64,000 nt of DNA from contig OY970192.1 in NCBI GenBank assembly GCA_963708135.1, forward strand, positions 1,152,001 to 1,216,000. Direction: 5' to 3'. Origin of the DNA: an uncultured Gemmatimonadales bacterium. GTDB taxonomy: Bacteria > Gemmatimonadota > Gemmatimonadetes > Longimicrobiales > RSA9. Position 1 is the first letter of the stretch. Each line of letters opens with the position of its first letter. A program made the position numbers and the translations under genes. This document shows, piece by piece, positions 1 to 64,000 of this stretch. Below the pieces are notes generated by a model. The model made no database searches, was not told the origin of the DNA, and was given only the letters and a program-made list of their open reading frames with translations.

Positions 1-1651
1 CGCGCCGGTGAGCTGGTTCACGAACCGGCTGACGCTGGGCGCCGACCTCTCTTCGACCCACGGCGTCACGTTCTTCCCGACCAGCACCGAGAACTGGTAC
101 AGCGGCGACCAGGTCAACGGCTACGTCGAGGACGTGCAGAACCCGATCGACATCTACACCGTGGACTACCTGGGCGACCTGCGCGCCAGCATCCACGGCG
201 TCCAGTCGGACTTCTCCTTCGGCAGCCAGTACATCATCAACACCCACAACTACCTGGCCGGCGTCGGGATCGGGCTGGCCACGAACTCGGCCAACCTGGT
301 CTCCTCCGCCTCGACCAACGAGTCGCACCAGACCTACGCGCAGACCAAGTCGTGGGGCCTCATCGGCCAGGAGCAGCTGGCGTTCGGCCAGCGCCTCTTC
401 CTCCAGATCGGCGCCCGCATCGACCAGAACTCCTCCTTCGGCCAGGCCTACGGCGCCTTCTTCCTGCCGAAGGCCAGCGTCTCGTACGTGATCTCGCAGG
501 AGCCGTTCTGGAGGCGCTTCGCGCCCGTCGTCTCCACGCTGCGGCTGCGTGCCGCGTACGGCACCACGGGCCGCTCGCCCACTCCCGGCGCCTCGCTGCG
601 GACCTACGCGCCGGCGCCGTACGTGACCGCCACGGGAGGCGTCGGTCCCGGCGTCGTGCAGGCCAGTCCCGGCAACGCCGATCTGAAGCCGGAGCGAGGG
701 AAGGAGTTCGAGGCGGGCTTCGACGCCGGCTTCTTCGACGAGCGCGCGGGCATCGAGCTCACCTACTTCGACAAGCGCACCTCCGACCTGCTGCTCGTCA
801 ACCCGCTGGCGCCGTCGCTGGCCTATACGGTGAACCCCTTCGTGAACGCGGGCGCGGTGGACAACCGGGGCCTGGAGCTCACGCTGCGCGCGACGCCGAT
901 CGCCGGTCCGCGCGCCACCTGGGACATCAGCTTCACCGGCAACACGCTGCGCAACCGGCTGACCAGCCTCGGCTCGCTCGCGATCCCGGACCAGAGCTGG
1001 ATCTTCCCCGACCTGACGACCCGCTACGTGATCGGCAAGCCGCTGAGCGCGTGGTACTCCAAGAAGATCCTCGCCGTGGACACGGCGGCCGGCTACGCCA
1101 CCGTGACGGACGGCCCCGTCTACTACGGCTCGCAGTTCCCCAGCTTCCAGGGCAACCTGAGCAGCACGCTCACGCTCTTCCACAACCTGCGCCTGTACGG
1201 GCTGCTCAGCGGGCAGAGCGGCGGCAGGATCCTCAACATCACGCAGCTCATCCAGGACCTGGTGGGGACCAGCGCCCAGGTGAACCTGGCGCCGGGACAG
1301 GGCGGCTACAGCGAAGCCGAGCGGCTGCGCCACCAGGGACCCTTCAGGACCGAGAGCGGCCAGCCGGCGGGCGGGGTGCTGGCCGCCTACGTCCAGCCGA
1401 CGGACTTCCTGCGCCTGAGCGAGCTCTCCGCCACCCTCACGCTGCCAGAGGGTTTCGCGAGCGCGGCGCACGTGCGCGCGGCGTCCCTCACGGCCGGCGG
1501 GCGGAACCTGCACCTCTGGAAGAGCGCCGACTACCAGGGCTGGGACCCCGAGGTGCTCGCCAACACCACCGGCACCCAGTTCCTCACGACCGAGGAGTTC
1601 ACGGTGCCGCAGGCGCGCCGCTGGATCTTCCGGCTCAACCTCCAGTTCTGA
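1..1651 (+). CDS. SusC/RagA-type TonB-dependent outer membrane receptor, C-terminal part (5' end outside window)
   Basis: Motifs LRLRAAYGTTG, GNADLKPERGKEFEAGFD, NAGAVDNRGLE, DPEV; ends in terminal Phe (LNLQF); followed by a SusD-like lipoprotein. Confidence 0.92.
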   Translation, partial: APVSWFTNRLTLGADLSSTHGVTFFPTSTENWYSGDQVNGYVEDVQNPIDIYTVDYLGDLRASIHGVQSDFSFGSQYIINTHNYLAGVGIGLATNSANLVSSASTNESHQTYAQTKSWGLIGQEQLAFGQRLFLQIGARIDQNSSFGQAYGAFFLPKASVSYVISQEPFWRRFAPVVSTLRLRAAYGTTGRSPTPGASLRTYAPAPYVTATGGVGPGVVQASPGNADLKPERGKEFEAGFDAGFFDERAGIELTYFDKRTSDLLLVNPLAPSLAYTVNPFVNAGAVDNRGLELTLRATPIAGPRATWDISFTGNTLRNRLTSLGSLAIPDQSWIFPDLTTRYVIGKPLSAWYSKKILAVDTAAGYATVTDGPVYYGSQFPSFQGNLSSTLTLFHNLRLYGLLSGQSGGRILNITQLIQDLVGTSAQVNLAPGQGGYSEAERLRHQGPFRTESGQPAGGVLAAYVQPTDFLRLSELSATLTLPEGFASAAHVRAASLTAGGRNLHLWKSADYQGWDPEVLANTTGTQFLTTEEFTVPQARRWIFRLNLQF

Positions 1652-1662
1652 AGGAGACGCCC

Positions 1663-2922
1663 ATGAGAACCATCCTCCGGTGGTCCATTGCGCGGGCGGC
1701 CCCGGCGTGCGCCTGCATCCTGATCGGGCTGGCGGGCTGCAACATGGACGTCGCCAACCCGTCGGTCATCGACGCGTCCACCTTCGACCCGAGCACGAAC
1801 GGGCAGACGCTCGCCCTCTCCGCCCAGACCAACTTTTTCAGCGCGTTCCAGACCGTGGCGCTCTTCGGGGGCCTCATCTCCGGCGAGCTGTACACGGGCG
1901 CGATCCGGCTGCAGACCAACAAGCTCAGCAGCCGGACCTTCCTCTCGACCAATGACATCAATGGCGACTTCTTCGCCCCCCTGAGCCTCGCCATCGCCTC
2001 GAACCTCAACGCCGCCGAGACGCTGCGCCGCGGCGGAGCGGCCGCCTCCGACCTGAACCTGGCGCGGGTCGAGATGAACGCCGGCTTCTCGCTCGAGCTC
2101 ATGGCCGAGACCATGTGCTCCGGCGTCGTGCAGGGCGGGCCGGAGCTGAGCGACGCCGAGCTCCTGGACTCCGCCGCCGTGCACTTCGCGAACGCCGTCG
2201 CCATCGCGAGCGCCGCCGGCGCCGCGGGCGCGGACCTGGCCGCCGAGGCCAACGTCGGCCTGGCGCGCACCTACCTCCAGCAGGGCGACGACGCGGGCGC
2301 CGCGCAGACGGCGGCCCTCGTGCCCGCGGACTTCGTCGGCTACGTCTACACCAGCGCGAACGTCAGCACGCAGGCCACGCTCGGCAACCAGATCTACGCC
2401 ACGACCATCGGCGGCCAGGCCATCATCCCGCGCCTCTACCGCGACCTCTCCGACCCGCGCGTGCCGATCGACAGCACGGCCGTCGGACACACCACCGCGC
2501 CCGGGCTGCCCTACATCATCCAGCGCAAGTACGACGGCTACGGCGCCTTCTACCGGCTGGCGTCGGGGCTCGAGGCGCGTTTCATCGCCGCCGAGGCGAC
2601 GCTCCACGCCAGCGGCGACACCGGCCCCGCCCTCGCCCTCATCGCCACCGAGCGCGCCGCCGGCGGCCAGCCGCCCTACGCGGGCGGCACCGACGCGGCC
2701 TCCGTGCTCGCGGAGCTGCTCAACCAGCGCGCCCGCGAGTTCTGGATGGAGGGCAAGAAGCTGGGCGACCTGCGCCGCAACCCGTCCGTCCCGCTGGAGG
2801 TCGTCCTCACCGATCCCGTGGGCGCGCCGTACTACAACGCGGGCGCGGCACAGTTCGGCGACGCCTTCTGCACGCCGATCCCGCCCCAGGAGACGAACGC
2901 GAACCCCAACTTCCAGCCATAG
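1663..2922 (+). CDS. SusD/RagB-like nutrient-binding lipoprotein
   Basis: AAGGAG RBS, lipobox LAGC, C-terminal QRAREFWMEGKKLGDLRR and PIPPQETNANPN typical of SusD-like proteins. Confidence 0.88.
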   Translation: MRTILRWSIARAAPACACILIGLAGCNMDVANPSVIDASTFDPSTNGQTLALSAQTNFFSAFQTVALFGGLISGELYTGAIRLQTNKLSSRTFLSTNDINGDFFAPLSLAIASNLNAAETLRRGGAAASDLNLARVEMNAGFSLELMAETMCSGVVQGGPELSDAELLDSAAVHFANAVAIASAAGAAGADLAAEANVGLARTYLQQGDDAGAAQTAALVPADFVGYVYTSANVSTQATLGNQIYATTIGGQAIIPRLYRDLSDPRVPIDSTAVGHTTAPGLPYIIQRKYDGYGAFYRLASGLEARFIAAEATLHASGDTGPALALIATERAAGGQPPYAGGTDAASVLAELLNQRAREFWMEGKKLGDLRRNPSVPLEVVLTDPVGAPYYNAGAAQFGDAFCTPIPPQETNANPNFQP

Positions 2923-2931
2923 AGGCCCGCC

Positions 2932-3681
2932 ATGTCGGACGACAGCAGCAAGGAACTCCGCTTCCTGAAGGCCTACGCCTACGGCGCGACCACGCTGATC
3001 GTCCTGCTCGGCGTGCTCGCCTTCCGCGCGCGCCAGACGCCCCGATTCAGGGAGATCCAGGTCCAGCGCATCGACGTGGTCGAGCCCGACGGCACCCTCC
3101 GCATGGTGCTCTCCAACCACACGCTCTTCCCCCAGCCGATCATCGGCGGAAAGGCCTATCCGCTCCGCACCGGCACCGGCGGCGCTGGCGCCGGCATGAT
3201 CTTCTACAACGATGAGGGAAACGAGGACGGCGGGCTCACGTTCACCGGCCGCAGGACGGCGGACGGCTACGCCGCCGGGGCCGGGCTGTCGCTCGACCAG
3301 TACAACCAGGACGAGACGGTGACCCTCTCCTACGACGACCGCAACGGCCGCCGCCGCGCCGGCCTCACCATCGCGGACCGGCCGAACGGCTCCATTCAGG
3401 TGTTCGCCGACAGCGCCATGGCCATCCGCGCCCTGCCCGACGGGCCGGAGAAGACGCGGCGCCTGGCCGCGCTGCAGACCTACATGCGCAGCCAGGGCTA
3501 TTTCGGCGACACCCCCCGCGTGTACGCCGGCAAGGACCCCGATCGGACCGCCCTCGTGGTCCTGTCCGATCCGCAGGGCCGCCCCCGCCTCCGGCTGGCG
3601 GTCGATTCCCTCGGCGCCCCGAAGCTCCAGTTCCTGGACGAGGCCGGCAAGGTCACGTCCGAGCTGCCCGCCAGGCGTTGA
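2932..3681 (+). CDS. hypothetical protein with N-terminal membrane anchor
   Basis: 249-aa ORF 9 nt after susD-like gene, coding-like codon usage, one hydrophobic N-terminal helix. Confidence 0.75.
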   Translation: MSDDSSKELRFLKAYAYGATTLIVLLGVLAFRARQTPRFREIQVQRIDVVEPDGTLRMVLSNHTLFPQPIIGGKAYPLRTGTGGAGAGMIFYNDEGNEDGGLTFTGRRTADGYAAGAGLSLDQYNQDETVTLSYDDRNGRRRAGLTIADRPNGSIQVFADSAMAIRALPDGPEKTRRLAALQTYMRSQGYFGDTPRVYAGKDPDRTALVVLSDPQGRPRLRLAVDSLGAPKLQFLDEAGKVTSELPARR

Positions 3682-3928
3682 GCCGGCCGGGTCGGGCCGC
3701 GTAGCCTTCCCACCGCCCGCCGGGCGGTGAGCCCGCTCCCCGGCCGGAGGTCACCGCGCACCATCCCGCCGCTGCGGCTCCGGCGGCGCATCTTTCTGGT
3801 GGTCCGCGCCCCTTCGTCCTAGCTTTCCCGCATGGCTGAAGAGCAGCGACGCGACCATCGCTGCACAACCCCCTTCCGTAGCCCCTCTACGGGAACCGCC
3901 CGGCCACCGCTGCGACGGAGGTGAGCCC

Positions 3929-5224
3929 ATGCCCCGCCCGATCCGCTCCTGCCTCGCCCTGCTCCCCTTCGCGCTGCTCGCCGGCATCGCCGCGCCCGGG
4001 CCCGCCCGCGCGCAGGTGCGCGTTCCGCTCGAGCGCATCACGCGCATCGCGCCGGACTCCACCCTCCGGCGCGGGGTGACGGTGCTCAGCGCGCGCGGCG
4101 TGGACACGGCGCGCGTGTCGAGCGCGGGGCTCAGGCTCGAGCGCGGCACGTTCGCTGTGCTGAAGACGGCCGAAGCGCCGCGGCCGGTGGCGGGGCCCGT
4201 CGAGACCGGCGTCCATTACCGCGGCGACCCGGCGCGGCCGGCCGGCCCGTTCATGGCCCTGCCGATCCGCCTGCTCACGCCCAATGCGACGGGGACCGGC
4301 ACCTGGGTGCTGCGCCCCGTCTACCAGATCGCCCGCCGCATGCGCTGGAACGCCGGGGACGGCTCCTTCGACGGCGCCATCTTCATCGCCGTGGAGGACT
4401 CGCTGCACCCGCGCGAGAGCCGGCCCCTGCCCACGCCCGTCCGGTTCCAGCTCTCCGCCGACGCCGACAGCCTCGCGCCCGACACCTTCGCCGTCACCCG
4501 GACCAACTTCCCGTTGAAGCGCGTCAACGTGGCCGCGCGCGACGCCACCGACTCCGTCCGCGTGCACCTCGCCGCCGAGTTCGACGCGCAGGGCACCGAC
4601 GTCTGGGTGCCGGTCGAGCCGACGCTCCGCATCGAGGCGCCGGCGCGCATGCAGGGCTGTGGCGTCGGCAGCGCGCGCGTCATCGTGCGCATCGCCGGCA
4701 GCCGCGCCCACCCGCCCTCCGCGGTCACGCTCGTGCCGAGCGCCGGCGAGCTCGACGCCGACACCGTCGCCATCGGCGGCGCCGCCAGCGGCAGCGCCCG
4801 CCTGCGCTCGGCCGGAACCGGGCCCGTGACCCTCACCGCGTCCGCCCCGGGCTACCAGGACGCGACCGCCACCATCCAGTTCGTCTTCCCGGTCGTGTTC
4901 CTGCTCGCGGCGCTCCTCGGCGGCGTGTTCGGCGGCCTCGCGAGCGCCGTCCAGAGCCGTGTGCCGGGGGCGAGGACGCGCTGGGGAGAGGCCGCGCTGA
5001 AGGGAGTCGCGGCGGGCGCGCTCGGCGCGCTCGCGTGGTACGCCCTCGGCGTCAACCTGCTCAAGCTCCAGCTCGGCGTGCCCCGATTCAACGAGCTGGC
5101 CGTCTTCACCACCTCCGCGCTCTTCGGGTTCGCCGGGCTCCAGCTGCTGCCCGCCGCCGACAGGACCGAACCAGCACACGCACCCGAGCCCGCACCGGCG
5201 GAGCCCGGAAAAATCACCCGGTAG
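3929..5224 (+). CDS. hypothetical exported/membrane protein (signal peptide, beta-rich middle, ~3 C-terminal TM helices)
   Basis: GGAGGT RBS, AxA signal peptide (PARAQ), hydrophobic C-terminal segments. Confidence 0.75.
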   Translation: MPRPIRSCLALLPFALLAGIAAPGPARAQVRVPLERITRIAPDSTLRRGVTVLSARGVDTARVSSAGLRLERGTFAVLKTAEAPRPVAGPVETGVHYRGDPARPAGPFMALPIRLLTPNATGTGTWVLRPVYQIARRMRWNAGDGSFDGAIFIAVEDSLHPRESRPLPTPVRFQLSADADSLAPDTFAVTRTNFPLKRVNVAARDATDSVRVHLAAEFDAQGTDVWVPVEPTLRIEAPARMQGCGVGSARVIVRIAGSRAHPPSAVTLVPSAGELDADTVAIGGAASGSARLRSAGTGPVTLTASAPGYQDATATIQFVFPVVFLLAALLGGVFGGLASAVQSRVPGARTRWGEAALKGVAAGALGALAWYALGVNLLKLQLGVPRFNELAVFTTSALFGFAGLQLLPAADRTEPAHAPEPAPAEPGKITR

Positions 5225-5243
5225 GGGGTGCCAACCCCCCCCC

Positions 5244-5433
5244 GACTGATTGCGGCACGACCCACTACGGCACGACCGACTGCGGCACGACCCACTACGG
5301 CACGACCGACTGCGGCACGACCAACTGCGGCACGGCCAACGGCGGCACACCAACTGCGACTGACTGCGGCACGACCCACTACGGCACGACCGACTGCGAC
5401 TGACTGCGGCACGGCCAACTACGGCACTACGGC
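5244..5433 (+). repeat. degenerate ~15-bp tandem array, left-type arm (ACTGCGGCACGACCG)
   Basis: Repeated ctgcggcacgacc / ctacggcacgacc units. Confidence 0.9.
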
Positions 5434-5444
5434 GTGAACGGCTG

Positions 5445-5790
5445 CGGGTAGGCTCTTGGGGGCAGCCTGGCGGTCCAGGAAGAAAGCAATCGTCGCGGTC
5501 GTGACGGTCAGCGCGGTGGCCCTCGCGAATCGCGGTGGGCTCGCGCCCACCACGAGCGGCCAGGACTCCGCAGAATCGCTCGGGGGTCCTGCCGAGCCGC
5601 GAGCGGACCTCCAGGTGGTTGCGCTTTGCGCCCCGGCTGCTCGCACCCGTACGCCTCGGAAATCTTGTACTGGCCGGGAACCCCGCCGCGCGCCGAGTCT
5701 GGTCAACGTCCGGGCCGAACCCCGGCGGAAGCAGCTCGATCGGCGCGTGCCCACCTCGGCACCGAGCGCGCTCAGCCGCCAATGATGCGC
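5445..5790 (-). pseudogene. frameshifted four-helix-bundle protein gene (paralog of 19663..20010)
   Basis: DNA aligns by eye with 19663-20010 (acggtcagcgcggtggcc, ctccaggtggttgcgctt, cccggcggaagc); peptides LPPGFGPDVDQTRRAAG, KRNHLEV and ATALTVT lie in different frames. Confidence 0.8.
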
Positions 5791-5805
5791 GGTTGGCTGC
5801 GCCGT

Positions 5806-6106
5806 CCGCCGCCGCAAGGAGTGCCGCCGCCAGGAGTGCCGCCGTAAGCAGCTGCCGCCGTAAGCAGTGCCGCCGTAAGCAGTGGCGCCGCCGTAGGTAG
5901 TGCCGCCGTAAGCAGTGCCGCCGTCGGTAGTGCCGCCGTAAGCAGTTGCCGCCGTAAGCAGTGCCGCCGTAAGCAGTGGCGCCGCCGTAAGTAGTGCCGC
6001 CGTAAGGAGTGCCGCCGTCGGTAGTGCCGCCGTAAGCAGTTGCCGCCGTCCGTAGTGCCGCCGTAAGCAGTTGCCGCCGCAAGAAGTGCCGCCGCCGTAA
6101 GCAGTG
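5806..6106 (-). repeat. degenerate 15-16-bp tandem array, right-type arm (GTGCCGCCGTAAGCA)
   Basis: Repeated gtgccgccgtaagca / gttgccgccgtaag units; CGGCAC core inverted relative to 5244-5433. Confidence 0.9.
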
Positions 6107-6159
6107 TCTCCCCCGAGGGCCGGGGGGGGGACGGCCTTCCGCGGTCCAAGACGTGATCC

Positions 6160-6192
6160 TTGACTTTGTGCCCCCTGCCAATACGTATTAGC
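6160..6192 (+). promoter_or_regulatory. putative promoter with LacI-type operator
   Basis: TTGACT at 6160-6165 and near-palindrome GCCAATACGTATTAGC (central CG) at 6177-6192, upstream of the LacI-family gene. Confidence 0.5.
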
Positions 6193-6332
6193 TCTCGATT
6201 CCACTTTGCTGCACGTATCGGTGGTACGGGCGCGTTTGTCCGCCCGGCGGCGCCCCTCCCCCCGAGGCGGCTGGGTGTTGGGGTGGGGCCGTCCCGAACG
6301 CCGGGGGGGCGGGGGGAATCCCCCGCGTCAAG

Positions 6333-7382
6333 ATGGAGGGGAGGAAATTGCCCAAGCGTCCTCGTGTCACCAGCCACGACGTCGCCGCGCGAGCTGGCGT
6401 CTCGCAGGCCACCGTCTCGCTCGTGTTGAGCGGGAACCCGCGGGCGCGGGTGGCGGAGGCGACGCGAGCGCGGGTGGCGCGGGCGGCGGAGGATCTGGGC
6501 TACCGGCCGAACCTGGTGGCGCGGGCGCTGGTGCAGCGGCGCTCGTACGCGATCGGGGTGGTGGTGCCGACGTTGGAGAATCCGTTCTTCGTGGATGTGG
6601 TGAGCGGGCTGGAGCGGGTGGCGGTGGAGAAGGGCTATGCGGTGCTGCTGTCGAACGCGCGGGGCAACCCGGTGGCGGCGCAGGTGGAGACGCTGCGGGC
6701 GCGCATGGTGGACGGGCTGATCATCGATGCTGCGGGGGCGGCGGCGCTGCCGGAGGAGCTGCTCACGGACGTGAACGTGGTGCTGCTGGAGGAGGTGTCG
6801 GAGCGCTGGCCGACGGTGTCGAGCGATGCCGAGCGGGCGGGCGCGCTGGCGGCGGAGCACCTGCTCGGGCTCGGCCACCGGGCGCTGGCGATGATCGGCC
6901 CGGCCACCGACGTCCATGCGTTCCGGCGGCGGGAGCGGGGGTTCATCGGGGCGCTGCGTGCGGCGGGCCTGTCGGTCCGCTCCGAGTGGCTGCGGCGCTC
7001 GCCGGCCACGGTGCGGGGCGGGCGGGAGGCGATGCGGTCGCTGCTCGGGCTGGCCGAGCGGCCGACGGGCGTCTTCTGCGTGAACGACCTGGCGGCGCTC
7101 GGTGCGCTGAAGGCGTGCCTCTCGGCGCGCGTGCCGGTGCCGGGCGAGGTCTCGCTGGTGGGGTGCGACGACATCGAGATGGCGCGCCTCACGACGCCCG
7201 AGCTCAGCACCGTGACCGTGCCGGCGCGCGAGCTGGGCGCGCGTGCCGCGCGGCTGCTGATCGAGCGGGTCGAGCGGGGCGGGGAGGCGACGCCGCCGCG
7301 CCGGCCGCTCCCGGTCTCGCTGGCCGCGCGGGGGACGACGGGTCCGGCGCCGGCCGCGGCCGCTCCGGAGGTGGCGGGGTGA
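6333..7382 (+). CDS. LacI-family transcriptional regulator
   Basis: HTH VTSHDVAARAGVSQATVSLVL, LGYRPNLVARAL hinge, VGCDD...PELSTV; start may be TTG at 6348. Confidence 0.95.
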   Translation: MEGRKLPKRPRVTSHDVAARAGVSQATVSLVLSGNPRARVAEATRARVARAAEDLGYRPNLVARALVQRRSYAIGVVVPTLENPFFVDVVSGLERVAVEKGYAVLLSNARGNPVAAQVETLRARMVDGLIIDAAGAAALPEELLTDVNVVLLEEVSERWPTVSSDAERAGALAAEHLLGLGHRALAMIGPATDVHAFRRRERGFIGALRAAGLSVRSEWLRRSPATVRGGREAMRSLLGLAERPTGVFCVNDLAALGALKACLSARVPVPGEVSLVGCDDIEMARLTTPELSTVTVPARELGARAARLLIERVERGGEATPPRRPLPVSLAARGTTGPAPAAAAPEVAG

Positions 7383-9280
7383 CGGGCGTCGTGGCGGGCG
7401 GTCTCGTGGCGGGCGGCGCATCGTCGCCGGCGGCCGCGGTCGGCCCGTGGCCGGGCGTCGGGGCGCTCTTCCTCGAGCGCGCCCGGGCGCATCCGGGCCG
7501 CGTGGCCTTCCGGGAGCTGGCGCTGGCCGGCGCGGACGCGGACGGCGCGCTCACGTGGGGCGAATGGGAGGCGGCGGCGCGCCGCTTCGCGGCGGCGCTG
7601 GTGGCGCGCGGCGTGGCGCCGGGGGACCGCGTGGCGGTGCTCGCGGGGAACCGGCGGCAGTGGCCGATCGCGGACCTGGGGACGTTGCTGGCGGGCGGGG
7701 TGGGCGTCGGGATCTATCCGACCAGCGCGCCGGCGCAGGTGGCTCAGGTGCTGGTGGACTCCGGCGCGGCGGTGGTCGTGGTGGACACGCCCGAGCACGC
7801 CGCCATGGTGGCCGCGGTGCGCGCGGCGGTACCCGGCCTCCGGCTGGTGGTCGGCCCGGACGCAGGGGCTGGTGCCCCCGAGGCCATGTCCTGGGCTGCC
7901 TTCCTCGACGCGGGCGGCGCCGCGCTCGCGGACGCGGCGGTGGCGGCGGAGCTCGAGCGGCGGATCGCCGGCGAGCGGCCGGGCGACGTCGCCCTGCTGA
8001 TCTACACGTCGGGCTCGACCGGCGAGCCGAAGGGCGCGCGCATCACGCACGGCGCCCTGCTGGCGTCGGCCGCCTCCATCCGCGAGGCGCTCGGGCTCGG
8101 GCCGGACGACACCTCGCTCTCCCTGCTGCCGTACTGCCACGCGGCCGAGCGGATCTTCGGCCTCTACACGCGCATCCTGGCCGGCATGGAGGCGCTGCTG
8201 GTGCCGGACCACACGCGGGTCTGGGCGGCGGCGCGGGCGTACGGCCCCACGCTCTTCGGCGGGCTGCCGCGCTTCTTCGAGAAGGCGTACGAGGCGCTGC
8301 GGGAGGCGGAGGCGGAGGCGGAGCCGGGCGAGGAGGCGGAGCGCTGGCGGCGCGTGCTGGAGCTGGGCCGCGCCCTCTCGCGCTCGCGCCGCGGCGCCCC
8401 CGGCGCGCCGGCCTGGTCGGCTCGGGAGCTGCGCGCTGCCGGGGTCGAGTGGGCGGCGCTCGGCGAGCCGCTGTTCCGTCGCGTCCGCGAGCTCTTCGGC
8501 GGCCGCGTGCGGACGGCCACGTCCGGCGGCGCCGCGCTGCCGGAGGAGGTGGCCGAGTACCTGGACGCCCTCGGGCTGCGCGTCCTCGGCGCCTATGGGC
8601 TGACGGAGCACCTGTGCGTGGCCATGAACCGGGCCGGCCACTACAGCTTCGACAGCGCCGGCCCGCCGATGCCGGGTACCGAGCTTCGCATCGCGTCCGA
8701 CGGCGAGGTCCAGGTGCGGCGCGGGCCGCTGACCTTCGCCGGCTACCACGGCCGCGAGGCGGACACCGCCGCGGCCTTCACGCCGGACGGGGAGTGGCTC
8801 CTCACCGGCGACGTCGGCACCCTCGACGCGCGTGGCTTCCTCCGCATCACCGGGCGCCGCAAGGAGCTGATCGCGCTGTCAACGGGCAGGAAGGTCGCGC
8901 CGCTGCCGATCGAGGCGCGCCTGTCCGAGCAGCCGCTGATCTCGCGGGCCGTGCTGTACGGCGAGGGCCGGAAGTTCGTCTCGGCGCTCCTGACGCCGCG
9001 CCGCGGCGCCGTCGAGGCGTGGGCGCGGGGCCGCGGCCTCGACCTCGACTACCCGCGCCTGCTCGAGCACCCCGAGCTCCTGGCCCTCGTGCAGCGCGAC
9101 GTGGACGCGGTGAACGCGGGGCTCTCCCGCTCGGAGCGGGTGCGCCGCTTCCTGCTCCTCTCCCGCGAGCTCGCGCCCGAGCTGGACGAGCTGACGCCCA
9201 CGCTCAAGGTGCGCCGCGACGTGGTGCTCGCGCGCTTCGGCCCGGCGCTGGACGCGCTGTATCAGGGGGACGCGCCGTGA
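7379..9280 (+). CDS. long-chain fatty acid-CoA ligase (AMP-dependent synthetase)
   Basis: YTSGSTGEPKG, YGLTE, TGDVG, ELTPTLKVRR; GTGA overlap with the LacI stop. Confidence 0.93.
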   Translation: MTGVVAGGLVAGGASSPAAAVGPWPGVGALFLERARAHPGRVAFRELALAGADADGALTWGEWEAAARRFAAALVARGVAPGDRVAVLAGNRRQWPIADLGTLLAGGVGVGIYPTSAPAQVAQVLVDSGAAVVVVDTPEHAAMVAAVRAAVPGLRLVVGPDAGAGAPEAMSWAAFLDAGGAALADAAVAAELERRIAGERPGDVALLIYTSGSTGEPKGARITHGALLASAASIREALGLGPDDTSLSLLPYCHAAERIFGLYTRILAGMEALLVPDHTRVWAAARAYGPTLFGGLPRFFEKAYEALREAEAEAEPGEEAERWRRVLELGRALSRSRRGAPGAPAWSARELRAAGVEWAALGEPLFRRVRELFGGRVRTATSGGAALPEEVAEYLDALGLRVLGAYGLTEHLCVAMNRAGHYSFDSAGPPMPGTELRIASDGEVQVRRGPLTFAGYHGREADTAAAFTPDGEWLLTGDVGTLDARGFLRITGRRKELIALSTGRKVAPLPIEARLSEQPLISRAVLYGEGRKFVSALLTPRRGAVEAWARGRGLDLDYPRLLEHPELLALVQRDVDAVNAGLSRSERVRRFLLLSRELAPELDELTPTLKVRRDVVLARFGPALDALYQGDAP

Positions 9281-9786
9281 AGCCCCTCATCCTGCGCGCG
9301 ATCGTCGCGAGCACCCTGCTGCTGGCCGCCGCGTACGCCTCGGCGTTCCTGCCCGGCGGCGCGCCCGCCTGGGCGGCCTGGCTGATGGTCGTCGGCACGG
9401 CGGGGCTCATGGTCTCGACCATGGCGCTCGGCGCCGCCCGCGCCGGCCGCATCGGCCGGCTGGCCATCCCCTTCGCGCTGGTGTTCGTGATCCTGGTGGC
9501 CGGCTTCGGCCTCGTGCTGGCCCTGCCGCCGGGCGGCCCGGGCGAGGCGCTGTGGCTGGGGCTTCCCGCGCGCGCCGCCATCGTGCTCTACGGCGTGGGG
9601 CTGCTCCCGCTCTTCGCCGTGCCGCTGGTCTACGCGCTGACCTTCGAGGAGAGCACGCTCTCGGCCGCGGACCTCGAGCGGGTGCGCGCGGCGGCGGCGG
9701 CGCTGCGGGCGGAGCGGCGAACGTCGGCGTGGCCGGGACACGCGCCGGCGGCGGCAGCCGGCGCGGATCGGGAGGCGTCGCCATGA
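9277..9786 (+). CDS. small membrane protein (~4 TM), probable symporter partner
   Basis: Hydrophobic ORF coupled by GTGA/ATGA overlaps between the ligase and the SSS transporter. Confidence 0.75.
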   Translation: MKPLILRAIVASTLLLAAAYASAFLPGGAPAWAAWLMVVGTAGLMVSTMALGAARAGRIGRLAIPFALVFVILVAGFGLVLALPPGGPGEALWLGLPARAAIVLYGVGLLPLFAVPLVYALTFEESTLSAADLERVRAAAAALRAERRTSAWPGHAPAAAAGADREASP

Positions 9787-11294
9787 CCGCCCTTCTCGCC
9801 CTCCTCCAGGCGAAGCCGCTGCCGCCGCTGGCGCAGCCGGCGATCGTGGCGGTCGCCGTCGGCTACTTCGCGGTGGTGGCGGTGATCGGCGCGTGGGCCA
9901 CGCGCCGGACGCGCACGGCGCGCGACTTCTTCGTGGCGGGGCAGGGGATCGGGCTGTGGGCGCTCGCGCTCAGCGCGATGTCCGCCACGCTCTCGGGCTT
10001 CGCGTTCATCGGCGGACCGGGGCTGGTCTACTCGATCGGGCTGGGCGCGATGTACATCATGCTGCCGGCGGCGATCACGGGCGCGATGGGGGCCTGGGTG
10101 CTGGCCAAGCGGCTGCGGATCCTGGGCGAGATCCGCGGCCTGATCACGGTGCCGGACGCCATCGGCGCCCGCTACGGCTCGCCGGCCGCGCAGGGGCTCT
10201 CGGCGCTGGCCATGCTCATCGCGATCGTGGGCTACATGGCCACGAACGTGCTCGCGCTGGGGCTCGTCATCGACGCCATCTTCGGCACCGGCCTCGGCGC
10301 CGGCATCTGGATCGGCACCGCCATCACGCTGGCGTACTCGGTCTCGGGGGGGATCGTCGCCGGCATCTACACGGACATGTTCCAGGGCGCGCTCATGGCG
10401 CTCGCGTCCGTGCTGGTCTTCCTGTTCACGCTCAGGATCGGCCACGGGCTGGCCGGCATCTCGCGCACGCTCGTGGCCGCCGACCCGCGCTTCCTCGGGC
10501 CCTGGGGCGTCCTCACGCCGCTCGCCGCGCTCTCCTTCTTCTTCGTCTTCGGCATGGGCTCGCTCGGGCAGCCGCACGTGCTCCACAAGTTCTACATGCT
10601 GCGCGACCCGCGCCGGCTCAAGTGGTTCCCGCTGCTCGGCACGTCCGCGATCCTCGTGGCCACGCTCCTCTTCTTCGGCGTGGGCGTGGCCGTGAAGAGC
10701 CTCGTGGCCCGCGGCGCGCTCGCGCCGCTCGCGAGCCCCGACGAGGCGACGCCGACGTTCCTGCTCCACTTCACCCCGACGCTGCTCGCGGGCCTCGTCT
10801 TCTCCGGCGTGGCCGCCGCGATCATGAGCACCGTCAACTCCTTCATGAACATCGGCGCGGCGGCGCTGACCCACGACCTGCCCCTGGCGCTGGGGCTCGC
10901 GCCGGGCGACGAGCTGCTCGGCGGGCGCATCGCCACGGTCGCGCTGTCGGTGCTCGCCGCGGCGCTGGCGCAGGTCTCGGGCACCCTCGTCGCCTTCCTC
11001 GGCATCTTCGGCTGGGGGCTCTTCGCCTCCACGCTCGTGCCCGCCCTCGCCATCGGGCTGAACTGGACGGGCGCCACCCGCGAGGGCGCCATCGCCTCGA
11101 TCCTGACCGGCATCGTATTGACGCTCGTCTTCGAGACGCTCGGCTATTTCCGCCTCTACAGCTTCCCCGCGGGCGTGACGGTCTCCGGCCTCTCGCTCGT
11201 GTGCAGCTTCCTGGTGTTCTTCCTCGTCTCCCATCTCACGCGCGGGCGTGCCGGGTCCCTCGACCCCGACGTCCGCCTGGCCATGGAGGTGTGA
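9783..11294 (+). CDS. sodium:solute symporter (SSS, PutP/PanF-like)
   Basis: DFFVAG, SATLSGFAFIGGPG, GQPH, AAIMSTVNS; many TM helices. Confidence 0.93.
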   Translation: MTALLALLQAKPLPPLAQPAIVAVAVGYFAVVAVIGAWATRRTRTARDFFVAGQGIGLWALALSAMSATLSGFAFIGGPGLVYSIGLGAMYIMLPAAITGAMGAWVLAKRLRILGEIRGLITVPDAIGARYGSPAAQGLSALAMLIAIVGYMATNVLALGLVIDAIFGTGLGAGIWIGTAITLAYSVSGGIVAGIYTDMFQGALMALASVLVFLFTLRIGHGLAGISRTLVAADPRFLGPWGVLTPLAALSFFFVFGMGSLGQPHVLHKFYMLRDPRRLKWFPLLGTSAILVATLLFFGVGVAVKSLVARGALAPLASPDEATPTFLLHFTPTLLAGLVFSGVAAAIMSTVNSFMNIGAAALTHDLPLALGLAPGDELLGGRIATVALSVLAAALAQVSGTLVAFLGIFGWGLFASTLVPALAIGLNWTGATREGAIASILTGIVLTLVFETLGYFRLYSFPAGVTVSGLSLVCSFLVFFLVSHLTRGRAGSLDPDVRLAMEV

Positions 11295-11434
11295 CGGTGA
11301 CCGACGACCCCGGCACGACCGGCCGGCGCGCCTCCGGGCCCGCCGCCCCCGTGCGCGGCCTCCGCCGCGCGCCGCAGCGACTCAACCGTGTCCGTCCGCG
11401 GGCACACTCCATCTCTCCACGCAAGGAGCAGACA

Positions 11435-13945
11435 ATGCACAGGACCTCATCGGCGCGTCCCGGATGGTGGACGCTCCTCGTGGCGGCGGCGCTCGCGCTC
11501 GTCCCCGCCGCGGCCGTCGCGCAGGCGGGTGCCATCACGGGCAGGGTGAGCGACGAGAAGTCCGCCCCCGTCCCGGCCGCCCAGGTCGTGGTCGAGGGCA
11601 CCCGCTTCGGCGTGCTGACCGACGCCGCCGGCGTCTACACGATCCGCGGCGTGCCGGCCGGCAGCCAGACGCTGGTCGTGGACTACCCCGGCTTCAGGAC
11701 GGCCCGCGTGCCGGTCACCGTGGCGGCCGGCGCCACGCTCACGGCCGACATCCGCCTCGAGGGCCGCCCGATCGCCATCGCGGGCGTGGTCGTCTCCGCC
11801 TCGCGCCGTCCCGAGCGCATCACCGATGCGCCCGCCACGATCACGCGCATCGGCACGGCCACGCTCGACAACTCGGTCGGCAACACCTGGGCGGGGGCCC
11901 TCAAGGAGGTGAAGGGGCTCGACTTCATCCAGGTCGGCATGACGAGCATCGCCGTGAACGCGCGCGGCTTCAACTCCTCCTTCAACAACCGCATGCTGAT
12001 GATGGAGGACGGGCGCGTGGCCGTGCTGCCGGAGAGCGGGCTGCCGACGGGGCCGCTCTCGGCGCTGCCCAAGATCGACCTGTCCGGCGTCGAGGTGCTG
12101 GTCGGCCCGGGCGCCGCGCTCTACGGCCCGGACGCCTCGAACGGCGTGATCACCCTCACCTCGAAGGACCCGAAGCAGTTCCCCGGCACCACCCTCGAGC
12201 TGACGGGCGGCAACCGCTCCTACCGCGACATCCAGTTCCGCCAGGCGAGCGTGCTCGGCGAGGGCGACTGGGGGCTCAAGGTCGCGGGCGAGTACCAGGA
12301 GGCCAACGACTGGAGCAACGCGCTGCGCTACGCCGGCGTCGGCGGCGCCATGGTCAGCGAGGACTCGATGGGGATCAACTCCATCGACTTCCACAGCAAG
12401 GTCGCGCGCGGCGAGGGCGCGCTCGTGCGCTACATCGGCGACGCGCGCATCGAGCTCGCCGGCGGCGTCAGCCGCACGGACGGCGTCGGCCAGACCAACG
12501 TCGGCCGCAACCAGTTCCGCGGCTGGATCTACGACTTCCAGCAGCTGCGCGCCTCCAACCGCAGCTGGTACTTCGACGCCTACCGCACGCACTCCAACTC
12601 GGGCGACTCCTACGCGCTCAACCGCTATGCGACGTTCTACACGACCGCCCTCTCGCCCGACTCCGTGCGCCACCTGGCCGACTGGCCGAGCAACGGCCAG
12701 ATCTTCGCGGCCGAGCTGCAGAACAACTTCACGCTGCCGCGGCTCCTCAACACGCACTTCATCTGGGGCGGCCAGATCCGCCACGACGTGGTCACCAGCG
12801 ACCGGCAATGGCTGACGGACCGCCTCACGGGCAAGGACCTCACGATCGACCAGAAGGGCGTCTACGCCCAGGCCGAGGCGCCGCTCATGCCCTGGCTCCA
12901 GCTGGTGCTCGCCGGCCGCTACGACGACCACGACAAGTACGACGGGCAGTTCAGCCCCAAGGCCGCGCTCGTCCTGAAGCCGACCGAGAACCAGTCGCTG
13001 CGCCTCAGCTACAACCGCGCGTTCAAGTCGCCGACCATACTGCAGACGGACTTCTTCATTCCCGACTGGACGCCCGTCATCTCGGTGCTCGGCAACACGA
13101 CCGGCTACACGATCAAGGACGCGAGCGGCGCCGTGAAGCGCACCTTCGGCCCGCTCCAGCCCGAGGAGAACCGCACCTGGGAGGTGGGCTACAAGGGGAT
13201 CCTCGCCGACCGCCTCTACCTCGACGTGGCCGGCTACTACTCGAAGTACAGGAACTTCATCAGCCCGCTCTCCATCGTCTCCGACCCGTTCGGGCTCGGC
13301 TACGCCGGCTACCCCGCGGGCGTGAAGACCATGGCCTACGATGCCGGCGGCCAGCTCGTCACCAACCTCTCGGGCATCCCGCCGATCCTGCTCATCTACT
13401 ACAACCTCGGGCAGGCGACGGTGAAGGGCCTCGACGCCGGGGTGAACTTCTACGCCAGCCCGAAGCTCACCCTCGACGGCACCTTCTCCCTCGTGGACCT
13501 CGCCAGCACGGACGTGGCCGCGGGCCTCGAGGAGGCCACGGCGCTGAACTCGCCCGGCACCAAGTGGACGCTCGGCGCCGCCGTCCAGGACCTCGGCCGC
13601 TCGCAGTCGCTGCAGAGCTTCTCCGGCCGCTTCGTCGCCCGCTACGTGAACGGCTACTACTTCCGCTCCGGCATCAACCGCGGCGTGATCCCGACGTTCA
13701 CCACGCTGGACATGAACCTGGGCTACGACCTGCCCTCGCTCAGCTCCACCATCACGCTCGGCGTGAGCAACCTCTTCACGTGCGCGCAGGACGGCGCCCT
13801 GCAGTACGCCGCGACGGACGCGCTCCAGACCAGCCCCACCAACCGGAGCACGAGCTGCGGCTTCAACGTGAAGCACCAGGAGATGATCAACATGCCCTCC
13901 ATGGGCACCATGCTGTTCCTGGGCGTCCGCTACCACGCGCGGTAG
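11435..13945 (+). CDS. TonB-dependent receptor with N-terminal carboxypeptidase-regulatory-like domain
   Basis: AAGGAG RBS, signal peptide, VVVSASRRPE, plug motif VEVLVGPGAALYG, PEENRTWEVGYKG. Confidence 0.93.
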   Translation: MHRTSSARPGWWTLLVAAALALVPAAAVAQAGAITGRVSDEKSAPVPAAQVVVEGTRFGVLTDAAGVYTIRGVPAGSQTLVVDYPGFRTARVPVTVAAGATLTADIRLEGRPIAIAGVVVSASRRPERITDAPATITRIGTATLDNSVGNTWAGALKEVKGLDFIQVGMTSIAVNARGFNSSFNNRMLMMEDGRVAVLPESGLPTGPLSALPKIDLSGVEVLVGPGAALYGPDASNGVITLTSKDPKQFPGTTLELTGGNRSYRDIQFRQASVLGEGDWGLKVAGEYQEANDWSNALRYAGVGGAMVSEDSMGINSIDFHSKVARGEGALVRYIGDARIELAGGVSRTDGVGQTNVGRNQFRGWIYDFQQLRASNRSWYFDAYRTHSNSGDSYALNRYATFYTTALSPDSVRHLADWPSNGQIFAAELQNNFTLPRLLNTHFIWGGQIRHDVVTSDRQWLTDRLTGKDLTIDQKGVYAQAEAPLMPWLQLVLAGRYDDHDKYDGQFSPKAALVLKPTENQSLRLSYNRAFKSPTILQTDFFIPDWTPVISVLGNTTGYTIKDASGAVKRTFGPLQPEENRTWEVGYKGILADRLYLDVAGYYSKYRNFISPLSIVSDPFGLGYAGYPAGVKTMAYDAGGQLVTNLSGIPPILLIYYNLGQATVKGLDAGVNFYASPKLTLDGTFSLVDLASTDVAAGLEEATALNSPGTKWTLGAAVQDLGRSQSLQSFSGRFVARYVNGYYFRSGINRGVIPTFTTLDMNLGYDLPSLSSTITLGVSNLFTCAQDGALQYAATDALQTSPTNRSTSCGFNVKHQEMINMPSMGTMLFLGVRYHAR

Positions 13946-13949
13946 GCGC

Positions 13950-15026
13950 GTGGCTCGCGGGCGGGGCGGGCAGGACGGGGCGCCGGCGGTCGGCATCGTG
14001 GCCGTCGGCACCTACCTGCCCGCCGGCCACCTGACGGCCGCGGACATCGCGCAGGCGTCCGGCATCCCGGAGACCGTCGTGGTGGAGAAGCTGGGCATCA
14101 CCCGCAAGACGGTCGGCTCGCCGGACGAGCACCCGAACGAGATGGGTGTGCGCGCCGCGCTCGACTGCCTGGCCGCCGCTCCGGTGCCGGCGGAGGAGAT
14201 CGACGTCGTCCTGTGCACGACGGAGGAGTGGAAGGAGTACCCGGTGTGGACGGCGGGCATCGACCTGGCCGACCGGATCGGCGCCCGCCGCGCCTGGGCC
14301 GCCGACGTCCACATGCGCTGCGCCGGCACCGTCGGCGCCATGAAGATGGCGCGCGACATGATCCGCTCCGACCCCGAGATCCGGCACGTCCTGATCGCCG
14401 GCGGCTACCGCATCGCGGACCTGATCGACCTCGGCGACGCGCGCACCTCGTTCCTCTTCAACATCGGCGCGGGCGCCGGCGCCATGCTGCTCTCCCGGGA
14501 CTGGCCCCGCAACGAGGTGCTCGGCAGCCACATCATCACGGACGGCTCGCTCAGCCGCAGCGTGGTCGTCCCGGTGGGCGGGACGCTGCGGCCCCTCACG
14601 GCCGGCGCGGACCCGGCCGACTTTCACCTGACCCTCGTCGAGCCGGAGCGGATGAAGCGGCGGCTGGACGAGGTCTCCATGGACAACTGGCTGATGTGCG
14701 TGGACGAGGCGCTCCGCAGGAGCGGCACCCGCCCCGACGGCCGGCCGTGGACGCGCGCCGACCTGGACTACCTGAACATCCTGCTGATCAAGCCGTCCGC
14801 GCATCGCGAGATGCTGGCCCGGCTGGGGATGGACGAGACGCAGTCGTGCTACCTCGGCGAGATCGGCCACATCGGCGAGCAGGATGCGATGTTCTCGATC
14901 CGCGAGGGGCTCCGCACCGGCCGGCTGCGCGACGGAGGGCTCATGGCCATCGTGGCCGCGGGGATCGGATACGTCTGGGCGGCGGGGGTGGTGAGGTGGG
15001 GGGAAAGGGAAGGGGGAACTGCTTGA
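13950..15026 (+). CDS. 3-oxoacyl-ACP synthase III (FabH)-like condensing enzyme
   Basis: GIVAVGTYLP, catalytic Cys in HMRCAG, GAGAGAML, GHIG, AAGIGYVW. Confidence 0.9.
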   Translation: MARGRGGQDGAPAVGIVAVGTYLPAGHLTAADIAQASGIPETVVVEKLGITRKTVGSPDEHPNEMGVRAALDCLAAAPVPAEEIDVVLCTTEEWKEYPVWTAGIDLADRIGARRAWAADVHMRCAGTVGAMKMARDMIRSDPEIRHVLIAGGYRIADLIDLGDARTSFLFNIGAGAGAMLLSRDWPRNEVLGSHIITDGSLSRSVVVPVGGTLRPLTAGADPADFHLTLVEPERMKRRLDEVSMDNWLMCVDEALRRSGTRPDGRPWTRADLDYLNILLIKPSAHREMLARLGMDETQSCYLGEIGHIGEQDAMFSIREGLRTGRLRDGGLMAIVAAGIGYVWAAGVVRWGEREGGTA

Positions 15027-15217
15027 AGCGGCACTACATAAACCGGCACTACACAAACCGGCAACTGCTCAAACCGGCACTACACAAACCGGCACTGCAT
15101 AAACCGGCAACTACTCAAACCGGCACTACATAAACCGGCACTACACAAACCGGCAACTGCTCAAACCGGCACTACACAAACCGGCACTACGTGAACCGGC
15201 AACTGCTCGAGGCGGCA
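15018..15217 (+). repeat. solo tandem array (AAACCGGCACTACAC / AAACCGGCAACTGCTC), CGGCAC family
   Basis: About 12 units of 15-16 bp between the FabH-like and FabG-like genes. Confidence 0.9.
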
Positions 15218-15235
15218 GGACACGGGGGGGAACGG

Positions 15236-16000
15236 ATGCGGTTGAAGGACAGGGTGGCGCTCATCACCGGGGGCGCGGCGGGGATCGGGCGGGCTGCGGC
15301 GGAGCGGTTCGCGGAGGAGGGAGCCCGGGTCGCCATATGCGACGTGGACGAGGCGCGCGGGCGGGAGGCGGCGGCGGGACTCGGAGCGGACGCGAGCTTC
15401 GACCGGGTGGACGTGGCCGACCGGGCCAGCGTGCAGGCGTGGGTGGACGGGGTGCGGGCGCGGCTCGGACGGATCGACATCCTGGTGAACAACGCGGGGA
15501 TCGTCCGGGACGCGCAGCTCGTGAAGTTCCGGGACGGCGAGCTGGTCGGGCAGATGGCCGAGGCGGACTGGGACCAGGTCATCGCGGTGAACCTGAAGGG
15601 GACGTTCAACTGCGGCCAAGCGGCGGCCATCCACATGGTGCGCCAGGGGGGCGGCGTGATCCTGAACGCGTCCTCGGTGGTCGGGCTCGACGGCAACTTC
15701 GGCCAGACCAACTACGTGGCCACCAAGGCGGGGGTGGTGGGAATGACCCGCACCTGGGCCCGCGAGCTCGGCCGCTACGGCATCCGCGTGAACGCCGTGG
15801 CGCCCGGGTTCGTGGCCACGGAGATCCTCTCCGCCATGCCGGAGAAGGTGCTCGCCGGGATGCGCGCGCGCACGCCGCTCGGCCGCATGGGCGAGCCGCG
15901 CGAGATCGCCAACGCATACCTCTTCCTGGCCTCCGACGAGGCGGCCTTCGTGACCGGCGCCGTCCTGCGCGTGGACGGCGGCCTCGTGGTCGGGACCTGA
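15236..16000 (+). CDS. fabG: 3-oxoacyl-ACP / acetoacetyl-CoA reductase (SDR)
   Basis: [25 protein letters not shown] (YxxxK), VDGG. Confidence 0.88.
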
Positions 16001-16019
16001 GGGGAAGGGAGGCACCTCC

Positions 16020-17567
16020 ATGCACGCGGGCGACCTGCTGACGCACCGGGCGCGCATGACCCCGGACGCCGAGGCGCTCCTCGAGCTGCACACCGGCCGG
16101 CGCTACGGCTACCGCGAGCTGAACGAGCGCGCCTGCGGCGCGGCCAACTTCCTGCGCGAGCGCATCGGAATCCGCGCCGGCGACCGGGTGGCCGTGCTGG
16201 CGCACAACGGCGTCGCCTGCCTGGACCTGCTCTACGGCGTCGCCAAGATCGGCGCCATCCTGGCCCCGCTCAACTGGCGCCTGAGCGCGCCCGAGCTCGC
16301 CTTCATCCTCGGCGACATGGAGCCCGCCGTGCTCCTCGCCGGCCCCGAGTTCACGGGCGTGCTGGACGAGCTCGCCGCCGCCACGGCGCTGCCGGCCATG
16401 GTGGCGCTCGACGGCGCGCCCATCGCGGGCGCCGCGGACTACGAGGCGGAGCTCGCGCGCGCCTCAGCCGCCGAGCCGGCGCGTCCCCCGCTCGATGCCG
16501 GGACGCCGTACTGCCTGCTCTACACCTCAGGCACGACCGGCACACCGAAAGGCGCGGTGCTGCCGCACCGGCAGGTGCTCTGGAACTGCATCAACACGGT
16601 CGTGAGCTGGGGGCTGCGGCCCGACGACGTGACGCCGGTCTTCACGCCGCTCTTTCACACGGGCGGCCTCTTCGCCTACCTGGCGCCGGTGCACTACGTG
16701 GGCGGGCGGGTCGTGCTGGCGCGAGGGTTCGACGCGCAGGCGTCGCTTCGCACGATCGTGGAGGAGCGCTGCACGGTGGTCCTCGGCGTGCCCACGATCT
16801 ACCGCATGTGGATGGACGCGCCCGGCTGGGCGGAGGCGGACTTCTCCCACGTCCGCAACTTCAACAGCGGTGGCGCGCCGTGCCCGCCCGAGCTCATGGA
16901 CCGCTGGCGCCGCGACAAGGGCGTGGTGTTCCGCCAGGGCTACGGGCTCACCGAGGTCGGCCCCAACTGCTTCAGCATGACCGACGCGCAGTCCCTCGCC
17001 AGGTCCGGCTCCGTGGGCACGCCGATCCTGAACAGCGCCATGCGCCTCGTGGACCCCGCCACCGGCCGCGACGTCGGCACCGACGAGCCCGGCGAGCTGT
17101 GGATCTCCGGGCCGCACGTCTGCGCCGGCTACTGGCGCCGCCCCGAGGCCACCGCCGAGGCGCTGGTCGACGGCTGGTTCCGCACCGGCGACATGTTGCG
17201 CCGCGACGCCGACGGCTTCCACTACGTCATCGGCCGCTACAAGGACATGATCAAGAGCGGCGGCGAGAACATCTACGCCGCCGAGGTCGAGGCGCTCTTC
17301 CGCCAGCACGACGCCGTGGCCGACGCCGCCCTCATCGGGCTCCCGGACGAGACGTGGGGCGAGGTCGGTCTCATGGTCGTGGTCGCGCGGCCGGGCGCAC
17401 GCTGCACGCCGCAGGAGCTGCTCGACTTCTGCCACGGCCGCATCGCCCGCTACAAGATCCCCCGCCGCGTGGTCTTCGCGGACGCCCTGCCCTACTCCGC
17501 CTACGGCAAGGTGCTCAAGGCGGAGCTGCGCCGGATCCACCTGAGCCCCATGGAAGGCGACGCATGA
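16020..17567 (+). CDS. acyl-CoA synthetase (FadD/MenE-like AMP ligase)
   Basis: YTSGTTGTPKG, GYGLTE, FRTGD, GRYKDMIKSGGENIY, GKVLK. Confidence 0.93.
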   Translation: MHAGDLLTHRARMTPDAEALLELHTGRRYGYRELNERACGAANFLRERIGIRAGDRVAVLAHNGVACLDLLYGVAKIGAILAPLNWRLSAPELAFILGDMEPAVLLAGPEFTGVLDELAAATALPAMVALDGAPIAGAADYEAELARASAAEPARPPLDAGTPYCLLYTSGTTGTPKGAVLPHRQVLWNCINTVVSWGLRPDDVTPVFTPLFHTGGLFAYLAPVHYVGGRVVLARGFDAQASLRTIVEERCTVVLGVPTIYRMWMDAPGWAEADFSHVRNFNSGGAPCPPELMDRWRRDKGVVFRQGYGLTEVGPNCFSMTDAQSLARSGSVGTPILNSAMRLVDPATGRDVGTDEPGELWISGPHVCAGYWRRPEATAEALVDGWFRTGDMLRRDADGFHYVIGRYKDMIKSGGENIYAAEVEALFRQHDAVADAALIGLPDETWGEVGLMVVVARPGARCTPQELLDFCHGRIARYKIPRRVVFADALPYSAYGKVLKAELRRIHLSPMEGDA

Positions 17568-18664
17568 CAACCGAAACCTCACCGGCGCCGACCCTCACGG
17601 GGGTCGAGGCCCGCACGGTCCGCTCCTCCCGCCTCGCCACGCGCGTGCTCTTCTCGGGCCGCGCCGACGGCGTGCCCGTCCTCTTCCTCCACGGCAACCT
17701 GAGCTCCGCCACGTGGTGGGAGCAGACGATGCTCGCGCTGCCGGACGGCTTCCGCGCCATTGCGCCCGACCAGCGCGGCTTCGGCGAGGCCGACTCCGCC
17801 GCCACGATCGACGCCACCCGCGGCCTCGCCGACCTCGCGGACGACGCCTTCGCGCTCCTCGACGCGCTCGCCATCGCGCGCGCGCACGTCGTCGCGTGCT
17901 CGCTCGGCGGCGGCGTCGTCTGGCGCATGCTCGCCGACGACCCCGCGCGCATCCTCTCCGCCACGCTCTCCGCCCCCGGCTCGCCGTACGGCTTCGGCGG
18001 CACCATCGACGCGGAGGGCACGCCCGCCTGGGGCGACCACGCGGGCAGCGGCGCCGGGCTCGTCCACCCCGAGCTCGCCCGCCGCCTCGCGGAAGGCGAC
18101 CGCTCCGCCGACCACCCGCTCTCCCCGCTCAACGGGCTCCGGCGCCTGGTCTGGAACCCGCCGTTCATCCCCGCCCGCGAGGCCGCGCTGCTCGACGCCA
18201 CGCTGCGCACTCACCTCGGACGCGACGCCTACCCCGGGGACGCCCAGCCCTCGCTCAACTGGCCCTTCTTCGCCCCCGGAATGCGCGGCCCGAACAACGC
18301 CATCTCGCCCGCCTACGCGGGAGGCGTCGAGCGGCTCTGGGAAGGCGACGCCGCGCGCCCGCCGATCCTGTGGATCCGCGGCGACCGCGACCTCGCCGTC
18401 TCCGACGCCGCCGCCTCCGACCCCGGCACCCTCGGTCGCTTGGGGCTCATCCCCGGCTGGCCCGGAACCGACGTCTTCCCGCCGCAGCCGATGCTGCGCC
18501 AGACCCGCCGGGTGCTCGAGCGCTACGCCGCCGCGGGCGGCGCGTTCCGGGAGCACGTCATGCCCGGCGCGGGCCACGCCCCGTTCCTCGAGCGCGCGGA
18601 GGAGTTCGACGGACTGCTGCACGCAATGCTCCGCGAGCCGGTGGGGACGGTGAAAGATGGTTGA
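17564..18664 (+). CDS. alpha/beta hydrolase
   Basis: FLHGN, PDQRGFG, nucleophile elbow ACSLGGG, GHAPFLE; ATGA overlap with the ligase. Confidence 0.9.
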   Translation: MTTETSPAPTLTGVEARTVRSSRLATRVLFSGRADGVPVLFLHGNLSSATWWEQTMLALPDGFRAIAPDQRGFGEADSAATIDATRGLADLADDAFALLDALAIARAHVVACSLGGGVVWRMLADDPARILSATLSAPGSPYGFGGTIDAEGTPAWGDHAGSGAGLVHPELARRLAEGDRSADHPLSPLNGLRRLVWNPPFIPAREAALLDATLRTHLGRDAYPGDAQPSLNWPFFAPGMRGPNNAISPAYAGGVERLWEGDAARPPILWIRGDRDLAVSDAAASDPGTLGRLGLIPGWPGTDVFPPQPMLRQTRRVLERYAAAGGAFREHVMPGAGHAPFLERAEEFDGLLHAMLREPVGTVKDG

Positions 18665-19472
18665 AAGGACGGCGGACGGCGGCACGACGAACACCGGCAC
18701 GACCGACACCGGCACGACCGACACCGGCACGGCTGACGGCGGCACGACGAACACCGGCACGACCGACACCGGCACGACTGACGGCGGCACGACGAACACC
18801 GGCACGACCGACACCGGCACGACTGACGGCGGCACGACTGACGGCGGCACGACTGACGGCGGCACGACCGCCGGCGGCACGACCAGCCTCGGGGTGGGGA
18901 GGGCGGGGCCGGGCGCGAAGGGGTTGACCGTACTGGCCACGTTGGCATACATCCGCCGCACGGCCGGGGAGGAGCGGATGGAGGCGGTGCTCGGGCGGCT
19001 GCCCGAGAAGGCGCGGCGGGGGCTGAAGGGAATCGTCGCCACGGAGGAGGTGCCGTGGCAGGTGCTGTCGGGGCTGCTGCGGGCCGCCGATGCGGTGCTC
19101 GCGGCGGACGACCCGGGCTGGATCGAGGCGGCCGGTGCCTACGCGATCGAGTCGCTCGGGGTGGAGTACTACGGCGGGATACTGCGCAAGAAGAGCCCGC
19201 TCGAGTTTCTCATGCAGCCCGTCTCGCTCTTCCAGCTCTACTATCACCCCGGCAACATGGAGGTGGTCGAGGCCGGCACCGGCCTGGCCGTGCTGCGGCT
19301 GGTCGGCTTCGAGCACGGCAACGTCCTCTTCTGCCGCCGCCAGACGGGCGGCCTGCGCCGAGCGCTCGAGCTCGCGGGCGGCCGCCAGCCGACCGTCCGC
19401 CACGTTCGCTGCACCGAGGACGGCGACGGCTACTGCGAATGGGAGCTGCGCTGGGGAGAAGCGGGGGAGTAA
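18657..19472 (+). CDS. V4R-like small-ligand-binding protein with N-terminal pentapeptide repeats
   Basis: C-terminal C..G....ALEL.G...V.H..C...GD.YCEW pattern; start overlaps the hydrolase stop. Confidence 0.7.
   Translation: MVERTADGGTTNTGTTDTGTTDTGTADGGTTNTGTTDTGTTDGGTTNTGTTDTGTTDGGTTDGGTTDGGTTAGGTTSLGVGRAGPGAKGLTVLATLAYIRRTAGEERMEAVLGRLPEKARRGLKGIVATEEVPWQVLSGLLRAADAVLAADDPGWIEAAGAYAIESLGVEYYGGILRKKSPLEFLMQPVSLFQLYYHPGNMEVVEAGTGLAVLRLVGFEHGNVLFCRRQTGGLRRALELAGGRQPTVRHVRCTEDGDGYCEWELRWGEAGE
18670..18885 (+). repeat. 15-bp tandem array (CGGCAC core) in frame within CDS, encoding TTDGG/TTDTG/TTNTG
   Basis: About 14 units such as acgactgacggcggc and acgaccgacaccggc. Confidence 0.9.
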
Positions 19473-19488
19473 GGGGCGGGAGCACAAG

Positions 19489-19628
19489 CTGACTGCGGCA
19501 CGGCTGACTGCGGCACGACCGACTGCGGCACGGCTGACTACGGCACGGCTGACTGCGGCACGACCGACTGCGGCACGGCTGACTGCGGCACCACCAACTG
19601 CGGCACCAACAGCGGCACGGCTGACCGC
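19489..19628 (+). repeat. left-type CGGCAC tandem arm
   Basis: Repeated ctgactgcggcacgg / ccgactgcggcacg units. Confidence 0.9.
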
Positions 19629-19662
19629 GGGCGGACTCGGGAGCGGGGGGGCGGGGCTGCTT

Positions 19663-20010
19663 TCAGGGCGGTAATGTCGCGGACCAGGAAGTAAGCATCT
19701 TCGCAATCGTCACGGTCAGCGCGGTGGCCTTGGTGATTGCGGCAGGCTCGAGCCCACCGCGATTGGCCAGCCGGCGCAGGATCGCGCGGGTTTCATCCAC
19801 TGAGCCGCGAGCGATCTCCAGGTGGTTGCGCTTCCGGCCTGGCTGCTCGGATCCGTACGCCTGGGCAATGTTGTACAGGACGGATCCCGCTGCGCGGCGA
19901 AGCTGGTCGATGTCCCTGCTGAAGCCCGGCGGAAGCCGCGCGATCAGCACGTGCACCTCCGCGTCGAGCCGCTCCGCCGCCTGGTACACCCGTAGCCGTT
20001 CGAAGCTCAT
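19663..20010 (-). CDS. four-helix-bundle protein (23S rRNA IVP / TIGR02436-like, Avd-like fold)
   Basis: 115 aa: MSFERLRVYQ..DQLRRAAGSVLYNIAQAYG..HLEIARGSVDET..IAKML. Confidence 0.9.
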   Translation of the reverse strand: MSFERLRVYQAAERLDAEVHVLIARLPPGFSRDIDQLRRAAGSVLYNIAQAYGSEQPGRKRNHLEIARGSVDETRAILRRLANRGGLEPAAITKATALTVTIAKMLTSWSATLPP

Positions 20011-20269
20011 GGCCGAGGATGGCTGCGCGATCGGGGCACCGCCATGCCCGTCGGGGACGATGCTCGTGCCGCTCGAGTAGCCGCCGCCGGGATCCACGGA
20101 AGGGGCCTTGATCGCCGGACGGAGCGCCGCCAGAAGGCGCAGATCGGGTTGGACGACGCCCACCAGTGGACGCACGCGCTGCACGATCAGCACCTCGACT
20201 ACCAGGGCGCTCCGCCCTCCCGGCGCTTGGTCCACAGGTCCGAGCTCGGGCCGGTAGGCACTCCCCCCG

Positions 20270-20582
20270 CCGCTTTCAACTGCTTCTGACGCTGGTGCCT
20301 GACGCGAAGGACCCACGCGGTGTCTTCGGGACGTCGTAGAGAACTCGGTATCCGTTCGAGAGTATGACGTTCCGGACGTCGCGACCCCAGGCGGCACGCT
20401 CCGGCGCGTACGGGTGACGCTTCGCGAACTGGTCCAGGCGGTGGATGCCCTCCATGACATCCTCGAACCACCGATCCGGAAACTCGACGCTCACCTTGCC
20501 TGAACGCGCTCGGGCTTCGAGTTCCTGGTGGATCCGCTCGAATGTCTCGCTCTGCCGATGGAGCGACGCCGATGGCGTACAC
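20270..20582 (-). pseudogene. RelE/ParE-family toxin with two frameshifts, no intact antitoxin
   Basis: Joined frames give VYAIGVAPSAERD-ERIHQEL..IHRLDQFAKRHPYAPE..VRNVILSNGYRVLYDV-EDTAWVLRVRHQRQ. Confidence 0.75.
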
Positions 20583-20612
20583 CCGCTACCGCGCCCGCCG
20601 CCGGACGTTCAG

Positions 20613-20671
20613 CCCGCCTCAAGTCGTTGCCGCCGCAAGTAGTGCCGCCGTAGAAGCAGTTGCCGCCGTAA
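20613..20671 (-). repeat. short right-type arm (GTGCCGCCGTA)
   Basis: cccgcctcaagt followed by gttgccgccgcaagt, agtgccgccgtag, gttgccgccgtaag. Confidence 0.75.
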
Positions 20672-20686
20672 GAGCCGTCCCTCCTC

Positions 20687-21478
20687 TCAGCCGGGTGCTT
20701 TCACTCCCGCGAGCACGTCGATCACGGCTGCGGGGTCCCGCAGCTCGCGGGCGCGCACGACCCAGAGGGCCGCGGTCAGCGACGGTCCAGGGTTCAGGAT
20801 CCGCCGCCCGAGCTGCTCGACGATCCGGTCCTGCAGCGCCACCTGCGCGTCGAATCCGGCGGGCGTCTCCGCGGCGAGGAGCTGCGCCGCCTGCCACGCC
20901 GTGCCGCGTGTCGCGGAGAGGCCGAAGGCGGCGAGTCGCTCGTCCTCGCGGCCCGCGAGCGCGTCCAGCAGCCCGGACCACGGCGAGATCCGGTTCAGCC
21001 GCTGCTGCACGGATTCGATCATTCCGTCCAGCAGCGTGGTGATCTCGCGGAAGTCGCGCTCGAGTCCCGGCAGCTGCGCGCCGGGCGAGGTCCTGGCCGC
21101 CGCGATCGCGAGGTCGAGGTTGATGTGCGCGTTCATCCCCGCGAGCAGGTGCTGCAGCACCACGGGTGGCCAGGTGGCGGCGGCGCGGAACGCGAGTGCC
21201 CAGCTGCGCGTCGTCTCCTGTCCGGCACGCTGACGCCAGAGCGCGTCGAGGTAGCGGCCCGCGAAGAGGACGTCGAGCCGCTCCATCCTCGCGCCATCCA
21301 CGAATCGGCCGCCGGCGATTCCGCGCTGGACCTCCGCCGTGACGCCACGGTAGAGGACGGCGAAGTAGCCGAGCCGGCTGCGCGTCCGGCGGCACTCATC
21401 CACGACGCGGTCGAGCTCCTCGAGCACGCCGTCGATCGTGGCCGGCAGGAGTCGGGTGTCGACGTTCGGCAAGGGCAT
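20687..21478 (-). CDS. DUF5995-family protein
   Basis: LGYFAVLYRGVT, RMERLDVLFAGRY, QHLLAGMNAHINLDL. Confidence 0.8.
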   Translation of the reverse strand: MPLPNVDTRLLPATIDGVLEELDRVVDECRRTRSRLGYFAVLYRGVTAEVQRGIAGGRFVDGARMERLDVLFAGRYLDALWRQRAGQETTRSWALAFRAAATWPPVVLQHLLAGMNAHINLDLAIAAARTSPGAQLPGLERDFREITTLLDGMIESVQQRLNRISPWSGLLDALAGREDERLAAFGLSATRGTAWQAAQLLAAETPAGFDAQVALQDRIVEQLGRRILNPGPSLTAALWVVRARELRDPAAVIDVLAGVKAPG

Positions 21479-21603
21479 TACCTGGACCCGCTTCTTGGGG
21501 GGGGAATTTCGGCCGCCCGCGGACCCCCGGGGGGGAAGGGGGCCCGGGCACCAAGGTAGGGCGCGTGGCTCCGTTTGGGGATGGTCTTAACCACGAGGTG
21601 CCG

Positions 21604-22098
21604 GCGCGACGGACTACGACCGACAGCGGCACGACCGACTACGGCGAACTGCGGCACCACCGACTGCGGCACCGCCGACCGCGGCACGACCACTACGGCG
21701 AACTGCGGCACGACTCGCTGCGGCACCGCGGACTGCGGCATGACGGACTGCGGCACCGCCGACTACGGCACGACGGACTACGACCGACAGCGGCACGACC
21801 GACTACGGCGACCTGCGGCACGACGCACTACGGCACCGCCGACTGCGGCACGACGGACTGCGGCACCGCCGACTGCGGCACGACGGACTGCGGCACCGCC
21901 GACTGCGGCACGACGGACTGCGGCACCGCCGACTACGGCACGACCAAATACGACCGACTGCGGCGAACTGCGGCACGACTCGCTGCGGCACCGCGGACTG
22001 CGGCACGACGGACTGCGGCACCGCCGACTACGGCACGACGGACTACGACCGACAGCGGCACGACCGATTACGGCGACCTGCGGCACGACTCGCTGCGG
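21604..22098 (+). repeat. long left-type CGGCAC tandem arm with higher-order repeats
   Basis: About 500 bp of gactgcggcacgacg / gactgcggcaccgcc units. Confidence 0.92.
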
Positions 22099-22141
22099 CC
22101 AGGCTCGTGAGCCGCGCCGGAGTGCGGCACCTACTGCTCGT

Positions 22142-22291
22142 CCCGCCTCAAGTAGTGCCGCCTCGCTGCCGCCGCAGGTGGTGCCGCCGTAGGTAGTGCC
22201 GCCGTAAGGTAGTGCCGCCGTAAGTGGTGCCGCCGTAAGTAGTGCCGCCGTAAGCAGTGGCGCCGCCGTACGCAGTGCCGCCGTATGCAGT
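22142..22291 (-). repeat. right-type arm (GTGCCGCCGTAAG)
   Basis: cccgcctcaagt followed by repeated gtgccgccgta(a/g)g units. Confidence 0.9.
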
Positions 22292-22295
22292 CCGC

Positions 22296-23624
22296 TCAGT
22301 CCGGCGCGGATTCCCCTGCCACCTGCGCCCCAACTGGCCGGCGGAAGGTGTATAGCCCCGCGCCGATCAGAAGGGCGACTGCGCCCGCGAGCAGGCTCGC
22401 GCGGCTCGAGCTTGCCACCAGGGCGAGCGAGACCGCGACTGCCGCGCCCGGAATGAGCGCTCCGCCCGGCAGCCGGAGCGCGCCCGGCCGCTCGCCGAAT
22501 CGGCGCCGCAGGATCGGCACCGCCGCCGTCGTCGTCACATATGTGACCAGACGCGCGATCACGGAGACGAGCGCAAGGGTCACGAACGAGCCGGACAGCG
22601 CGAGCACGAGCGCGGCCGCGGACTGCACCACGATCGCCGTGGCGGGCGTGTGGTAGCGGGGGTGGATACGGGCGAGGGCGCGCGGGCCGTAGCCGTCGGC
22701 GGAGAGCGCCAGCGCGAAGCGCGGGCCCGCGAGCGTCGCGGCCGCGTTCGTCCCGAGCATGGACACGAGCGCCCCGACCGTGAGCAGCAGCGCCGCCGCG
22801 GGGCCCGCGAAGCGGCCGGCCGCCTCCGCGAGCGGGGACGCCGACGCGGCCAGGTCCGGCAGCGTCCCGAGCGCCACCACCTGCACCGCCGTGTAGAGGG
22901 CCATCACGATCACCACCGTCGCCAGCAGCGCGAACGGCACGTCCCGGCGCGGGTCGCGGTACTCGCCGGCCGCGGCGGGCACGTTCTCGAAGCCCGCGTA
23001 GGCGAACAGCAGCAGCAGCGCCGCCCGCCCGAGTCCGCCCGAGCCCGGCACCGCCACGTGCGAGACGGCCCCCCAGTCCACGAACCACAGGCCGACCGCC
23101 ACGAAGAAGAGCAGCGGCAGCGCCTTCCCCACGAGCAGCACCACGGTCGCGCGCGCCCCGGCCTTCACCCCGGCCACGTTGATCCACGTCAGCCCCGCGA
23201 GCGGCAGCGCGATCACCGCCGCTCTCCCCCAGCCGCCGTGCGCCGCCGGCCACAGGTACCCCGTCGCCAGCGCCATCCCGTTCGCCAGCGACGCCACGGA
23301 CGTCATCCGCGCCAGCCAGCACATCCAGCCCACCTCGCAGGCGACGAGCGGGCCGAACGCTTCCCGCGCGTACAGGTACGGCCCGCCCGCCTCCTCGAAG
23401 TGGCTCGCCGCCTCCGCGAAGCACAGCGCGATGAGCCCCACCGCGAGCCCCGCCACGATCACCGCCAGCGTGCTCGCCGCCCCCAGCACCGCCGCGGCCG
23501 CCGCCGGCAGCAGGAAGACCCCGCTCCCGACCACCTGGTTCACCGAGATCGCCACCACCTCCCACCGCGACACCACGCGCTGGAGGGTCGGCGGGGCAGG
23601 GGAGGCCGCCGTGCTCGAACCCAT
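22296..23624 (-). CDS. APC-family amino acid permease
   Basis: VVGSGVFLLP, FAEAAS..GGPYLYAREAFG, FAYAGFE, HPRYHTP. Confidence 0.93.
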   Translation of the reverse strand: MGSSTAASPAPPTLQRVVSRWEVVAISVNQVVGSGVFLLPAAAAAVLGAASTLAVIVAGLAVGLIALCFAEAASHFEEAGGPYLYAREAFGPLVACEVGWMCWLARMTSVASLANGMALATGYLWPAAHGGWGRAAVIALPLAGLTWINVAGVKAGARATVVLLVGKALPLLFFVAVGLWFVDWGAVSHVAVPGSGGLGRAALLLLFAYAGFENVPAAAGEYRDPRRDVPFALLATVVIVMALYTAVQVVALGTLPDLAASASPLAEAAGRFAGPAAALLLTVGALVSMLGTNAAATLAGPRFALALSADGYGPRALARIHPRYHTPATAIVVQSAAALVLALSGSFVTLALVSVIARLVTYVTTTAAVPILRRRFGERPGALRLPGGALIPGAAVAVSLALVASSSRASLLAGAVALLIGAGLYTFRRPVGAQVAGESAPD

Positions 23625-24031
23625 GCGTTCGCCTTCGCCGATCGGTTGAGAGTGGGGAGCCGGGTCCATGGTGGGGGCGGGACGCGGCGGTGTCAACGGT
23701 GGCCGCGGGCCCATGCCCAACCCGAACCGCACCCGGACCCGTTGGTCGAGGTCGCCCCGCGGCCGCCGGGCCGCCGGCGCGCTCTCATGCCCTCACAATC
23801 GACTTGATGTCGGGACTGTCAAGCTGTTGAGCGGTGAATGCTTGCGCGCGGCACCCGCAGGCGGTTCCGAGCCCCGGGCCCGGTGCCCAGCCAGGGGGAT
23901 CAGCTCGGCCGGGCTCCCGCGCTCGTCCTGGACGTGTGCAGCGCCGCGGGCGACGCGCTCAGCGCAGCCACCCGAGCCCGTCCCGCACCGGGTTGCCGCC
24001 CGACGCCTCGGCGGCGCGCATCGACCCGCGA

Positions 24032-24886
24032 TCACGGCGCCAGCTCGAAGATGATCGGAATGGCCACCCACACCTTCACCCGGCGATCCCGGTAGATCCC
24101 GGCCGAGAACTTCATCCTGTCCGCCACCTGGAGCGCGGCCCGGTCGAGGGCCGGATGGCCCGAGCTCTCCTTCAGCCGCGTGCGCACCACCCGGCCGCCC
24201 TCGTCGATCAGCAGCCAGACGAGGGACGTGCCGCCGATCCCGGCGTCGCGCTCCTGGCGCGGGTAGAGTCGGCGCAGCACCGCGGCCACCTCCTCGCGGT
24301 TCTTCAGCTCGGGGGCGACGGTGAACGGCGTCCGCGTCGGCCCGCTCATGAGCGTCGAGTCCTCGCCTCCGGGTGCCACCATGACCAGGGCGCCCGGCGG
24401 CACGACCACCGCGGCCCCGCTCCCGCTCCCGCCCTCCACCCCCTCGCCCGTGTAGTCCGCGGCGTCCGTCGCGGCGCCGCCCGGGCCGATCGCGGTCGGG
24501 ATGGCGCGCGGCGCCTGGAGCACCTGGAACCCGCGTGGCAGCTCCTTCAGCACGATCCGCGGCGGCGGCGCCGGGCCGCGCAGCACCGGCAGGCGCCGCA
24601 GCACGGTGGGCGCGCTCGGCCGTGGCGGCGCGGCGAGGCGGGGGGGCGGCGGCGTCTCCGTCGCCGGGAGCGGCGAGTAGTGGATCAGCGTGACCTCCTC
24701 CTCGAGCGCGGGCGCGACCGGCCGCGTGGCCATGAGGCTCACCCACACGAGCGCGCTCGCCACCGCCACGTGCAGCCCGAGCGAGCCGCCCAGGGCCGTG
24801 GCGGTGCTGCGCCGGTGTGGCGCGGGCGCGGAGAAGTAGAGGTGCTGGAGGAGCGGCGGATCGGCTGCGACGCTGTGCGTGTCCAT
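24032..24886 (-). CDS. energy transducer TonB-family protein
   Basis: SLGLH TM anchor, Pro-rich linker, C-terminal YP..ERDAGIGG..LIDEGGRV..ESSGHPALDRAAL. Confidence 0.88.
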   Translation of the reverse strand: MDTHSVAADPPLLQHLYFSAPAPHRRSTATALGGSLGLHVAVASALVWVSLMATRPVAPALEEEVTLIHYSPLPATETPPPPRLAAPPRPSAPTVLRRLPVLRGPAPPPRIVLKELPRGFQVLQAPRAIPTAIGPGGAATDAADYTGEGVEGGSGSGAAVVVPPGALVMVAPGGEDSTLMSGPTRTPFTVAPELKNREEVAAVLRRLYPRQERDAGIGGTSLVWLLIDEGGRVVRTRLKESSGHPALDRAALQVADRMKFSAGIYRDRRVKVWVAIPIIFELAP

Positions 24887-24962
24887 GGGGCCTCCCGGCT
24901 TGCCGGGGGCGCCGCGGCGCGCGCGTGGCCGTGCGAGCGCCGGCGCCCGCCGCACAGAGGTG

Positions 24963-25017
24963 TCAACCGCCGTGCCACGGCCCGTGCCGGATGGAAGCGT
25001 TGCAATGTGTTGCAACG
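24963..25017 (-). promoter_or_regulatory. putative sigma54 promoter with upstream palindrome
   Basis: Minus strand TGGCACG-GCGG-TTGA (24977-24963); palindrome CGTTGCAA-TGTG-TTGCAACG at 24998-25017. Confidence 0.6.
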
Positions 25018-26285
25018 ATAGGAGTTACGTCACGATGTCGGCGGCGGCCCCCGGCCGCTCCGTCGCGTCCTGCCGCGCCCCGGGACTTTGTGCCGCTGGC
25101 GACGTCGCCCCGCCGGGCTCGCCGCGCCCGGTCCACGCCGGCCGGTGCTGGCGGCAAGACGGTGGCGGGCCGCCCGCTCACCCTCGCGAAGAACCCGCTC
25201 AGCGCGTCCGCCGTGCGCTCGAGCGCGCGCGCGCCGTCGATCGGGCCGAGCAGGCCGACCAGGTGCAGCGCCGGGCTGAACAGGGCGGCGGCGTCGGTGA
25301 AATCGAAGTGGCGGGCACCGCGCAGCGTGAGTCGGGCGCTCCCGGGGGCGTTCCGCAGGATGGCGTCGATCTCGCGCGCCGCGTCGCGCGCGGCCGGGTC
25401 GCCCCTGCCCGTGCTCTCGCTGGCCACGTACAGCACGGGCCGGTCGAGGCCGGTGCGGGCGACGGTGCCGAACGGCCAGCCGTCGAGGTCGGCGGCGCCG
25501 GCGCAGCGCGCGTCCTCGCGGCAGGCCTCGAGCGCCGCGGCGCCGCCGAAGGAGTGGCCCCAGAGGCCGAAGCGAAGGGTGTCCAGCCGTCCCGCGAACG
25601 CTCCGTCTGCCGCGCGGTCGAGCCGCGTCGCCTCGTCCATGGCGAAGCGGTCGTCGGCCGCCCACACGCGGATGAGGGCGTCCGCGGCGCGCCGGAGCTG
25701 CGCCGGCGTGCCGTTCTCGGGCAGCGTCCCGCGCGCCGTGGGCGCCACGGCCTCGCCGTCCAGCACCGTGAGCGTCGCGCTGTAGGTGGGGTTCACGCCG
25801 ATCACCACGTAGCCGCGGCTGGCCAGCGCCTCGGCGAGCGACGTGTAGTCGCTCACGCTCGGGCCCATGCCGGGCTCGAAGACCAGAACGGGGAAGGGTG
25901 CCGTCGCCGCGGCGGGCGGCGCGTCGGCGCGCGCGTGGGAGCGCACCGCCGTCGTCGCCTGGAAGAGCAGCGCCGCGGGGCCGCTCCGCTCCGCCTCGTG
26001 GGCCCTCTCCCACGCGGGCGGCAGGTACGGCGCCGGCGTCCCCCCTGCCTGCGCCGGGTACCAGATCCACACCGCCAGCCGGCGCGGCCCGCCGCTCCCG
26101 CCGAGCGTCTCGCGGCGCGCGGAGTCGGTCCACACGGCGACGATCCGCCCGACCGCGTGAATCCCGCCCGGCGCCGGCAGCGTGGCGGTGCGGTGGCGTC
26201 GCAGGGCGAGGAAGAGGACGGTGCCGGCGAGCAGCACGAGGAGCAGGGCGACGCCGCCGCCCACCGCCTTCAGCGCGCGCCTCAC
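24963..26285 (-). CDS. membrane-anchored alpha/beta hydrolase (PAF-acetylhydrolase-like); true stop may lie earlier
   Basis: VWIWYPA, LASRGYVVIG, GHSFGG, DLDG, HFDFTD; last ~60 aa are low complexity and overlap the tonB promoter. Confidence 0.82.
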   Translation of the reverse strand: MRRALKAVGGGVALLLVLLAGTVLFLALRRHRTATLPAPGGIHAVGRIVAVWTDSARRETLGGSGGPRRLAVWIWYPAQAGGTPAPYLPPAWERAHEAERSGPAALLFQATTAVRSHARADAPPAAATAPFPVLVFEPGMGPSVSDYTSLAEALASRGYVVIGVNPTYSATLTVLDGEAVAPTARGTLPENGTPAQLRRAADALIRVWAADDRFAMDEATRLDRAADGAFAGRLDTLRFGLWGHSFGGAAALEACREDARCAGAADLDGWPFGTVARTGLDRPVLYVASESTGRGDPAARDAAREIDAILRNAPGSARLTLRGARHFDFTDAAALFSPALHLVGLLGPIDGARALERTADALSGFFARVSGRPATVLPPAPAGVDRARRARRGDVASGTKSRGAAGRDGAAGGRRRHRDVTPIVATHCNASIRHGPWHGG

Positions 26286-26366
26286 GGCGGCGGCCGCCGC
26301 GCCCGCCCGGTGTTCCCGCGTCGCGCGCGGTGCGCGCCGTCGCGGCGGTGCACGGCCCGGCTCCCC

Positions 26367-27911
26367 TCAGGAAAGCGAAACGGTCTGCCGGCCCAGGTAG
26401 GCGTGCGGGTCGTGCTCGAGCGCGCCGGCCGGGAGGAAGTCCCACCACGGGCCCAGGTCGCGCTTCACGCGCTCGATGTAGAAGGGCGGCAGCGTCCGGC
26501 TCTCGCCCTCGAAGTAGGCGCGCATGCCGCGGTCCTCGTCCAGCAGCCGGCGCACGGTCGAGTGGTAGCGGATCCGGCCGGCGCCCTCGGAGGAGACGCC
26601 GCGCACGAGGTTCATCCACGTCGCGAAGCTCCGCTTGGTGCCCCGCGCGCGCTGCAGCATGCGCGGCCAGGAGAAGGAGAAGCGGGTCAGGTCGATCAGC
26701 CGGTCGTAGAACTCGGTCCAGCCGTAGTTCTTCGGCCGCACGTTCATGGCGTGGTGGTTGTTCAGGAAGTGGAACGGGAAGGGAAGCACCCGCCCCGCGC
26801 GCTGCAGCTCCAGGTTCAGCGGCGCGGCCGCGCCGAAGGCGCTGAGCAGCGAGTAGCCAGGGAAGGCCCCCGGCGTGCGGCGCAGGAACTCCTTGGTCAG
26901 CTCGAAGGGCTCCTCTCCCGCGTCGTCGTCCAGCCCCAGCACGAAGTTCGTCTGCACGTACGGCACGTGACGCAGGATCATGTTCACGTGGTCCGCCACC
27001 TGCGCCACCTTGGCCAGCCCCTGCTTGCTGCCCGTGCGCGCCTTGTTGCCGAGCGAGTACCACGACTCGATCCCCGGCAGCATCGCCTTGAAGCCCGCCC
27101 GCCGCAGCCGCTTCATGCGCGGCTCCGACAACAGCGACAGGCTGCTCTCCGCCGCGAACCAGATCGACCCCGGCGGCACCGCCTCCTCGATCGTCCCCAG
27201 CACCTCGTCGAAGCGAACCCCGAAGTTCGGGTCGTGCCACCCCACCATCGGGCGCCGGAACTTCCCCGCCAGGAAGCGCAGGTCCTCCCGGATCTGCTCC
27301 TGCGCCATCGGCTGGTGCGGCACCACGCTGTCGATGCAGAAGCTGCACGTGTAGGGACACCCCAGGCTGCCGATCATCGGCACCATCTTGATGCTCGTCG
27401 GCGCCTTCTCCAGCGTCGGCGCGATGAACTTCCAGCGCTCCCGCACCCCCGGCAGCGTCTCCGGCTGCGTGCGTGCCCCCAGCTCCACCCCCAGCGGCCG
27501 GTGCGGCTCGCAGTCCGCCAGCACGTCCTCCAGCACCCCCCGGTCCGTGAACCCCAGCACGTAATCGAAGTACTTGCGCGCATCCTCCGGGTAGCAGCGC
27601 GCGTGCGGACCCCCGAGCACCGTCACCGCGCCCCGCTGCCGGAACGCCGCGCTGATCGCGTAGGACAGCTGCGCCGCCTGCGTGAACGCGCCCACGAACA
27701 GCACGTCCATGTCCTCCGGCAGCTCCGCGCGCAGGTCCTCGAACCCCGTGTAGCAGATGAACCGGACGTCGTGCCCCAGCTCCTCGCACCACGTCGCCAG
27801 CGCCTGCGGCATCACGCTCGCCAGGTTCGGATTCATCACCCGCGCGAACAGCGCCCGCGTCGGCGCCTTCGTCACCAGGTCCAGCACGCCGATCCGGTAC
27901 CTCTTCTGCAT
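26367..27911 (-). CDS. B12-binding-domain radical SAM protein
   Basis: VLGGPHA, GCPYTCSFC (CxxxCxxC), DPNF, PGIES, NFVLGLD. Confidence 0.88.
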   Translation of the reverse strand: MQKRYRIGVLDLVTKAPTRALFARVMNPNLASVMPQALATWCEELGHDVRFICYTGFEDLRAELPEDMDVLFVGAFTQAAQLSYAISAAFRQRGAVTVLGGPHARCYPEDARKYFDYVLGFTDRGVLEDVLADCEPHRPLGVELGARTQPETLPGVRERWKFIAPTLEKAPTSIKMVPMIGSLGCPYTCSFCIDSVVPHQPMAQEQIREDLRFLAGKFRRPMVGWHDPNFGVRFDEVLGTIEEAVPPGSIWFAAESSLSLLSEPRMKRLRRAGFKAMLPGIESWYSLGNKARTGSKQGLAKVAQVADHVNMILRHVPYVQTNFVLGLDDDAGEEPFELTKEFLRRTPGAFPGYSLLSAFGAAAPLNLELQRAGRVLPFPFHFLNNHHAMNVRPKNYGWTEFYDRLIDLTRFSFSWPRMLQRARGTKRSFATWMNLVRGVSSEGAGRIRYHSTVRRLLDEDRGMRAYFEGESRTLPPFYIERVKRDLGPWWDFLPAGALEHDPHAYLGRQTVSLS

Positions 27912-28266
27912 GCCGCCCCCTCTCCTCCGGCCGGCGCGGTCGCCCTCGGCCTCGTGCTCCCGGATTGCGCGCCCGGCGCGCTCGTCGCGCCGGCGCGTCC
28001 CTCGCCCGACCGTGGCGCCCGTTCGGGGTCGCCGTGCCGCGTCGACCCCGCCGGCCAGGCCTGCTGTTCGTTCGTGTTGAGTCGAGTGCCACTCGCCCGC
28101 CGCTCTCGCCCGGGGGCGGGATCGCTCGCGCGCCCCCCGCAGCAAGCTATGTACCGAGGGCCGGCGGCGCGATGGGGGGGCGGGGAGCGGGGGGGCGGGG
28201 CGGGCGGAGGTGCTGTGGCAATGGGGCCGACGCTGCTGCCGGGGCGGGGGTGCGGCGGCGCGCCCG

Positions 28267-30153
28267 CTATCCGTCGAGCAGCGCCCGCACGCGCGCAGCC
28301 AGCTGCCGCGCGGTGAACGGCTTCTCGAGGTAGTGGGCGGCGCTCTCGGCGCCGTGTCGCTCGGCGAATTCGGGTGCGTACCCCGATGTGAAGAGGACGC
28401 CCAGCCCGGGTCTGCGCTCCCGCACGCGCGCGGCCAGGTCCCAGCCCGTCATGCCGGGCATGACCACGTCCGTCACCACGAGCTGGACGGGGTGCTCGGC
28501 CGCATCGATGATGGCCAGCGCGCTCTCTCCGTCCTGCGCCTCGATCACCGAGAACCCGCGCCGCCGCAGGATGCTGCTGGACACGGCGCGTACGTTCGCA
28601 TCGTCCTCCACCACCAGGATGACCTCGCCGGCGCCGCGCGCGTCCGGGGCGGCCTGCGATGAGCCGGCTTCCGCTCCCTCTGCGGCCGACTCGGACGTGG
28701 CGGGCAGGAAGATCGAGAACGTCGTGCCCCGCCTGGGCGCGCTCTCCACATCAATGGTGCCGCCTGCCTGGGTCACGATGCCGTGCACGGTGGCGAGGCC
28801 GAGGCCGGTCCCGCGGCCGGGCTCCTTGGTGGTGAAGAACGGGTCGAAGATATGCTCGCGCGCGTCCGCGTCGATGCCCATGCCGGTGTCACGCACCCGC
28901 ACGACCAGAACCTCCTCTGCGCTCACTCCGCGGGCGGCGGCGGGGCGGCGCCCGGCAAGGCGGCCTGCCTCGATGACGAGCTCGCCGCCATGCTCCATGG
29001 CATCGCAGGCGTTCACCACCAGGTTGAGCGCCACCTGCTGGAGCTGGGTCGGGTCGAGGCGGACGTGGCCGGGGCCCGGCTCGATGCGCATCTCCAGCGT
29101 GATGTCTTCGCGCACGAGCCGGCGCAGCATCGGCTCGGCTTCGCGGAGCACGGCGCCCAGGTCGACCACGCGCGGCACCACGGCGCGGCCGCGGCTGAAG
29201 GACAGGAGCTGGTGCGTGAGTGCCCTGCCGCGGTCGGTGGCGGCGCGGATCTCATCCAGCTCCGCCTGCGGCGCGGGGACCTTCTCGGCCAGCAGGTCGG
29301 CAAAGCCGCGGATCGCCGTGAGGATGTTGTTGAAGTCGTGCGCCACCCCGCCAGCCATGCGCCCCACCGCGTGCATCTTCTGTGAGAGGTGGAGCTGGTC
29401 CTCAAGCCGGCGGCGCTCCGTGAGGTCGCGTGCGATGTGCACGAACCGATCCGTGGCGAAGCGCGAGGTGATCACCTCCACGATGCGCTCGCCCCCGCCG
29501 GCGACGCTCACGGTGAACTCCCCCGACAGTCCCGCTCCGTGAGGCTCGCCGGCGCGGCTGGTGCCGCTACGCCTGCCGAAGATCGTGGCGACCGGACTCC
29601 CCGCCACCGCCTCGAGCGGCCGGTCCACCAGCCGGAGCGCCGCTTCGTTCGCCGTGAGGACGAGGCCCTCGCCGTCGCTCAGGACGATCGCGTCGCCGAC
29701 CGCCTCGAAGATGGCCCGCAGCTGCCGCTCGCTCTCCCGCTGCGCCGCCTCCGCGACGCGCCGGTGCCACCGCTCCCGCACCTTGTCCAGCGTCTGGAAC
29801 AGCTCCTGAGGGCGGACGGGCTTGACCAGGTAGTCGAAGCTGGCGGTGCGCAGCGCCTGAACGGCGCTGTCCATCGAGGCGTTGCCGGTCAGGATGATCA
29901 CTTCGATGGACTCCGACACGGCGTGCAGCGCGCCCACCAGCTGGATGCCGTCCATGTCCGGCAGCCGCAGGTCCACCAGCGCCGCCGCGGGTGGGTGGCC
30001 GAGCTCCTGCGCGATGCGCAGCCCGTCTTCGCCCGTGGGCGCCGTATGGGCGCTGTAGCCGCGCAGGCGCAGGATGTCGGAGAGCGTGCGGAGCAGAAGC
30101 GGATCGTCGTCGACGATCAGCACTTCCAGCGTGCTAGCTTCGGCTGAGGTCAT
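28267..30153 (-). CDS. hybrid sensor kinase (REC-PAS-HisKA-HATPase-REC, CckA-like)
   Basis: VLIVDDD, GGVAHDFNN, NLVVNACDAM, FFTTKEPGRGTGLGL, C-terminal VVEDD..TDVVMPG. Confidence 0.92.
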   Translation of the reverse strand: MTSAEASTLEVLIVDDDPLLLRTLSDILRLRGYSAHTAPTGEDGLRIAQELGHPPAAALVDLRLPDMDGIQLVGALHAVSESIEVIILTGNASMDSAVQALRTASFDYLVKPVRPQELFQTLDKVRERWHRRVAEAAQRESERQLRAIFEAVGDAIVLSDGEGLVLTANEAALRLVDRPLEAVAGSPVATIFGRRSGTSRAGEPHGAGLSGEFTVSVAGGGERIVEVITSRFATDRFVHIARDLTERRRLEDQLHLSQKMHAVGRMAGGVAHDFNNILTAIRGFADLLAEKVPAPQAELDEIRAATDRGRALTHQLLSFSRGRAVVPRVVDLGAVLREAEPMLRRLVREDITLEMRIEPGPGHVRLDPTQLQQVALNLVVNACDAMEHGGELVIEAGRLAGRRPAAARGVSAEEVLVVRVRDTGMGIDADAREHIFDPFFTTKEPGRGTGLGLATVHGIVTQAGGTIDVESAPRRGTTFSIFLPATSESAAEGAEAGSSQAAPDARGAGEVILVVEDDANVRAVSSSILRRRGFSVIEAQDGESALAIIDAAEHPVQLVVTDVVMPGMTGWDLAARVRERRPGLGVLFTSGYAPEFAERHGAESAAHYLEKPFTARQLAARVRALLDG

Positions 30154-30375
30154 CCAGCAGCTCCAGGAGTCGATCGGGATCGAAGGGCTTCTCCAGCCGG
30201 GCGTGCACCCACCCGTCGGGCACCGCGTCCTCGGCCTGCCGCAGCAGCGACGGATGACCGCTGTAGAGGATGAGCGCCACGGCGGGGTCGACGCGCCGGA
30301 TGGCCGCGATGTTGTCGTGCGCGTCCAGACCATCGAGGCGGAGATCGAGCACGACCACGGACGGGTGCTCCGCCG
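30134..30375 (-). pseudogene. response regulator receiver lacking its N-terminal third
   Basis: EHPSVVVLDLRLDG..LILYSG..LEKPFDP present; beta1 acidic pair and start codon missing. Confidence 0.7.
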
Positions 30376-31185
30376 ACAGCCGCCGCCAGCAGCACTACCA
30401 GCCCGATCAGCACCATCTCCGCCAGCAGCGCCCGCGCCGGCTCGAGCGTCGTCGCCTCCGGAAACGCCGCCAGCACCCGCCACGGCGTTCCTTCCACCGC
30501 CGCCGAGACCCCTGGCCTCTCCCGCCCGTCCGCCGTCTCGAAGAGCGCCGGCTGCGCCGCGCCGCCAGCGAGCTGAGCCGAGCCGGAGGGCCGCCCCGCC
30601 AGGTCCAGCCACGGCCCACGCCGTTCGTTCCCGATCAGCACCTCTCCCCCCACGCCCACCAGCCGGTTCAGCGCCGCCGCGCCCGCCCGGTCCGCCAGGT
30701 ACGCGCCCGTCGCTCCTCCCCCGGTCCACGGATCGGGCCGGCCACGTCGTAGTAGCCGAAACCGCCCCCCTCGCGCAGCGGGCCCACCCGCCCACCGGCT
30801 TCCCGGCCCCGGCCGCCGGCCGCGCCCCCAGCGAGTCCGCCAGCGGTGTGCGCGCCACGAGCCGCGCCTCCGGCGCCGGCAGCCACACCGCCACCGAGAG
30901 CGCCTGCGTCGCGGAGCCCGCCAGCCGCGTGAGCGCCGCCTGCGCGGCGGCACGCGTCTCCGCATCCGCCGGCACCGCCAGCTGTTCCGTCAGCTGGTTC
31001 GCGCCACGCACCAGCAGTCGCCGCAGCTCATCCGTCGCGTCGGCCAGCCGCCGCTCCGCCACCGTCACCAGGGTCCGCTGCAGAACCCGGTAGCGGCTCG
31101 ACGCCAACGCCGTCACGGTGCCCAGCACGAGCGCGCCGATGAGCACCGGCAGCCGATACCTGAGCGAGAGCCATCGTCGACTCAT
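30376..31185 (-). pseudogene. sensor kinase N-terminal fragment (TM-periplasmic-TM), frameshifted and truncated
   Basis: MSRRWLSLRYRLPVLIGALV TM1; GTPWRVLAAFPE..LLAEMVLIGLVVLLAAA TM2 in another frame; no HAMP or kinase follows. Confidence 0.65.
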
Positions 31186-31657
31186 TGCCCTGTCTTCTTG
31201 CGGGGAGAACAAGGAACTTCCACCGCCGAGCGGGGCGCGGCGGTGCGCAAGGCCGGAGGGGCCGGCCATCATCAAGATATGTCGCGTTCTGTCCGAGGAG
31301 AACCTCTGCCACCGGCCGGCCGCTCAGCCCGCCATTCGCTAGTGTTGGGTGGAGTGCCGCTCGCCCGCCTGCCGCCGGAATTGCTCCGCGCGCGCCCCGC
31401 GATGCTCGTGGGCGCGAGCGACGTCCGGTACGACCCGAGGCAACGCGCATGGCGCACGCGACGGTGTGGCCGTTAGATTTTCCCTTAGTAAACAGGATCT
31501 CTCCCGCAACGTCGAATGCACCCTCGTTGACGAGCAACCGGGCTGTCCCGTTGGACGGGGGCAGTCGCGCTTGGCCGCAGCGTGGCTTTCGCGCAGAGTG
31601 GCCGACGTCACGGCCAGGAAGGGGCACCCGAGTGATTTACGGCGGCAGAAGCCGTTC

Positions 31658-32833
31658 ATGAAGATCCTTCTCCTCTGCGATTATTACCCTCCCGCCAAGA
31701 TCGGTGGAGTGGGCGAAATCGCGAAGCAACTCCGGGAGTCCTATCAAGCCCTCGGGCATCATGTGCTCGTCCTCACAACCGGGGCCCCAGTCGGAGGCGA
31801 GGTGGCAAACGGGATCGTCCGTGGCAGCGAGAGCCTTGTACTTGGCGTATTCATCAACAACCTGCGTGTGCTGGGGATGATTCGGCGCGAGCGCATTGAT
31901 TTGGTGCACATGCATCAATCTAGCTCAACGCTATTTCTATTAGCTAGGAGGATGTTTAGACGGTTTCCAATCGTTATCTCATCACTACAAGTGTCCTATC
32001 TTAGGGAGGCCAGAGAGATACGCCCGATAGCCGTCGCCGGAAGATGGATTCGGCCGCGCCTGCAAGAATACGGCGAGCGCGTGTTCTTCGCGCCGACTCA
32101 CGTAGCTCTTGACTTTATCGGTTATGCGCTCAGCGACATCGTGACCGTCGTTAGCCGCGGCAACTATGAAGAGCTCCTGCGCAGCTTTGGTTCTTTGAAG
32201 CGGAGGTCCGTCGCAATCGTCCCAAATGGGGTGAGAGTCCAGAAGCCTCGCAATCCCGTTCGCGATGAGACGCTTGAAGCGCGCCGACGCGGCAAAGTCG
32301 TGATCGCGTACGTTGGCGTGTTCAGATCTCGGAAACGCGTGCATACGCTGCTGCTGAGTATGCGTCAAATCGTGGCTACCTGCCCGGAAGCGCTCCTCCT
32401 GCTTGTTGGTGGGGGGCGGGGCTACGAACGGGAACTGCACGCACTGGTTGATGAGCTTGGAATTTCCTCAAACGTTTACTTTGCTGGGCGTGTGCCACCC
32501 GACCGCGTGCCGTATTACTTGTCTTGCGCTGACATCTTTTGTTTGCTTTCAGCGTATGAGGGGATGCCGCTTGCCATGCTCGAGGCGATGAACGAGGGAA
32601 AGGTTGCCGTCGCCACTGACGGCTATGGTATGCGTGACGTCCTCTCGAAGCTCGATCCCGGCCTCTTGGTGCGAGTCAACGACGTAGAGGAGACGGCCAG
32701 AGTGATCATAGACCTGATCCGGCACCCCCAGCGCCGCGAGTCGCTCGGGCACGCGGGGCGGCTTTACGTGCGCAGCCACCTGTCATGGGAGCGGGTGGCC
32801 GAACAGTACCTCGCGTTGGCGGGCAAAGAATGA
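31658..32833 (+). CDS. glycosyltransferase family 4
   Basis: MKILLLCDYYPPAKIGG, VPNGV, EGMPLAMLEAM. Confidence 0.92.
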   Translation: MKILLLCDYYPPAKIGGVGEIAKQLRESYQALGHHVLVLTTGAPVGGEVANGIVRGSESLVLGVFINNLRVLGMIRRERIDLVHMHQSSSTLFLLARRMFRRFPIVISSLQVSYLREAREIRPIAVAGRWIRPRLQEYGERVFFAPTHVALDFIGYALSDIVTVVSRGNYEELLRSFGSLKRRSVAIVPNGVRVQKPRNPVRDETLEARRRGKVVIAYVGVFRSRKRVHTLLLSMRQIVATCPEALLLLVGGGRGYERELHALVDELGISSNVYFAGRVPPDRVPYYLSCADIFCLLSAYEGMPLAMLEAMNEGKVAVATDGYGMRDVLSKLDPGLLVRVNDVEETARVIIDLIRHPQRRESLGHAGRLYVRSHLSWERVAEQYLALAGKE

Positions 32834-34026
32834 AGCTTCTGTTGCTCCCGGGTTACCGATACCCCGCGTCGCTGAATGAGCCGATCACATGTGGAGACCT
32901 ACGGTACAGCTTCAATTTGTCCCGGGCACTTGCCCGGCTGGGTGTTGAGGTGAACGTCCTGTCCCGAAAACGGCGCGGAGATCAGGACATCCAAGTGCTT
33001 GATGGCGTTACTATCGACCGGTATGAACCGGCCTTCCCGCACCTGTTCGCCACTAGCTTTGATATAAGTCCGGAGCGTGCTAGGCGCTTCAAAGAACTCG
33101 CTATGACGAGCGATCTAGTTATTGCAAACTCGCCACTGACGCTCGAGTTGACAGCCAAGCTAAGCTGCCCCCTCGTGTACGTTTGCAGCGGCTTGGAGGA
33201 TGTCCGAAACTATTCAGCTACGCTCCGTGAGGCCGGGCAATTGCTCGGGCTTAAGCTCTTGCGCGACCCAATGAAGCGCGCAACGTGGAGGCGCGCGGCT
33301 CGCGTCAACACCACTGCGGAACGGGAACGCCAGACCTTGGTTCGAATGGGCGTGCCCGCCCGGAAGATCAGCGCAATCGGTCCAGGCGTCGAATTGGAAC
33401 GCTACCAACCTGCCGGACCTGGAGAGGTGAATGGACTTGCCGCGGACCTCACCCAGGACCGTGCGGCTGGCGCCAAGATCGTGTTGTCCGTTTCTCGCTT
33501 CACGCCCGCCAAGGGACTGCTCGAAACGCTACAGGCGTTTGCGCGTTTGCTACAGAGGCGATCAGACGTCCTCCTCGTTCTTGTGGGAGTCCAGCATTCG
33601 CATCGAGCCAGCTACTACGACGAGGTGCGACGAGCGATCGCAGAGCTCAGCCTCGCGTTGAACGTGCTGATTCGCGAAGACGTCCCCGAGTGGGAACTGC
33701 CGCTGTACTATTCAGCGGCCGCCGTCACCACGGTGTTCTCCACCGGCTACGACCCTCTCCCAACCGTCATGATCGAAAGCATGAGTTGCGGCACACCGGT
33801 GGTCTCTAGCGACATTCCCACGCGGCTGCAGGTAATCGAGCCTGGTGTAACTGGGCTGATGATTCCACCGAGAGATACTCCGGGATGGGTCGAAGCTGTC
33901 GAGCGCCTCCTAAATGACGAGGCTTTCGCCGGGCAAATTGGGGAAGCGGGCCTGAGAAAGGTACGCGAGCAGTTCGATATGAACCACATCGCGCGACAGT
34001 ACCTCGACCTGTTCCGAGGCATATGA
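32830..34026 (+). CDS. glycosyltransferase family 4
   Basis: SRFTPAKG, DPLPTVMIESMSCGTPVV; ATGA overlap. Confidence 0.9.
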   Translation: MKLLLLPGYRYPASLNEPITCGDLRYSFNLSRALARLGVEVNVLSRKRRGDQDIQVLDGVTIDRYEPAFPHLFATSFDISPERARRFKELAMTSDLVIANSPLTLELTAKLSCPLVYVCSGLEDVRNYSATLREAGQLLGLKLLRDPMKRATWRRAARVNTTAERERQTLVRMGVPARKISAIGPGVELERYQPAGPGEVNGLAADLTQDRAAGAKIVLSVSRFTPAKGLLETLQAFARLLQRRSDVLLVLVGVQHSHRASYYDEVRRAIAELSLALNVLIREDVPEWELPLYYSAAAVTTVFSTGYDPLPTVMIESMSCGTPVVSSDIPTRLQVIEPGVTGLMIPPRDTPGWVEAVERLLNDEAFAGQIGEAGLRKVREQFDMNHIARQYLDLFRGI

Positions 34027-35237
34027 GCGATTTGCATCGTCCGGCAGCCGTCCCGTCCGTCCTCATTTGGGGAGGGTGGTACGGCAGCCGCAATATCGGG
34101 GATACTGCGATTTTGCTGGGCCTGAAGCAGTTGATCCAGCGCGTTAACGAAAGCCAGGAAGTCTATGTTCAGGTAATGTCAACCGACCCCGATTATACGT
34201 CAACGCACGGGGTGACGGGCAAGAAGGCATTGGTCAAGTCGGAGCTCTTTCAGCCGTGGGCTTGGCTGCGGGTGCTGGGTGCATTCGCCAGGCCGGATCT
34301 GGTTGTCGTGAGCGGCGGGACACCGTTCTTCGATTCGTCGCATGCGATCCGTACTCTCTACTTGTTGCTTCCGATTGTCTTCCGCGTGCCGTTCGTCATC
34401 TTTGGTGCAGGGGTCAAGCCTCTGCGCAGTTGGTACGGCCGCCGCTCCATCCCTTGGCTGCTTCGTCGTGCGGAATCCGTCAGCGTCCGAGACGAAGATT
34501 CCCAAAGAATCCTGGCGGATCTGGGGGTGCAAAGAGTTGCACTCACCGCAGATTCGGCCTTTTTTGCCAAACCGGCTGACCCAGACCTACTGGCCCCTTT
34601 ACTGGAGGCGTACGGCGTGCTGGAGGAGGATTCCCTGCTGGTCGTTGCTCCACGTGTCCTCTCCACCGACCGCAAGCGCCTCTACTTACAGGAGCAGATG
34701 ACGGAGGCCTTGATTCGAGACACACCCCTCTGTCTTGCGAGCGCAATCAATCGCCTGGCGGGCAAGTTCGACAGGATCCTGGTAATGGCTATGCACTTCC
34801 ACGGTCCGGATAGCGATGTGCCCCTCATTCAGGCAATTATGAGCCAGGTCAGTGCCCGCAATGTCCAGCTTGTAGATCGTGAACTCCGCCCGGAGATGGC
34901 TATCGCGCTGTTTCGGCGGGCTCGTTTGGTCCTCGGCGTCCGACTCCATGCCCTCCTCCTCGCCTCGTCCATGGGAACGCCAATCGTCGGCATCGCGTAC
35001 GAACAGAAGGTACGCAGCCTCTTTGAACGGCTCGAGTTGCAGGGGTGCTGTCTCGATCTCTTGACCCTCAATGAAGATCGTCTGGTCGCCGCCGCCGAAA
35101 TGGTACTCCGGGACGAGCGCCGGATCCGGGATCATCTGGACCGACGGGTGAGCGAGCTGCGCGCTCTGATTCTGGCGCAAGCGGCTGATTCGCTGCGCAT
35201 GAGACCGTATGCTACAGACGGTCAGCGTGACCAATAG
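34023..35237 (+). CDS. polysaccharide pyruvyl transferase family protein (CsaB/WcaK-like)
   Basis: GWYGSRNIGDTAIL, SGGT, SVRDEDS, GVRLHALL, IAYEQKV. Confidence 0.9.
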   Translation: MSDLHRPAAVPSVLIWGGWYGSRNIGDTAILLGLKQLIQRVNESQEVYVQVMSTDPDYTSTHGVTGKKALVKSELFQPWAWLRVLGAFARPDLVVVSGGTPFFDSSHAIRTLYLLLPIVFRVPFVIFGAGVKPLRSWYGRRSIPWLLRRAESVSVRDEDSQRILADLGVQRVALTADSAFFAKPADPDLLAPLLEAYGVLEEDSLLVVAPRVLSTDRKRLYLQEQMTEALIRDTPLCLASAINRLAGKFDRILVMAMHFHGPDSDVPLIQAIMSQVSARNVQLVDRELRPEMAIALFRRARLVLGVRLHALLLASSMGTPIVGIAYEQKVRSLFERLELQGCCLDLLTLNEDRLVAAAEMVLRDERRIRDHLDRRVSELRALILAQAADSLRMRPYATDGQRDQ

Positions 35238-36162
35238 CGCACGTCTCCGGTGGGCTCTTGGTGCCGCGGCGTATGGCCTGCTTGCGCTGTTCCTGGTTCG
35301 ATATTTCAGGGCGACTGACTGGCGCAAGCTGAGTTTGATCACCATTAGGCCGATCTACGTTCTTGCCGCAGTCCCGTTTTCGATTGGCGCCCGCCTGCTG
35401 CAGCCCTTCGCGTGGGCGGAACTGATACGGGACTACGGCGGGGACGTGCCGCCCTACCCGCAGGTAACCTCGATTTACGCAAAGAGTTGGCTCGGTAGAT
35501 ACATACCGGGAAAGCTCGCCTGGATTGGCGGAAAAGTGTTCTTGGGGCGTCGTGCCGGCGTGGATATCGGGGTGTTGACCGTTACGTCCGTGGCTGAGGC
35601 GGGACTTCAGTTCGTGACCGCGCTTGCCCTCTCTTTTCTGCTTTTTGCGGCTGCGGGCGAGTTAGGACGCCTGGGGAGGGGTATCCGCCTACTTGCATTC
35701 GTATCGCTTGCGGCAATGACAATCGTGCTCAGTCCGCCAATATTCAACCACGCGGTGGCTCGGCTGCGATATCTGTTGTCTAAGGAGCATGTCGCCAACG
35801 CCCCCCAGCTGTCATTATATTCCCTTTCTAAGGTCGGTCTGCTCTACATCACCATACATGGTACGAGCGCCATACCTCTGTTTTTCCTTGTCAAGACGAT
35901 CTACGCGCCCTTGGTGTTGGGAGATGTTCCCTACATCACGGCGAGCTTTCTCTTGGCCGGAACCCTGGGAACTCTCGCGGTCTTCGCGCCGAGTGGCTTG
36001 GGGGTTCGCGAGGGGATTCTTCTTGGCCTTCTTGCGGTGGTTCTCCCGAAGGAGGTCAGCCTGATCGCGGTTGTCTGCCTGCGCCTCTGGTCGGTGAGCA
36101 TGGACCTCCTCTTCTATTCAGTGGCGTCGCTTCTCGTCCGCGCGTTTCCCGTACGCGGATGA
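35227..36162 (+). CDS. lysylphosphatidylglycerol-synthase-TM / flippase-like membrane protein
   Basis: LGRYIPGKLAW, APSGLGVREG, many TM helices; alternative start at 35209. Confidence 0.85.
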   Translation: MTNSARLRWALGAAAYGLLALFLVRYFRATDWRKLSLITIRPIYVLAAVPFSIGARLLQPFAWAELIRDYGGDVPPYPQVTSIYAKSWLGRYIPGKLAWIGGKVFLGRRAGVDIGVLTVTSVAEAGLQFVTALALSFLLFAAAGELGRLGRGIRLLAFVSLAAMTIVLSPPIFNHAVARLRYLLSKEHVANAPQLSLYSLSKVGLLYITIHGTSAIPLFFLVKTIYAPLVLGDVPYITASFLLAGTLGTLAVFAPSGLGVREGILLGLLAVVLPKEVSLIAVVCLRLWSVSMDLLFYSVASLLVRAFPVRG

Positions 36163-36211
36163 GAACCTCCGAGCGGCTTCTAGCACGGACACGGCGCCCT
36201 GGAACCCCTTC

Positions 36212-37645
36212 GAGCTATTGTCAAATGTTGTGGATTGGGGTGATCAGGCGGCGCTCCTCCGCCCTTCTTGATCCTCCCTCTCTTGCATGATGCCGTCGGT
36301 GAACTGGACCTCCGCCCGAACGAGGGGGAGGAGGTGGGCGCCGTCGAGGCGCCGCCACCGCTGGCTGGCCATGTCCAGGAGCTTGTAGGCGAACACCAGC
36401 CCGCGCGTTCTCAGCCCGCTCCCTTCGTCACCCGCTGCCGGAGCCGCACGGTCGCGAAGGTGCTCTCCACCGGATTGGTGGTGCGCAGATGCTTCCAGTG
36501 TTCGGCCGGGAAGTCGAAGAAGGCCAGGAGCTGGTCCTGGTCGCGCACGAGGGACGCCACCGCCTTGGGGTACTTGGCGCCGTACTCTTCGCGGAAGCGC
36601 TCAATCTCCTCCTGGGCCGCCGCGCGGCTCTCCGCGTTCATGATCTCGCGCAGATGCGCTTTCGCTTTCGGCTGGAGCCGCTTGGGCAGCTTGTCCAGCA
36701 CGTTGGCCAGCCGGTGCACCCAGCAGCGCTGCTCCCGCGTGTCGGGCCAGACGTCGCGCGCGGCCGCCCAGAAGCCGAGCGCGCCATCCCCTACGGCCAG
36801 GACGGGAGGGCGCATGCCGCGCCTCGTCAGATCGCGCAGGAGCGCCGCCCAGCTCTCCGTCGATTCGCGGTAGCCGTCCTCGATGGCCACGAGCTCCTTG
36901 GTCCCGTCCGGGCGCACTCCGATCACGACGAGCGCACACAGGCGGTCCTCTTCCAGCCGGATCCGGAAATGCACCCCGTCCACCCAGACGTAGACGTAGT
37001 CTCGGTCCGAGAGATCGCGCCGCCGCCAGGCCCGGTACTCCTCCTCCCAAGCTCCAGTCAGGCGGCTGATGACGCTCGGCGACAGCCCCGCTGTGGCCTC
37101 CGCTCCGAGCAGCGCCCGCAGCGCCTCCTGAAAGTCCCCGGTCGAGAGCCCGCGCAAATAGAGCACCGGCAGCACCTCCGCCACCTTGGGACTGCGCCGC
37201 ATGTACGGCGGCAGGATCTCGCTCGTGAAGCGCTGGCGCGTCCCCTCCACCACCCGTCGGTCATTCACCCGCGGCGCGGCGACCTCCACCGTCCCGGCCC
37301 CGAGCGTCACGCGTCGCGGCCGCGCCTTCCCGTTGCGCACCACGAGCGCGTGTCCCGCCTCGTCCCGCTCGCCCCGGTAGCGCTCCACGTAGGCGGCCAC
37401 CTCCGCCTCCAGCGCCACCGCCAGCATCCGCCGCGCGCCCTCACGCGCGAGCTCGTCCAGCGTGAACTCCAGCCCCCCCGCTTGCTCCGCAGGGGCGTCC
37501 ATGAATAGCTTCAGCATGGGTGGCGTCTCCTTCCCCCCGCCGGCCAGCGGGGCTTCGCGTTTCGGTGAACGAACCAACGCGGAAGGATACGCCGCCTTTT
37601 TTCACCCCATCAAGTCACGCGATCCACAACTTCTGAAAATACCTC
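36212..37645 (-). mobile_element. IS256-family insertion sequence, 1434 bp, with 9-bp target site duplication
   Basis: Imperfect terminal IRs GAGCTATTGTCAAATGTTGTGGAT / GAGGTATTTTCAGAAGTTGTGGAT; AACCCCTTC at 36203-36211 and 37646-37654. Confidence 0.95.
36244..37517 (-). pseudogene. IS256 transposase, frameshifted near the C-terminus
   Basis: LYLRGLSTGDF, YVWVDG, GDGALGFW, QRCWVH, RTTNPVES; stop at 36411 but GLVFAYKLLDMASQRWRRL continues in another frame to 36244. Confidence 0.88.
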
Positions 37646-37852
37646 AACCCCTTCCCTTGCGGGGTTAGGCCTTCGCGGTGATATTTCCTCTTTACCTGTA
37701 GGCCATTGGTCCCGCCGCTGGCGGCGGTTGCCGCTGCGACACTTTGCGCGCATCGGGTGGTCTGCGGTGTCCCCCTCACGGGGCAGGATTTCTTCACCTC
37801 CGTGGAGCGAGAAAAAGCGTCGGGCGCCGTCCCCTCTTCGGTGGCGTTCAGT

Positions 37853-38836
37853 ATGGCTAAGCTCATCATCCAGATTCCGTGCTACAATGAGGCAGAAGCG
37901 CTGCCGACGGCGTTGGCGGCCCTGCCGCGCTCCGTGCCGGGATTCGAAACCGTCGAATGGCTGGTGATCGACGACGGGAGCGTCGATGCTACCAGCGAGG
38001 TTGCTCACGGGCGCGGCGTTGACCACGTGGTCCGTCTACCGGGGCACCGTGGGCTGGCGGCCGCATTTATGGCGGGCCTCGACGCTTCTGTGCGCGCTGG
38101 GGCGGACGTCGTCGTGAATACCGACGCGGATAACCAGTATTGCGCCGAGGACATTCCCCGGCTCGTGCAACCAATCTTGGAGGGCAGAGCCGAGCTGGTG
38201 ATCGGCACGCGGCCGATATCCGAAATCCGCCACTTCTCCTGGGGTAAGCGCTCGCTTCAGCGCCTCGGCAGTGCCGTGACCCGGGTCGTAAGCGGCACCC
38301 GAGTGCAGGATGGCCCGAGCGGCTTCCGTGCCATGAGCCGCGAAGCAGCGTTGCGTCTGCATGTATTCAACTCTTACACGTACACCATCAAGACGATCAT
38401 CCAAGCTGGACGGAAGGGGATGCGCGTGACCTCCGTGCCGGTCCGGACGAACCCGCCGCTTCGCGCGTCCCGGCTGGTGCGCAGCAACGGGCGCTACATC
38501 GCCCGCCAGCTTCTCACAATGGTCCGAGTGTTTCTCACCTACAAGCCATTCCGGTTCTTTGCGCTACCAGGCGTATTCATCTTCGGTGCTGGGTTCATGA
38601 TTGGGCTCAGATTCCTATATCTGTACATCACAGAAGGTGGCACAGGCCATGTGCAATCGTTGATTCTAGCGGCACTGCTAATGGGGACCGGATTCTTTCT
38701 TGGAGTTGTTGGGCTCCTCGCTGACCTACTGGCCGTAAACCGTACCCTCCTCGAAGGGTTGGATTGGAGGGTAAAGAAGCTTGAAATGGAGGGCGGAAAT
38801 ATTCCCTCCGAGACAACGCGCCAGCCAGTCCCATAG
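37853..38836 (+). CDS. glycosyltransferase family 2 with C-terminal TM hairpin (polyprenol-phosphate GT-like)
   Basis: IQIPCYNE, IDDGSVD, NTDADNQY, SGFRA, two C-terminal TM helices. Confidence 0.92.
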   Translation: MAKLIIQIPCYNEAEALPTALAALPRSVPGFETVEWLVIDDGSVDATSEVAHGRGVDHVVRLPGHRGLAAAFMAGLDASVRAGADVVVNTDADNQYCAEDIPRLVQPILEGRAELVIGTRPISEIRHFSWGKRSLQRLGSAVTRVVSGTRVQDGPSGFRAMSREAALRLHVFNSYTYTIKTIIQAGRKGMRVTSVPVRTNPPLRASRLVRSNGRYIARQLLTMVRVFLTYKPFRFFALPGVFIFGAGFMIGLRFLYLYITEGGTGHVQSLILAALLMGTGFFLGVVGLLADLLAVNRTLLEGLDWRVKKLEMEGGNIPSETTRQPVP

Positions 38837-38837
38837 G

Positions 38838-40151
38838 ATGATCCGTTCAGCCCCGCCGGCGCCAGCGCCATTGCCCGAAGGCGCGGGACAGGCGGCCGCC
38901 GGCCTACGAGTGCTCTGGATCACTTCGGCTTATCCGGCCAACGCGGAAGATCCGCGCGGGACGTTTATCCGGACCATGGCGCGATCTCTCGCGGCGGCCG
39001 GGGTGCGAATCACTGTGCTCGCACCCGCCGGCCCTCAAACCGTCGCGGAGGAAGACTGGGAGGGTGTCCACGTCGTTCGGGCGCGTTACTGGTTCAAGCG
39101 GCACCAACGATTGGCGGTCGGTGTCGGGGGTGTTGTTCCGAACCTGCGGAGCCAGCCCCTCCTGGCATTCCAGCTCCCGACGTTTGTTCTCAGCCTCTGC
39201 TGGAAAGCCTTGTGGCTGGCGCGCGGCGCGGATCTTGTGCACGCCCACTGGGTTTATCCGTCAGGCTTGGCGGCGTGCCTGGCTGGTTATTTCAACCGCA
39301 GGCCCTTTGTGGTAACCAGCCACGGTGGAGACCTGAATCTTGCCGACCGGGTTCCTCCGTTTCGTATCCTCTCGCGTGCGGTGGCGAAAGGAGCGGACGC
39401 ATGCGTCGCGGTGAGCCAGGCGTTGATTCAGAAGTTCGCCGCCTTGGGTGTGCCGCGTAGCCGCCTACATCTCATTCCGTGCGGTGTCGATGCTCCAGAG
39501 GATCTCCTTCCTCCGGATCGGCTTTCGAGAACGGCGGTCTACACCCGGCTCCGGTCATCAACCGAATTCCGAGTGCTTTATGTCGGGAGCCTGATCCCGA
39601 GGAAGTCAGTCGCCACGCTCCTCGAAGCCCACCGCCTGCTGCAAGCCCGCGGGCACTCCCTCCTCACCGTTATCGTTGGCACCGGACCGGCCGAGTCCGA
39701 GCTGCAGCAAGCGGCAAAGCTGGTAGGCCTGCGAGGCGTCTTCTTCGCCGGGCAACAAGAGCCCTCGTCGATCCCTTTCTGGATGAGGATGAGCGATGTT
39801 CTGGTGCTGCCCTCCAGGTCGGAGGGTAGGCCGGTCGTTGTACTTCAGGCCATGGCCAACCAGCTGCCGGTCGTGGCAAGCGATATCCCGGGTACCCGCG
39901 ATCTCGTTGAGGACGAGTCAACCGGCTTCCTCTTCCGCGCTGGCTCCGCGCCGGCGCTTGCCGAGGTGCTTGCCCGTCTTGAGCGCGCGCCGGACGTCCG
40001 CGCGCGTACCGCTGCAGCGGCTCTGGATCGTATTGTCGCGGAGGATCTGCTCTCAGACGGAATCGCCCGTCGCCACATGGCTCTCTATCAAGCCCTGATC
40101 ACGGGGCGTGGCACCGAAGCAGGCTCTGCGCAGAGCGAGGTGGAGCCTTGA
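38838..40151 (+). CDS. glycosyltransferase family 4
   Basis: HAHWVYPSG, TSHGGD, VGSLIPRK, PSRSEGRPVV. Confidence 0.9.
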   Translation: MIRSAPPAPAPLPEGAGQAAAGLRVLWITSAYPANAEDPRGTFIRTMARSLAAAGVRITVLAPAGPQTVAEEDWEGVHVVRARYWFKRHQRLAVGVGGVVPNLRSQPLLAFQLPTFVLSLCWKALWLARGADLVHAHWVYPSGLAACLAGYFNRRPFVVTSHGGDLNLADRVPPFRILSRAVAKGADACVAVSQALIQKFAALGVPRSRLHLIPCGVDAPEDLLPPDRLSRTAVYTRLRSSTEFRVLYVGSLIPRKSVATLLEAHRLLQARGHSLLTVIVGTGPAESELQQAAKLVGLRGVFFAGQQEPSSIPFWMRMSDVLVLPSRSEGRPVVVLQAMANQLPVVASDIPGTRDLVEDESTGFLFRAGSAPALAEVLARLERAPDVRARTAAAALDRIVAEDLLSDGIARRHMALYQALITGRGTEAGSAQSEVEP

Positions 40152-42235
40152 GTTCAGTGTGGCGGCGTTTCGCTCTCTCCGACCCCCGAGCCGGAATTGG
40201 CCGCCTCATCGGGACGGCGGCGGTGGCCGCATGCGTCGTTGCGCACATTTTCGCGTCTCAGCATTATTACATGACGCTCACGGGCCCGTTGCTGGTCCTC
40301 GACCACGGGTTCGACCTGCTCGCGCCCCTCGCGCTGCTAGCCCTCGCGACCGGCGTCGGCGTATCCGCGCTTCGCATGGCGAGGATCCCGGTCGAGGGCG
40401 CCGCGGAGCGGCTCCTCTTCGCGACCGCCCTCGGCATCGGGATCACGGCGACGAGCCTCCTGGCCGTCCTCGCCGCGGCCGGTGTGAGTCCGGCCGGGAT
40501 CGTAACCACCCTCGTGGGCCTCGCCGTGCTCTGCCGGCGCGATCTGGCGTGCGTGCCCGCGCTCGCGAGCCGCACGGCGCGGGAGGTCCTCGCCGCATAT
40601 TCGGTTCGCGCCCGCTGGTTCATCGGTCTTCCGATCGCTGCCGCCAGTGCGGCGGTTCTCTCTCTCGCGCTACTGCCGCCGCTGGATTGGGACTCCCTGA
40701 CATATCACCTCGAGGTTCCCCGGCAGTGGCTCGCGCAGGGGCGAATCGAGCTACCCCCGGACAACCTCCATGCGGTCTTCGTCGGCGTTGCCCATTTTAT
40801 GGATCTCCCGCTCCTCGCCGCGGGCAGCATTGCAGGCCCGGCTGTGCTTAGTGCCCTCTCGGTTCTGCTACTCGCACTGGCCGTTTGGGTGGCAGCCCGG
40901 GAGCTGTTCGATCGAAAGGTCGCGACCTGGGCGGCGTTGCTGCTGTGGGGGAGCCCGATCCTGGTCGTGGTCGGCGGCAGCCCGCGAATCGACGCGACGC
41001 TGACGTTCTTTCTATTCCTCGCGCATTATGCTGCGCTCAAGGAGACCGCTCAGACTGCGCCCGGCAAGATGCTGCGGCTATCCGCTGCGCTCGTGGGATT
41101 CGGGGTCGGAATCAAGCTGCTGGCGCTGCCATTCGCGTTCACCCTGGCGCCGCTCATCGTCTGGCGCCTCGAATGGAACCGGCGCGGCTGGCGGGAGTCG
41201 GCTCGAGAGACGACGATCTACGCCCTGATCGCAGCGCTCGCGGCCGCGCCTTGCCTCCTCAAGAACGCGGTCCTTGTCGGAACGCCTTTTTATCCCTTAT
41301 CGTCCGGCGCCCGACTGGAACCCTGGCTGGCCGCCGTGGCCCCTCCCGGCGCCGGCGACTCGCTCGCACACGCCGCGGGAATGGTCGTTCGCGGCTACCG
41401 GCATCGCTTCAACATCCCTGATTTTTTCCTGCACCCTTGGCTCATCACGCCCGGTGGGGCTTTCTTCGGCAACCCGGCGTTCCTCCTGCTTCCCCTGGCT
41501 GCATTCGGCGCGTGGCGCCGTCGCGCTTTCTTCCTGGCGGGGCCGGCGCTGGTTTACATCGCGGGATTGCTCGCCTTCGGCTCGGGGTATACGAATCTCC
41601 GCTACCTCATGCCTGCCGTTCCGCAGCTCACCGTCGGCTCGGCGGCGGCCGTCCGGACCGGAGTGGCGCTCATCCCGTTCCGGCGGCTGCGCCCGTGGGC
41701 CGCGGTGCTGCCGGCCGCCCTGGCGGGGCTGGTAGCGCTTGCGCCGCTGTGGTTCGTGGCCGCGACCAGCGCGCTTCCGTTTGCGCTCGGCAGGGTCTCC
41801 CGGGCGGACGTCCTGGAGGGGCTCCCGGAGGTCGCCAACCTCTACCGTGCATCGACCTGGGCAAATCGGATGCTTCCGCGCCGTAGCCGGACGCTGATGC
41901 TCTTTGAGTCCCGCGCCTTCTATTTCCGACACGCCAACCTCGCGGATGGGCTGACACAGAACTGGAGCGTGCTGCGCACACTTGCGCAAGGACAGGACTG
42001 CTTTGGTGATCTCGGAATCACCAATATGCTCGTAAACACGGAAATGATCCAGTATTATGAGAGCCGCGGCGATGACTACTCGGCGGTCGGCTGGGGTGAG
42101 TTCCCGGCCTACGCGCGTCGCTGCCTGGTTCCGCTCTACCGTGCGGGCGGGATCACCCTCTACGCCATACGCGGCGCCAGCGCGGCTCCCACCGGAGAGC
42201 CGGCGGCGGCCGGGCGGGACGGCCCCCGCCCGTAA
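40148..42235 (+). CDS. polytopic membrane protein, probable GT-C (ArnT/PMT-like) glycosyltransferase
   Basis: WDSLTYHLEVP, GVGIKL, KNAVLVGTPFYP, RYLMP; many TM helices. Confidence 0.7.
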   Translation: MSSVWRRFALSDPRAGIGRLIGTAAVAACVVAHIFASQHYYMTLTGPLLVLDHGFDLLAPLALLALATGVGVSALRMARIPVEGAAERLLFATALGIGITATSLLAVLAAAGVSPAGIVTTLVGLAVLCRRDLACVPALASRTAREVLAAYSVRARWFIGLPIAAASAAVLSLALLPPLDWDSLTYHLEVPRQWLAQGRIELPPDNLHAVFVGVAHFMDLPLLAAGSIAGPAVLSALSVLLLALAVWVAARELFDRKVATWAALLLWGSPILVVVGGSPRIDATLTFFLFLAHYAALKETAQTAPGKMLRLSAALVGFGVGIKLLALPFAFTLAPLIVWRLEWNRRGWRESARETTIYALIAALAAAPCLLKNAVLVGTPFYPLSSGARLEPWLAAVAPPGAGDSLAHAAGMVVRGYRHRFNIPDFFLHPWLITPGGAFFGNPAFLLLPLAAFGAWRRRAFFLAGPALVYIAGLLAFGSGYTNLRYLMPAVPQLTVGSAAAVRTGVALIPFRRLRPWAAVLPAALAGLVALAPLWFVAATSALPFALGRVSRADVLEGLPEVANLYRASTWANRMLPRRSRTLMLFESRAFYFRHANLADGLTQNWSVLRTLAQGQDCFGDLGITNMLVNTEMIQYYESRGDDYSAVGWGEFPAYARRCLVPLYRAGGITLYAIRGASAAPTGEPAAAGRDGPRP

Positions 42236-42392
42236 CGTTCGGGGGGCGAGGTTCCCTGGGGGCCCCGACCGGCCCCGCGTTCCGTTCTCCCTTGTCCCGG
42301 GGCCCCCAATGGCCCATACTGTTCCTGGCTAATCCTTTCGCGGTCCTCCCCCGGGCAGGCCCGGGCCGCACTAACGACTCCCCAGAGGGGCA

Positions 42393-44498
42393 ATGCCTGG
42401 CAACGGCGCAGAGGCGGCGGCACTCCGTGCGGCACTGACGGAGAGCGCCCTGTCGCTCGATTCGGTCCTTGAGGTCTTCGAGCATCTGCCGGACGCCGTG
42501 CTGTTGCTGGACGCGGCGGGCCGGGTGGTGTACGCGAACTGGAAGGCGGCGCATCTCTTCGAGCGCTCGGTGACGGAGCTGCTGGGCGCCTCGCTGGCCG
42601 AGCTGGCGGAGGACCCCGGGCCGGCGGCGTGGCTGGCGGACCTCGAGCGGGCGCGCGGGCAGAACGCGAGCGCGCGCCTGCAGGCGTTCGACGCGGCGCA
42701 CAACGCGTGGCTGGAGATCCAGGCGCACCCGGCGGGCCCGCTCACGACGCTCTTCATCCGCGACGTCTCGGACCGCAAGTTCGCGGAGGGGGCGCTGGGG
42801 GACAGCAACCGGTTCGTGTCGGCGATCCTGGGGAGCATCCAGGAGGGGATCGCGGTATTCGACACGGAGCGTCGCTGCACGCACTGGAACGGCTTCATGG
42901 AGGAGCTGACGGGGCTGACGGCGGCGCGGGCGCTCAGCCGCAAGGCGGCGGAGGTGCTGCCGCACGAGCGGCTGCCGCGGCTGCTGGAGAACGCGCTGCG
43001 GGGGGAGACGGCGCGCTCGCCCGACCTGCGCCTGCCGGGCGCCGAGGCGGAGGAGCGCTACGTCGTGGCGCGCTTCGGGCCGCAGCACTCGCCGGCGGGG
43101 GAGATCGTGGGCGCGGTGGGCGTCTTCGACGAGACCACGGACCGGGTGCAGGCGGAGCATCGGCTGCTGCGCTCGGCGCTGCACGATCCGCTGACGCAGC
43201 TGCCGAACCGGGGCTTCTTCGTGGACCGGCTGAAGCGGGCGATCCGGCGGGCGCAGCACGGGCGCTCCTCGTTCGGGGTGCTGTTCCTGGACCTGGACCG
43301 CTTCAAGGTGGTGAACGACAGCCTGGGTCACCTGGCGGGGGACGAGCTGCTGGTGCAGACGGCGCGGCGGCTGGAGCGCTGCGTGCGGCCGGGCGACACG
43401 GTGGCGCGCCTGGGCGGCGACGAGTTCGCGATGCTGCTCTACGGCCTCGAGCGGGAGGAGGAGGCGACGGGGGTGGCGCAGCGGGTCCAGGAGGAGCTGG
43501 CGGCGCCGTTCGAGCTGCTCGGCCGGCCGGTGACGACGGCGGCGAGCATCGGCATCGCGCTGAGCGATCACGGCTACATGCAGCCGGAGGACATGCTGCG
43601 CGACGCCGACCTGGCCATGTACCGCGCCAAGGAGCACGGCAAGGGGCGCTGCGAGGTGTTCGGCCAGGAGATGCACCTGCACGCGCTGGACCTGCTGCAG
43701 CTCGAGACCGACCTGCGCCAGGCGCTGGAGGGGGACCAGTTCGTGCTCGAGTACCAGCCGATCGTGGCGCTCAAGGGCGGGGACATGGTGGGCCTCGAGG
43801 CGCTGCTGCGCTGGAACCACCCGGAGCGCGGCTGGCTCGCGCCGGGCAAGTTCATCTCGGTGGCGGAGGAGACCGGACTGATCCTGCCGATCGGCGCGTG
43901 GGTGCTCCAGCGCGCGTGCGAGCAGCTGCGCGAGTGGGGGGAGCAGATCCCCTCCGCCGTGAGCCTGCTGGTGCACGTGAACCTGTCCGGCCGGCAGTTC
44001 ACGCACAGCGAGGGGATCGCGCAGGTCATGCGCGTGCTGCGCGAGGCCGGGCCGATCGGCTCGCAGATCTGCCTCGAGATCACCGAGAGCATCATCCTCG
44101 AGGGCGCCGACGCCCTCGCCCGCGACCTGGCCGACCTGCGCGACATGGGCGCCCGCCTCTCCATCGACGACTTCGGCACCGGCTACTCCTCGCTCAGCTA
44201 CCTGCACCGCTTCCCCTTCGACACGCTGAAGATCGACCGCTCCTTCATCAGCCCGACGCACGGGTCGAGCAACCTCGAGATCGTGCGCGCCATCACGCAC
44301 CTGGCCCACAACCTGGGCATGGAGGTGGTGGCGGAGGGGATCGAGTCCGAGGACCAGTACCTGGCGCTGCGCGAGCTCGGCTGCGAGATGGGGCAGGGCT
44401 ACTTCTTCTCGCGGCCGCTCGACGTCGCGGCCACCACGGCGCTCGTGCGCGAGCGCGACACCCAGGCCGTGGCCCACTGGGAGGAGCGCACCGCGTGA
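42393..44498 (+). CDS. PAS-PAS-GGDEF-EAL diguanylate cyclase/phosphodiesterase
   Basis: HDPLTQLPNR, RPGD I-site, GGDEF, EALLRW, DDFGTGYSS. Confidence 0.95.
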   Translation: MPGNGAEAAALRAALTESALSLDSVLEVFEHLPDAVLLLDAAGRVVYANWKAAHLFERSVTELLGASLAELAEDPGPAAWLADLERARGQNASARLQAFDAAHNAWLEIQAHPAGPLTTLFIRDVSDRKFAEGALGDSNRFVSAILGSIQEGIAVFDTERRCTHWNGFMEELTGLTAARALSRKAAEVLPHERLPRLLENALRGETARSPDLRLPGAEAEERYVVARFGPQHSPAGEIVGAVGVFDETTDRVQAEHRLLRSALHDPLTQLPNRGFFVDRLKRAIRRAQHGRSSFGVLFLDLDRFKVVNDSLGHLAGDELLVQTARRLERCVRPGDTVARLGGDEFAMLLYGLEREEEATGVAQRVQEELAAPFELLGRPVTTAASIGIALSDHGYMQPEDMLRDADLAMYRAKEHGKGRCEVFGQEMHLHALDLLQLETDLRQALEGDQFVLEYQPIVALKGGDMVGLEALLRWNHPERGWLAPGKFISVAEETGLILPIGAWVLQRACEQLREWGEQIPSAVSLLVHVNLSGRQFTHSEGIAQVMRVLREAGPIGSQICLEITESIILEGADALARDLADLRDMGARLSIDDFGTGYSSLSYLHRFPFDTLKIDRSFISPTHGSSNLEIVRAITHLAHNLGMEVVAEGIESEDQYLALRELGCEMGQGYFFSRPLDVAATTALVRERDTQAVAHWEERTA

Positions 44499-46261
44499 GC
44501 GGCGGCCCGCGCGCGGCGCGGGAGGAGCTGGACTACCGCTCGCTCTTCCTCGACGCTCCCGAGCCGATCTTCGTGCTGGACGCCTCCGGCACGGTGGTGG
44601 GGGCGAACCGCGCGCTGCTCGAGCTGCTGGACCGCCCGCGCGCCGAAGTCGTGGGCCGGCACGCGCGCGCGTGCCTGGTGGACCCCGAGGACTGGGCGGC
44701 GTGCGTGCGCCGGCTCGATGTCCGGCGCGGCGCGCGCGGCATCGAGGTCCGGCTCCAGCGGCGGGACGGCGCGGTCGTGGACTGCCTGCTCTCGGTGGCG
44801 GCCGTGGACGGCGCGGGCCGCCGATCTCCCGCGCTCTGGCAGGGCATGCTCGTGGACATCGGCGCACGCAAGCGGGCCGAGCAGAGCGTGCTCGACGCGG
44901 CGCTCTTCGACGCGCTCACGGGGCTGCCCAACCGCGCCCGCTTCATGGACCGGCTGGAGCAGGCGGTGCGGCGCATGCGGCGGCGGCCGGAGGAGAACTT
45001 CGCGCTGCTCTTCATCGACCTGGACCGCTTCAAGGTCGTGAACGACAGCCTCGGCCACCTGGTGGGCGACGAGCTGCTCGCGCGCATCGCGCGCCGGCTG
45101 GAGGCGTGCATCCGGACGGTGGACATGGTGGCCCGCATGGGCGGCGACGAGTTCGCGATCCTGCTCGACGGGGTGGACGGGCTCATGGACGCGACGCGCG
45201 TGGCCGGCCGCATCGAGGAGCAGCTCGGCTCCCCCTTCGAGCTGGCCGGGCGCGAGGTCTTCGCCAGCGCCAGCATCGGCATCACGCTCGGCCGCGCCGG
45301 CTACCGCCGGCCGGACGAGGCGCTGCGCGACGCCGACATCGCCATGTACCAGGCCAAGGCGGGCGGCCGCCCCTACGAGATCTTCGACGAGGGGATGTAC
45401 GCGCAGGTGGTCGAGCGGCTCCAGCTCGAGACCGACCTGCGCCGCGCCGCCGACCGCCACGAGTTCATCGTCCACTACCAGCCGATCGTCTCCATCCAGT
45501 CCGGCCACCTGCTCGGCTTCGAGGCGCTGCTGCGCTGGGAGCACCCGGAGCGCGGGCTGCTGCTGCCGGACGCCTTCCTCGGCGTGGCCGAGGAGATGGG
45601 CCTGGTCGTCCCGATCGGCTGGCGCCTGCTCGACGACGCCTGCCGCCAGCTGCGCCGCTGGCAGGACCGCTACCCCGCCGTGCCCGCCCTCGCCATGAGC
45701 GTCAACATGTCCGCCCGCCAGCTCTTCCAGCCCGACTTCGTCGAGCGCGTCGTGGGCGCCGTGCGCCGCAGCGGCGTCGCCGAGGGCAGCCTCTACATCG
45801 AGATCACCGAGAACGAGATCACCGGCAACGTCGACAGCGCCGCCCAGACCCTCGGCCGCCTCAAGGCCGCCGGCATCCGCCTCTCCATCGACGACTTCGG
45901 CACCGGCTACAGCTCCCTCAGCTACCTGCACCGCCTCCCCTTCGACGTGCTCAAGATCGACCGCTCCTTCGTCAGCGCCATCGACGGCGGCAGCGGCCCG
46001 CCCGAGCTCGTCTGGTCGATCGTCGCCCTCGCCCACAACCTCGGCATGCGCGTCGTCGGCGAGGGCATCGAGACCGCCGAGCAGCTCGATGAGCTGCGCG
46101 CGCTGCGCTGCGAGTACGGCCAGGGCTTCTTCTTCTCCGGCGCCGTGGACGGCGACGCCGCCGCCGCCTTCATCGCGGCCGGCCTGCCCGCCGCCGCTGC
46201 GCCCCCGTCCCCCGTGCCACGCGGGGCGGACGGGGCATTTGCCGCCCCCGCCAACAATTGA
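44495..46261 (+). CDS. PAS-GGDEF-EAL diguanylate cyclase/phosphodiesterase
   Basis: DALTGLPNR, RTVD I-site, GGDEF, EALLRW, DDFGTGYSS; GTGA overlap. Confidence 0.95.
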   Translation: MSGGPRAAREELDYRSLFLDAPEPIFVLDASGTVVGANRALLELLDRPRAEVVGRHARACLVDPEDWAACVRRLDVRRGARGIEVRLQRRDGAVVDCLLSVAAVDGAGRRSPALWQGMLVDIGARKRAEQSVLDAALFDALTGLPNRARFMDRLEQAVRRMRRRPEENFALLFIDLDRFKVVNDSLGHLVGDELLARIARRLEACIRTVDMVARMGGDEFAILLDGVDGLMDATRVAGRIEEQLGSPFELAGREVFASASIGITLGRAGYRRPDEALRDADIAMYQAKAGGRPYEIFDEGMYAQVVERLQLETDLRRAADRHEFIVHYQPIVSIQSGHLLGFEALLRWEHPERGLLLPDAFLGVAEEMGLVVPIGWRLLDDACRQLRRWQDRYPAVPALAMSVNMSARQLFQPDFVERVVGAVRRSGVAEGSLYIEITENEITGNVDSAAQTLGRLKAAGIRLSIDDFGTGYSSLSYLHRLPFDVLKIDRSFVSAIDGGSGPPELVWSIVALAHNLGMRVVGEGIETAEQLDELRALRCEYGQGFFFSGAVDGDAAAAFIAAGLPAAAAPPSPVPRGADGAFAAPANN

Positions 46262-46462
46262 CTGAACGGCCGCGCGCATCTATACTTGGCGCACTGTAGG
46301 ACACTGGGGGCATGCGCCGGACAATCAGCGGCGCGCTCGATGCCTCGTTCCGCTCGAATATCCAGGTTGGTCCGCCAGGCCGGCGGGATCCGGCCGACCA
46401 CCGCTGCCGACGGCGTGCCGTGCGCGTGCGCCCCTTCCGCGCAAGCCGTTGCGGAGAGTTCC

Positions 46463-48307
46463 ATGTCGCTCAGGACCAAGATCCTCCTCCTTTTCGGCGC
46501 GCTCGCGGTCGTCCCGATGGTCGCCATCGGGGTGGCCGACTACTACCAGTCCCTCTACGCCCTCGGCGCCGTCATCGAGACCAAGGCGCAGGCCACCTCC
46601 GAGGCCCGCGCCCGCACCATCCTCGACCGCCACGCCCAGGCCGAGCTCGCCGTCACGGAGCTCGCCGCCGCCCGCCCGCTCCGGCTCCTCTTCCGCGGCC
46701 CCCGACCCGCTCCCGGCGCCTGGCGCGACGCCATCCTCGGCCAGCTCGCCGCCATGGATCCGTCCGCCTCCGGCCTCTTCGCCTCCTTCGAGGTGCTCGA
46801 CGCCGGCGGCCGCCGCATCGCCCTCGTCCAGGACAGCGCCGGCCGCGCCGCCGGCGACGGCGGGGGCTGCTCCGCTCCGCTCCGCTCCGCCGCCTTCGAG
46901 CGCCCCGTCATCAGCGCCGACGGCTGGACCGTCGGCCGGCTGCGCGCCGTGCCGCGCGCGGACGGCCTCTTCCCGGCCGCCATCATCGGCGACCGCTTCG
47001 GCGCCACGGGGATGGACCTCGTGGTGGACCGCAGGGACGGCCGCATCGTCTACTCGGATCCGTGCGAGCTGGTCGCGCGCTCCTTCCCCGCCGTCGTGCA
47101 CGTGGACGGCGCGCGCTGGAGAGCGGTGCTGGTGGGCGGCTCCGCCACCTTCCGGGTGCGCCGCGACAGCATCGAGTACGTCGTCGCCGCGGCGCCCGTG
47201 CCGCGCGCGGACTGGCTCTACCTCACCATGGTCCCGCTGCGCGAGTTCACCTCGCCCTACGCCAAGGCGCGCTCCCTCTGGCTGCTGCTCGTGGTCGGCG
47301 TGGGCGCCGCCGCGGGCCTCGCCTTCCTCGTCCTCAGCCGCCGCCCGCTGCTCGCGCTGCGGCGCCTGTCGGGCGCGGCCGACGCCATCGGCCGCGGCGA
47401 GTTCTCGCTCTGGCTGCCGCCCGGCGGCGGCGACGACGAGGTCGGCCGCCTCTCGCAGGCGTTCGTGCGCATGACGGCGCGCCTCAAGGACCTGATGCGC
47501 CAGGTCGAGTTCGGCCGGCAGCTCCGCGTGGTCGGCCAGATGGGCGCCTACGTGGCGCACGAGATCCGCAATCCGCTCGGCGCCATCAGCATCCACCTCG
47601 AGAGCCTCGCCCGCGAGGTGGACCGGGGCCGTACGCCCGAGCGCACCGGAACGGTGCTGCACCTGGCCCTCGACGAGATCCGCCGCCTCGAGGACATCGT
47701 CAACAGCTTCCTCGCCCTCGGCCAGACCCAGAGCGGCGAGCGCACCCCCACCGCGCTGCACCGCGTCGTGGAGGCGGCGCTCACCGTGCTGCGCGGGGAG
47801 CTCGGCCGGCGCGGGCTGCACGCGGAGTTCGCCGCGCTGGCGCCGGAGAACACGGTGGTCGCGGACCGCGCGGCGCTCCAGGGCGCGCTCGTCAATTTGC
47901 TGTTGAACGCCGCCGACGCCTCGCCGCCCGGGGGGACCGTCCGCATGTGGACGGAGATCGCCTCCGACCTGGCCGGCGAGCGCGTGCTCCGCCTGCACAT
48001 CGCGGACGAGGGGAGCGGCGTGGCGCCCGAGATGCGCGAGCACATCTTCGAGCCGTTCTTCACGACCAAGCCGCGCGGCAACGGCATCGGCCTGCCGGTG
48101 GCGCGCCAGATCGTCGAGGAGCACGGCGGGCGGCTCTACTGCGAGAGCCCGGCCGAGACGGCGGGCGGGGCGGAGTTCGTGCTGGAGCTGCCGCTGGCCG
48201 CGCCGGCCGCGGCGGGGCGCTCCTTCCCGGGGCTCGAGCGTGCGGCGCACGGCGAGGAGCTCGCGGGCGCGGGATCCTCGAACGCGAACGCGAGGAAGGT
48301 CATGTGA
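46463..48307 (+). CDS. membrane sensor histidine kinase (periplasmic domain, HAMP, HisKA, HATPase)
   Basis: Two TM helices, DEVGRLSQAF, AHEIRNPL, NLLLNA, FFTTKPRGNGIGL. Confidence 0.94.
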   Translation: MSLRTKILLLFGALAVVPMVAIGVADYYQSLYALGAVIETKAQATSEARARTILDRHAQAELAVTELAAARPLRLLFRGPRPAPGAWRDAILGQLAAMDPSASGLFASFEVLDAGGRRIALVQDSAGRAAGDGGGCSAPLRSAAFERPVISADGWTVGRLRAVPRADGLFPAAIIGDRFGATGMDLVVDRRDGRIVYSDPCELVARSFPAVVHVDGARWRAVLVGGSATFRVRRDSIEYVVAAAPVPRADWLYLTMVPLREFTSPYAKARSLWLLLVVGVGAAAGLAFLVLSRRPLLALRRLSGAADAIGRGEFSLWLPPGGGDDEVGRLSQAFVRMTARLKDLMRQVEFGRQLRVVGQMGAYVAHEIRNPLGAISIHLESLAREVDRGRTPERTGTVLHLALDEIRRLEDIVNSFLALGQTQSGERTPTALHRVVEAALTVLRGELGRRGLHAEFAALAPENTVVADRAALQGALVNLLLNAADASPPGGTVRMWTEIASDLAGERVLRLHIADEGSGVAPEMREHIFEPFFTTKPRGNGIGLPVARQIVEEHGGRLYCESPAETAGGAEFVLELPLAAPAAAGRSFPGLERAAHGEELAGAGSSNANARKVM

Positions 48308-49728
48308 GCGGACGCATCCTGATCGTCGATGACGATCGCTCCCACCGGACCGCGCTGGAGATGCACCTCTCCGGCAGCTACGAGGTGATGGCGGTCGAGA
48401 GCGCGGAGCGCGCGCTCGGCGTGCTGGCCCGCTTCGAGCCCGACATCGTGCTCACGGACGTGCGCATGGACGGCATGGACGGCTTCGAGCTGCTCGGCAA
48501 GGTGCGCGAGCACCGGCCCGACATGGACGTCATCCTCATGACCGCCTACGACGACCTCCAGGGCGTCATCGACGCCATGAAGGCCGGCGCCTACGACTAC
48601 CTGCTCAAGCCGATGCGCCTCGACGACCTCGACGCGCGCATCCTGCGCTGCTTCCGCGGCCGCGAGGCGAAGCGCAAGACGGCCGCCGCGGAGCCGCTGC
48701 CGCCGCCCAGGAACCTCATGGGCCTGGTCGGCCGCGACCCGCGCATCATCGAGATCTTCAAGACCATCGGCCAGCTCGCGCAGACGCGCGCGCCCGTCCT
48801 CATCCGCGGCGAGACCGGCACCGGCAAGGAGATCATCGCGCGCACCGTGCATGCGAACTCCGTGGCCGCCGACGCGCCCTTCATCGCCGTCAACTGCACG
48901 GCCATCCCGGAGACGCTGCTCGAGTCCGAGCTCTTCGGCCACGTGAAGGGCGCCTTCACGGGCGCGACCGGCGACCGGCGCGGCTGCTTCGAGCTGGCGG
49001 GGGAGGGGACCCTCTTCCTCGACGAGATCGGCGACACCACCCCCGCCTTCCAGGCCAAGCTCCTGCGCGTGCTCCAGGAGAAGGAGTTCTACCCGGTCGG
49101 CAGCGAGCAGCCGCGCCGCACCAGCGCCCGCGTCGTGGCCGCCACGCACCGCCCCGTCGAGCGCCTGGTCGAGGAGCAGCTCTTCCGCGAGGACCTCTAC
49201 TTCCGCCTGCGCGTGGTGGAGATCCGCGTGCCCCCGCTGCGCGAGCGCCGCGGGGACGTCCCCCTCCTCGTGCAGAGCATCCTCGAGCGCGTCAGCCGCG
49301 AGAGCCACGGCCCGATCCCCCAGGTGCCGCCCGCCGTCATGGCCGCGCTCACCGCCTACGACTGGCCCGGCAACATCCGCGAGCTGGAGAACGCCCTCAC
49401 GCGCGCCTCCATCCTCGCCCAGGGCGGCGTCATGCGCCTCGAGGACCTCGAGCTCGGCCACCCCGGCGGCGACGCCGAGCCGGAGCAGCGCCCCGCCTCC
49501 GGCGCCGCGCCCGAGCCCGCCGCCGCCGCCCCCTACGCCGGCGACGAGGCCGACGCCGTCTTCACCATGGTCGGCGCCGATGCCACCCTCGACGACATCC
49601 AGCGCGAGCACGTCGCGCGCGTGCTCAGCCGCCTCGGCGGCAACAAGTCCGTGGCCGCCAAGCTGCTCGGCATCTCGCGCCCCCGCCTCAACCGGCTGCT
49701 CGAGCGTTTCGGGCTGGAAGGGGAGTAG
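48304..49728 (+). CDS. sigma54-dependent response regulator (NtrC/AtoC family)
   Basis: ILIVDDD, GETGTGKE, ESELFGHVKGAFTGA, WPGNIREL, C-terminal Fis-type HTH. Confidence 0.95.
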   Translation: MSGRILIVDDDRSHRTALEMHLSGSYEVMAVESAERALGVLARFEPDIVLTDVRMDGMDGFELLGKVREHRPDMDVILMTAYDDLQGVIDAMKAGAYDYLLKPMRLDDLDARILRCFRGREAKRKTAAAEPLPPPRNLMGLVGRDPRIIEIFKTIGQLAQTRAPVLIRGETGTGKEIIARTVHANSVAADAPFIAVNCTAIPETLLESELFGHVKGAFTGATGDRRGCFELAGEGTLFLDEIGDTTPAFQAKLLRVLQEKEFYPVGSEQPRRTSARVVAATHRPVERLVEEQLFREDLYFRLRVVEIRVPPLRERRGDVPLLVQSILERVSRESHGPIPQVPPAVMAALTAYDWPGNIRELENALTRASILAQGGVMRLEDLELGHPGGDAEPEQRPASGAAPEPAAAAPYAGDEADAVFTMVGADATLDDIQREHVARVLSRLGGNKSVAAKLLGISRPRLNRLLERFGLEGE

Positions 49729-49731
49729 TCC

Positions 49732-51813
49732 TCAGCCATCGCTTTCCGCGGCCGGCTCGCCCGTGGGCGGGCGCCGGCGTGCCGCGCGCGAGGCCGCGCG
49801 CGGCGCCGGCTGGAAGAGCAGCCACAGCCCGGCGCCGAGCGAGAGGAGCGCCGGCGGCAGCAGGTAGAGCCGCGGCGCGCCGCCGGGCGCCAGCAGGAAC
49901 GCGGCGACGCCGGGCCGCGCGGCAAGCAGGAGCAGCGCGGCGTTGTTCAGCAGGTGCATGAGCGAGCTGGTGAAGATCGAGCGCGTGCGCCAGACCACCG
50001 TGGCCAGCAGCAGGCCGACCCAGGCCGTGGGCAGGAAGCGGAACACCGTCTCGTAGGAGAGGTGGAAGGCGCCGAAGAGCAGCGCGTTCAGCAGCAAGGC
50101 CGTGACGGCCAGGCGGAAGCGGCGGCTGCCCGACAGCAGGATCCCGCGGAACACGACCTCCTCGCAGATGGCCGGCGTGACGGCGGTGGCGAGCAGCATG
50201 AGCAGCAGCTCGCGCCCGGACGTGGCGGTGAGCAACCCGGCCATCCCGCGCAGCAGCCCTTCCGGCAGCGCGATCACCAGCTTCTGCGCCCACGCCAGGT
50301 ACCAGCCGAGCGGCAGCCCGCCCGCCATCACGAGGAGGCCGGCGAGGAGCTCGCGCGGTGCGGGCCGGCGCAGCGCCAGCGTCGCCTTCGGGTCGTAGCC
50401 GCCCAGGAACACGAACGCCAGCGCCGGCAGGAACAGGAGCAGCCACTCCGCCAGCATGGTTCCGCGCAGGGCCGCCGCGGCCGAGGGGCCGGAGACGAAC
50501 GTGCGCCCCACGTAGAAGTAGAGCGCCGCCACGAGCGCCACGAACGCCACCGCCTCGCCGGCGCGCGGCAGCCGCCCGCCGTGCGCGCCGAACGAGCCGA
50601 GGAGCGCCCCTAGCCGGCGCGGCGAGGCGCGGTGCTCGTCCGAGCCGAACAGCACCTCCTCGCTGCCGAACCCGCGCGCCGCGAAGAGCAGCGCCAGCAC
50701 GGCATAGAGCGTGGTGGTGGCCACCGCGATCACGGCCAGCCCGGGGTCCGCCTGCCCCGCCAGCAGCTCCCGGATCAGCAGCGCGATTCCCGCCACGGGC
50801 ACCGCGGCGAGCGCCGGCGTCATGGCGATCCCGGGGATCCCCGGCAGCATCGCGGGCAGCACGGCCAGCGTGTAGATCGGCGTGAGCACGTTCTGCGCTT
50901 CCTTGAGGGAGCGCGCGCGTGTGGCCAGGCCGAGGAACACGCCGGCGAAGAGGATCGCCACGGGCGCGAGCGTCGCCAGGATCAGCGCCGTCGTCTGCCA
51001 GTCGAGCACGCCGCCGAAGCCGCCCTGGCCCGCGATCCCGGCCAGCCCCGCGTTCAGCGTCAGGTAGATGCTGCCCACGTTCAGCACCGCCGCGAAGATC
51101 CCCATGATCGCCACCGTGGCGAACTTGCCGGCCACGATCTGCCACGCGGGCACGGGCGCCGTGACGAGCGCCTCCAGCGTGCCGCGCTCCTTCTCCCCGG
51201 CGGCCAGGTCGATGGCGGGGTAGAACGTCCCCAGCATGGTGACGAGCACGAGCAGCACCGGCAGGAATCGCCCGAGCGTGAAGCCCGCCGCCTCGAGCGG
51301 CTTCGCCACCGACTCGCTGGTCCGCTCCACCGGCCGGGCCAGCCCCGGCGGGAGCCCGCGCGCCTCCAGGCGCTGGCGCACCAGCGCCGCGCCGTAGTCG
51401 TCGAGCGCCTTGCGGACCTTGCCGAGCGCGAGCTCCGAGGCGCCGCTCCGCTCGTCGTAGAAGAGCTTCACTCTCAGCGTGAGCCCGCTGTCCGCCGGCT
51501 CCGCGCGCACGAGCAGGTCGACCGTGCCCCGCCGCACGGCCGCCTCGCTCATCCCCGGCGGCGCGTCCACCACGCGCACGTGGTCGAGCCCGCGCACGCT
51601 CGCGCCCAGCTCCGCCGGCAGCGCGCCCTGCACCGCCACCGTCGTCGTCCGCGACGCCATGTCCGCCGCGCCCACGAACAGCACCTGCTCCACCAGCACG
51701 AACATCGCCGGATAGAGCAGGATCGGGATCCCGACCATCACGAAGATCGTGCGCCGGTCCCGGACCGTCTCCCGGACCTCCTTCTTCAGGATCGCCCACC
51801 ACGCGCGGCTCAT
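49732..51813 (-). CDS. natB: NatB-like ABC-2 permease fused to a CPBP (CAAX/Abi) intramembrane metalloprotease domain
   Basis: KKEVRETVRDRRT, AGEKERGTLEAL, PAICEEVVFRG, FGAFH, HLLNN. Confidence 0.85.
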   Translation of the reverse strand: MSRAWWAILKKEVRETVRDRRTIFVMVGIPILLYPAMFVLVEQVLFVGAADMASRTTTVAVQGALPAELGASVRGLDHVRVVDAPPGMSEAAVRRGTVDLLVRAEPADSGLTLRVKLFYDERSGASELALGKVRKALDDYGAALVRQRLEARGLPPGLARPVERTSESVAKPLEAAGFTLGRFLPVLLVLVTMLGTFYPAIDLAAGEKERGTLEALVTAPVPAWQIVAGKFATVAIMGIFAAVLNVGSIYLTLNAGLAGIAGQGGFGGVLDWQTTALILATLAPVAILFAGVFLGLATRARSLKEAQNVLTPIYTLAVLPAMLPGIPGIAMTPALAAVPVAGIALLIRELLAGQADPGLAVIAVATTTLYAVLALLFAARGFGSEEVLFGSDEHRASPRRLGALLGSFGAHGGRLPRAGEAVAFVALVAALYFYVGRTFVSGPSAAAALRGTMLAEWLLLFLPALAFVFLGGYDPKATLALRRPAPRELLAGLLVMAGGLPLGWYLAWAQKLVIALPEGLLRGMAGLLTATSGRELLLMLLATAVTPAICEEVVFRGILLSGSRRFRLAVTALLLNALLFGAFHLSYETVFRFLPTAWVGLLLATVVWRTRSIFTSSLMHLLNNAALLLLAARPGVAAFLLAPGGAPRLYLLPPALLSLGAGLWLLFQPAPRAASRAARRRPPTGEPAAESDG

Positions 51814-52592
51814 GCGCGCGCCCCGGCGGTGGTGTGCCGGGTGATCAGGCGCAGGAACGCCCGGGCGAGGTTCGGTTGCTCGGTCTCCTCGAGCAGCGTC
51901 TCCAGGCTGCCCTCCGCCACCAGCCGCCCCTCCACGAGAATGCCGAGCCGCTCCGCCAGCAGCTCGGCACTCTCCATCTGGTGCGTCGAGAACAGCACCG
52001 CCTTCCCGCGCGCCTGCTCCTCGTAGATGAACGCGTGGATGCTCTCCGCGCTCACCACGTCCAGACCGTTCGTCGGCTCGTCCAGCACCACCACCGCAGG
52101 ATCGTGGATCACCGCCCGCGCGATCGCCACCCGCTGCCGCTGCCCCGTTGACAGCCGCCCGCAGTAGCGGCCCGCGAACTCCGTGATCCCGAAGCGCGCC
52201 ACCAGCTCGTCCACCCGCTCCGAGAGCCGTGCCCCGCCCAGCCCGTGCAGCTCGCCGAACAGCCGCAGAAACTCCACCGGCGTGTGCCGCTCGTAGAGCC
52301 CCATCGACGCCGACAGGAAGCCGATCCGCCGCCGCGCCTCCAGCGGCCGCTCCGCCACGTCCAGCCCCGCCACCCGCACCGTGCCCGCGCTCGGCGCCAG
52401 CAGTGTCGCCGCGCAGCGCAGCGCCGTCGTCTTCCCCGCGCCGTTCGGCCCCAGCAGCCCGTAGATCTCCCCCGACCGCACGGTCAGCGTGAGATCCCGG
52501 ACGGCCTCGGTTTCGCCGTACGATTTGCTGAGGTGATCGAACTCGATCAAGGCCGCTCCCGGGAGGCTCGCTCCTCCTGCTCTCAGCGACAT
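51810..52592 (-). CDS. natA: NatA-like ABC transporter ATP-binding protein (start may be TTG at 52550)
   Basis: GPNGAGKTT, LSTGQRQRV, LDEPTNGLD, STH. Confidence 0.88.
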   Translation of the reverse strand: MSLRAGGASLPGAALIEFDHLSKSYGETEAVRDLTLTVRSGEIYGLLGPNGAGKTTALRCAATLLAPSAGTVRVAGLDVAERPLEARRRIGFLSASMGLYERHTPVEFLRLFGELHGLGGARLSERVDELVARFGITEFAGRYCGRLSTGQRQRVAIARAVIHDPAVVVLDEPTNGLDVVSAESIHAFIYEEQARGKAVLFSTHQMESAELLAERLGILVEGRLVAEGSLETLLEETEQPNLARAFLRLITRHTTAGARA

Positions 52593-52608
52593 GAAGGGCG
52601 TCCCGGCG

Positions 52609-53760
52609 AAGGGCGTTCCACGCGGAGACGCCGGGGAGCGGAGTCATTGTAGCGGTTCACGATGCGTCCCGATCCTTTCCGAGCGTTGCGACCACGACCG
52701 GCCCTTCACACGACCGCACCTTCACCGTTTTCGAAGGGCGTTCCACGCGGAGACGCCGGGGAGCGGAGTCATTGTAGCGGTTCACGGTGCGTCCCGATCC
52801 CTTCCGAGCGTTGCGACCACGACCGGCCCTTCACACGACCGCCCCTTCACCGTTTTCGAAGGGCGTTCCACGCGGAGACGCTGGGGAGCGGAGTCATTGT
52901 AGCGGTTCATGATGCGTCCCGATCCTTTCCGAGCGTTGCGACCACGACCGGCCCTTCACACGACCGCACCTTCGCCGTTTTCGAAGGGCGTTCCACGCGG
53001 AGACGCCGGGGAGCGGAGTCATTGTAGCGGTTCACGGTGCGTCCCGATCCTTTCCGAGCGTTGCGACCACGACCGGCCCTTCACACGACCGCACCTTCAC
53101 CGTTTTCGAAGGGCGTTCCACGCGGAGACGCCGGGGAGCGGAGTCATTGTAGCGGTTCACGATGCGTCCCGATCCCTTCATGAGCGTTGCGGCCACGACC
53201 GGCCCTTCACACGACCGCCCCTTCACCGTTTTCGAAGGGCGTTCCACGCGGAGACGCTGGGGAGCGGAGTCATTGTAGCGGTTCACGATGCGTCCCGATC
53301 CCTTCATGAGCGTTGCGGCCACGACCGGCCCTTCACCGTTCGAAGGGCGTTCCACGCGGAGACGCCGGGGAGCGGAGTCATTGTAGCGGTTCACGATGCG
53401 TCCCGATCCCTTCATGAGCGTTGCGGCCACGACCGGCCCTTCACCGTTTTCGAAGGGCGTTCCACGCGGAGACGCCGGGGAGCGGAGTCATTGTAGCGGT
53501 TCACGGTGCGTCCCGATCCCTTCATGAGCGTTGCGGCCACGACCGGCCCTTCACCGTTCGAAGGGCGTTCCACGCGGAGACGCCGGGAGCGGAGTCATTG
53601 TAGCCGCGCACCACGCGTCCCGATCCCTGTACGTGCGACCACGACCGGCCTTTCACCGTTCGAAGGGCGTTCCACGCGGAGACGCCGGGGAGCGGAGTCA
53701 TTGTAGCGGTTCACGATGCGTCTCGATCCCTGTATGAGCGTTGCGGCCACGACCGGCCAC
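52609..53760. repeat. tandem array of 10 units (102-126 bp), each a 28-bp motif plus a copy of the GxxExxY gene 3' end
   Basis: TTCCACGCGGAGACG begins at 52616, 52741, 52866, 52991, 53116, 53242, 53350, 53460, 53568, 53670. Confidence 0.95.
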
Positions 53761-53764
53761 TCCA

Positions 53765-54337
53765 CTAAGCGGACCCAGGCGGAGCGCCTCCTGGAAGCGG
53801 GTCCCTGTGTTCTCCGCTCCCGCTGCGTCTCCGCGTGGAACGCGGCCGACCCGGCCGACCCGGCTGACCCGGCTGACCCGGCTGACCCGGCTGACCCGGC
53901 TGACCCGGCTGACCCGGCTGACCCGGCCCTTCCACGCCGAGAGGCCGAGGAGCGGAGTCCACGTAGCCGTTCACGACGCGCTTGAATCCCTGCATGAGCG
54001 TTGCTCCGCCGAAATTGATCAACAGCCCCAGACGCAGGTCCAGGAGCCTCAGGTAGGTCAGGACCTGCTTCCAGTGCACCGGCGCGAGGCGGTCCACCGA
54101 CTTGATCTCGACCACGACAACCCCTTCGACCAGCAGGTCCAGGCGGAAGGCCTCTTCGAAGCGGATCCCCTCCAGCTCGAGTGGGATCCGCTTCTGGCGC
54201 TCGACGTGGAGCCCGCGCCGCTCGAGGTCCCTCTTGAGGAGGGCCTCGTAAACCGATTCGAGCAGCCCCGGTCCATAGCGACGATGCACGCCAATGGCGG
54301 AATCGAGGATCTCGCCCGACACAAAATCCAGGTCCAT
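53765..54337 (-). CDS. GxxExxY protein (PD-(D/E)XK nuclease superfamily)
   Basis: GPGLLESVYE, FRLDLLVEGVVVVEIKSV, QVLTYL, GLLINFG; ORF reads through the flanking repeat. Confidence 0.93.
   Translation of the reverse strand: MDLDFVSGEILDSAIGVHRRYGPGLLESVYEALLKRDLERRGLHVERQKRIPLELEGIRFEEAFRLDLLVEGVVVVEIKSVDRLAPVHWKQVLTYLRLLDLRLGLLINFGGATLMQGFKRVVNGYVDSAPRPLGVEGPGQPGQPGQPGQPGQPGQPGQPGRPGRPRSTRRRSGSGEHRDPLPGGAPPGSA
53842..53928. repeat. 9-bp microsatellite (CCCGGCTGA)n, read as (PGQ)n at the GxxExxY C-terminus
   Basis: About 9 copies of cccggc(t/c)ga. Confidence 0.9.
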
Positions 54338-54373
54338 GCCGCGTTCTCCGCTCCCCCGCGTCTCCGCGTGGAA
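53930..54373. mobile_element. putative 444-bp GxxExxY unit bounded by 28-bp inverted repeats
   Basis: TTCCACGCCGAGAGGCCGAGGAGCGGAG at 53930 and CTCCGCTCCCCCGCGTCTCCGCGTGGAA at 54346-54373. Confidence 0.55.
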
Positions 54374-56052
54374 CGCTGCCGATCCGTCCGGGGCGCAGGA
54401 ATAGACGGATGCGCCGGAGCTGGTCGTCCACGCGCGCGCCGAACGTCAGTCTGGGCCGCTCCCGGCAGGCTCGCGCCCTGCAGAACAGTCGGGTGCGGCC
54501 TCCTGCGGCAGCGTTGCCGTCTCCCTCCGGGGCAGGGCTCCGTTCGCCCACCCCGGTATCCGCGGGCCGTTTCACGCAGAGACGCCGGGGAGCGGAGTCA
54601 TCGTAGCGGTTCACGATGCGCCCCGATCCCTGTACGAGCGTTGCGGCCACGACCGGCCTTTCACCGTTTTCGAAGGGCGTTCCACGCGGAGACGCCGGGG
54701 AGCGGAGTTGTTGGAGCCGCGCACCACGCGTCCCGATCCCTTCATGAGCGTTGCTCCGCCGGCGCGAGGCAGCCGGAAGACCTCTTCGAAGCGGACCCTA
54801 TCCAGCTCGAGTGGGATCCGCCTCTGGCCCTCGACGTGGAGCCCGCGCCGCTCGGCCAGGTCCATGCCGCGTGCTCCGCTCCCCCGCGTCTCCGCGTGGA
54901 ACGCTGCCGATCCGTCCGGGGCGCAGGAATAGACGGATGCGCCGGAGCTGGTCGTCCACGCGCGCGCCGAACGTCAGTCTGGGCCGCTCCCGGCAGGCTC
55001 GCGCCCTGCAGAACAGTCGGGTGCGGCCTCCTGCGGCAGCGTTGCCGTCTCCCTCCGGGGCAGGGCTCCGTTCGCCCACCCCGGTATCCGCGGGCCGTTT
55101 CACGCAGAGACGCCGGGGAGCGGAGTCATCGTAGCGGTTCACGATGCGCCCCGATCCCTGTACGAGCGTTGCGGCCACGACCGGCCTTTCACCGTTTTCG
55201 AAGGGCGTTCCACGCGGAGACGCCGGGGAGCGGAGTTGTTGGAGCCGCGCACCACGCGTCCCGATCCCTTCATGAGCGTTCCGGCCACGACCGGCCATTC
55301 CGCTAAGCGGACGCAGGCGGAGCGCCTCCTGGAAGCGGGTCCCTGTGTGCTCCGCTCCCGCTGCGTCTCCGCGTGGAACGCGGCCGACCCGGCCGACCCG
55401 GCCCTTCCACGCCGAGACGCCGGGGAGCGGAGTCCTCGTAGCGGTTCACCACACGCGCTCGAACCCTCCATGAGCGTTGCTCCGCCGGCGCGAGGCAGGC
55501 GGAAGACCTCTTCGAAGCGGATCCCGTCCAGCTCGGGTGGGATCCGCCTCTGGCGCTCGACGTGGAGCCCGCGCCGCTCGGCCAGGTCCATGCCGCGTTC
55601 TCCGCTCCCCCGCGTCTCCGCGTGGAACGCTGCCGATCCGTCCGGGGCGCAGGAATAGGCGGATGCGCCGGAGCTGGCCGCGGGCCCTTCCACGCCGAGA
55701 CGCCGGGGAGCGGAGTCCTCGTAGCGGTTCACCACACGCGCTCGAACCCTCCATGAGCGTTGCTCCGCCGGCGCGAGGCAGGCGGAAGACCTCTTCGAAG
55801 CGGACCCTATCCAGCTCGAGTGGGATCCGCCTCTGGCGCTCGACGTGGAGCCCGCGCCGCTCGTCCAGGTCCATGCCGCGTTCTCCGCTCCCCCGCGTCT
55901 CCGCGTGGAACGCTGCCGATCCGGCGGAAGACCTCTTCGAAGCGGATCCCGTCCAGCTCGAGTGGGGTCCGCATCTGGCCCTCGACGTGGAGCCCGCGCC
56001 GCTCGGCCAGGTCCACGCCGCGTTCTCCGCTCCCCCGCGTCTCCGCGTGGAA
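54374..56052. repeat. mosaic of internally deleted GxxExxY mini-copies (54680-54901, 55405-55627, 55688-55910, partial ~55924-56052), 3'-end units and a 528-bp-period duplication
   Basis: Mini-ORFs MDL(A/D)ERRGLHVE..FEEVFRLPRAGGATLM; ccaggtccatgccgcg recurs 528 bp apart. Confidence 0.9.
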
Positions 56053-56082
56053 CGCCGCCGATCCGTCCGGCGGAGCGTCCCT

Positions 56083-56412
56083 TCAAGGCTTCGGCGCCTG
56101 CGGCTCGGAGCTCCCGACCACCCGGTTCACCAGCTCCGTGAACACCTCAGGCGGCACCAGCCCCAGCGTGCCCGGCACCCCGATCAGCGTCAGGAAGTAG
56201 AACAGCGCCCACAGCCGATGGCCCGCTCCCGTCAGGATCGTCAGCAGGACCGAGATCGCGACGATCACCAGCCCCGTGAGGCGCACCGTCCGCCGCGGGC
56301 TCGGCGCGCGCTGCCGCGCCCACCGCGCCAGCCAGTACGCGGCCACCACCGCGCCGCTCACCAGCAGCATCTCCACCGCTCCCAGGATCCCGCCGATCAC
56401 GGAGCCGATCAT
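56083..56412 (-). CDS. small hypothetical membrane protein (~3 TM)
   Basis: 109-aa hydrophobic ORF with coding-like codon usage. Confidence 0.65.
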   Translation of the reverse strand: MIGSVIGGILGAVEMLLVSGAVVAAYWLARWARQRAPSPRRTVRLTGLVIVAISVLLTILTGAGHRLWALFYFLTLIGVPGTLGLVPPEVFTELVNRVVGSSEPQAPKP

Positions 56413-56641
56413 GGCCGCCTCGCCCTTCTCGTAGTGCTCTCAGGGTAGCGCGCCCGTCGCGGGCGCGCGTTCCGATACCTCCGCCCCTGCAGGGACGGGG
56501 CCATGCCGCGCCCTCCCCGCCGCGCCCCCGCCGGCCGCCGCGCGCCCCCGGAATCCGCCGTCCGCGAGCGAAAATCCGCCCGCAACGGGCGCGCGTCGGC
56601 GCACCGCCCGCCGGCGCGCGCGCCGGGCGCACCCGCAAATC

Positions 56642-56747
56642 GTTACAGCCGGGCTGTAACATTTTAGCGGGTTTCAACCTCCGCGCCGTTGCGCGACCGT
56701 TGCGCCACAACGATTTCGGCCGCTCAACCCCATGGCACGCGTCTTGT
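56642..56747 (+). promoter_or_regulatory. putative sigma54 promoter with upstream palindromes
   Basis: GTTACAGCC-G-GGCTGTAAC (56642-56660), CGTTGCGCCACAACG (56698-56712), TGGCACG-CGTC-TTGT (56733-56747). Confidence 0.55.
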
Positions 56748-56839
56748 CTCCGGAAGCGCCGCCTGTCGTGCGCCCGTGGGCCCCGTGCCGTGGCCCGGGG
56801 ACGATGCGCCATCTCCACCGACGTAACAGGGAGTTCCGC

Positions 56840-59044
56840 ATGATCGCGAGCCGTCGTTGGTTCGTTGCCCGGGGACGCGCCGTGCTCGGCTTCTCGCTCG
56901 GTCTCGGCCTCGTCATCGTGCTCGGCAGCTGCCAGGCCGACACGCTCTACCAGGCCGGCACTCCGAACGTCCAGCCGCCCACCATCGTCATCACCTCCCC
57001 CGCCACCGGCGCCGCCGTCCAGGCCGGGCACACCGTGCCCGTCCGCATGGTGGCCACCGACGCGGCGGGCGTCTCGCAGATCGTGCTCACCGTCTCCGGC
57101 GCGCTCCAGCAGACGATCGTGAAGAGCTACTCCCCGCCACGCGACTCCGTCGTGCTCGACACCGTCGTCGTCGTGCCGGCGGGCACCTCAGGCAACGTCC
57201 AGCTGCGCGCCCGCGCCGTGAACGCCGGCGGCGCCAGCGCCGAGTACGGCCCCGTCGCGCTCGCGGTCAGCTCGACCGACGTGATCGCGCCCACCGTGAC
57301 CATGACCTTCGGCTCGATGCCGCGCATGGAGCTGACGGACAGCTTCACGGTCCAGGTCCACGGCACCGACAACCCCGGCGGCAGCGGCGTGGCCAAGCTC
57401 GGCTACACGGCCATCGTCACGAATCCGCGGCTCGGGCAGACGCAGGCGTTCACCGACAGCGTCGTGCTGGCGCGGCCGGTGGCGGACACCACGGTCCGCT
57501 TCGCGCTCGCGCCGCCGCTCGTGGATGCCCTCGACCTGCCGGACTCGCTGCGCGTGGAGATGCACGCGTTCGCGGTGGACAGCGCCGGGCTCTGCACGGG
57601 CGCCGTGGACGCCAGCGGCACGCCGACCGTCGGCTGCGACGTGGCGACGATCGGCGGCAGGCAGGTGCGGGTGGCGGCCCGCGTCGGCGCGAAGGCCGAC
57701 GTGCTCGTGGTGGCCGGCCGGACCTCGGCCGTCCCCGGCGGCGGCTCGATCCCCGACCTGCTCGTGGACAACGCGCGCGCCCGGGTCTACGTCTCCAACT
57801 TCAGCCGCAACCTCGTGCAGGTGCTCGGCGCCGCGACCGGCGCCTGGCAGAGCGACGTCCAGGTCGGCTCCGAGCCCTGGGGGCTCGCCTGGAACGCCAA
57901 CCACGACAGCGTCTTCGTGGCCAACTCGGGCGGCACCAACCTTTCCGTGCTGTCCGTGTCCGGCACCCCGAAGGAGGACGTGGCGCGCCGCTTCTACACG
58001 CCCGACGCGCCGCTCTTCCAGATCAGCTCCAGCACCGGCGGCGGGGCCGTGCGCCTGTCCGGCACCTTCATCGAGCTGAGCGACCGGCCCCAGTACATCG
58101 CCGAGGACGCCGCCGGGCGGCTGCTCTACTCGACGCAGCCCACGCCCAGCGCCTCCGACGGCACCATCCGCGTCGTCACGCGCCAGCCGGGCTGGCCGAA
58201 GTCCGAGTCGCGCCTGCTCGTCCGCAGCCAGGACATCGTGTACGCCCAGAACTCGACCGCCATCGCGCACGTGGACAGCATCCAGCTCTACACCAACACC
58301 GGCGGCGACGACGCCATCCAGATCTGGGACCACCAGCCCGGCTTCCCGGGCACCATCATCGCCAGCGGCATCCAGAGCCTGCCGAACGCCATTGCCTACA
58401 TGGAGGCGCACGGCTCCGACATCCTCTGGGGCCAGGGCACCTGGTCGCTCAAGGACGTCGCCTTCGCCGACACCACGTTCGTGGCCGCCTCCGCCGACCG
58501 GAAGTGGCTCGCCTTTGGCGCCGGCGCCACCGCGCCCGCCGGCCGCATCGTGCTGTGGAGCTCCGACGCCGCCGCCATCAGCAGCAACGTCCCGGTCACC
58601 GACCTCGTCGCCAACGCCTCCGAGCGCGTGCAGGGCCTCGACCTCAACTCCGACGGCACCCTCGGCGCCGCCCGCTCCGACGTGGCCGCCTACTTCTTCA
58701 CCCGCGACCTCCGCCTCCAGGGCAGCTTCGCCGACGGCCTCGGCACCGGCGCGGGCGGCATCGCCATCGACCCCGGCCACCCCTCCTTCTACGAGGGGGT
58801 GCTGTCGAACCAGAACACGCTCGCCTTCGTCGGCACCGGCAACCACACGATCCGGATCATCGACACCATCCACTTCAACACCCGCGGCGAGATCGCCATC
58901 CGCGACAACATCGTCGGGCGGCTCGAGGCCGCACCGCGCCTCCCGGGCGACCCCGCGGACGTGGTGCTCAAGCTCTATGGCGTGACCAGCTCGGACGGCA
59001 TCCTCGTCCTCGATGTCCACAGCGGCGACATCACGAGCTTCTGA
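56840..59044 (+). CDS. large lipoprotein with Ig-like domains and a YVTN-like beta-propeller
   Basis: Lipobox LGSC, PTIVITSP Ig-like starts, RVYVSN / VGSEPWGL / VFVANSG propeller blades. Confidence 0.78.
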   Translation: MIASRRWFVARGRAVLGFSLGLGLVIVLGSCQADTLYQAGTPNVQPPTIVITSPATGAAVQAGHTVPVRMVATDAAGVSQIVLTVSGALQQTIVKSYSPPRDSVVLDTVVVVPAGTSGNVQLRARAVNAGGASAEYGPVALAVSSTDVIAPTVTMTFGSMPRMELTDSFTVQVHGTDNPGGSGVAKLGYTAIVTNPRLGQTQAFTDSVVLARPVADTTVRFALAPPLVDALDLPDSLRVEMHAFAVDSAGLCTGAVDASGTPTVGCDVATIGGRQVRVAARVGAKADVLVVAGRTSAVPGGGSIPDLLVDNARARVYVSNFSRNLVQVLGAATGAWQSDVQVGSEPWGLAWNANHDSVFVANSGGTNLSVLSVSGTPKEDVARRFYTPDAPLFQISSSTGGGAVRLSGTFIELSDRPQYIAEDAAGRLLYSTQPTPSASDGTIRVVTRQPGWPKSESRLLVRSQDIVYAQNSTAIAHVDSIQLYTNTGGDDAIQIWDHQPGFPGTIIASGIQSLPNAIAYMEAHGSDILWGQGTWSLKDVAFADTTFVAASADRKWLAFGAGATAPAGRIVLWSSDAAAISSNVPVTDLVANASERVQGLDLNSDGTLGAARSDVAAYFFTRDLRLQGSFADGLGTGAGGIAIDPGHPSFYEGVLSNQNTLAFVGTGNHTIRIIDTIHFNTRGEIAIRDNIVGRLEAAPRLPGDPADVVLKLYGVTSSDGILVLDVHSGDITSF

Positions 59045-59115
59045 CGATTCCGGCGTCCATTCCGCGGGGCCGGCGCAGGCGCGCCGCCCCCGCGCACACC
59101 CCTGGAGGCATTGGC

Positions 59116-59796
59116 ATGCGTGCTCTCTCTCGCGCTGCACTCGCTCTGCTACTCGTGGCCGCGGCCACGCCGGCGCTGGCGCAGGACTACGGCGCCTCCG
59201 CCGGCTGGTACGCCGCCGCGCTCCACGCCACCAGCATGAACAGCGGCGCGGCCGGCACCGCCATCAATCCCGGCTGGGGCTGGGCGGGCGGCGCGTACTA
59301 CGAGAAATGGCTCGGCTCCGGGCGCGTGGCCTACCGCTTCGACGGCTCGGTCGGGCGCCAGCAGATCCCATGGAACGGGCAGGACCGCAACGTCAACACC
59401 TGGCTCGGCGACTTCGGCCTCGAGCTCCGGCTGCTGCCCGCCGCCCCCGGCCGCTCCGTGAGCCCCTTCCTGAGCGCCGGCCCGGGCGTCGTGGTCTACG
59501 ACCTCGGCCGTGGCCTGCCCGTCACCGACGAGGCGGCGAACGCGCTCTATCAGGGCCGCCAGAAGGCCCTCTTCGCGCCCAACTTCGGCGGCGGCTTCGA
59601 CATCATCACCCCCTGGACCGTGGACTTCAACAACATCGTCGTCCGGCTCCAGGCCGATGACTACGTGGTGCTCAAGTCCCCGTTCCAGCCGATCTCCGGG
59701 TCCGATTTCGGCCTCGTGCACCAGCTCCGCTTCGCGATCGGGCTGCACGCCGGCATGGGCACGCTCGGCGGCGCCTCCGCCCAGCGCGTCCGCTAG
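59116..59796 (+). CDS. outer-membrane beta-barrel-like protein
   Basis: GGAGG RBS, signal peptide ALAQ, alternating aromatic strands (SPFLSAGPG, NFGGGFD). Confidence 0.7.
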   Translation: MRALSRAALALLLVAAATPALAQDYGASAGWYAAALHATSMNSGAAGTAINPGWGWAGGAYYEKWLGSGRVAYRFDGSVGRQQIPWNGQDRNVNTWLGDFGLELRLLPAAPGRSVSPFLSAGPGVVVYDLGRGLPVTDEAANALYQGRQKALFAPNFGGGFDIITPWTVDFNNIVVRLQADDYVVLKSPFQPISGSDFGLVHQLRFAIGLHAGMGTLGGASAQRVR

Positions 59797-59798
59797 GC

Positions 59799-59927
59799 TG
59801 TAACGATGCATTACACCGTCTCCCGCACGGATCGTTACACCGCGGCCTTCCGGCCGGTGGGCGGATTGATGGAAGTCGTTGTGGCACAACGATTCACGTT
59901 TGGCGACAACGGTGGCCCGGCACTTGA
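59799..59927 (+). promoter_or_regulatory. putative sigma54 promoter of the flp/tad operon
   Basis: TGTAA-CGATGCA-TTACA (59799-59815), CGTTGTGGCACAACG (59877-59891), TGGCCCG-GCAC-TTGA (59913-59927). Confidence 0.55.
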
Positions 59928-60045
59928 CTCTACCCGGGTTCGGTCAGCGGGGCGCGTCACCCCTGATGGTTTCCCGTTTCCGGGCTGCCTCTGCAGCCCC
60001 GGCGCTTTCCAACCCAGGCCCTCGTGGCCGGAAAGGAGCACTCCA

Positions 60046-60231
60046 ATGCTGGAGCTGTGGAAGAGTTTCTGGACGGACCAGTCCGGGCAGGACCTGTCCG
60101 AGTACGCGCTTCTGCTCGTGCTGATCGCCGCCGCGCTGGTGACGATCATCATCGCGCTGCAGAACGAGATCAAGAGCGCGTTCAGCCGCGTCACGAGCGC
60201 GCTGTCCTCCGGTAACACGGCAGGCAGCTGA
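60046..60231 (+). CDS. flp: Flp/Fap pilin
   Basis: AAGGAG RBS, G|QDLSEYALL cleavage/EY motif, hydrophobic helix, 61 aa. Confidence 0.93.
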   Translation: MLELWKSFWTDQSGQDLSEYALLLVLIAAALVTIIIALQNEIKSAFSRVTSALSSGNTAGS

Positions 60232-60243
60232 CGGTGGGCACGT

Positions 60244-60271
60244 CGCGGGCGGCCCGCACGGGGCCGCCCGC
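60244..60271 (+). terminator. GC-rich hairpin after flp (terminator or mRNA stabiliser)
   Basis: Perfect IR CGCGGGCGGCCCG-CA-CGGGCCGCCCGCG; no strong U tract. Confidence 0.5.
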
Positions 60272-60337
60272 GGGTGCTTCCCATGGGAGGCCGCCCCGAG
60301 GGGCGGTCGTCATGACGTTCTGGAAAGGGAGATCCGG

Positions 60338-60859
60338 GTGAGAGGCGAGGTCGAGTTCTGGGCGCTGCTGTTCCCGGTCCTGACCGCTGCGGCGGTCTGG
60401 GACTGGCGTGCGCGCGTGATCCCGAACTGGCTGACGCTCTCCGCCCTGCTGGTCGCGCTCGGGCTGGCGGCCCTCCCCGGCGGGATCGACCTCGTGGCCT
60501 CGCTCGAGGGAGCCGCGCTGGGGCTCGGCTTCGGCTTCGTGCTCTTCGTCCTCGGCGCGCTCGGCGGCGGTGACGCCAAGCTGTTCGCGGCCGTGGGCGC
60601 GTTCCTCGGCCCGCTATCGTTCCTCTATGCGCTGCTGGCGGTGATCCTGGTCGGCGGAGCCATGGCCCTGGTGGCGGTGGTGCGCAAGGGCGCGCTGCGG
60701 GCCACGCTCGGCAACATGGGCCTGATCGTCCTGAGCCTGGTGACCTTCGGCCTGGCCGGCCGGCGGGTCACCCTGAGCTCGGAGGGAGCGATCGCCGTGC
60801 CCTACGGCATCGCGATCGCCATCGGGACCGTCATCGCCCACGTCTGGGGGCTCGCATGA
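60338..60859 (+). CDS. cpaA: prepilin peptidase A24 (CpaA/TadV)
   Basis: WDWRARVIPNWL, LGGGDAKL, VPYGIAI. Confidence 0.92.
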   Translation: MRGEVEFWALLFPVLTAAAVWDWRARVIPNWLTLSALLVALGLAALPGGIDLVASLEGAALGLGFGFVLFVLGALGGGDAKLFAAVGAFLGPLSFLYALLAVILVGGAMALVAVVRKGALRATLGNMGLIVLSLVTFGLAGRRVTLSSEGAIAVPYGIAIAIGTVIAHVWGLA

Positions 60860-61281
60860 GACGGATCGCAAGCCGATGCGGATGGACGCCCCGGCCCCGC
60901 GGCGGACAGGCGCTCGTGGAGTTCGCCTTCGTGCTGCCGATCCTGCTCCTGCTGATCCTCGGCATCTTCGAGTTCGGGCGCGCCTACAATGCGTACGAGG
61001 TGGTCACCGACGTCGCCCGCGAGGCAGCGCGCCGCGCGGTAGTGGACGACACCTCGAGCACCGCCACGATCCGGGGCGTGGCCGTCGCCGACCTCGACCG
61101 CGCCGGGCTCGCCGCGGCCGACAGCATGGTCACGGTCAGCGATCCGAACACGGCGGGGGCGACCACCACCGTGACGATCCAGTACCCGTTCAAGTTCCTG
61201 TTCCTCGGGCCCATGCTCTCGTGGGCCACCGGACAGGATCAGGTCGTGCTCAGCAGCACCTGCGAAATGCGGCACGAGTAG
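60856..61281 (+). CDS. tadE: TadE-like pseudopilin
   Basis: GQALVEFAFVLPILLLLILGIFEFG, AREAAR. Confidence 0.92.
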   Translation: MRRIASRCGWTPRPRGGQALVEFAFVLPILLLLILGIFEFGRAYNAYEVVTDVAREAARRAVVDDTSSTATIRGVAVADLDRAGLAAADSMVTVSDPNTAGATTTVTIQYPFKFLFLGPMLSWATGQDQVVLSSTCEMRHE

Positions 61282-61294
61282 CCAAGGAAGAGTC

Positions 61295-62128
61295 ATGAAC
61301 AAGAGACGGATGTGGATCGTCCTCGCGGTCGCGGCGCTGCTCGGCCTCGCCGCCGCGTTCCTGTCGGCGGACTACGTGCGCTCCTCGCGCACGCCGATCC
61401 TGCCGACCGCGGCGCCCAAGACGCAGGCCGTGGTGGCGGCGCGGGACCTTCCCGTCGGCGCCATCATCAAGCCGGAGGACGTGCGCCTGATCGACTGGCC
61501 CGGCGACCTGCTTCCCGCGGGCTTCGCCTCCAAGCCGGAGCAGGTGGTCGGGCGCGGCGTCATCACGGCCGTGGCGGCCAACGAGCCGCTGCTGCAGTCC
61601 AAGCTGGCGGACAAGGCGTCCGGCGGCGGGCTGCCGATCGTGATCCCCCCCGGGATGCGCGCCATGAGCGTGCGCGTGGACGAGGTGATCGGCGTGGCCG
61701 GCTACGTCGTCCCGGGCACCCGGGTGGACGTGATCCTCACGGTCAAGCCGCCGGGCCCGAACCAGCAGGAGCTCTCGCGCATCGTGCTGCAGAACGTGCG
61801 CGCGCTCGCCTCCGGGCAGATCATCGAGAAGGACCCCGAGGGCAAGCCGATCACCACGCGCGTGGTCACGCTCCAGCTCTCGCCGGAGGAGGCCGAGGCG
61901 CTCGCCCTCGCCTCCAACCAGGGCAAGATCCAGCTCGCGCTGCGCAACGGCCTGGACATGGACTCCGTGAGCACGCCCGGCGTGCAGCTGGCCAATCTCG
62001 TCTCGGGCGCCGTCATGCGGCCCGTGCGGCGTTCCGGGGGCCGGCGCACCACCTCCACCGAGGTGGCGCGCGAGAGCAACGCGGTCGAGGTTTACAAGGG
62101 CGGGCAGCGGACGCTGAAGAAGTTCTAG
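61295..62128 (+). CDS. cpaB: Flp pilus assembly protein CpaB/RcpC
   Basis: SAF domain VVAARDLPVG, GMRAMSVRVD, PGTRVDVIL, LALRN. Confidence 0.94.
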   Translation: MNKRRMWIVLAVAALLGLAAAFLSADYVRSSRTPILPTAAPKTQAVVAARDLPVGAIIKPEDVRLIDWPGDLLPAGFASKPEQVVGRGVITAVAANEPLLQSKLADKASGGGLPIVIPPGMRAMSVRVDEVIGVAGYVVPGTRVDVILTVKPPGPNQQELSRIVLQNVRALASGQIIEKDPEGKPITTRVVTLQLSPEEAEALALASNQGKIQLALRNGLDMDSVSTPGVQLANLVSGAVMRPVRRSGGRRTTSTEVARESNAVEVYKGGQRTLKKF

Positions 62129-62155
62129 CTCAGACACTCAGCTTGGGGGCTCTCC

Positions 62156-63451
62156 ATGGCGAGATCGGCGCGGATGCCGGTTCTTACGCTGCTGTGCACG
62201 CTGGCCGTGACGGGTGCGGCGGCGGCGCAGCAGGTTCTCACCCAGCCGGAGCGGGTGATCACGATCCCGAAGGGGAAGTCCGCGCTGGTCGTCGAGCGCA
62301 ACCCCGTCGAGCGCGTCTCGGTGGCGGATGACAAGATCGCGGACCCGATCCCGGTCTCGCCCACGGAGGTGCTCATCAACGGCAAGGACATCGGGATCAC
62401 CAGCGTGATCGTCTGGTCCAAGACCGGCGGCGTGAGCCTCTACAGCGTGGAGGTGACGGCCGACCCCGAGATCATCAAGCGGCAGATCGAGATGCTCGGC
62501 CCCGACGTGCACATCGACGTCGCGGCCAGCGGCAACACGGTCATCCTCTCCGGCACCGTGGCGCGGCCGACCCTCGCCCGGCGCGCCATCGACATCGCGC
62601 GCGCCAGCGGCGCCAAGACCGTGATCAACAACATCCACGGGCCCTCCGCCTCGCAGGTGCTGCTGAAGGTCCGCTTCGCGGAGATCACCCGCACCGGCTC
62701 GGAGAGCTTCGCCTCCCAGCTCAACGCGCTCAACATCCACGAGCTGCGGCCGGGCGGCCGGGGCACCGACTGGACGACGGAGACCTTCTCCGACGGCCTC
62801 GTGCACCTGTTCCTGTCCGGCGACAACACCTCCTTCGAGGCGATCATCAACGCGCTCCGCAAGAAGGGCGAGTTCCGCGAGCTGGCCGAGCCGACGCTGC
62901 TCGCCCTCGACGGCGACTCCGCCTCCTTCCTGGCCGGCGGCGAGTTCCCCTTCCCGGTCCTTCAGGGCGGCGGGGCCAGCAATGCCGTCACCATCCAGTG
63001 GCGCGAGTTCGGCGTGCGCCTGAACTTCCGCCCCTTCATCACCGATGGCGGCGGCATCCGGCTGCACCTCTCGCCCGAGGTCTCCTCGCTCGACTTCGCC
63101 AACGGCCTCGTGCTGAACGGCTTCCGGATCCCGACCATCCAGACGCGCCGCGCGGAGACCACCGTGGAGCTCCAGGCGGGGCAGCACCTCGCCATCGCGG
63201 GGCTGCTCGACAACAGCCTGACCACGAACGGGACCAAGATCCCGCTGCTCGGCGACCTGCCGATCATCGGCACCTTCTTCCGCTCCAGCGCGAACGACCA
63301 GTCGCGGCGCGAGCTGCTCGTCGTCATCACGCCCGAGATCGTCGAGCCGAGCACCACCATGCCGCCCATGCCGACGGGCGAGCCCTCGACGTGGAAGTGG
63401 CTGCGCGGGCTGCGGCCGCAGGACCTGCCGCAGAACCCCGGTGCCCGGTGA
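62156..63451 (+). CDS. cpaC: Flp pilus secretin CpaC/RcpA
   Basis: QVLLKVRFAE, ASFLAGGEFP, IPLLGDLPIIGTFFRS, ELLVVITP. Confidence 0.94.
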   Translation: MARSARMPVLTLLCTLAVTGAAAAQQVLTQPERVITIPKGKSALVVERNPVERVSVADDKIADPIPVSPTEVLINGKDIGITSVIVWSKTGGVSLYSVEVTADPEIIKRQIEMLGPDVHIDVAASGNTVILSGTVARPTLARRAIDIARASGAKTVINNIHGPSASQVLLKVRFAEITRTGSESFASQLNALNIHELRPGGRGTDWTTETFSDGLVHLFLSGDNTSFEAIINALRKKGEFRELAEPTLLALDGDSASFLAGGEFPFPVLQGGGASNAVTIQWREFGVRLNFRPFITDGGGIRLHLSPEVSSLDFANGLVLNGFRIPTIQTRRAETTVELQAGQHLAIAGLLDNSLTTNGTKIPLLGDLPIIGTFFRSSANDQSRRELLVVITPEIVEPSTTMPPMPTGEPSTWKWLRGLRPQDLPQNPGAR

Positions 63452-63503
63452 AGGGGGAGCACCTGATGCCAGCAATGCAGCGCGCCTCCGGGGAGGAGAG
63501 CGA

Positions 63504-64000
63504 ATGAGCGACCGCCTCATCCGGCTCGGCCTGCTCGTGGAGGACGACTCGATCCACCGGGCCGTGGGCGCGGTGGAGCCCGCGCCCGGCTACGCCCTCG
63601 AGGTGGTGCGGGAGGTCGGCTTCGACCGCCTGCCGTCCATCCAGGCGGCCGCCGGCGAGTTCGCAACCGCCCGCGTGGACATCGCCTTCGTGGACCTCTC
63701 GGCGGACCCGCAGAAGGGCCTCGAGTTCGCCCGCGACCTCGCCGACCTCGACCCCACGATCCTGATCCTGGCCACCGGCCCGGAGCTGCCGCCCGAGCTG
63801 CTGCTGCTCGCCATGCGCGCCGGCATCTCCGAGTACCTGCTCAAGCCCGTCGAGCCCGAGGATGTGGCGGCCGCCCTCGGCCGCCTCTCTCGCCGGCTCG
63901 CCGCGGCCAAGGAGCCCGAAGCCGCGGTGCCCAGCAAGGTGATCGGCTTCCTGCCCGTGAAGGGCGGCACCGGCACCACCACGGCCGCCGTCAACCTGGC
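63504..64000 (+). CDS. cpaE: CpaE/TadZ pilus assembly protein (receiver-like plus MinD-like ATPase), truncated by window end
   Basis: Own translation: MSDRLIRLG..AMRAGISEYLLKP..KVIGFLPVKGGTGTTTAAVNL. Confidence 0.88.
   Translation, partial: MSDRLIRLGLLVEDDSIHRAVGAVEPAPGYALEVVREVGFDRLPSIQAAAGEFATARVDIAFVDLSADPQKGLEFARDLADLDPTILILATGPELPPELLLLAMRAGISEYLLKPVEPEDVAAALGRLSRRLAAAKEPEAAVPSKVIGFLPVKGGTGTTTAAVNL

Follow-up and report, generated by a model that had tools for sequence, protein, structure and literature searches.

RAYT genes lie between two inverted cognate repeats, which are two different ones in the case of E. coli yafM, according to Nunvar et al. 2010 (PMC2817692). As described there, REP/BIME sequences also occur as gene-less inverted doublets and as solitary copies between genes, they are crowded near the rayt gene, and the trees of RAYTs and REPs match each other. 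Ssn, according to PMC11893778, belongs to the GIY-YIG nucleases; its activity on ssDNA has been demonstrated, and its motifs are palindromic. In the 23S rRNA of Coxiella the intervening sequence (IVS) ends in inverted repeats, with heptamer repeats preceding S23p (PMC4990558), and the four-helix-bundle proteins Avd and Xcc0516 are reported as pentamers in PMC6182149 and PMC10053308.

The window analysed here comprises 64,000 nucleotides from the genome of an uncultured Gemmatimonadales bacterium (G000) and contains three loci, each bounded by two tandem arrays (arms) in inverted orientation. An earlier note, made from the letters of the window, had located all three correctly and had taken the arrays for hexamer microsatellites. 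The arms are in fact a 15-bp minisatellite with a CGGCAC core, because a core spacing of 15 bp is by far the commonest (228 cases). There are 57 tandem CGGCAC/GTGCCG cores spaced 14-16 bp in the window, while 50 shuffles of the window in 3-base blocks gave 0.3 on average and never more than 2. The units, for example ACTGCGGCACGACCA, are non-palindromic, and the arms are homogeneous internally. The left and right arms differ, as had been claimed: T-type units, in which ACTG or ACTA precedes the core, account for 10/11, 8/9 and 21/25 units in the left arms of loci A, B and C and for 0/15, 0/3 and 0/6 in the right arms.

The T-type arm of locus A (5245..5447, plus strand, core ACT[G/A]CGGCAC) starts about 20 nt past a host stop codon and lies downstream of a four-helix-bundle pseudogene (5470..5780, minus strand), in which the promoter-like motif and the first codons are missing. 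Upstream of the pseudogene follows the purine-type arm (5803..6106, ACGGCGGCAC on the minus strand). The decay already recognised in the earlier note amounts to 8 insertions and 1 deletion, besides 56 mismatches and 245 matches, in comparison to the gene of locus B. A short-read contig is identical to the window over 5520-5699, therefore the frameshifts in that part are unlikely to be assembly errors; the run of this contig may be the source sample.

At locus B the T-type arm (19483..19631, plus strand) starts 10 nt past the host stop codon (19472) and lies downstream of the four-helix-bundle gene (19663..20010, minus strand), which encodes a protein of 115 aa, P0001. The conserved promoter-like motif of the subfamily (20011..20052, minus strand: YAT..TGCCC, about 17 nt, xATxxT, 5 nt, ATG) may serve as a leaderless promoter of the gene; a strict sigma-70 scan, which likewise missed this motif, and a terminator scan gave 0 sites. 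Adjoining the motif, a weak similarity seen by eye could be the relic of one or two upstream-type units (20066..20095, minus strand). A Phd-ParE toxin-antitoxin relic (20241..20613, minus strand) and a short purine-type arm (20613..20678, minus strand), whose outer end lies directly past the stop codon of a DUF5995 gene, complete the locus. Locus C consists of a T-type arm with 25 cores (21612..22099, plus strand), an interior (22100..22141) and a purine-type arm (22142..22292, minus strand) ending a few nt past the stop codon of an amino-acid permease gene. The interior is nearly empty, as had been proposed, with an exact length of 42 instead of about 45 bp; it has no significant match to the four-helix-bundle gene, and no gene remnant was found in it by pairwise alignment. 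The predicted fold of the locus is a long hairpin (z -3.1, 0/20 shuffles).

The inner edge CCCGCCTCAAGT is indeed identical at 20613 and 22142 and present in the genome only there, but it represents a shortened copy of a unit variant that other arms have too. The three loci are also not the only ones in this span, since two solo arms had been missed. One of them (15017..15218, plus strand, a AAACCGGCAC variant) lies between a short-chain dehydrogenase gene and a FabH-like gene, whose stop codon falls within its first unit, and the other (18668..18887, plus strand, ACACCGGCAC / ACGGCGGCAC) starts directly past a stop codon at 18664. All units of the window are flanked by protein genes and none lies within 23S rRNA; an Rfam search of positions 1-30000 gave 0 matches.

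P0001 exceeds the curated cut-offs of the PF05635/TIGR02436 profiles (63.7 bits with a cut-off of 33.8, and 58.7 bits with a cut-off of 24), and PF05635 is the sole domain matched. To our knowledge this very common family has neither a stand-alone role nor a catalytic motif assigned to it. The predicted structure comprises four helices (pLDDT 97.4) with 2GSC as best match (rmsd 1.2-1.5 Å); the TM value is about 0.9 against Xcc0516 and about 0.8 against Avd. By analogy to these proteins the window protein, with a pI of 10.5, would be a basic Avd-like pentamer. Its reading frame is open, and to that extent the gene is intact; however, residue 50 is Gln, where 67/68 aligned relatives have Glu, and judged from this residue the window gene may be inactive. 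The Glu is retained in a second full-length copy at genome position 4.81 Mb. The genome carries eleven paralogues with different repeats.

The genome-wide census revealed 39 arms at 30 loci, namely 9 inward-facing pairs and 21 solos. Two solos at 4.897-4.901 Mb, which also face inward over a distance of 3.8 kb, have ordinary host genes between them and were left out of the pair count. The arms are not randomly oriented, as neighbouring arms less than 500 bp apart face inward in 8/8 cases; polarity is clean in 7/9 pairs and not clean in 2/9. Every copy of the window gene's PF05635 subfamily, that is two full-length genes, one pseudogene and one probable remnant, sits within an arm pair with the purine-type arm upstream. 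The observation thus withstood the refutation test of the earlier note, which asked for random orientation of the arrays and no enrichment next to such genes. The score of the probable remnant was reached by 0/300 and 3/300 null segments in comparison to the two full-length genes. By pairwise alignment such a remnant is found in 1/6 gene-less interiors, and one more gives a weak signal (13 and 8 of 300 nulls). Of the 30 arm loci, 6 lie at most 30 kb from one another around the window gene, a concentration seen in 1 of 20,000 random draws, which could result from plain local duplication; within 30 kb of the Glu-bearing copy there are 0 other arm loci. According to home-made gene calls, the outer arm ends lie at most 46 nt from a same-strand stop codon in 22/39 cases, and among the solos (n=21) this applies to 11 outer ends vs 2 inner ends. 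Arrays ending between CGG and CAC are enriched in this genome (25/39 outer and 25/39 inner ends, p about 1e-3 and 1e-4), in a test designed after the pattern had been seen. In relatives the defined end-phase did not replicate (7/37 and 14/38 ends), and it is regarded as a lead only.

Single-protein scans of metagenome and genome contigs gave no matches, and relatives were recovered with an alignment query instead. In other Gemmatimonadota, members of the subfamily lie between related 13-15-mers in inverted orientation, and some of the sites are kept across species. Among these relatives T-type units account for 38/55 downstream vs 10/54 upstream motifs; the polarity is weak or reversed in 2/5 informative loci, and outward-facing pairs occur in one genome (G109). 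The flanks of 98 PF05635 loci share at least 20 8-mers in inverted orientation in 46 cases and in direct orientation in 5, compared with 0/350 for shifted windows. Repeat similarity follows protein similarity (Mantel r 0.43, 0/2000 permutations): repeats are common to 1/108 same-genome pairs below 50% identity vs 24/135 different-genome pairs of at least 50%. The repeat sequence therefore tracks the protein lineage and not the host genome, a co-variation which joint inheritance explains equally well. A count of 58/58 loci with a tandem signature was set aside because it lacked a control. In the relative G001 (91% complete, 390 contigs) 166 pattern matches were obtained, and a gene of the window's subfamily was not found there.

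The presence/absence comparison proposed in the earlier note revealed gain and loss at orthologous junctions. One such junction is filled, empty-armed with another repeat family, or bare across three congeneric genomes, and at two slots of the genome studied here, relatives from its family have either nothing or something else. Since junctions are found bare, with a different repeat family or with a repeat-flanked gene, the units are gained and lost. No target-site duplication is visible at three junction series, in which the relatives compared are other species or genera. The FabH-like neighbour has one match in the family, in a different gene order. A search of sequencing runs gave one DNA run with a match, possibly the source sample, and no RNA run among those listed; none of the joints shown from the DNA run skips an element.

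The ParE remnant of locus B is real by homology, the module being a truncated ordinary Phd-ParE, and the ParE-antitoxin homology stops exactly at the inner edge of the arm. It retains a parE-like gene with frameshifts at two positions and the final codons of the antitoxin. The suggestion that such units carry cargo is not supported as a general property: the four-helix-bundle gene is present in 0/4 homologous ParE loci, none of which has CGGCAC arms, and no unrelated gene was found inside any other arm pair of the genome. The ParE "cargo" is a single case, the relic of a toxin-antitoxin module. What stands of the original proposal is a unit without a transposase that is bounded by polarised tandem arrays and occurs in filled, decayed and empty forms.

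As far as the sources cited above describe them, several known systems resemble these units in part. RAYT/REP and the units described here have in common a gene whose bordering inverted cognate repeats also occur scattered outside genes; they further share gene-less doublets, solos, the match between repeat and protein and the crowding of copies near the gene, the latter holding around the window's gene and not around the second copy. However, the gene is not a tyrosine transposase, and while a REP is an imperfect palindrome, the units here are non-palindromic 15-mers arranged head-to-tail that can form a hairpin only between arms. With Ssn / NTS (SRM) they share a small single-domain gene flanked by its own dispersed repeats in a variant per homologue, but the window protein matches PF05635 only, and we know of no catalytic site. 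An ORF-bearing IVS likewise encodes a PF05635 protein between inverted ends that could pair into a stem, has short tandem repeats ahead of its gene and shows signs of decay, whereas our units are intergenic and not in rRNA and have many gene-less copies. The protein is predicted to share its fold with Avd and Xcc0516 (PDB 4DWL, 8UB7, 2GSC; TM about 0.8-0.9) and is basic as well (pI 10.5-11), but in contrast to diversity-generating retroelements (DGRs) a template/variable repeat pair is absent. Unlike MITEs or composite transposons, the ends are arrays of variable length and no pair holds a transposase. RNase III domains (PF14622, PF00636) were not found in this genome (97.65% complete) or in 4/4 family genomes, the controls being positive in 8/14; the genome also gave 0 matches to PF00078 (reverse transcriptase) and no match to PF01797 (Y1 transposase). 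Therefore the IVS, DGR and RAYT routes are without their enzyme here. No candidate for a cutting or helper enzyme of the units was identified, and no description of such gene-plus-repeat units was found in the literature searched.

We consider the gene with its two mirror-image arms as a RAYT/REP-like element of gene plus cognate repeat, built on a non-enzymatic Avd-like protein, an assignment for which the chances seem to us evenly balanced. The arrangement of the units and their polarity are observed, as are their crowding near the window gene, their gain and loss at orthologous junctions and the agreement of the repeat sequence with the protein lineage, while we infer the binding of the protein to its own repeats and the mechanism of mobility. 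Gene and arms would form a single package that is acquired and lost in the intervals separating host genes; from it, solo arms and pairs without a gene have probably arisen, either by erosion or as freshly seeded copies. Read from its own leaderless promoter, the gene would yield a basic Avd-like pentamer that binds runs of units, probably as a five-part ring on the single-stranded repeats. The arms could pair into a long hairpin with one purine-purine mismatch per unit, which might mark the strand, and cutting and joining would be left to a host or partner enzyme. New arms would preferentially be seeded in the vicinity of an active gene, as is the case for REPs around rayt genes, and the copies would then erode inward, beginning at the upstream arm. 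As the Gln50 gene is possibly inactive, the seeding step is the weaker for it, unless the change is recent. A farther-reaching version, which we put forward tentatively and regard as rather doubtful, is that such units make up a class of selfish elements: a five-fold ring of a non-enzymatic protein would read the tandem repeat belonging to it and drive its local multiplication, with no need of a transposase, a reverse transcriptase or RNase III. Many subfamilies, each with another repeat code, would coexist in one genome and compete, along with GxxExxY-type cassettes, for the same slots beside stop codons.

The position of the arms behind stop codons, especially of the outer ends of solos, would also be expected if the protein were a domesticated RNA-binding regulator and the arms its binding sites on transcripts, through which it controls termination, decay or translation. 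The flanks of its own gene would then serve autoregulation, slippage and gene conversion would alter the arrays, and the package would move only passively by recombination between conserved neighbours. This agrees with the internal homogeneity of the arms, which slippage predicts, with the sites kept across species, and with Avd acting on RNA together with its RT (PMC6182149). But the genes next to the arms share no function, most relatives have these slots bare, the orientation of the gene to host transcription varies, and the crowding near the gene and the frequent pseudogenes are left unexplained, so that we regard this reading as unlikely. An mRNA version of the 23S rRNA IVS, in which the transcribed arms would form a duplex for RNase III to excise the insert, has the same protein family, the repeats of the Coxiella IVS and the hairpin of locus C on its side, but is very improbable, as the RNase III domain was not found in this genome or in the four family genomes, the units are intergenic and solo arms are unable to form a stem.

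The inward-facing pairs and the end of the ParE-antitoxin homology at the arm would suit a non-autonomous, cargo-capturing transposon of the MITE or composite type, whose arms are termini mobilised by a transposase encoded elsewhere and whose passengers are the four-helix-bundle gene and ParE; the genome has indeed other IS elements, and one insertion splits a PF05635 gene. Yet 21/39 arms are solo, neither a target duplication nor a Y1 transposase was seen in the comparisons above, no passenger other than the four-helix-bundle gene is met more than once, this gene has its own repeat in each subfamily, and the 4 homologous ParE loci are without it. We consider such a transposon improbable. Hardly any weight is given to the assumption that the arrays are by-products of slippage without function that adjoin genes by chance. 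Most arms have no adjoining gene, and G001 combines many arrays with no subfamily gene found, but all subfamily copies lie in pairs, and the excess of inverted over direct 8-mer sharing and the match between repeat and protein lineage already contradict it.

The finding supplies a candidate ligand for every single subfamily of PF05635, a family for which we know of no stand-alone role, and the likely recognition of its own repeats would give this orphan family a testable job outside ribosomal RNA. Three known explanations are removed at once by this genome, in which no RNase III, reverse transcriptase or Y1 transposase was found. It contains a natural series that runs from the full gene through pseudogene and remnant to the empty pair and the solo arm; its two full-length copies differ naturally, Glu vs Gln, at a nearly invariant position, and its paralogues are suited to tests of cross-specificity. 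If the protein binds and spreads the repeats, small genes would have, besides RAYT and Ssn, a third way of filling genomes with their own repeats. If the selfish class proposed above exists, it would explain the stand-alone role of Avd/S23p proteins as well as the origin of many bacterial intergenic short tandem repeats, and it would be a source of sequence-programmable repeat-binding rings.

The source genome (G000) is a single contig of 5.45 Mb with 72% GC, and the window is its stretch C1:1152001-1216000. The repeat unit of about 15 bp has a constant core, CGGCA[C/A]; the window contains 57 tandem cores, versus a maximum of 2 among 50 shuffles. The three loci described in the earlier note (A, 5245-6106; B, 19483-20678; C, 21612-22292) were found in their places, and their left and right arms, i.e. 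the runs of units, differ as claimed: T-type units, with ACT[G/A] before the core, account for 10/11, 8/9 and 21/25 on the left and for 0/15, 0/3 and 0/6 on the right.

Of 40 arrays listed by a genome-wide tandem-repeat scan 39 were retained, one 21-bp array being dropped as a different repeat. These 39 arms lie at 30 loci, as nine inward-facing pairs and 21 unpaired (solo) arms. Polarity is clean in seven pairs, partial in one and absent in one. Two pairs enclose full-length genes (locus B and 4.81 Mb), one a pseudogene and one a probable remnant at 1.146 Mb, the scores of which against the two genes were equalled by 0/300 and 3/300 random segments; the interiors of five pairs contain no significant gene trace. 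The purine-type arm is upstream in all four gene-bearing pairs, the 1.146-Mb remnant having the same orientation as the other copies. Six of the 30 loci crowd into 30 kb around the gene of the window; when intergenic positions were drawn at random 20,000 times, one draw reached six loci in 30 kb anywhere in the genome. No comparable cluster surrounds the second gene at 4.81 Mb. A same-strand stop codon lies at most 46 nt from 22 of the 39 outer arm ends, and for solos at 11/21 outer versus 2/21 inner ends (home-made gene calls; the few that overlap arrays are doubtful). At 15017-15026 the stop codon of a FabH-like gene is inside the first unit of a solo arm, so that the arm provides the last codons of that gene.

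The gene at 19663-20010 (minus strand, 115 aa) matches the PF05635/TIGR02436 profiles, and the named relatives of its protein belong to Longimicrobiales / Gemmatimonadota. Its structural model (pLDDT 97.4) is closest to Xcc0516, followed by Avd and BT_0352. The gene can be called intact only with regard to its open frame, because residue 50, which is Glu in 67 of 68 aligned sequences, is Gln here. The copy at locus A is indeed a pseudogene, with eight insertions and one deletion relative to the locus B gene, and lacks the promoter-like motif and the first codons. Its indels (5470-5780) are mainly insertions (8/9), opposite to the usual deletion bias of bacteria. One short-read contig is identical to the pseudogene over 5520-5699 and further ones agree with the assembly over 19658-20519 and 22038-22302; since the run may be from the source sample, this agreement checks the assembly and not independent biology.

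G000 contains 12 PF05635 matches, representing 11 genes, each flanked on both sides by its own short repeat (by eye). One gene (G000:C1:2369145-2370787) is interrupted by a roughly 1.3-kb insertion, IS4-type by eye, and retains its GAGCAA / TTGCGC arms. Some of these repeats are dispersed too (a 9-mer with 16 arrays versus 0 in the reversed control, a 6-mer with 15 versus 0), and two others are at or near control level. In the 9-mer family of another paralogue, 2 of 14 other arrays lie within 25 kb of its gene (G000:C1:3234531-3259729), which faintly resembles the clustering in the window. Apart from these repeats, the window contains large arrays with units of 108-283 bp at 52607-56065; inside this region are 9-bp tandem runs at 53843-53927 (CGGCTGACC, x9.4) and 55381-55403 (CGGCCGACC). 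A sequence of at least 352 bp in four near-identical copies (G000:C1:5048600-5048951, 3082269, 5126169 and 2412982) is probably an insertion-sequence end.

Locus B had also been described as cargo-carrying, on account of a ParE piece. The piece itself has no Pfam match, but its homologues exceed the ParE_toxin cut-off. An intact module in G036 matches it with 86% identity over 378 nt. That match ends within the antitoxin gene at 20613, the inner edge of the arm. Homologous ParE loci occur four times among 350 other genomes, each with an antitoxin-like gene upstream (by eye) and none with a four-helix-bundle gene or CGGCAC arms. The piece is a one-off relic, and on present evidence the unit is not a cargo carrier. 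It could even be that the short arm, 20613-20678, is a solo that follows the stop codon of the DUF5995 gene.

In other genomes and in metagenomes the members of the subfamily are accompanied by related inverted 13-15-mers. They also share a conserved motif, a putative leaderless promoter, whose distance to the ATG is constant. In relatives, T-type units make up 38/55 downstream and 10/54 upstream; among five loci scored with both arms polarity is the same in four (one weakly) and reversed in one. Flanks were compared at 98 PF05635 loci where both were available, duplicates retained and G000 contributing four: at least 20 8-mer matches are shared in inverted orientation at 46 loci and in direct orientation at five. 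Inverted sharing was found in 0/350 shifted windows, and the direct matches are the fairer control because such windows are mostly coding. Across 58 loci, among which kin are not independent, repeat similarity tracks protein similarity rather than host genome, a co-variation which joint inheritance alone also predicts. Among 301 genomes of the order, G000 (187) and G001 (166) are the only ones rich in the triple-core pattern. Close subfamily genes (E <1e-30) are present in G000, G109 and G120, and none was found in G001, a fragmented draft.

Gain and loss are seen at one convergent junction. In G109 it holds a full cassette with 14-mer arms, G120 has an inverted pair of 9-mer arms from another repeat family with no gene between them, and in G163 the gap is 18 bp. 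The arms start at the stop codons of host genes, and this junction shows no visible duplication. For the 5.050-Mb pair of G000 both neighbours were found in 27 of 35 fetched loci, 20 of the 35 having been hand-picked among the hits, in part because their gaps were long; 18 of the 27 are short and bare, four contain other sequence, five other short repeats (by eye) and none CGGCAC arms. At the 5.295-Mb solo both neighbours occur in 14/15 loci. Ten of these are bare. Of the remaining four, one has a GxxExxY-type gene, identified by eye from its motif, along with its repeats, two have different inverted repeat pairs and one a different hairpin. The slot of a G000 CGGCAC solo is filled in G006 by a GxxExxY-type cassette. 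Close subfamily cassettes at L213 (G109:C100) and L216/L227 (G120:C215) lie on opposite sides of one and the same pair of small genes, which by eye looks like a toxin-antitoxin module. The cassettes L016 and L097 lie just downstream of an rpoC-like gene (by eye), possibly a slot shared across species. Outward-facing arm pairs with a short hairpin spacer (L343, G109:C84:2050-2750; L344; L346) look like places where two ends are joined, as in a circle or a tandem; at L343 the pair is followed by the promoter-like motif without a gene.

The data establish the layout and its polarity, the crowding near the window's gene, the gain and loss of units and the match of repeats to lineage. As to how copies arise, a basic pentameric ring would, by analogy with Avd, bind runs of single-stranded units; other ring proteins, TRAP for example, wrap short repeats. 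Pairing between arms would leave one purine-purine mismatch per unit, new copies would be seeded near the gene, and copies may erode inward from the upstream arm, as locus A, the 1.146-Mb remnant and the cut antitoxin suggest. We consider this mechanism as a whole an even bet, and a reading of the element as an RNA regulator rather unlikely. G000 (97.65% complete) has no match to reverse transcriptase (PF00078), Y1 transposase (PF01797) or RNase III (PF14622/PF00636), and the RNase III domain was not found in four of four family relatives (G001, G109, G012, G009) either. Such an absence, here in 5/5 genomes of the family, is unusual for bacteria. A helper enzyme may have disappeared from the genome or may be of a different family.

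A search of the literature on the gene-repeat link and its parts, and on Ssn, covering main texts of mostly open papers, turned up no account of such cassettes outside rRNA. By protein the closest relative is the S23p intervening sequence (PMC4990558), but its location and RNase III are both absent here. The closest working analogue is RAYT/REP (PMC2817692), which likewise accumulates near its gene, although the transposase that defines RAYT is lacking here. The element is real, and belongs with the systems in which a small gene is accompanied by its cognate repeats.

Follow-up and report, generated by a model that had tools for sequence, protein, structure and literature searches.

GxxExxY genes framed by inverted heptamer arms point to an apparently undescribed selfish DNA element

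Main

The published system that most closely parallels the locus described here is Ssn/NTS (SRM; PMC11893778). SsnA has been shown to cleave single-stranded DNA, and 42% of Ssn homologs are flanked by repeats on both sides. GxxExxY cassettes share with Ssn/NTS a tiny single-domain nuclease (predicted in our case), a repeat–gene–repeat layout, many lineage-specific repeat/protein pairs and dispersed gene-less repeats. The two differ in fold, which is GIY-YIG in Ssn and PD-(D/E)XK in GxxExxY (Pfam and NCBIfam give nothing else), and in their repeats, NTS being self-contained hairpins whereas the GxxExxY arms are heptamer runs that appear to pair mainly with the opposite arm. Cleavage is demonstrated for SsnA, whereas nuclease activity is predicted for GxxExxY from its sequence and a structure model.

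An earlier, sequence-only reading of this DNA had likened the locus to RAYT/REP, a less close parallel that is nevertheless apt as logic. RAYT (TnpA-REP)/REPtrons and TIRtrons (PMC3333891, PMC3733652, PMC5581495) also have an enzyme gene bordered by repeats; in both, the gene does not duplicate within its genome, and the repeats, besides being scattered, have multiplied locally as tandem copies that take flanking DNA with them. GxxExxY lacks the HUH/Y1 domain of RAYTs, however, and hence their covalent strand-transfer chemistry. REPs are GTAG-tagged palindromes present in hundreds of copies, whereas GxxExxY arms are untagged and number in the tens, and the deleted derivatives of the cassette (minis) retain gene pieces, unlike RAYT/REP. 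RAYTs within a genus mostly follow the host tree (PMC5581495), whereas the GxxExxY cassette does not. IS elements with MITEs offer a further likeness through common terminal inverted repeats and internally deleted derivatives, but the cassette has no recognised transposase, target duplication or recent full-length copies within a genome and is nearly absent from plasmids. Cas4 proteins are defined by a four-cysteine Fe–S cluster; the GxxExxY domain has no cysteine (residues 1-131) and hence no such cluster, and no CRISPR context is found here. Cas4/RecB (SSO0001, PDB 4ic1) and GxxExxY nonetheless have E...D...ExK and QxxxY motifs in common. GxxExxY is a very large family (7404/8000 scored candidates pass E 1e-20) that is listed as of function unknown (PMC3424549). 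Our literature search found no paper describing a GxxExxY gene-plus-arm cassette, which as a selfish element appears undescribed.

Results

In the window, by which we mean the whole 64-kb stretch of DNA analysed, one intact GxxExxY gene lies inside an array of ~3.5 kb (52607-56071) that can be resolved into units from the gene's 3' end, minis with internal deletions and duplicated copies of the flank. This breakdown agrees with the sequence-only reading, in which motif copies delimit 3'-end fragments and deleted mini-copies of the gene. Its count of about 24 motifs, 17 forward and 7 reverse, proved exact: 24 anchors with that split lie between 52619 and 56049, 21/24 of them at most 3 mismatches from the 28-mer of the first copy. 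Elsewhere in the 64-kb window no site comes within 6 mismatches of this 28-mer; genome-wide there are 27 such matches, 21 inside the array, and a reversed-pattern control gave 0 across the genome. The motif is one arm of an inverted pair and forms no reliable palindrome by itself. Folded singly, the 5' arm has z -3.1, the 3' arm +1.0 and tandem units about +1.

As assembled, the left part of the array holds nine head-to-tail units of 102-126 bp each (52607..53660, + strand), consisting of a 3' arm, ~50-75 bp of the gene's 3' end and a linker. They are 77-85% identical to the intact gene's 3' end and have a TRF period of 125; unit 9 (53571) is a mosaic of variants otherwise found right of the gene. 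Mini B1 (53661..53845) comprises a 3' arm (53673+), a 3'-end fragment, a short diverged internal fragment and a 5' arm (53837-), and is followed by a 9-bp microsatellite spacer (53846..53927, ~9 copies, with 2 more in sister segment 55384-55399) that is read as PGQ repeats in the ORF tail. The intact cassette has a 3' arm (53929..53957, +) that overlaps the reading frame and is the most diverged copy (3 mismatches), the 190-aa gene (53765..54337, -) and a 5' arm (54345..54376, -) 8 bp upstream of the ATG. By sequence comparison, the outer 5' flank (54377..54564, -) was copied along with the arm. It contains a short motif common to the cassette of another genome, G012, and to a second such gene of this genome; the motif is possibly the gene's promoter, and a sigma-70 scan of the flank gave no consensus match.

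Right of the gene, a 528-bp tandem duplication (54328..55383), identical over its first 300 bp, carries in each copy flank, one unit and one mini. Mini A1 (54675..54904) has both arms and three internal deletions (about 70, 50 and 102 bp) and keeps gene segment 54140-54224, and mini B2 (55203..55383) compares as the sister of mini B1. Mini A2 (55400..55630) resembles the intact gene in its context of mini B, spacer and arm variant, and is on that ground its deleted sibling; the two arms of A2 pair as a stem (z = -4.4). Mini A3 (55683..55913) is near-identical to A2 on comparison, and a half mini (55921..56071), made of an internal fragment, a 5' arm (56049-) and the start of the outer flank, forms the right end. 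The array's internal fragments differ from the gene almost only non-synonymously, as expected of dead copies of a resident gene. At the mini deletion junctions, automatic alignment found exact microhomology of only 0-3 bp, so we claim no microhomology mechanism. The one Rfam match was chance-level and lay outside the array.

Read depth supports the copy number of the array. Eight listed contigs of a run (X1) that is possibly the source sample match the array region with 0-1 differences; their depth is 2.8-6.0 per assembled copy and correlates with assembly 31-mer multiplicity at r = 0.97, in a run in which no piece spans the array and several bins have no listed contig. That the array is an assembly or sequencing artefact, a concern of the sequence-only reading, is extremely improbable. 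The single-contig assembly, read-derived pieces of which none spans the array, and the bins with no listed contig would allow it, but the per-copy depth is flat and fits the assembled copy numbers, the units differ by patterned substitutions and mosaics, and G012 has the same architecture with other arms.

The 190-aa product of the ORF (54337..53765, -) matches TIGR04256 (GxxExxY; E 6e-37, residues 8-122, 126.5 bits against a cut-off of 35) and PF13366 (PDDEXK_3; 124.5 bits against 22), which bears out the reading of one intact gene. The ORF has no stop ahead of the 3' arm and reads through it into the microsatellite. The nuclease-domain residues are E27, D67, E77-x-K79 and Q91-xxx-Y95, which we take to be the E...D...ExK and QxxxY motifs. 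Among 88 non-redundant proteins, E27, E77, K79, Y95 and N108 occur in 88/88, D67 and H18 in 87/88 and Q91 in 86/88, and GxxExxY dN/dS is 0.035-0.137 in 12 close pairs (fabG dN values were left out, as several pairs were not codon-aligned). Judged from these alignments, the predicted catalytic residues are intact and under purifying selection. A structure model (pLDDT 90.8) has PD-(D/E)XK proteins as its top structural matches and predicts a member of that superfamily, a RecB/Cas4-type nuclease. With Foldseek, SSO0001 (PDB 4ic1) ranks first (E 5.8e-3), and its alignment of 102 residues has a Z of 7.3 and an rmsd of 4.9; other PD-(D/E)XK proteins match equally well, 3ijm having the best Z (8.2), and the fold match is generic. 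TnsA- or Rpn-like transposases, to which the protein may nevertheless be related, are not among the fold matches listed. A sequence search of solved structures gave nothing meaningful, and the homodimer prediction scored 0.00.

As the sequence-only reading had stated for the neighbourhood, Pfam found no transposase, integrase or reverse transcriptase in 17 long ORFs at ~42.6-63.5 kb. Nor did a search of the whole genome, which is 97.65% complete, give any match to the Y1 transposase family PF01797, and on this search we rejected a RAYT acting in trans. For the empty allele upstream of natA that the sequence-only reading had suggested looking for, the natA homologs of 14 relatives are set among different genes and so offer no comparable site. 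Elsewhere the genome carries four more arm copies or minis of the window cassette; gene fragments accompany two of them, and these dispersed minis sit at unrelated junctions. Generic arm regexes were too loose in DNA of 72% GC (P3 gave 42 matches outside the array versus 37 in the control), for which reason we give no count of arm-like repeats for the genome as a whole. The exact arm pattern had 0 matches in metagenome contigs; within 3 mismatches it occurs in 3/60 family genomes.

Across the protein family the cassette measures ~450 bp and consists of an inward-facing arm, the GxxExxY gene and a second arm. Inverted arms frame 54/78 relatives versus 1/396 shifted controls, and by the same criterion 49/1960 small ORFs from this genome are framed; the proportion of relatives flanked on both sides compares with the 42% of Ssn homologs. 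The other 24/78 relatives fall below the arm threshold, and several copies in two genomes (G004 and G018) have weak or no arms. By this framing test, gene plus inverted arms is a family-wide unit across phyla. Both the association of motif and GxxExxY genes elsewhere, by which the sequence-only reading was to be judged, and its proposal that gene and motif form a unit are thereby supported, the latter also by the empty and deleted alleles, lateral moves, dispersed minis and conserved catalytic residues.

The arms are built from heptamer runs at about 9-bp spacing. The 5' and 3' heptamers agree in 91/130 loci (shuffled mean 16.8, maximum 29) and, among Sphingomonas loci, in 23/30 (shuffled mean 9.0). 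Arms vary between cassettes and match within one, a pattern that indicates that the two arms change together. Protein residue 7 goes with heptamer base 5 (T with G, 32/32; A/V/F with A, 16/16; S with either, 22 G and 12 A), a link picked after scanning all columns and amounting to 4 independent pairs (p = 0.125). Covariation of heptamer base 2 with residues 90, 110 and 122 was rejected, being gone or weak in independent pairs. G012, of the same family, has an independent array of mini, intact cassette, mini and tandem arms with a different arm sequence, and tandem arm arrays also occur at two further loci (L265 and L241). In a count across loci, the window array has 23 arms versus at most 6 in 127 other loci, most of which come from short-read assemblies that may collapse arrays. 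At least 200 repeated bases are found in 10/205 loci, making large arrays rare among GxxExxY loci. Relatives have 0-11 matches per genome, and close relatives of the protein occupy many unrelated sites.

Sphingomonas provides a view of movement at a single junction. One full-length match is present in 61/151 genomes, and in 30/30 fetched of those 61 the cassette sits between fabD and fabG. A further 40 junctions were fetched, among which 29 are empty, 4 hold deleted minis, 5 an unrelated hairpin and 1 another insert, and in 1 the genes are not adjacent. On the flank tree, full, empty and deleted junctions are intermingled. Of 12 supported splits in the cassette tree, 7 contradict the flank tree (identity correlation -0.02); arm type undergoes 2 changes when traced on the cassette tree and 7 when traced on that of the flanks (clade tests, p-AU at most 0.001), and close hosts with 92-93% identical flanks have cassettes just 71-75% identical. 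On this phylogenetic evidence, the cassette moves laterally between species into one fixed site. A co-conversion window test over 30 loci gave noisy values that were negative closest to the junction (final 45 bp of fabD, partial rho -0.14). Inspection by eye shows a single clade of close hosts in which about 7 codons at the end of fabD go with cassette type and the spacer ahead of fabG stays with the host. Of five sites inspected for target-site duplication, four (the array, the intact cassette and two minis) have none, nor was one evident at fabD-fabG; the fifth site, a third mini, is flanked by a longer direct repeat that is separated from the arms. Among 20 copies in three genomes, 0/66 within-genome pairs reach 90% identity (maximum 68%). 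Matches were found in 3/72,556 plasmids and 0/50,697 phages, collections in which the host groups are thinly sampled.

Discussion

The gene-plus-arm package points to a selfish DNA element. The best explanation, to which we give somewhat better than even weight, is that an arm-targeting nuclease and host repair together spread the cassette and yield minis and arrays. The RecB/Cas4-type nuclease would recognise its own arms and nick or cut next to these, its probable substrate being single-stranded or stem-paired DNA, as for SsnA and RAYT. With no ligase or integrase chemistry, it would depend on host repair: repair off another chromosome or incoming DNA would copy or swap the cassette at the same junction, interrupted repair would leave minis, and repeated breakage with unequal recombination among arms would build arrays. 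In the window, the resident cassette and its flanks would have been duplicated, one copy would have lost three internal pieces, and units would then have multiplied and been shuffled to leave 24 arms around a single surviving gene. We hold a bolder version tentatively, as possible but doubtful: a 120-residue RecB/Cas4-type nuclease with retunable heptamer-arm specificity may be a mobile element pared down to the minimum, lacking transposase, integrase and reverse transcriptase alike, one that uses host repair to invade fixed operon junctions across phyla and repeatedly replace rival cassettes, with repeat families and arrays as by-products.

The sequence-only reading had the nuclease cut at the motif and repair amplify it as a selfish unit; the unit stands, and cutting of the motif and amplification of the array are candidate roles of the nuclease. 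Large arrays are rare, and the same genome has arrays of an unrelated repeat. On these grounds host recombination alone could explain the window amplification. A wholly passive array is unlikely, if a serious contender: fork stalling or short homology at the arms plus host slippage or unequal recombination would make the array, the protein would use the arms otherwise (restricting incoming single-stranded DNA, autoregulation or transcript stem processing) and recombination in conserved flanking genes would spread the cassette. It accords with the rarity of arrays among GxxExxY loci and with the many unrelated tandem arrays here, four of them (6, 6, 7 and 11 units) from one octamer-armed family of 124 copies in this genome; the mosaic unit at 53571 and the 528-bp duplication require just homologous recombination, and SsnA reduces integration of transforming DNA (PMC11893778). 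By itself, however, it leaves unexplained the arms changing in step with the gene, the two-armed minis at new sites and the divergent cassettes of hosts with 92-93% identical flanks; mutS is also present and intact, so there is no obvious repair defect, and on mutS we rejected loss of mismatch repair as the cause of the arrays.

In another reading, a free-standing homing endonuclease would cut the empty junction, not the arms, and have the cassette copied in by double-strand-break repair, the arms serving regulation or self-protection and minis and arrays being aborted repair. The coexistence of filled and empty alleles at a single, laterally exchanged site fits this reading, as do the missing target duplication, the fabD codons that travel with cassette type in one clade and the presence of degenerate copies beside purifying selection, which suits a homing cycle. 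We judge it improbable even so: the noisy window test over all 30 loci did not show co-conversion, close protein relatives occupy many unrelated sites, minis here are found at unrelated junctions, and a single domain of 120 aa probably leaves little room for a long recognition site. The ordinary IS reading, with the arms as terminal inverted repeats and GxxExxY being or recruiting a cut-and-paste transposase, is less probable again and largely disfavoured; terminal repeats that face inward and contain 9-bp repeats would suit it, as would deleted derivatives and 0-11 matches per genome, but target-site duplication is missing at 4/5 sites and not evident at fabD-fabG, no within-genome pair is at least 90% identical, and the near absence from plasmids and phages compares with 13-17% of IS200/IS110 genes on plasmids (PMC5581495).

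For so large a family, the arms are a candidate substrate. If the protein cuts at its arms, as an arm-targeting nuclease would, it would be the third fold, after HUH (RAYT) and GIY-YIG (Ssn), to be paired with dispersed bacterial repeats, and this would account for a widespread class of intergenic repeats built from heptamers. Because Sphingomonas can be cultured, its lateral exchange of cassettes at a fixed junction is a tractable system, and small nucleases whose sequence preference varies naturally could be of use as tools, an argument already made for Ssn. The window array shows how far such ends can amplify at a single locus. Of the four octamer arrays in the same genome, one adjoins a four-helix-bundle gene, from a family in which we know of no nuclease domain, and the other three do not. 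NTS-like hairpins occupy the same fabD-fabG junction in 2/40 fetched loci.

Inverted arms frame GxxExxY genes across the family

The arm–gene–arm unit (the cassette), in which the halves of an inverted motif pair (the arms) frame a GxxExxY gene, is a trait of the family. We found inverted arms (score 30 or more) at 54 of 78 related loci versus 1 of 396 shifted controls, the 78 being those with full flanks among 80 loci from many phyla; the unit of gene and motif proposed by the sequence-only reading thereby extends to related loci. A locus's own 3′ arm was the best match of its 5′ arm in 29 of the 78 and among the top five in 55. Narrower windows recovered arms in 46 of the same 78 and in 128 of 205 loci over all sets (window included), and in a like test on small ORFs of the window's genome, under a crude gene model, only 49 of 1960 passed. 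The arms consist of heptamer runs spaced about 9 bp apart and change in concert: among 205 loci (190 stop-free, 130 with heptamer runs on both sides; the window's irregular arm failed the pattern), 5′ and 3′ heptamers were identical in 91 of the 130 loci, where shuffling gave a mean of 16.8 and a maximum of 29. The family occurs in 25 of 41 genomes of the order, with 0–11 matches per genome. Gene-less GxxExxY-type arm pairs also lie upstream of a natA homolog in two sister-family genomes (L085 and L086); should those genomes be rich in such arms, this placement may be coincidental.

The active site is conserved: E27, D67, E77, K79, Q91 and Y95 are near-invariant in 88 non-redundant members, a pattern that we take to be RecB/Cas4-type, and dN/dS was 0.035–0.137 in 12 close pairs. 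Foldseek placed Cas4 SSO0001 first (E 5.8e-3) for the confident structure model (pLDDT 90.8), and a wide structure search returned only middling scores for many PD-(D/E)XK proteins (best Z 8.2, r.m.s.d. 3.4 over 101; Cas4 Z 7.3). Residue 7 tracked heptamer base 5, with T accompanying G in 32 of 32 cases, A, V or F accompanying A in 16 of 16, and S either base; with residue 7 chosen after a column scan and four independent pairs (p = 0.125), this link is a lead, no more, that may hint at direct recognition of the arms by the protein.

The array and its dispersed relatives

In the window, the 3.46-kb array (52607–56071) has on one side the start of a gene for an ABC-transporter ATPase (51810–52592, minus strand; PF00005 profile match) and on the other a 109-aa ORF that belongs to no known family. 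Exactly 24 copies of the arm motif lie in the array, of which 17 are forward and 7 reverse, matching the approximate count made previously by hand. The intact ORF (54337 to 53765, minus strand) encodes 190 aa and matches PF13366 and, over residues 8–122, TIGR04256; its 5′ arm stops 8 bp ahead of the ATG, and its 3′ arm lies inside the reading frame, which continues through a 9-bp microsatellite. As the sequence-only reading had stated of the neighbourhood, a scan of 17 long ORFs around the array turned up no transposase, integrase or reverse transcriptase; nor was a Y1 transposase found in the whole genome, a single 5.45-Mb contig with 72% GC. Its closest protein matches are from Gemmatimonadota, which is probably the phylum of the host. 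Past the array lies a Tad/Flp pilus cluster (56732–63994; Flp pilin, prepilin peptidase, TadE, RcpC/CpaB and secretin). Short-period tandem repeats of another family occur at window 5807–6094, 15029–15208, 18695–18884 and 21813–22059 (1157807, 1167029, 1170695 and 1173813 on G000:C1, the window's own contig); a four-helix-bundle gene (G000:C1 1171681–1171989) is close to two of these repeats.

The array is a real feature. Eight contigs of X1, a sequencing run containing this stretch, agree with it at 0–1 differences among the matches listed (60 records), and one X1 joint reproduces a separate mini (a deleted or gene-less copy) at genome position 2,719,130. Depth per assembled copy was 2.8–6.0 (r = 0.97 against assembly multiplicity). 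The assembly artefact raised earlier as a possibility is thus opposed by copy number, which fits depth; unit order lies outside the reach of the X1 pieces, none of which spans the array, with some bins lacking a contig among the matches listed. X1 may itself be the source sample. We regard an artefact as extremely improbable.

Comparison with the intact cassette resolved the gene fragments and deleted mini-copies noticed earlier into nine tandem units, which join a 3′ arm to the 3′ end of the gene, two further units, two B minis, three A minis and one half mini, together with copies of the outer 5′ flank. Both arms persist in the A minis, which have three internal losses (about 70, 50 and 102 bp); because their internal fragment is 89–93% identical to the gene, with synonymous change almost absent, these minis are dead copies of the resident gene. 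Within the gene segment that they retain lies a 12-bp perfect inverted repeat (window 54153–54189). The 3′-end units share only 77–85% identity with the 3′ end of the intact gene; P0001, the closest database relative, is more similar to their translations than to the intact gene, whose 3′ arm is the derived copy. Mini A2 shares the intact gene's context (mini B, microsatellite and the same arm variant), which points to duplication of cassette and flanks, then deletion. Recent recombination among units is indicated by a 528-bp duplication whose first 300 bp are identical and by unit 53571, a mixture including variants from the gene's far side. A short motif 30–90 bp outside the 5′ arm, possibly a promoter, is common to three different cassettes (window 54376–54420; L112 1920–1975; G000:C1 3137460–3137480) and was copied along with minis.

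Four further copies of the window arm are dispersed in the genome, three as minis and one as a solo arm (1,786.3 kb). One mini (806.8 kb; G000:C1 806752–806845) directly follows the stop of a gene that, from its C-terminus, is presumably glmS; the region behind glmS is the usual Tn7 attachment region. The others carry gene fragments, at 4,950.6 kb and at 2,719.1 kb, the latter enclosed by a hairpin-like direct repeat of ~30 bp, 17 bp of which are exact (G000:C1 2719056–2719356). A second intact GxxExxY gene (3,137.6 kb) is 50% identical and bears a distinct set of arms; at 3,909.8 kb there is a remnant. The contig also holds inverted arm pairs that lack a gene and belong to other heptamer types (90–300 bp, some nested; 1849744–1849978, 2739074–2739369, 3982290–3982380 and 4422820–4422920) and two CRISPR-looking repeat–spacer arrays (3648113–3651191 and 5133254–5140180; periods 61 and 72–73).

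By script count the window has 23 arm matches, and none of 127 other loci exceeds 6; it has 2245 repeated bases versus 704 at the next locus, and 200 or more were counted at 10 of the 205 loci, the window among them. Smaller arrays recur: G012, a genome of the same family, has a mini, an intact gene, a mini and tandem arms, which differ in arm sequence and share the outer-flank motif, and tandem arm pairs occur at L265 and L241. Unrelated octamer-armed repeats (124 copies in the window's genome, control 0) form four tandem arrays at G000:C1 3232050–3235600, 539821–541466, 3128550–3129972 and 4709237–4710757. In order of size, the arrays have 6, 6, 7 and 11 units. The same octamer arms also frame the four-helix-bundle gene (TIGR02436) that adjoins the 11-unit array; the whole looks like a parallel gene-plus-arm system. 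Other four-helix-bundle genes (G000:C1 5253485–5253892, 3277982–3278347 and 2722187–2723886) have their own inverted low-complexity arms or lie beside a tandem array.

Cassette exchange and its possible mechanism

The same downstream gene, which we take from the translations to be fabG behind fabD, was present at 9 of the first 80 loci. A single full-length match was found in 61 of 151 Sphingomonas-genus genomes (unpublished G189 counts only in this denominator), with the cassette in 30 of the 30 best of these 61 loci. Forty other junctions, chosen non-randomly from 88 other matched genomes, comprised 29 empty sites (9–40-bp gaps), 4 deleted minis keeping both ends, 5 unrelated CGTC-type hairpins, 1 with another insert and 1 with fabD not adjacent. 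Full, empty and deleted states were intermixed on the flank tree, and the cassette is exchanged laterally: of the 12 cassette splits with support among the 30 full loci, 7 contradict the flank tree (identity rho −0.02), and arm type requires two changes on the cassette tree versus seven on the flank tree. In clade tests on groups defined after the first trees were viewed, flank data rejected cassette groups and cassette data rejected a host group (p-AU 0.001 or lower).

Transposition as a classical IS is a very improbable source of this pattern, given that target duplication was absent at 4 of 5 sites, near-identical within-genome copies were found in 0 of 66 pairs (maximum 68%), and matches occurred in 3 of 72,556 plasmids and 0 of 50,697 phages. 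Homing at the empty site is improbable; the last codons of fabD go with the cassette in one clade, and a noisy window test over all 30 loci gave no co-conversion signal. Array growth has two readings: host recombination may suffice to amplify such arm-bounded units, or the protein of each family may promote their amplification. We consider passive amplification around a protein with another role unlikely, if less so than homing. On balance we infer, as somewhat probable, that the GxxExxY protein would bind its arms and cut beside them, and that host repair of the breaks would yield cassette transfer, minis and, by amplification, arrays.

The closest parallel is Ssn/NTS (PMC11893778), in which a single-domain GIY-YIG nuclease is flanked by cognate repeats (NTS) and was demonstrated to cleave single-stranded DNA next to these repeats. 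RAYT/REP, a transposase-related enzyme with dispersed palindromic repeats, is a model for dispersal followed by local amplification (PMC3333891, PMC3733652, PMC5581495). The GxxExxY cassette differs from both in enzyme fold and belongs to neither. PF13366 is entered as unknown, with multiple transfers, in a table of PMC3424549, and a GxxExxY mention in 10.1101/2021.01.26.428298 relates to Cas4 annotation. In a literature search limited to main texts and largely to openly accessible papers, we found no published description of the arm–gene cassette; supplementary lists of genes from repeat-flanked families in PMC11893778 or PMC3733652 could bear on this claim. The cassette is a variant, not found described, of a known sort of system.

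Unrelated repeat systems seem to compete for the fabD–fabG junction. Its CGTC-type hairpins are of two kinds, one at L156, L157 and L159 and the other at L158 and L160, the latter similar to the published NTS consensus.
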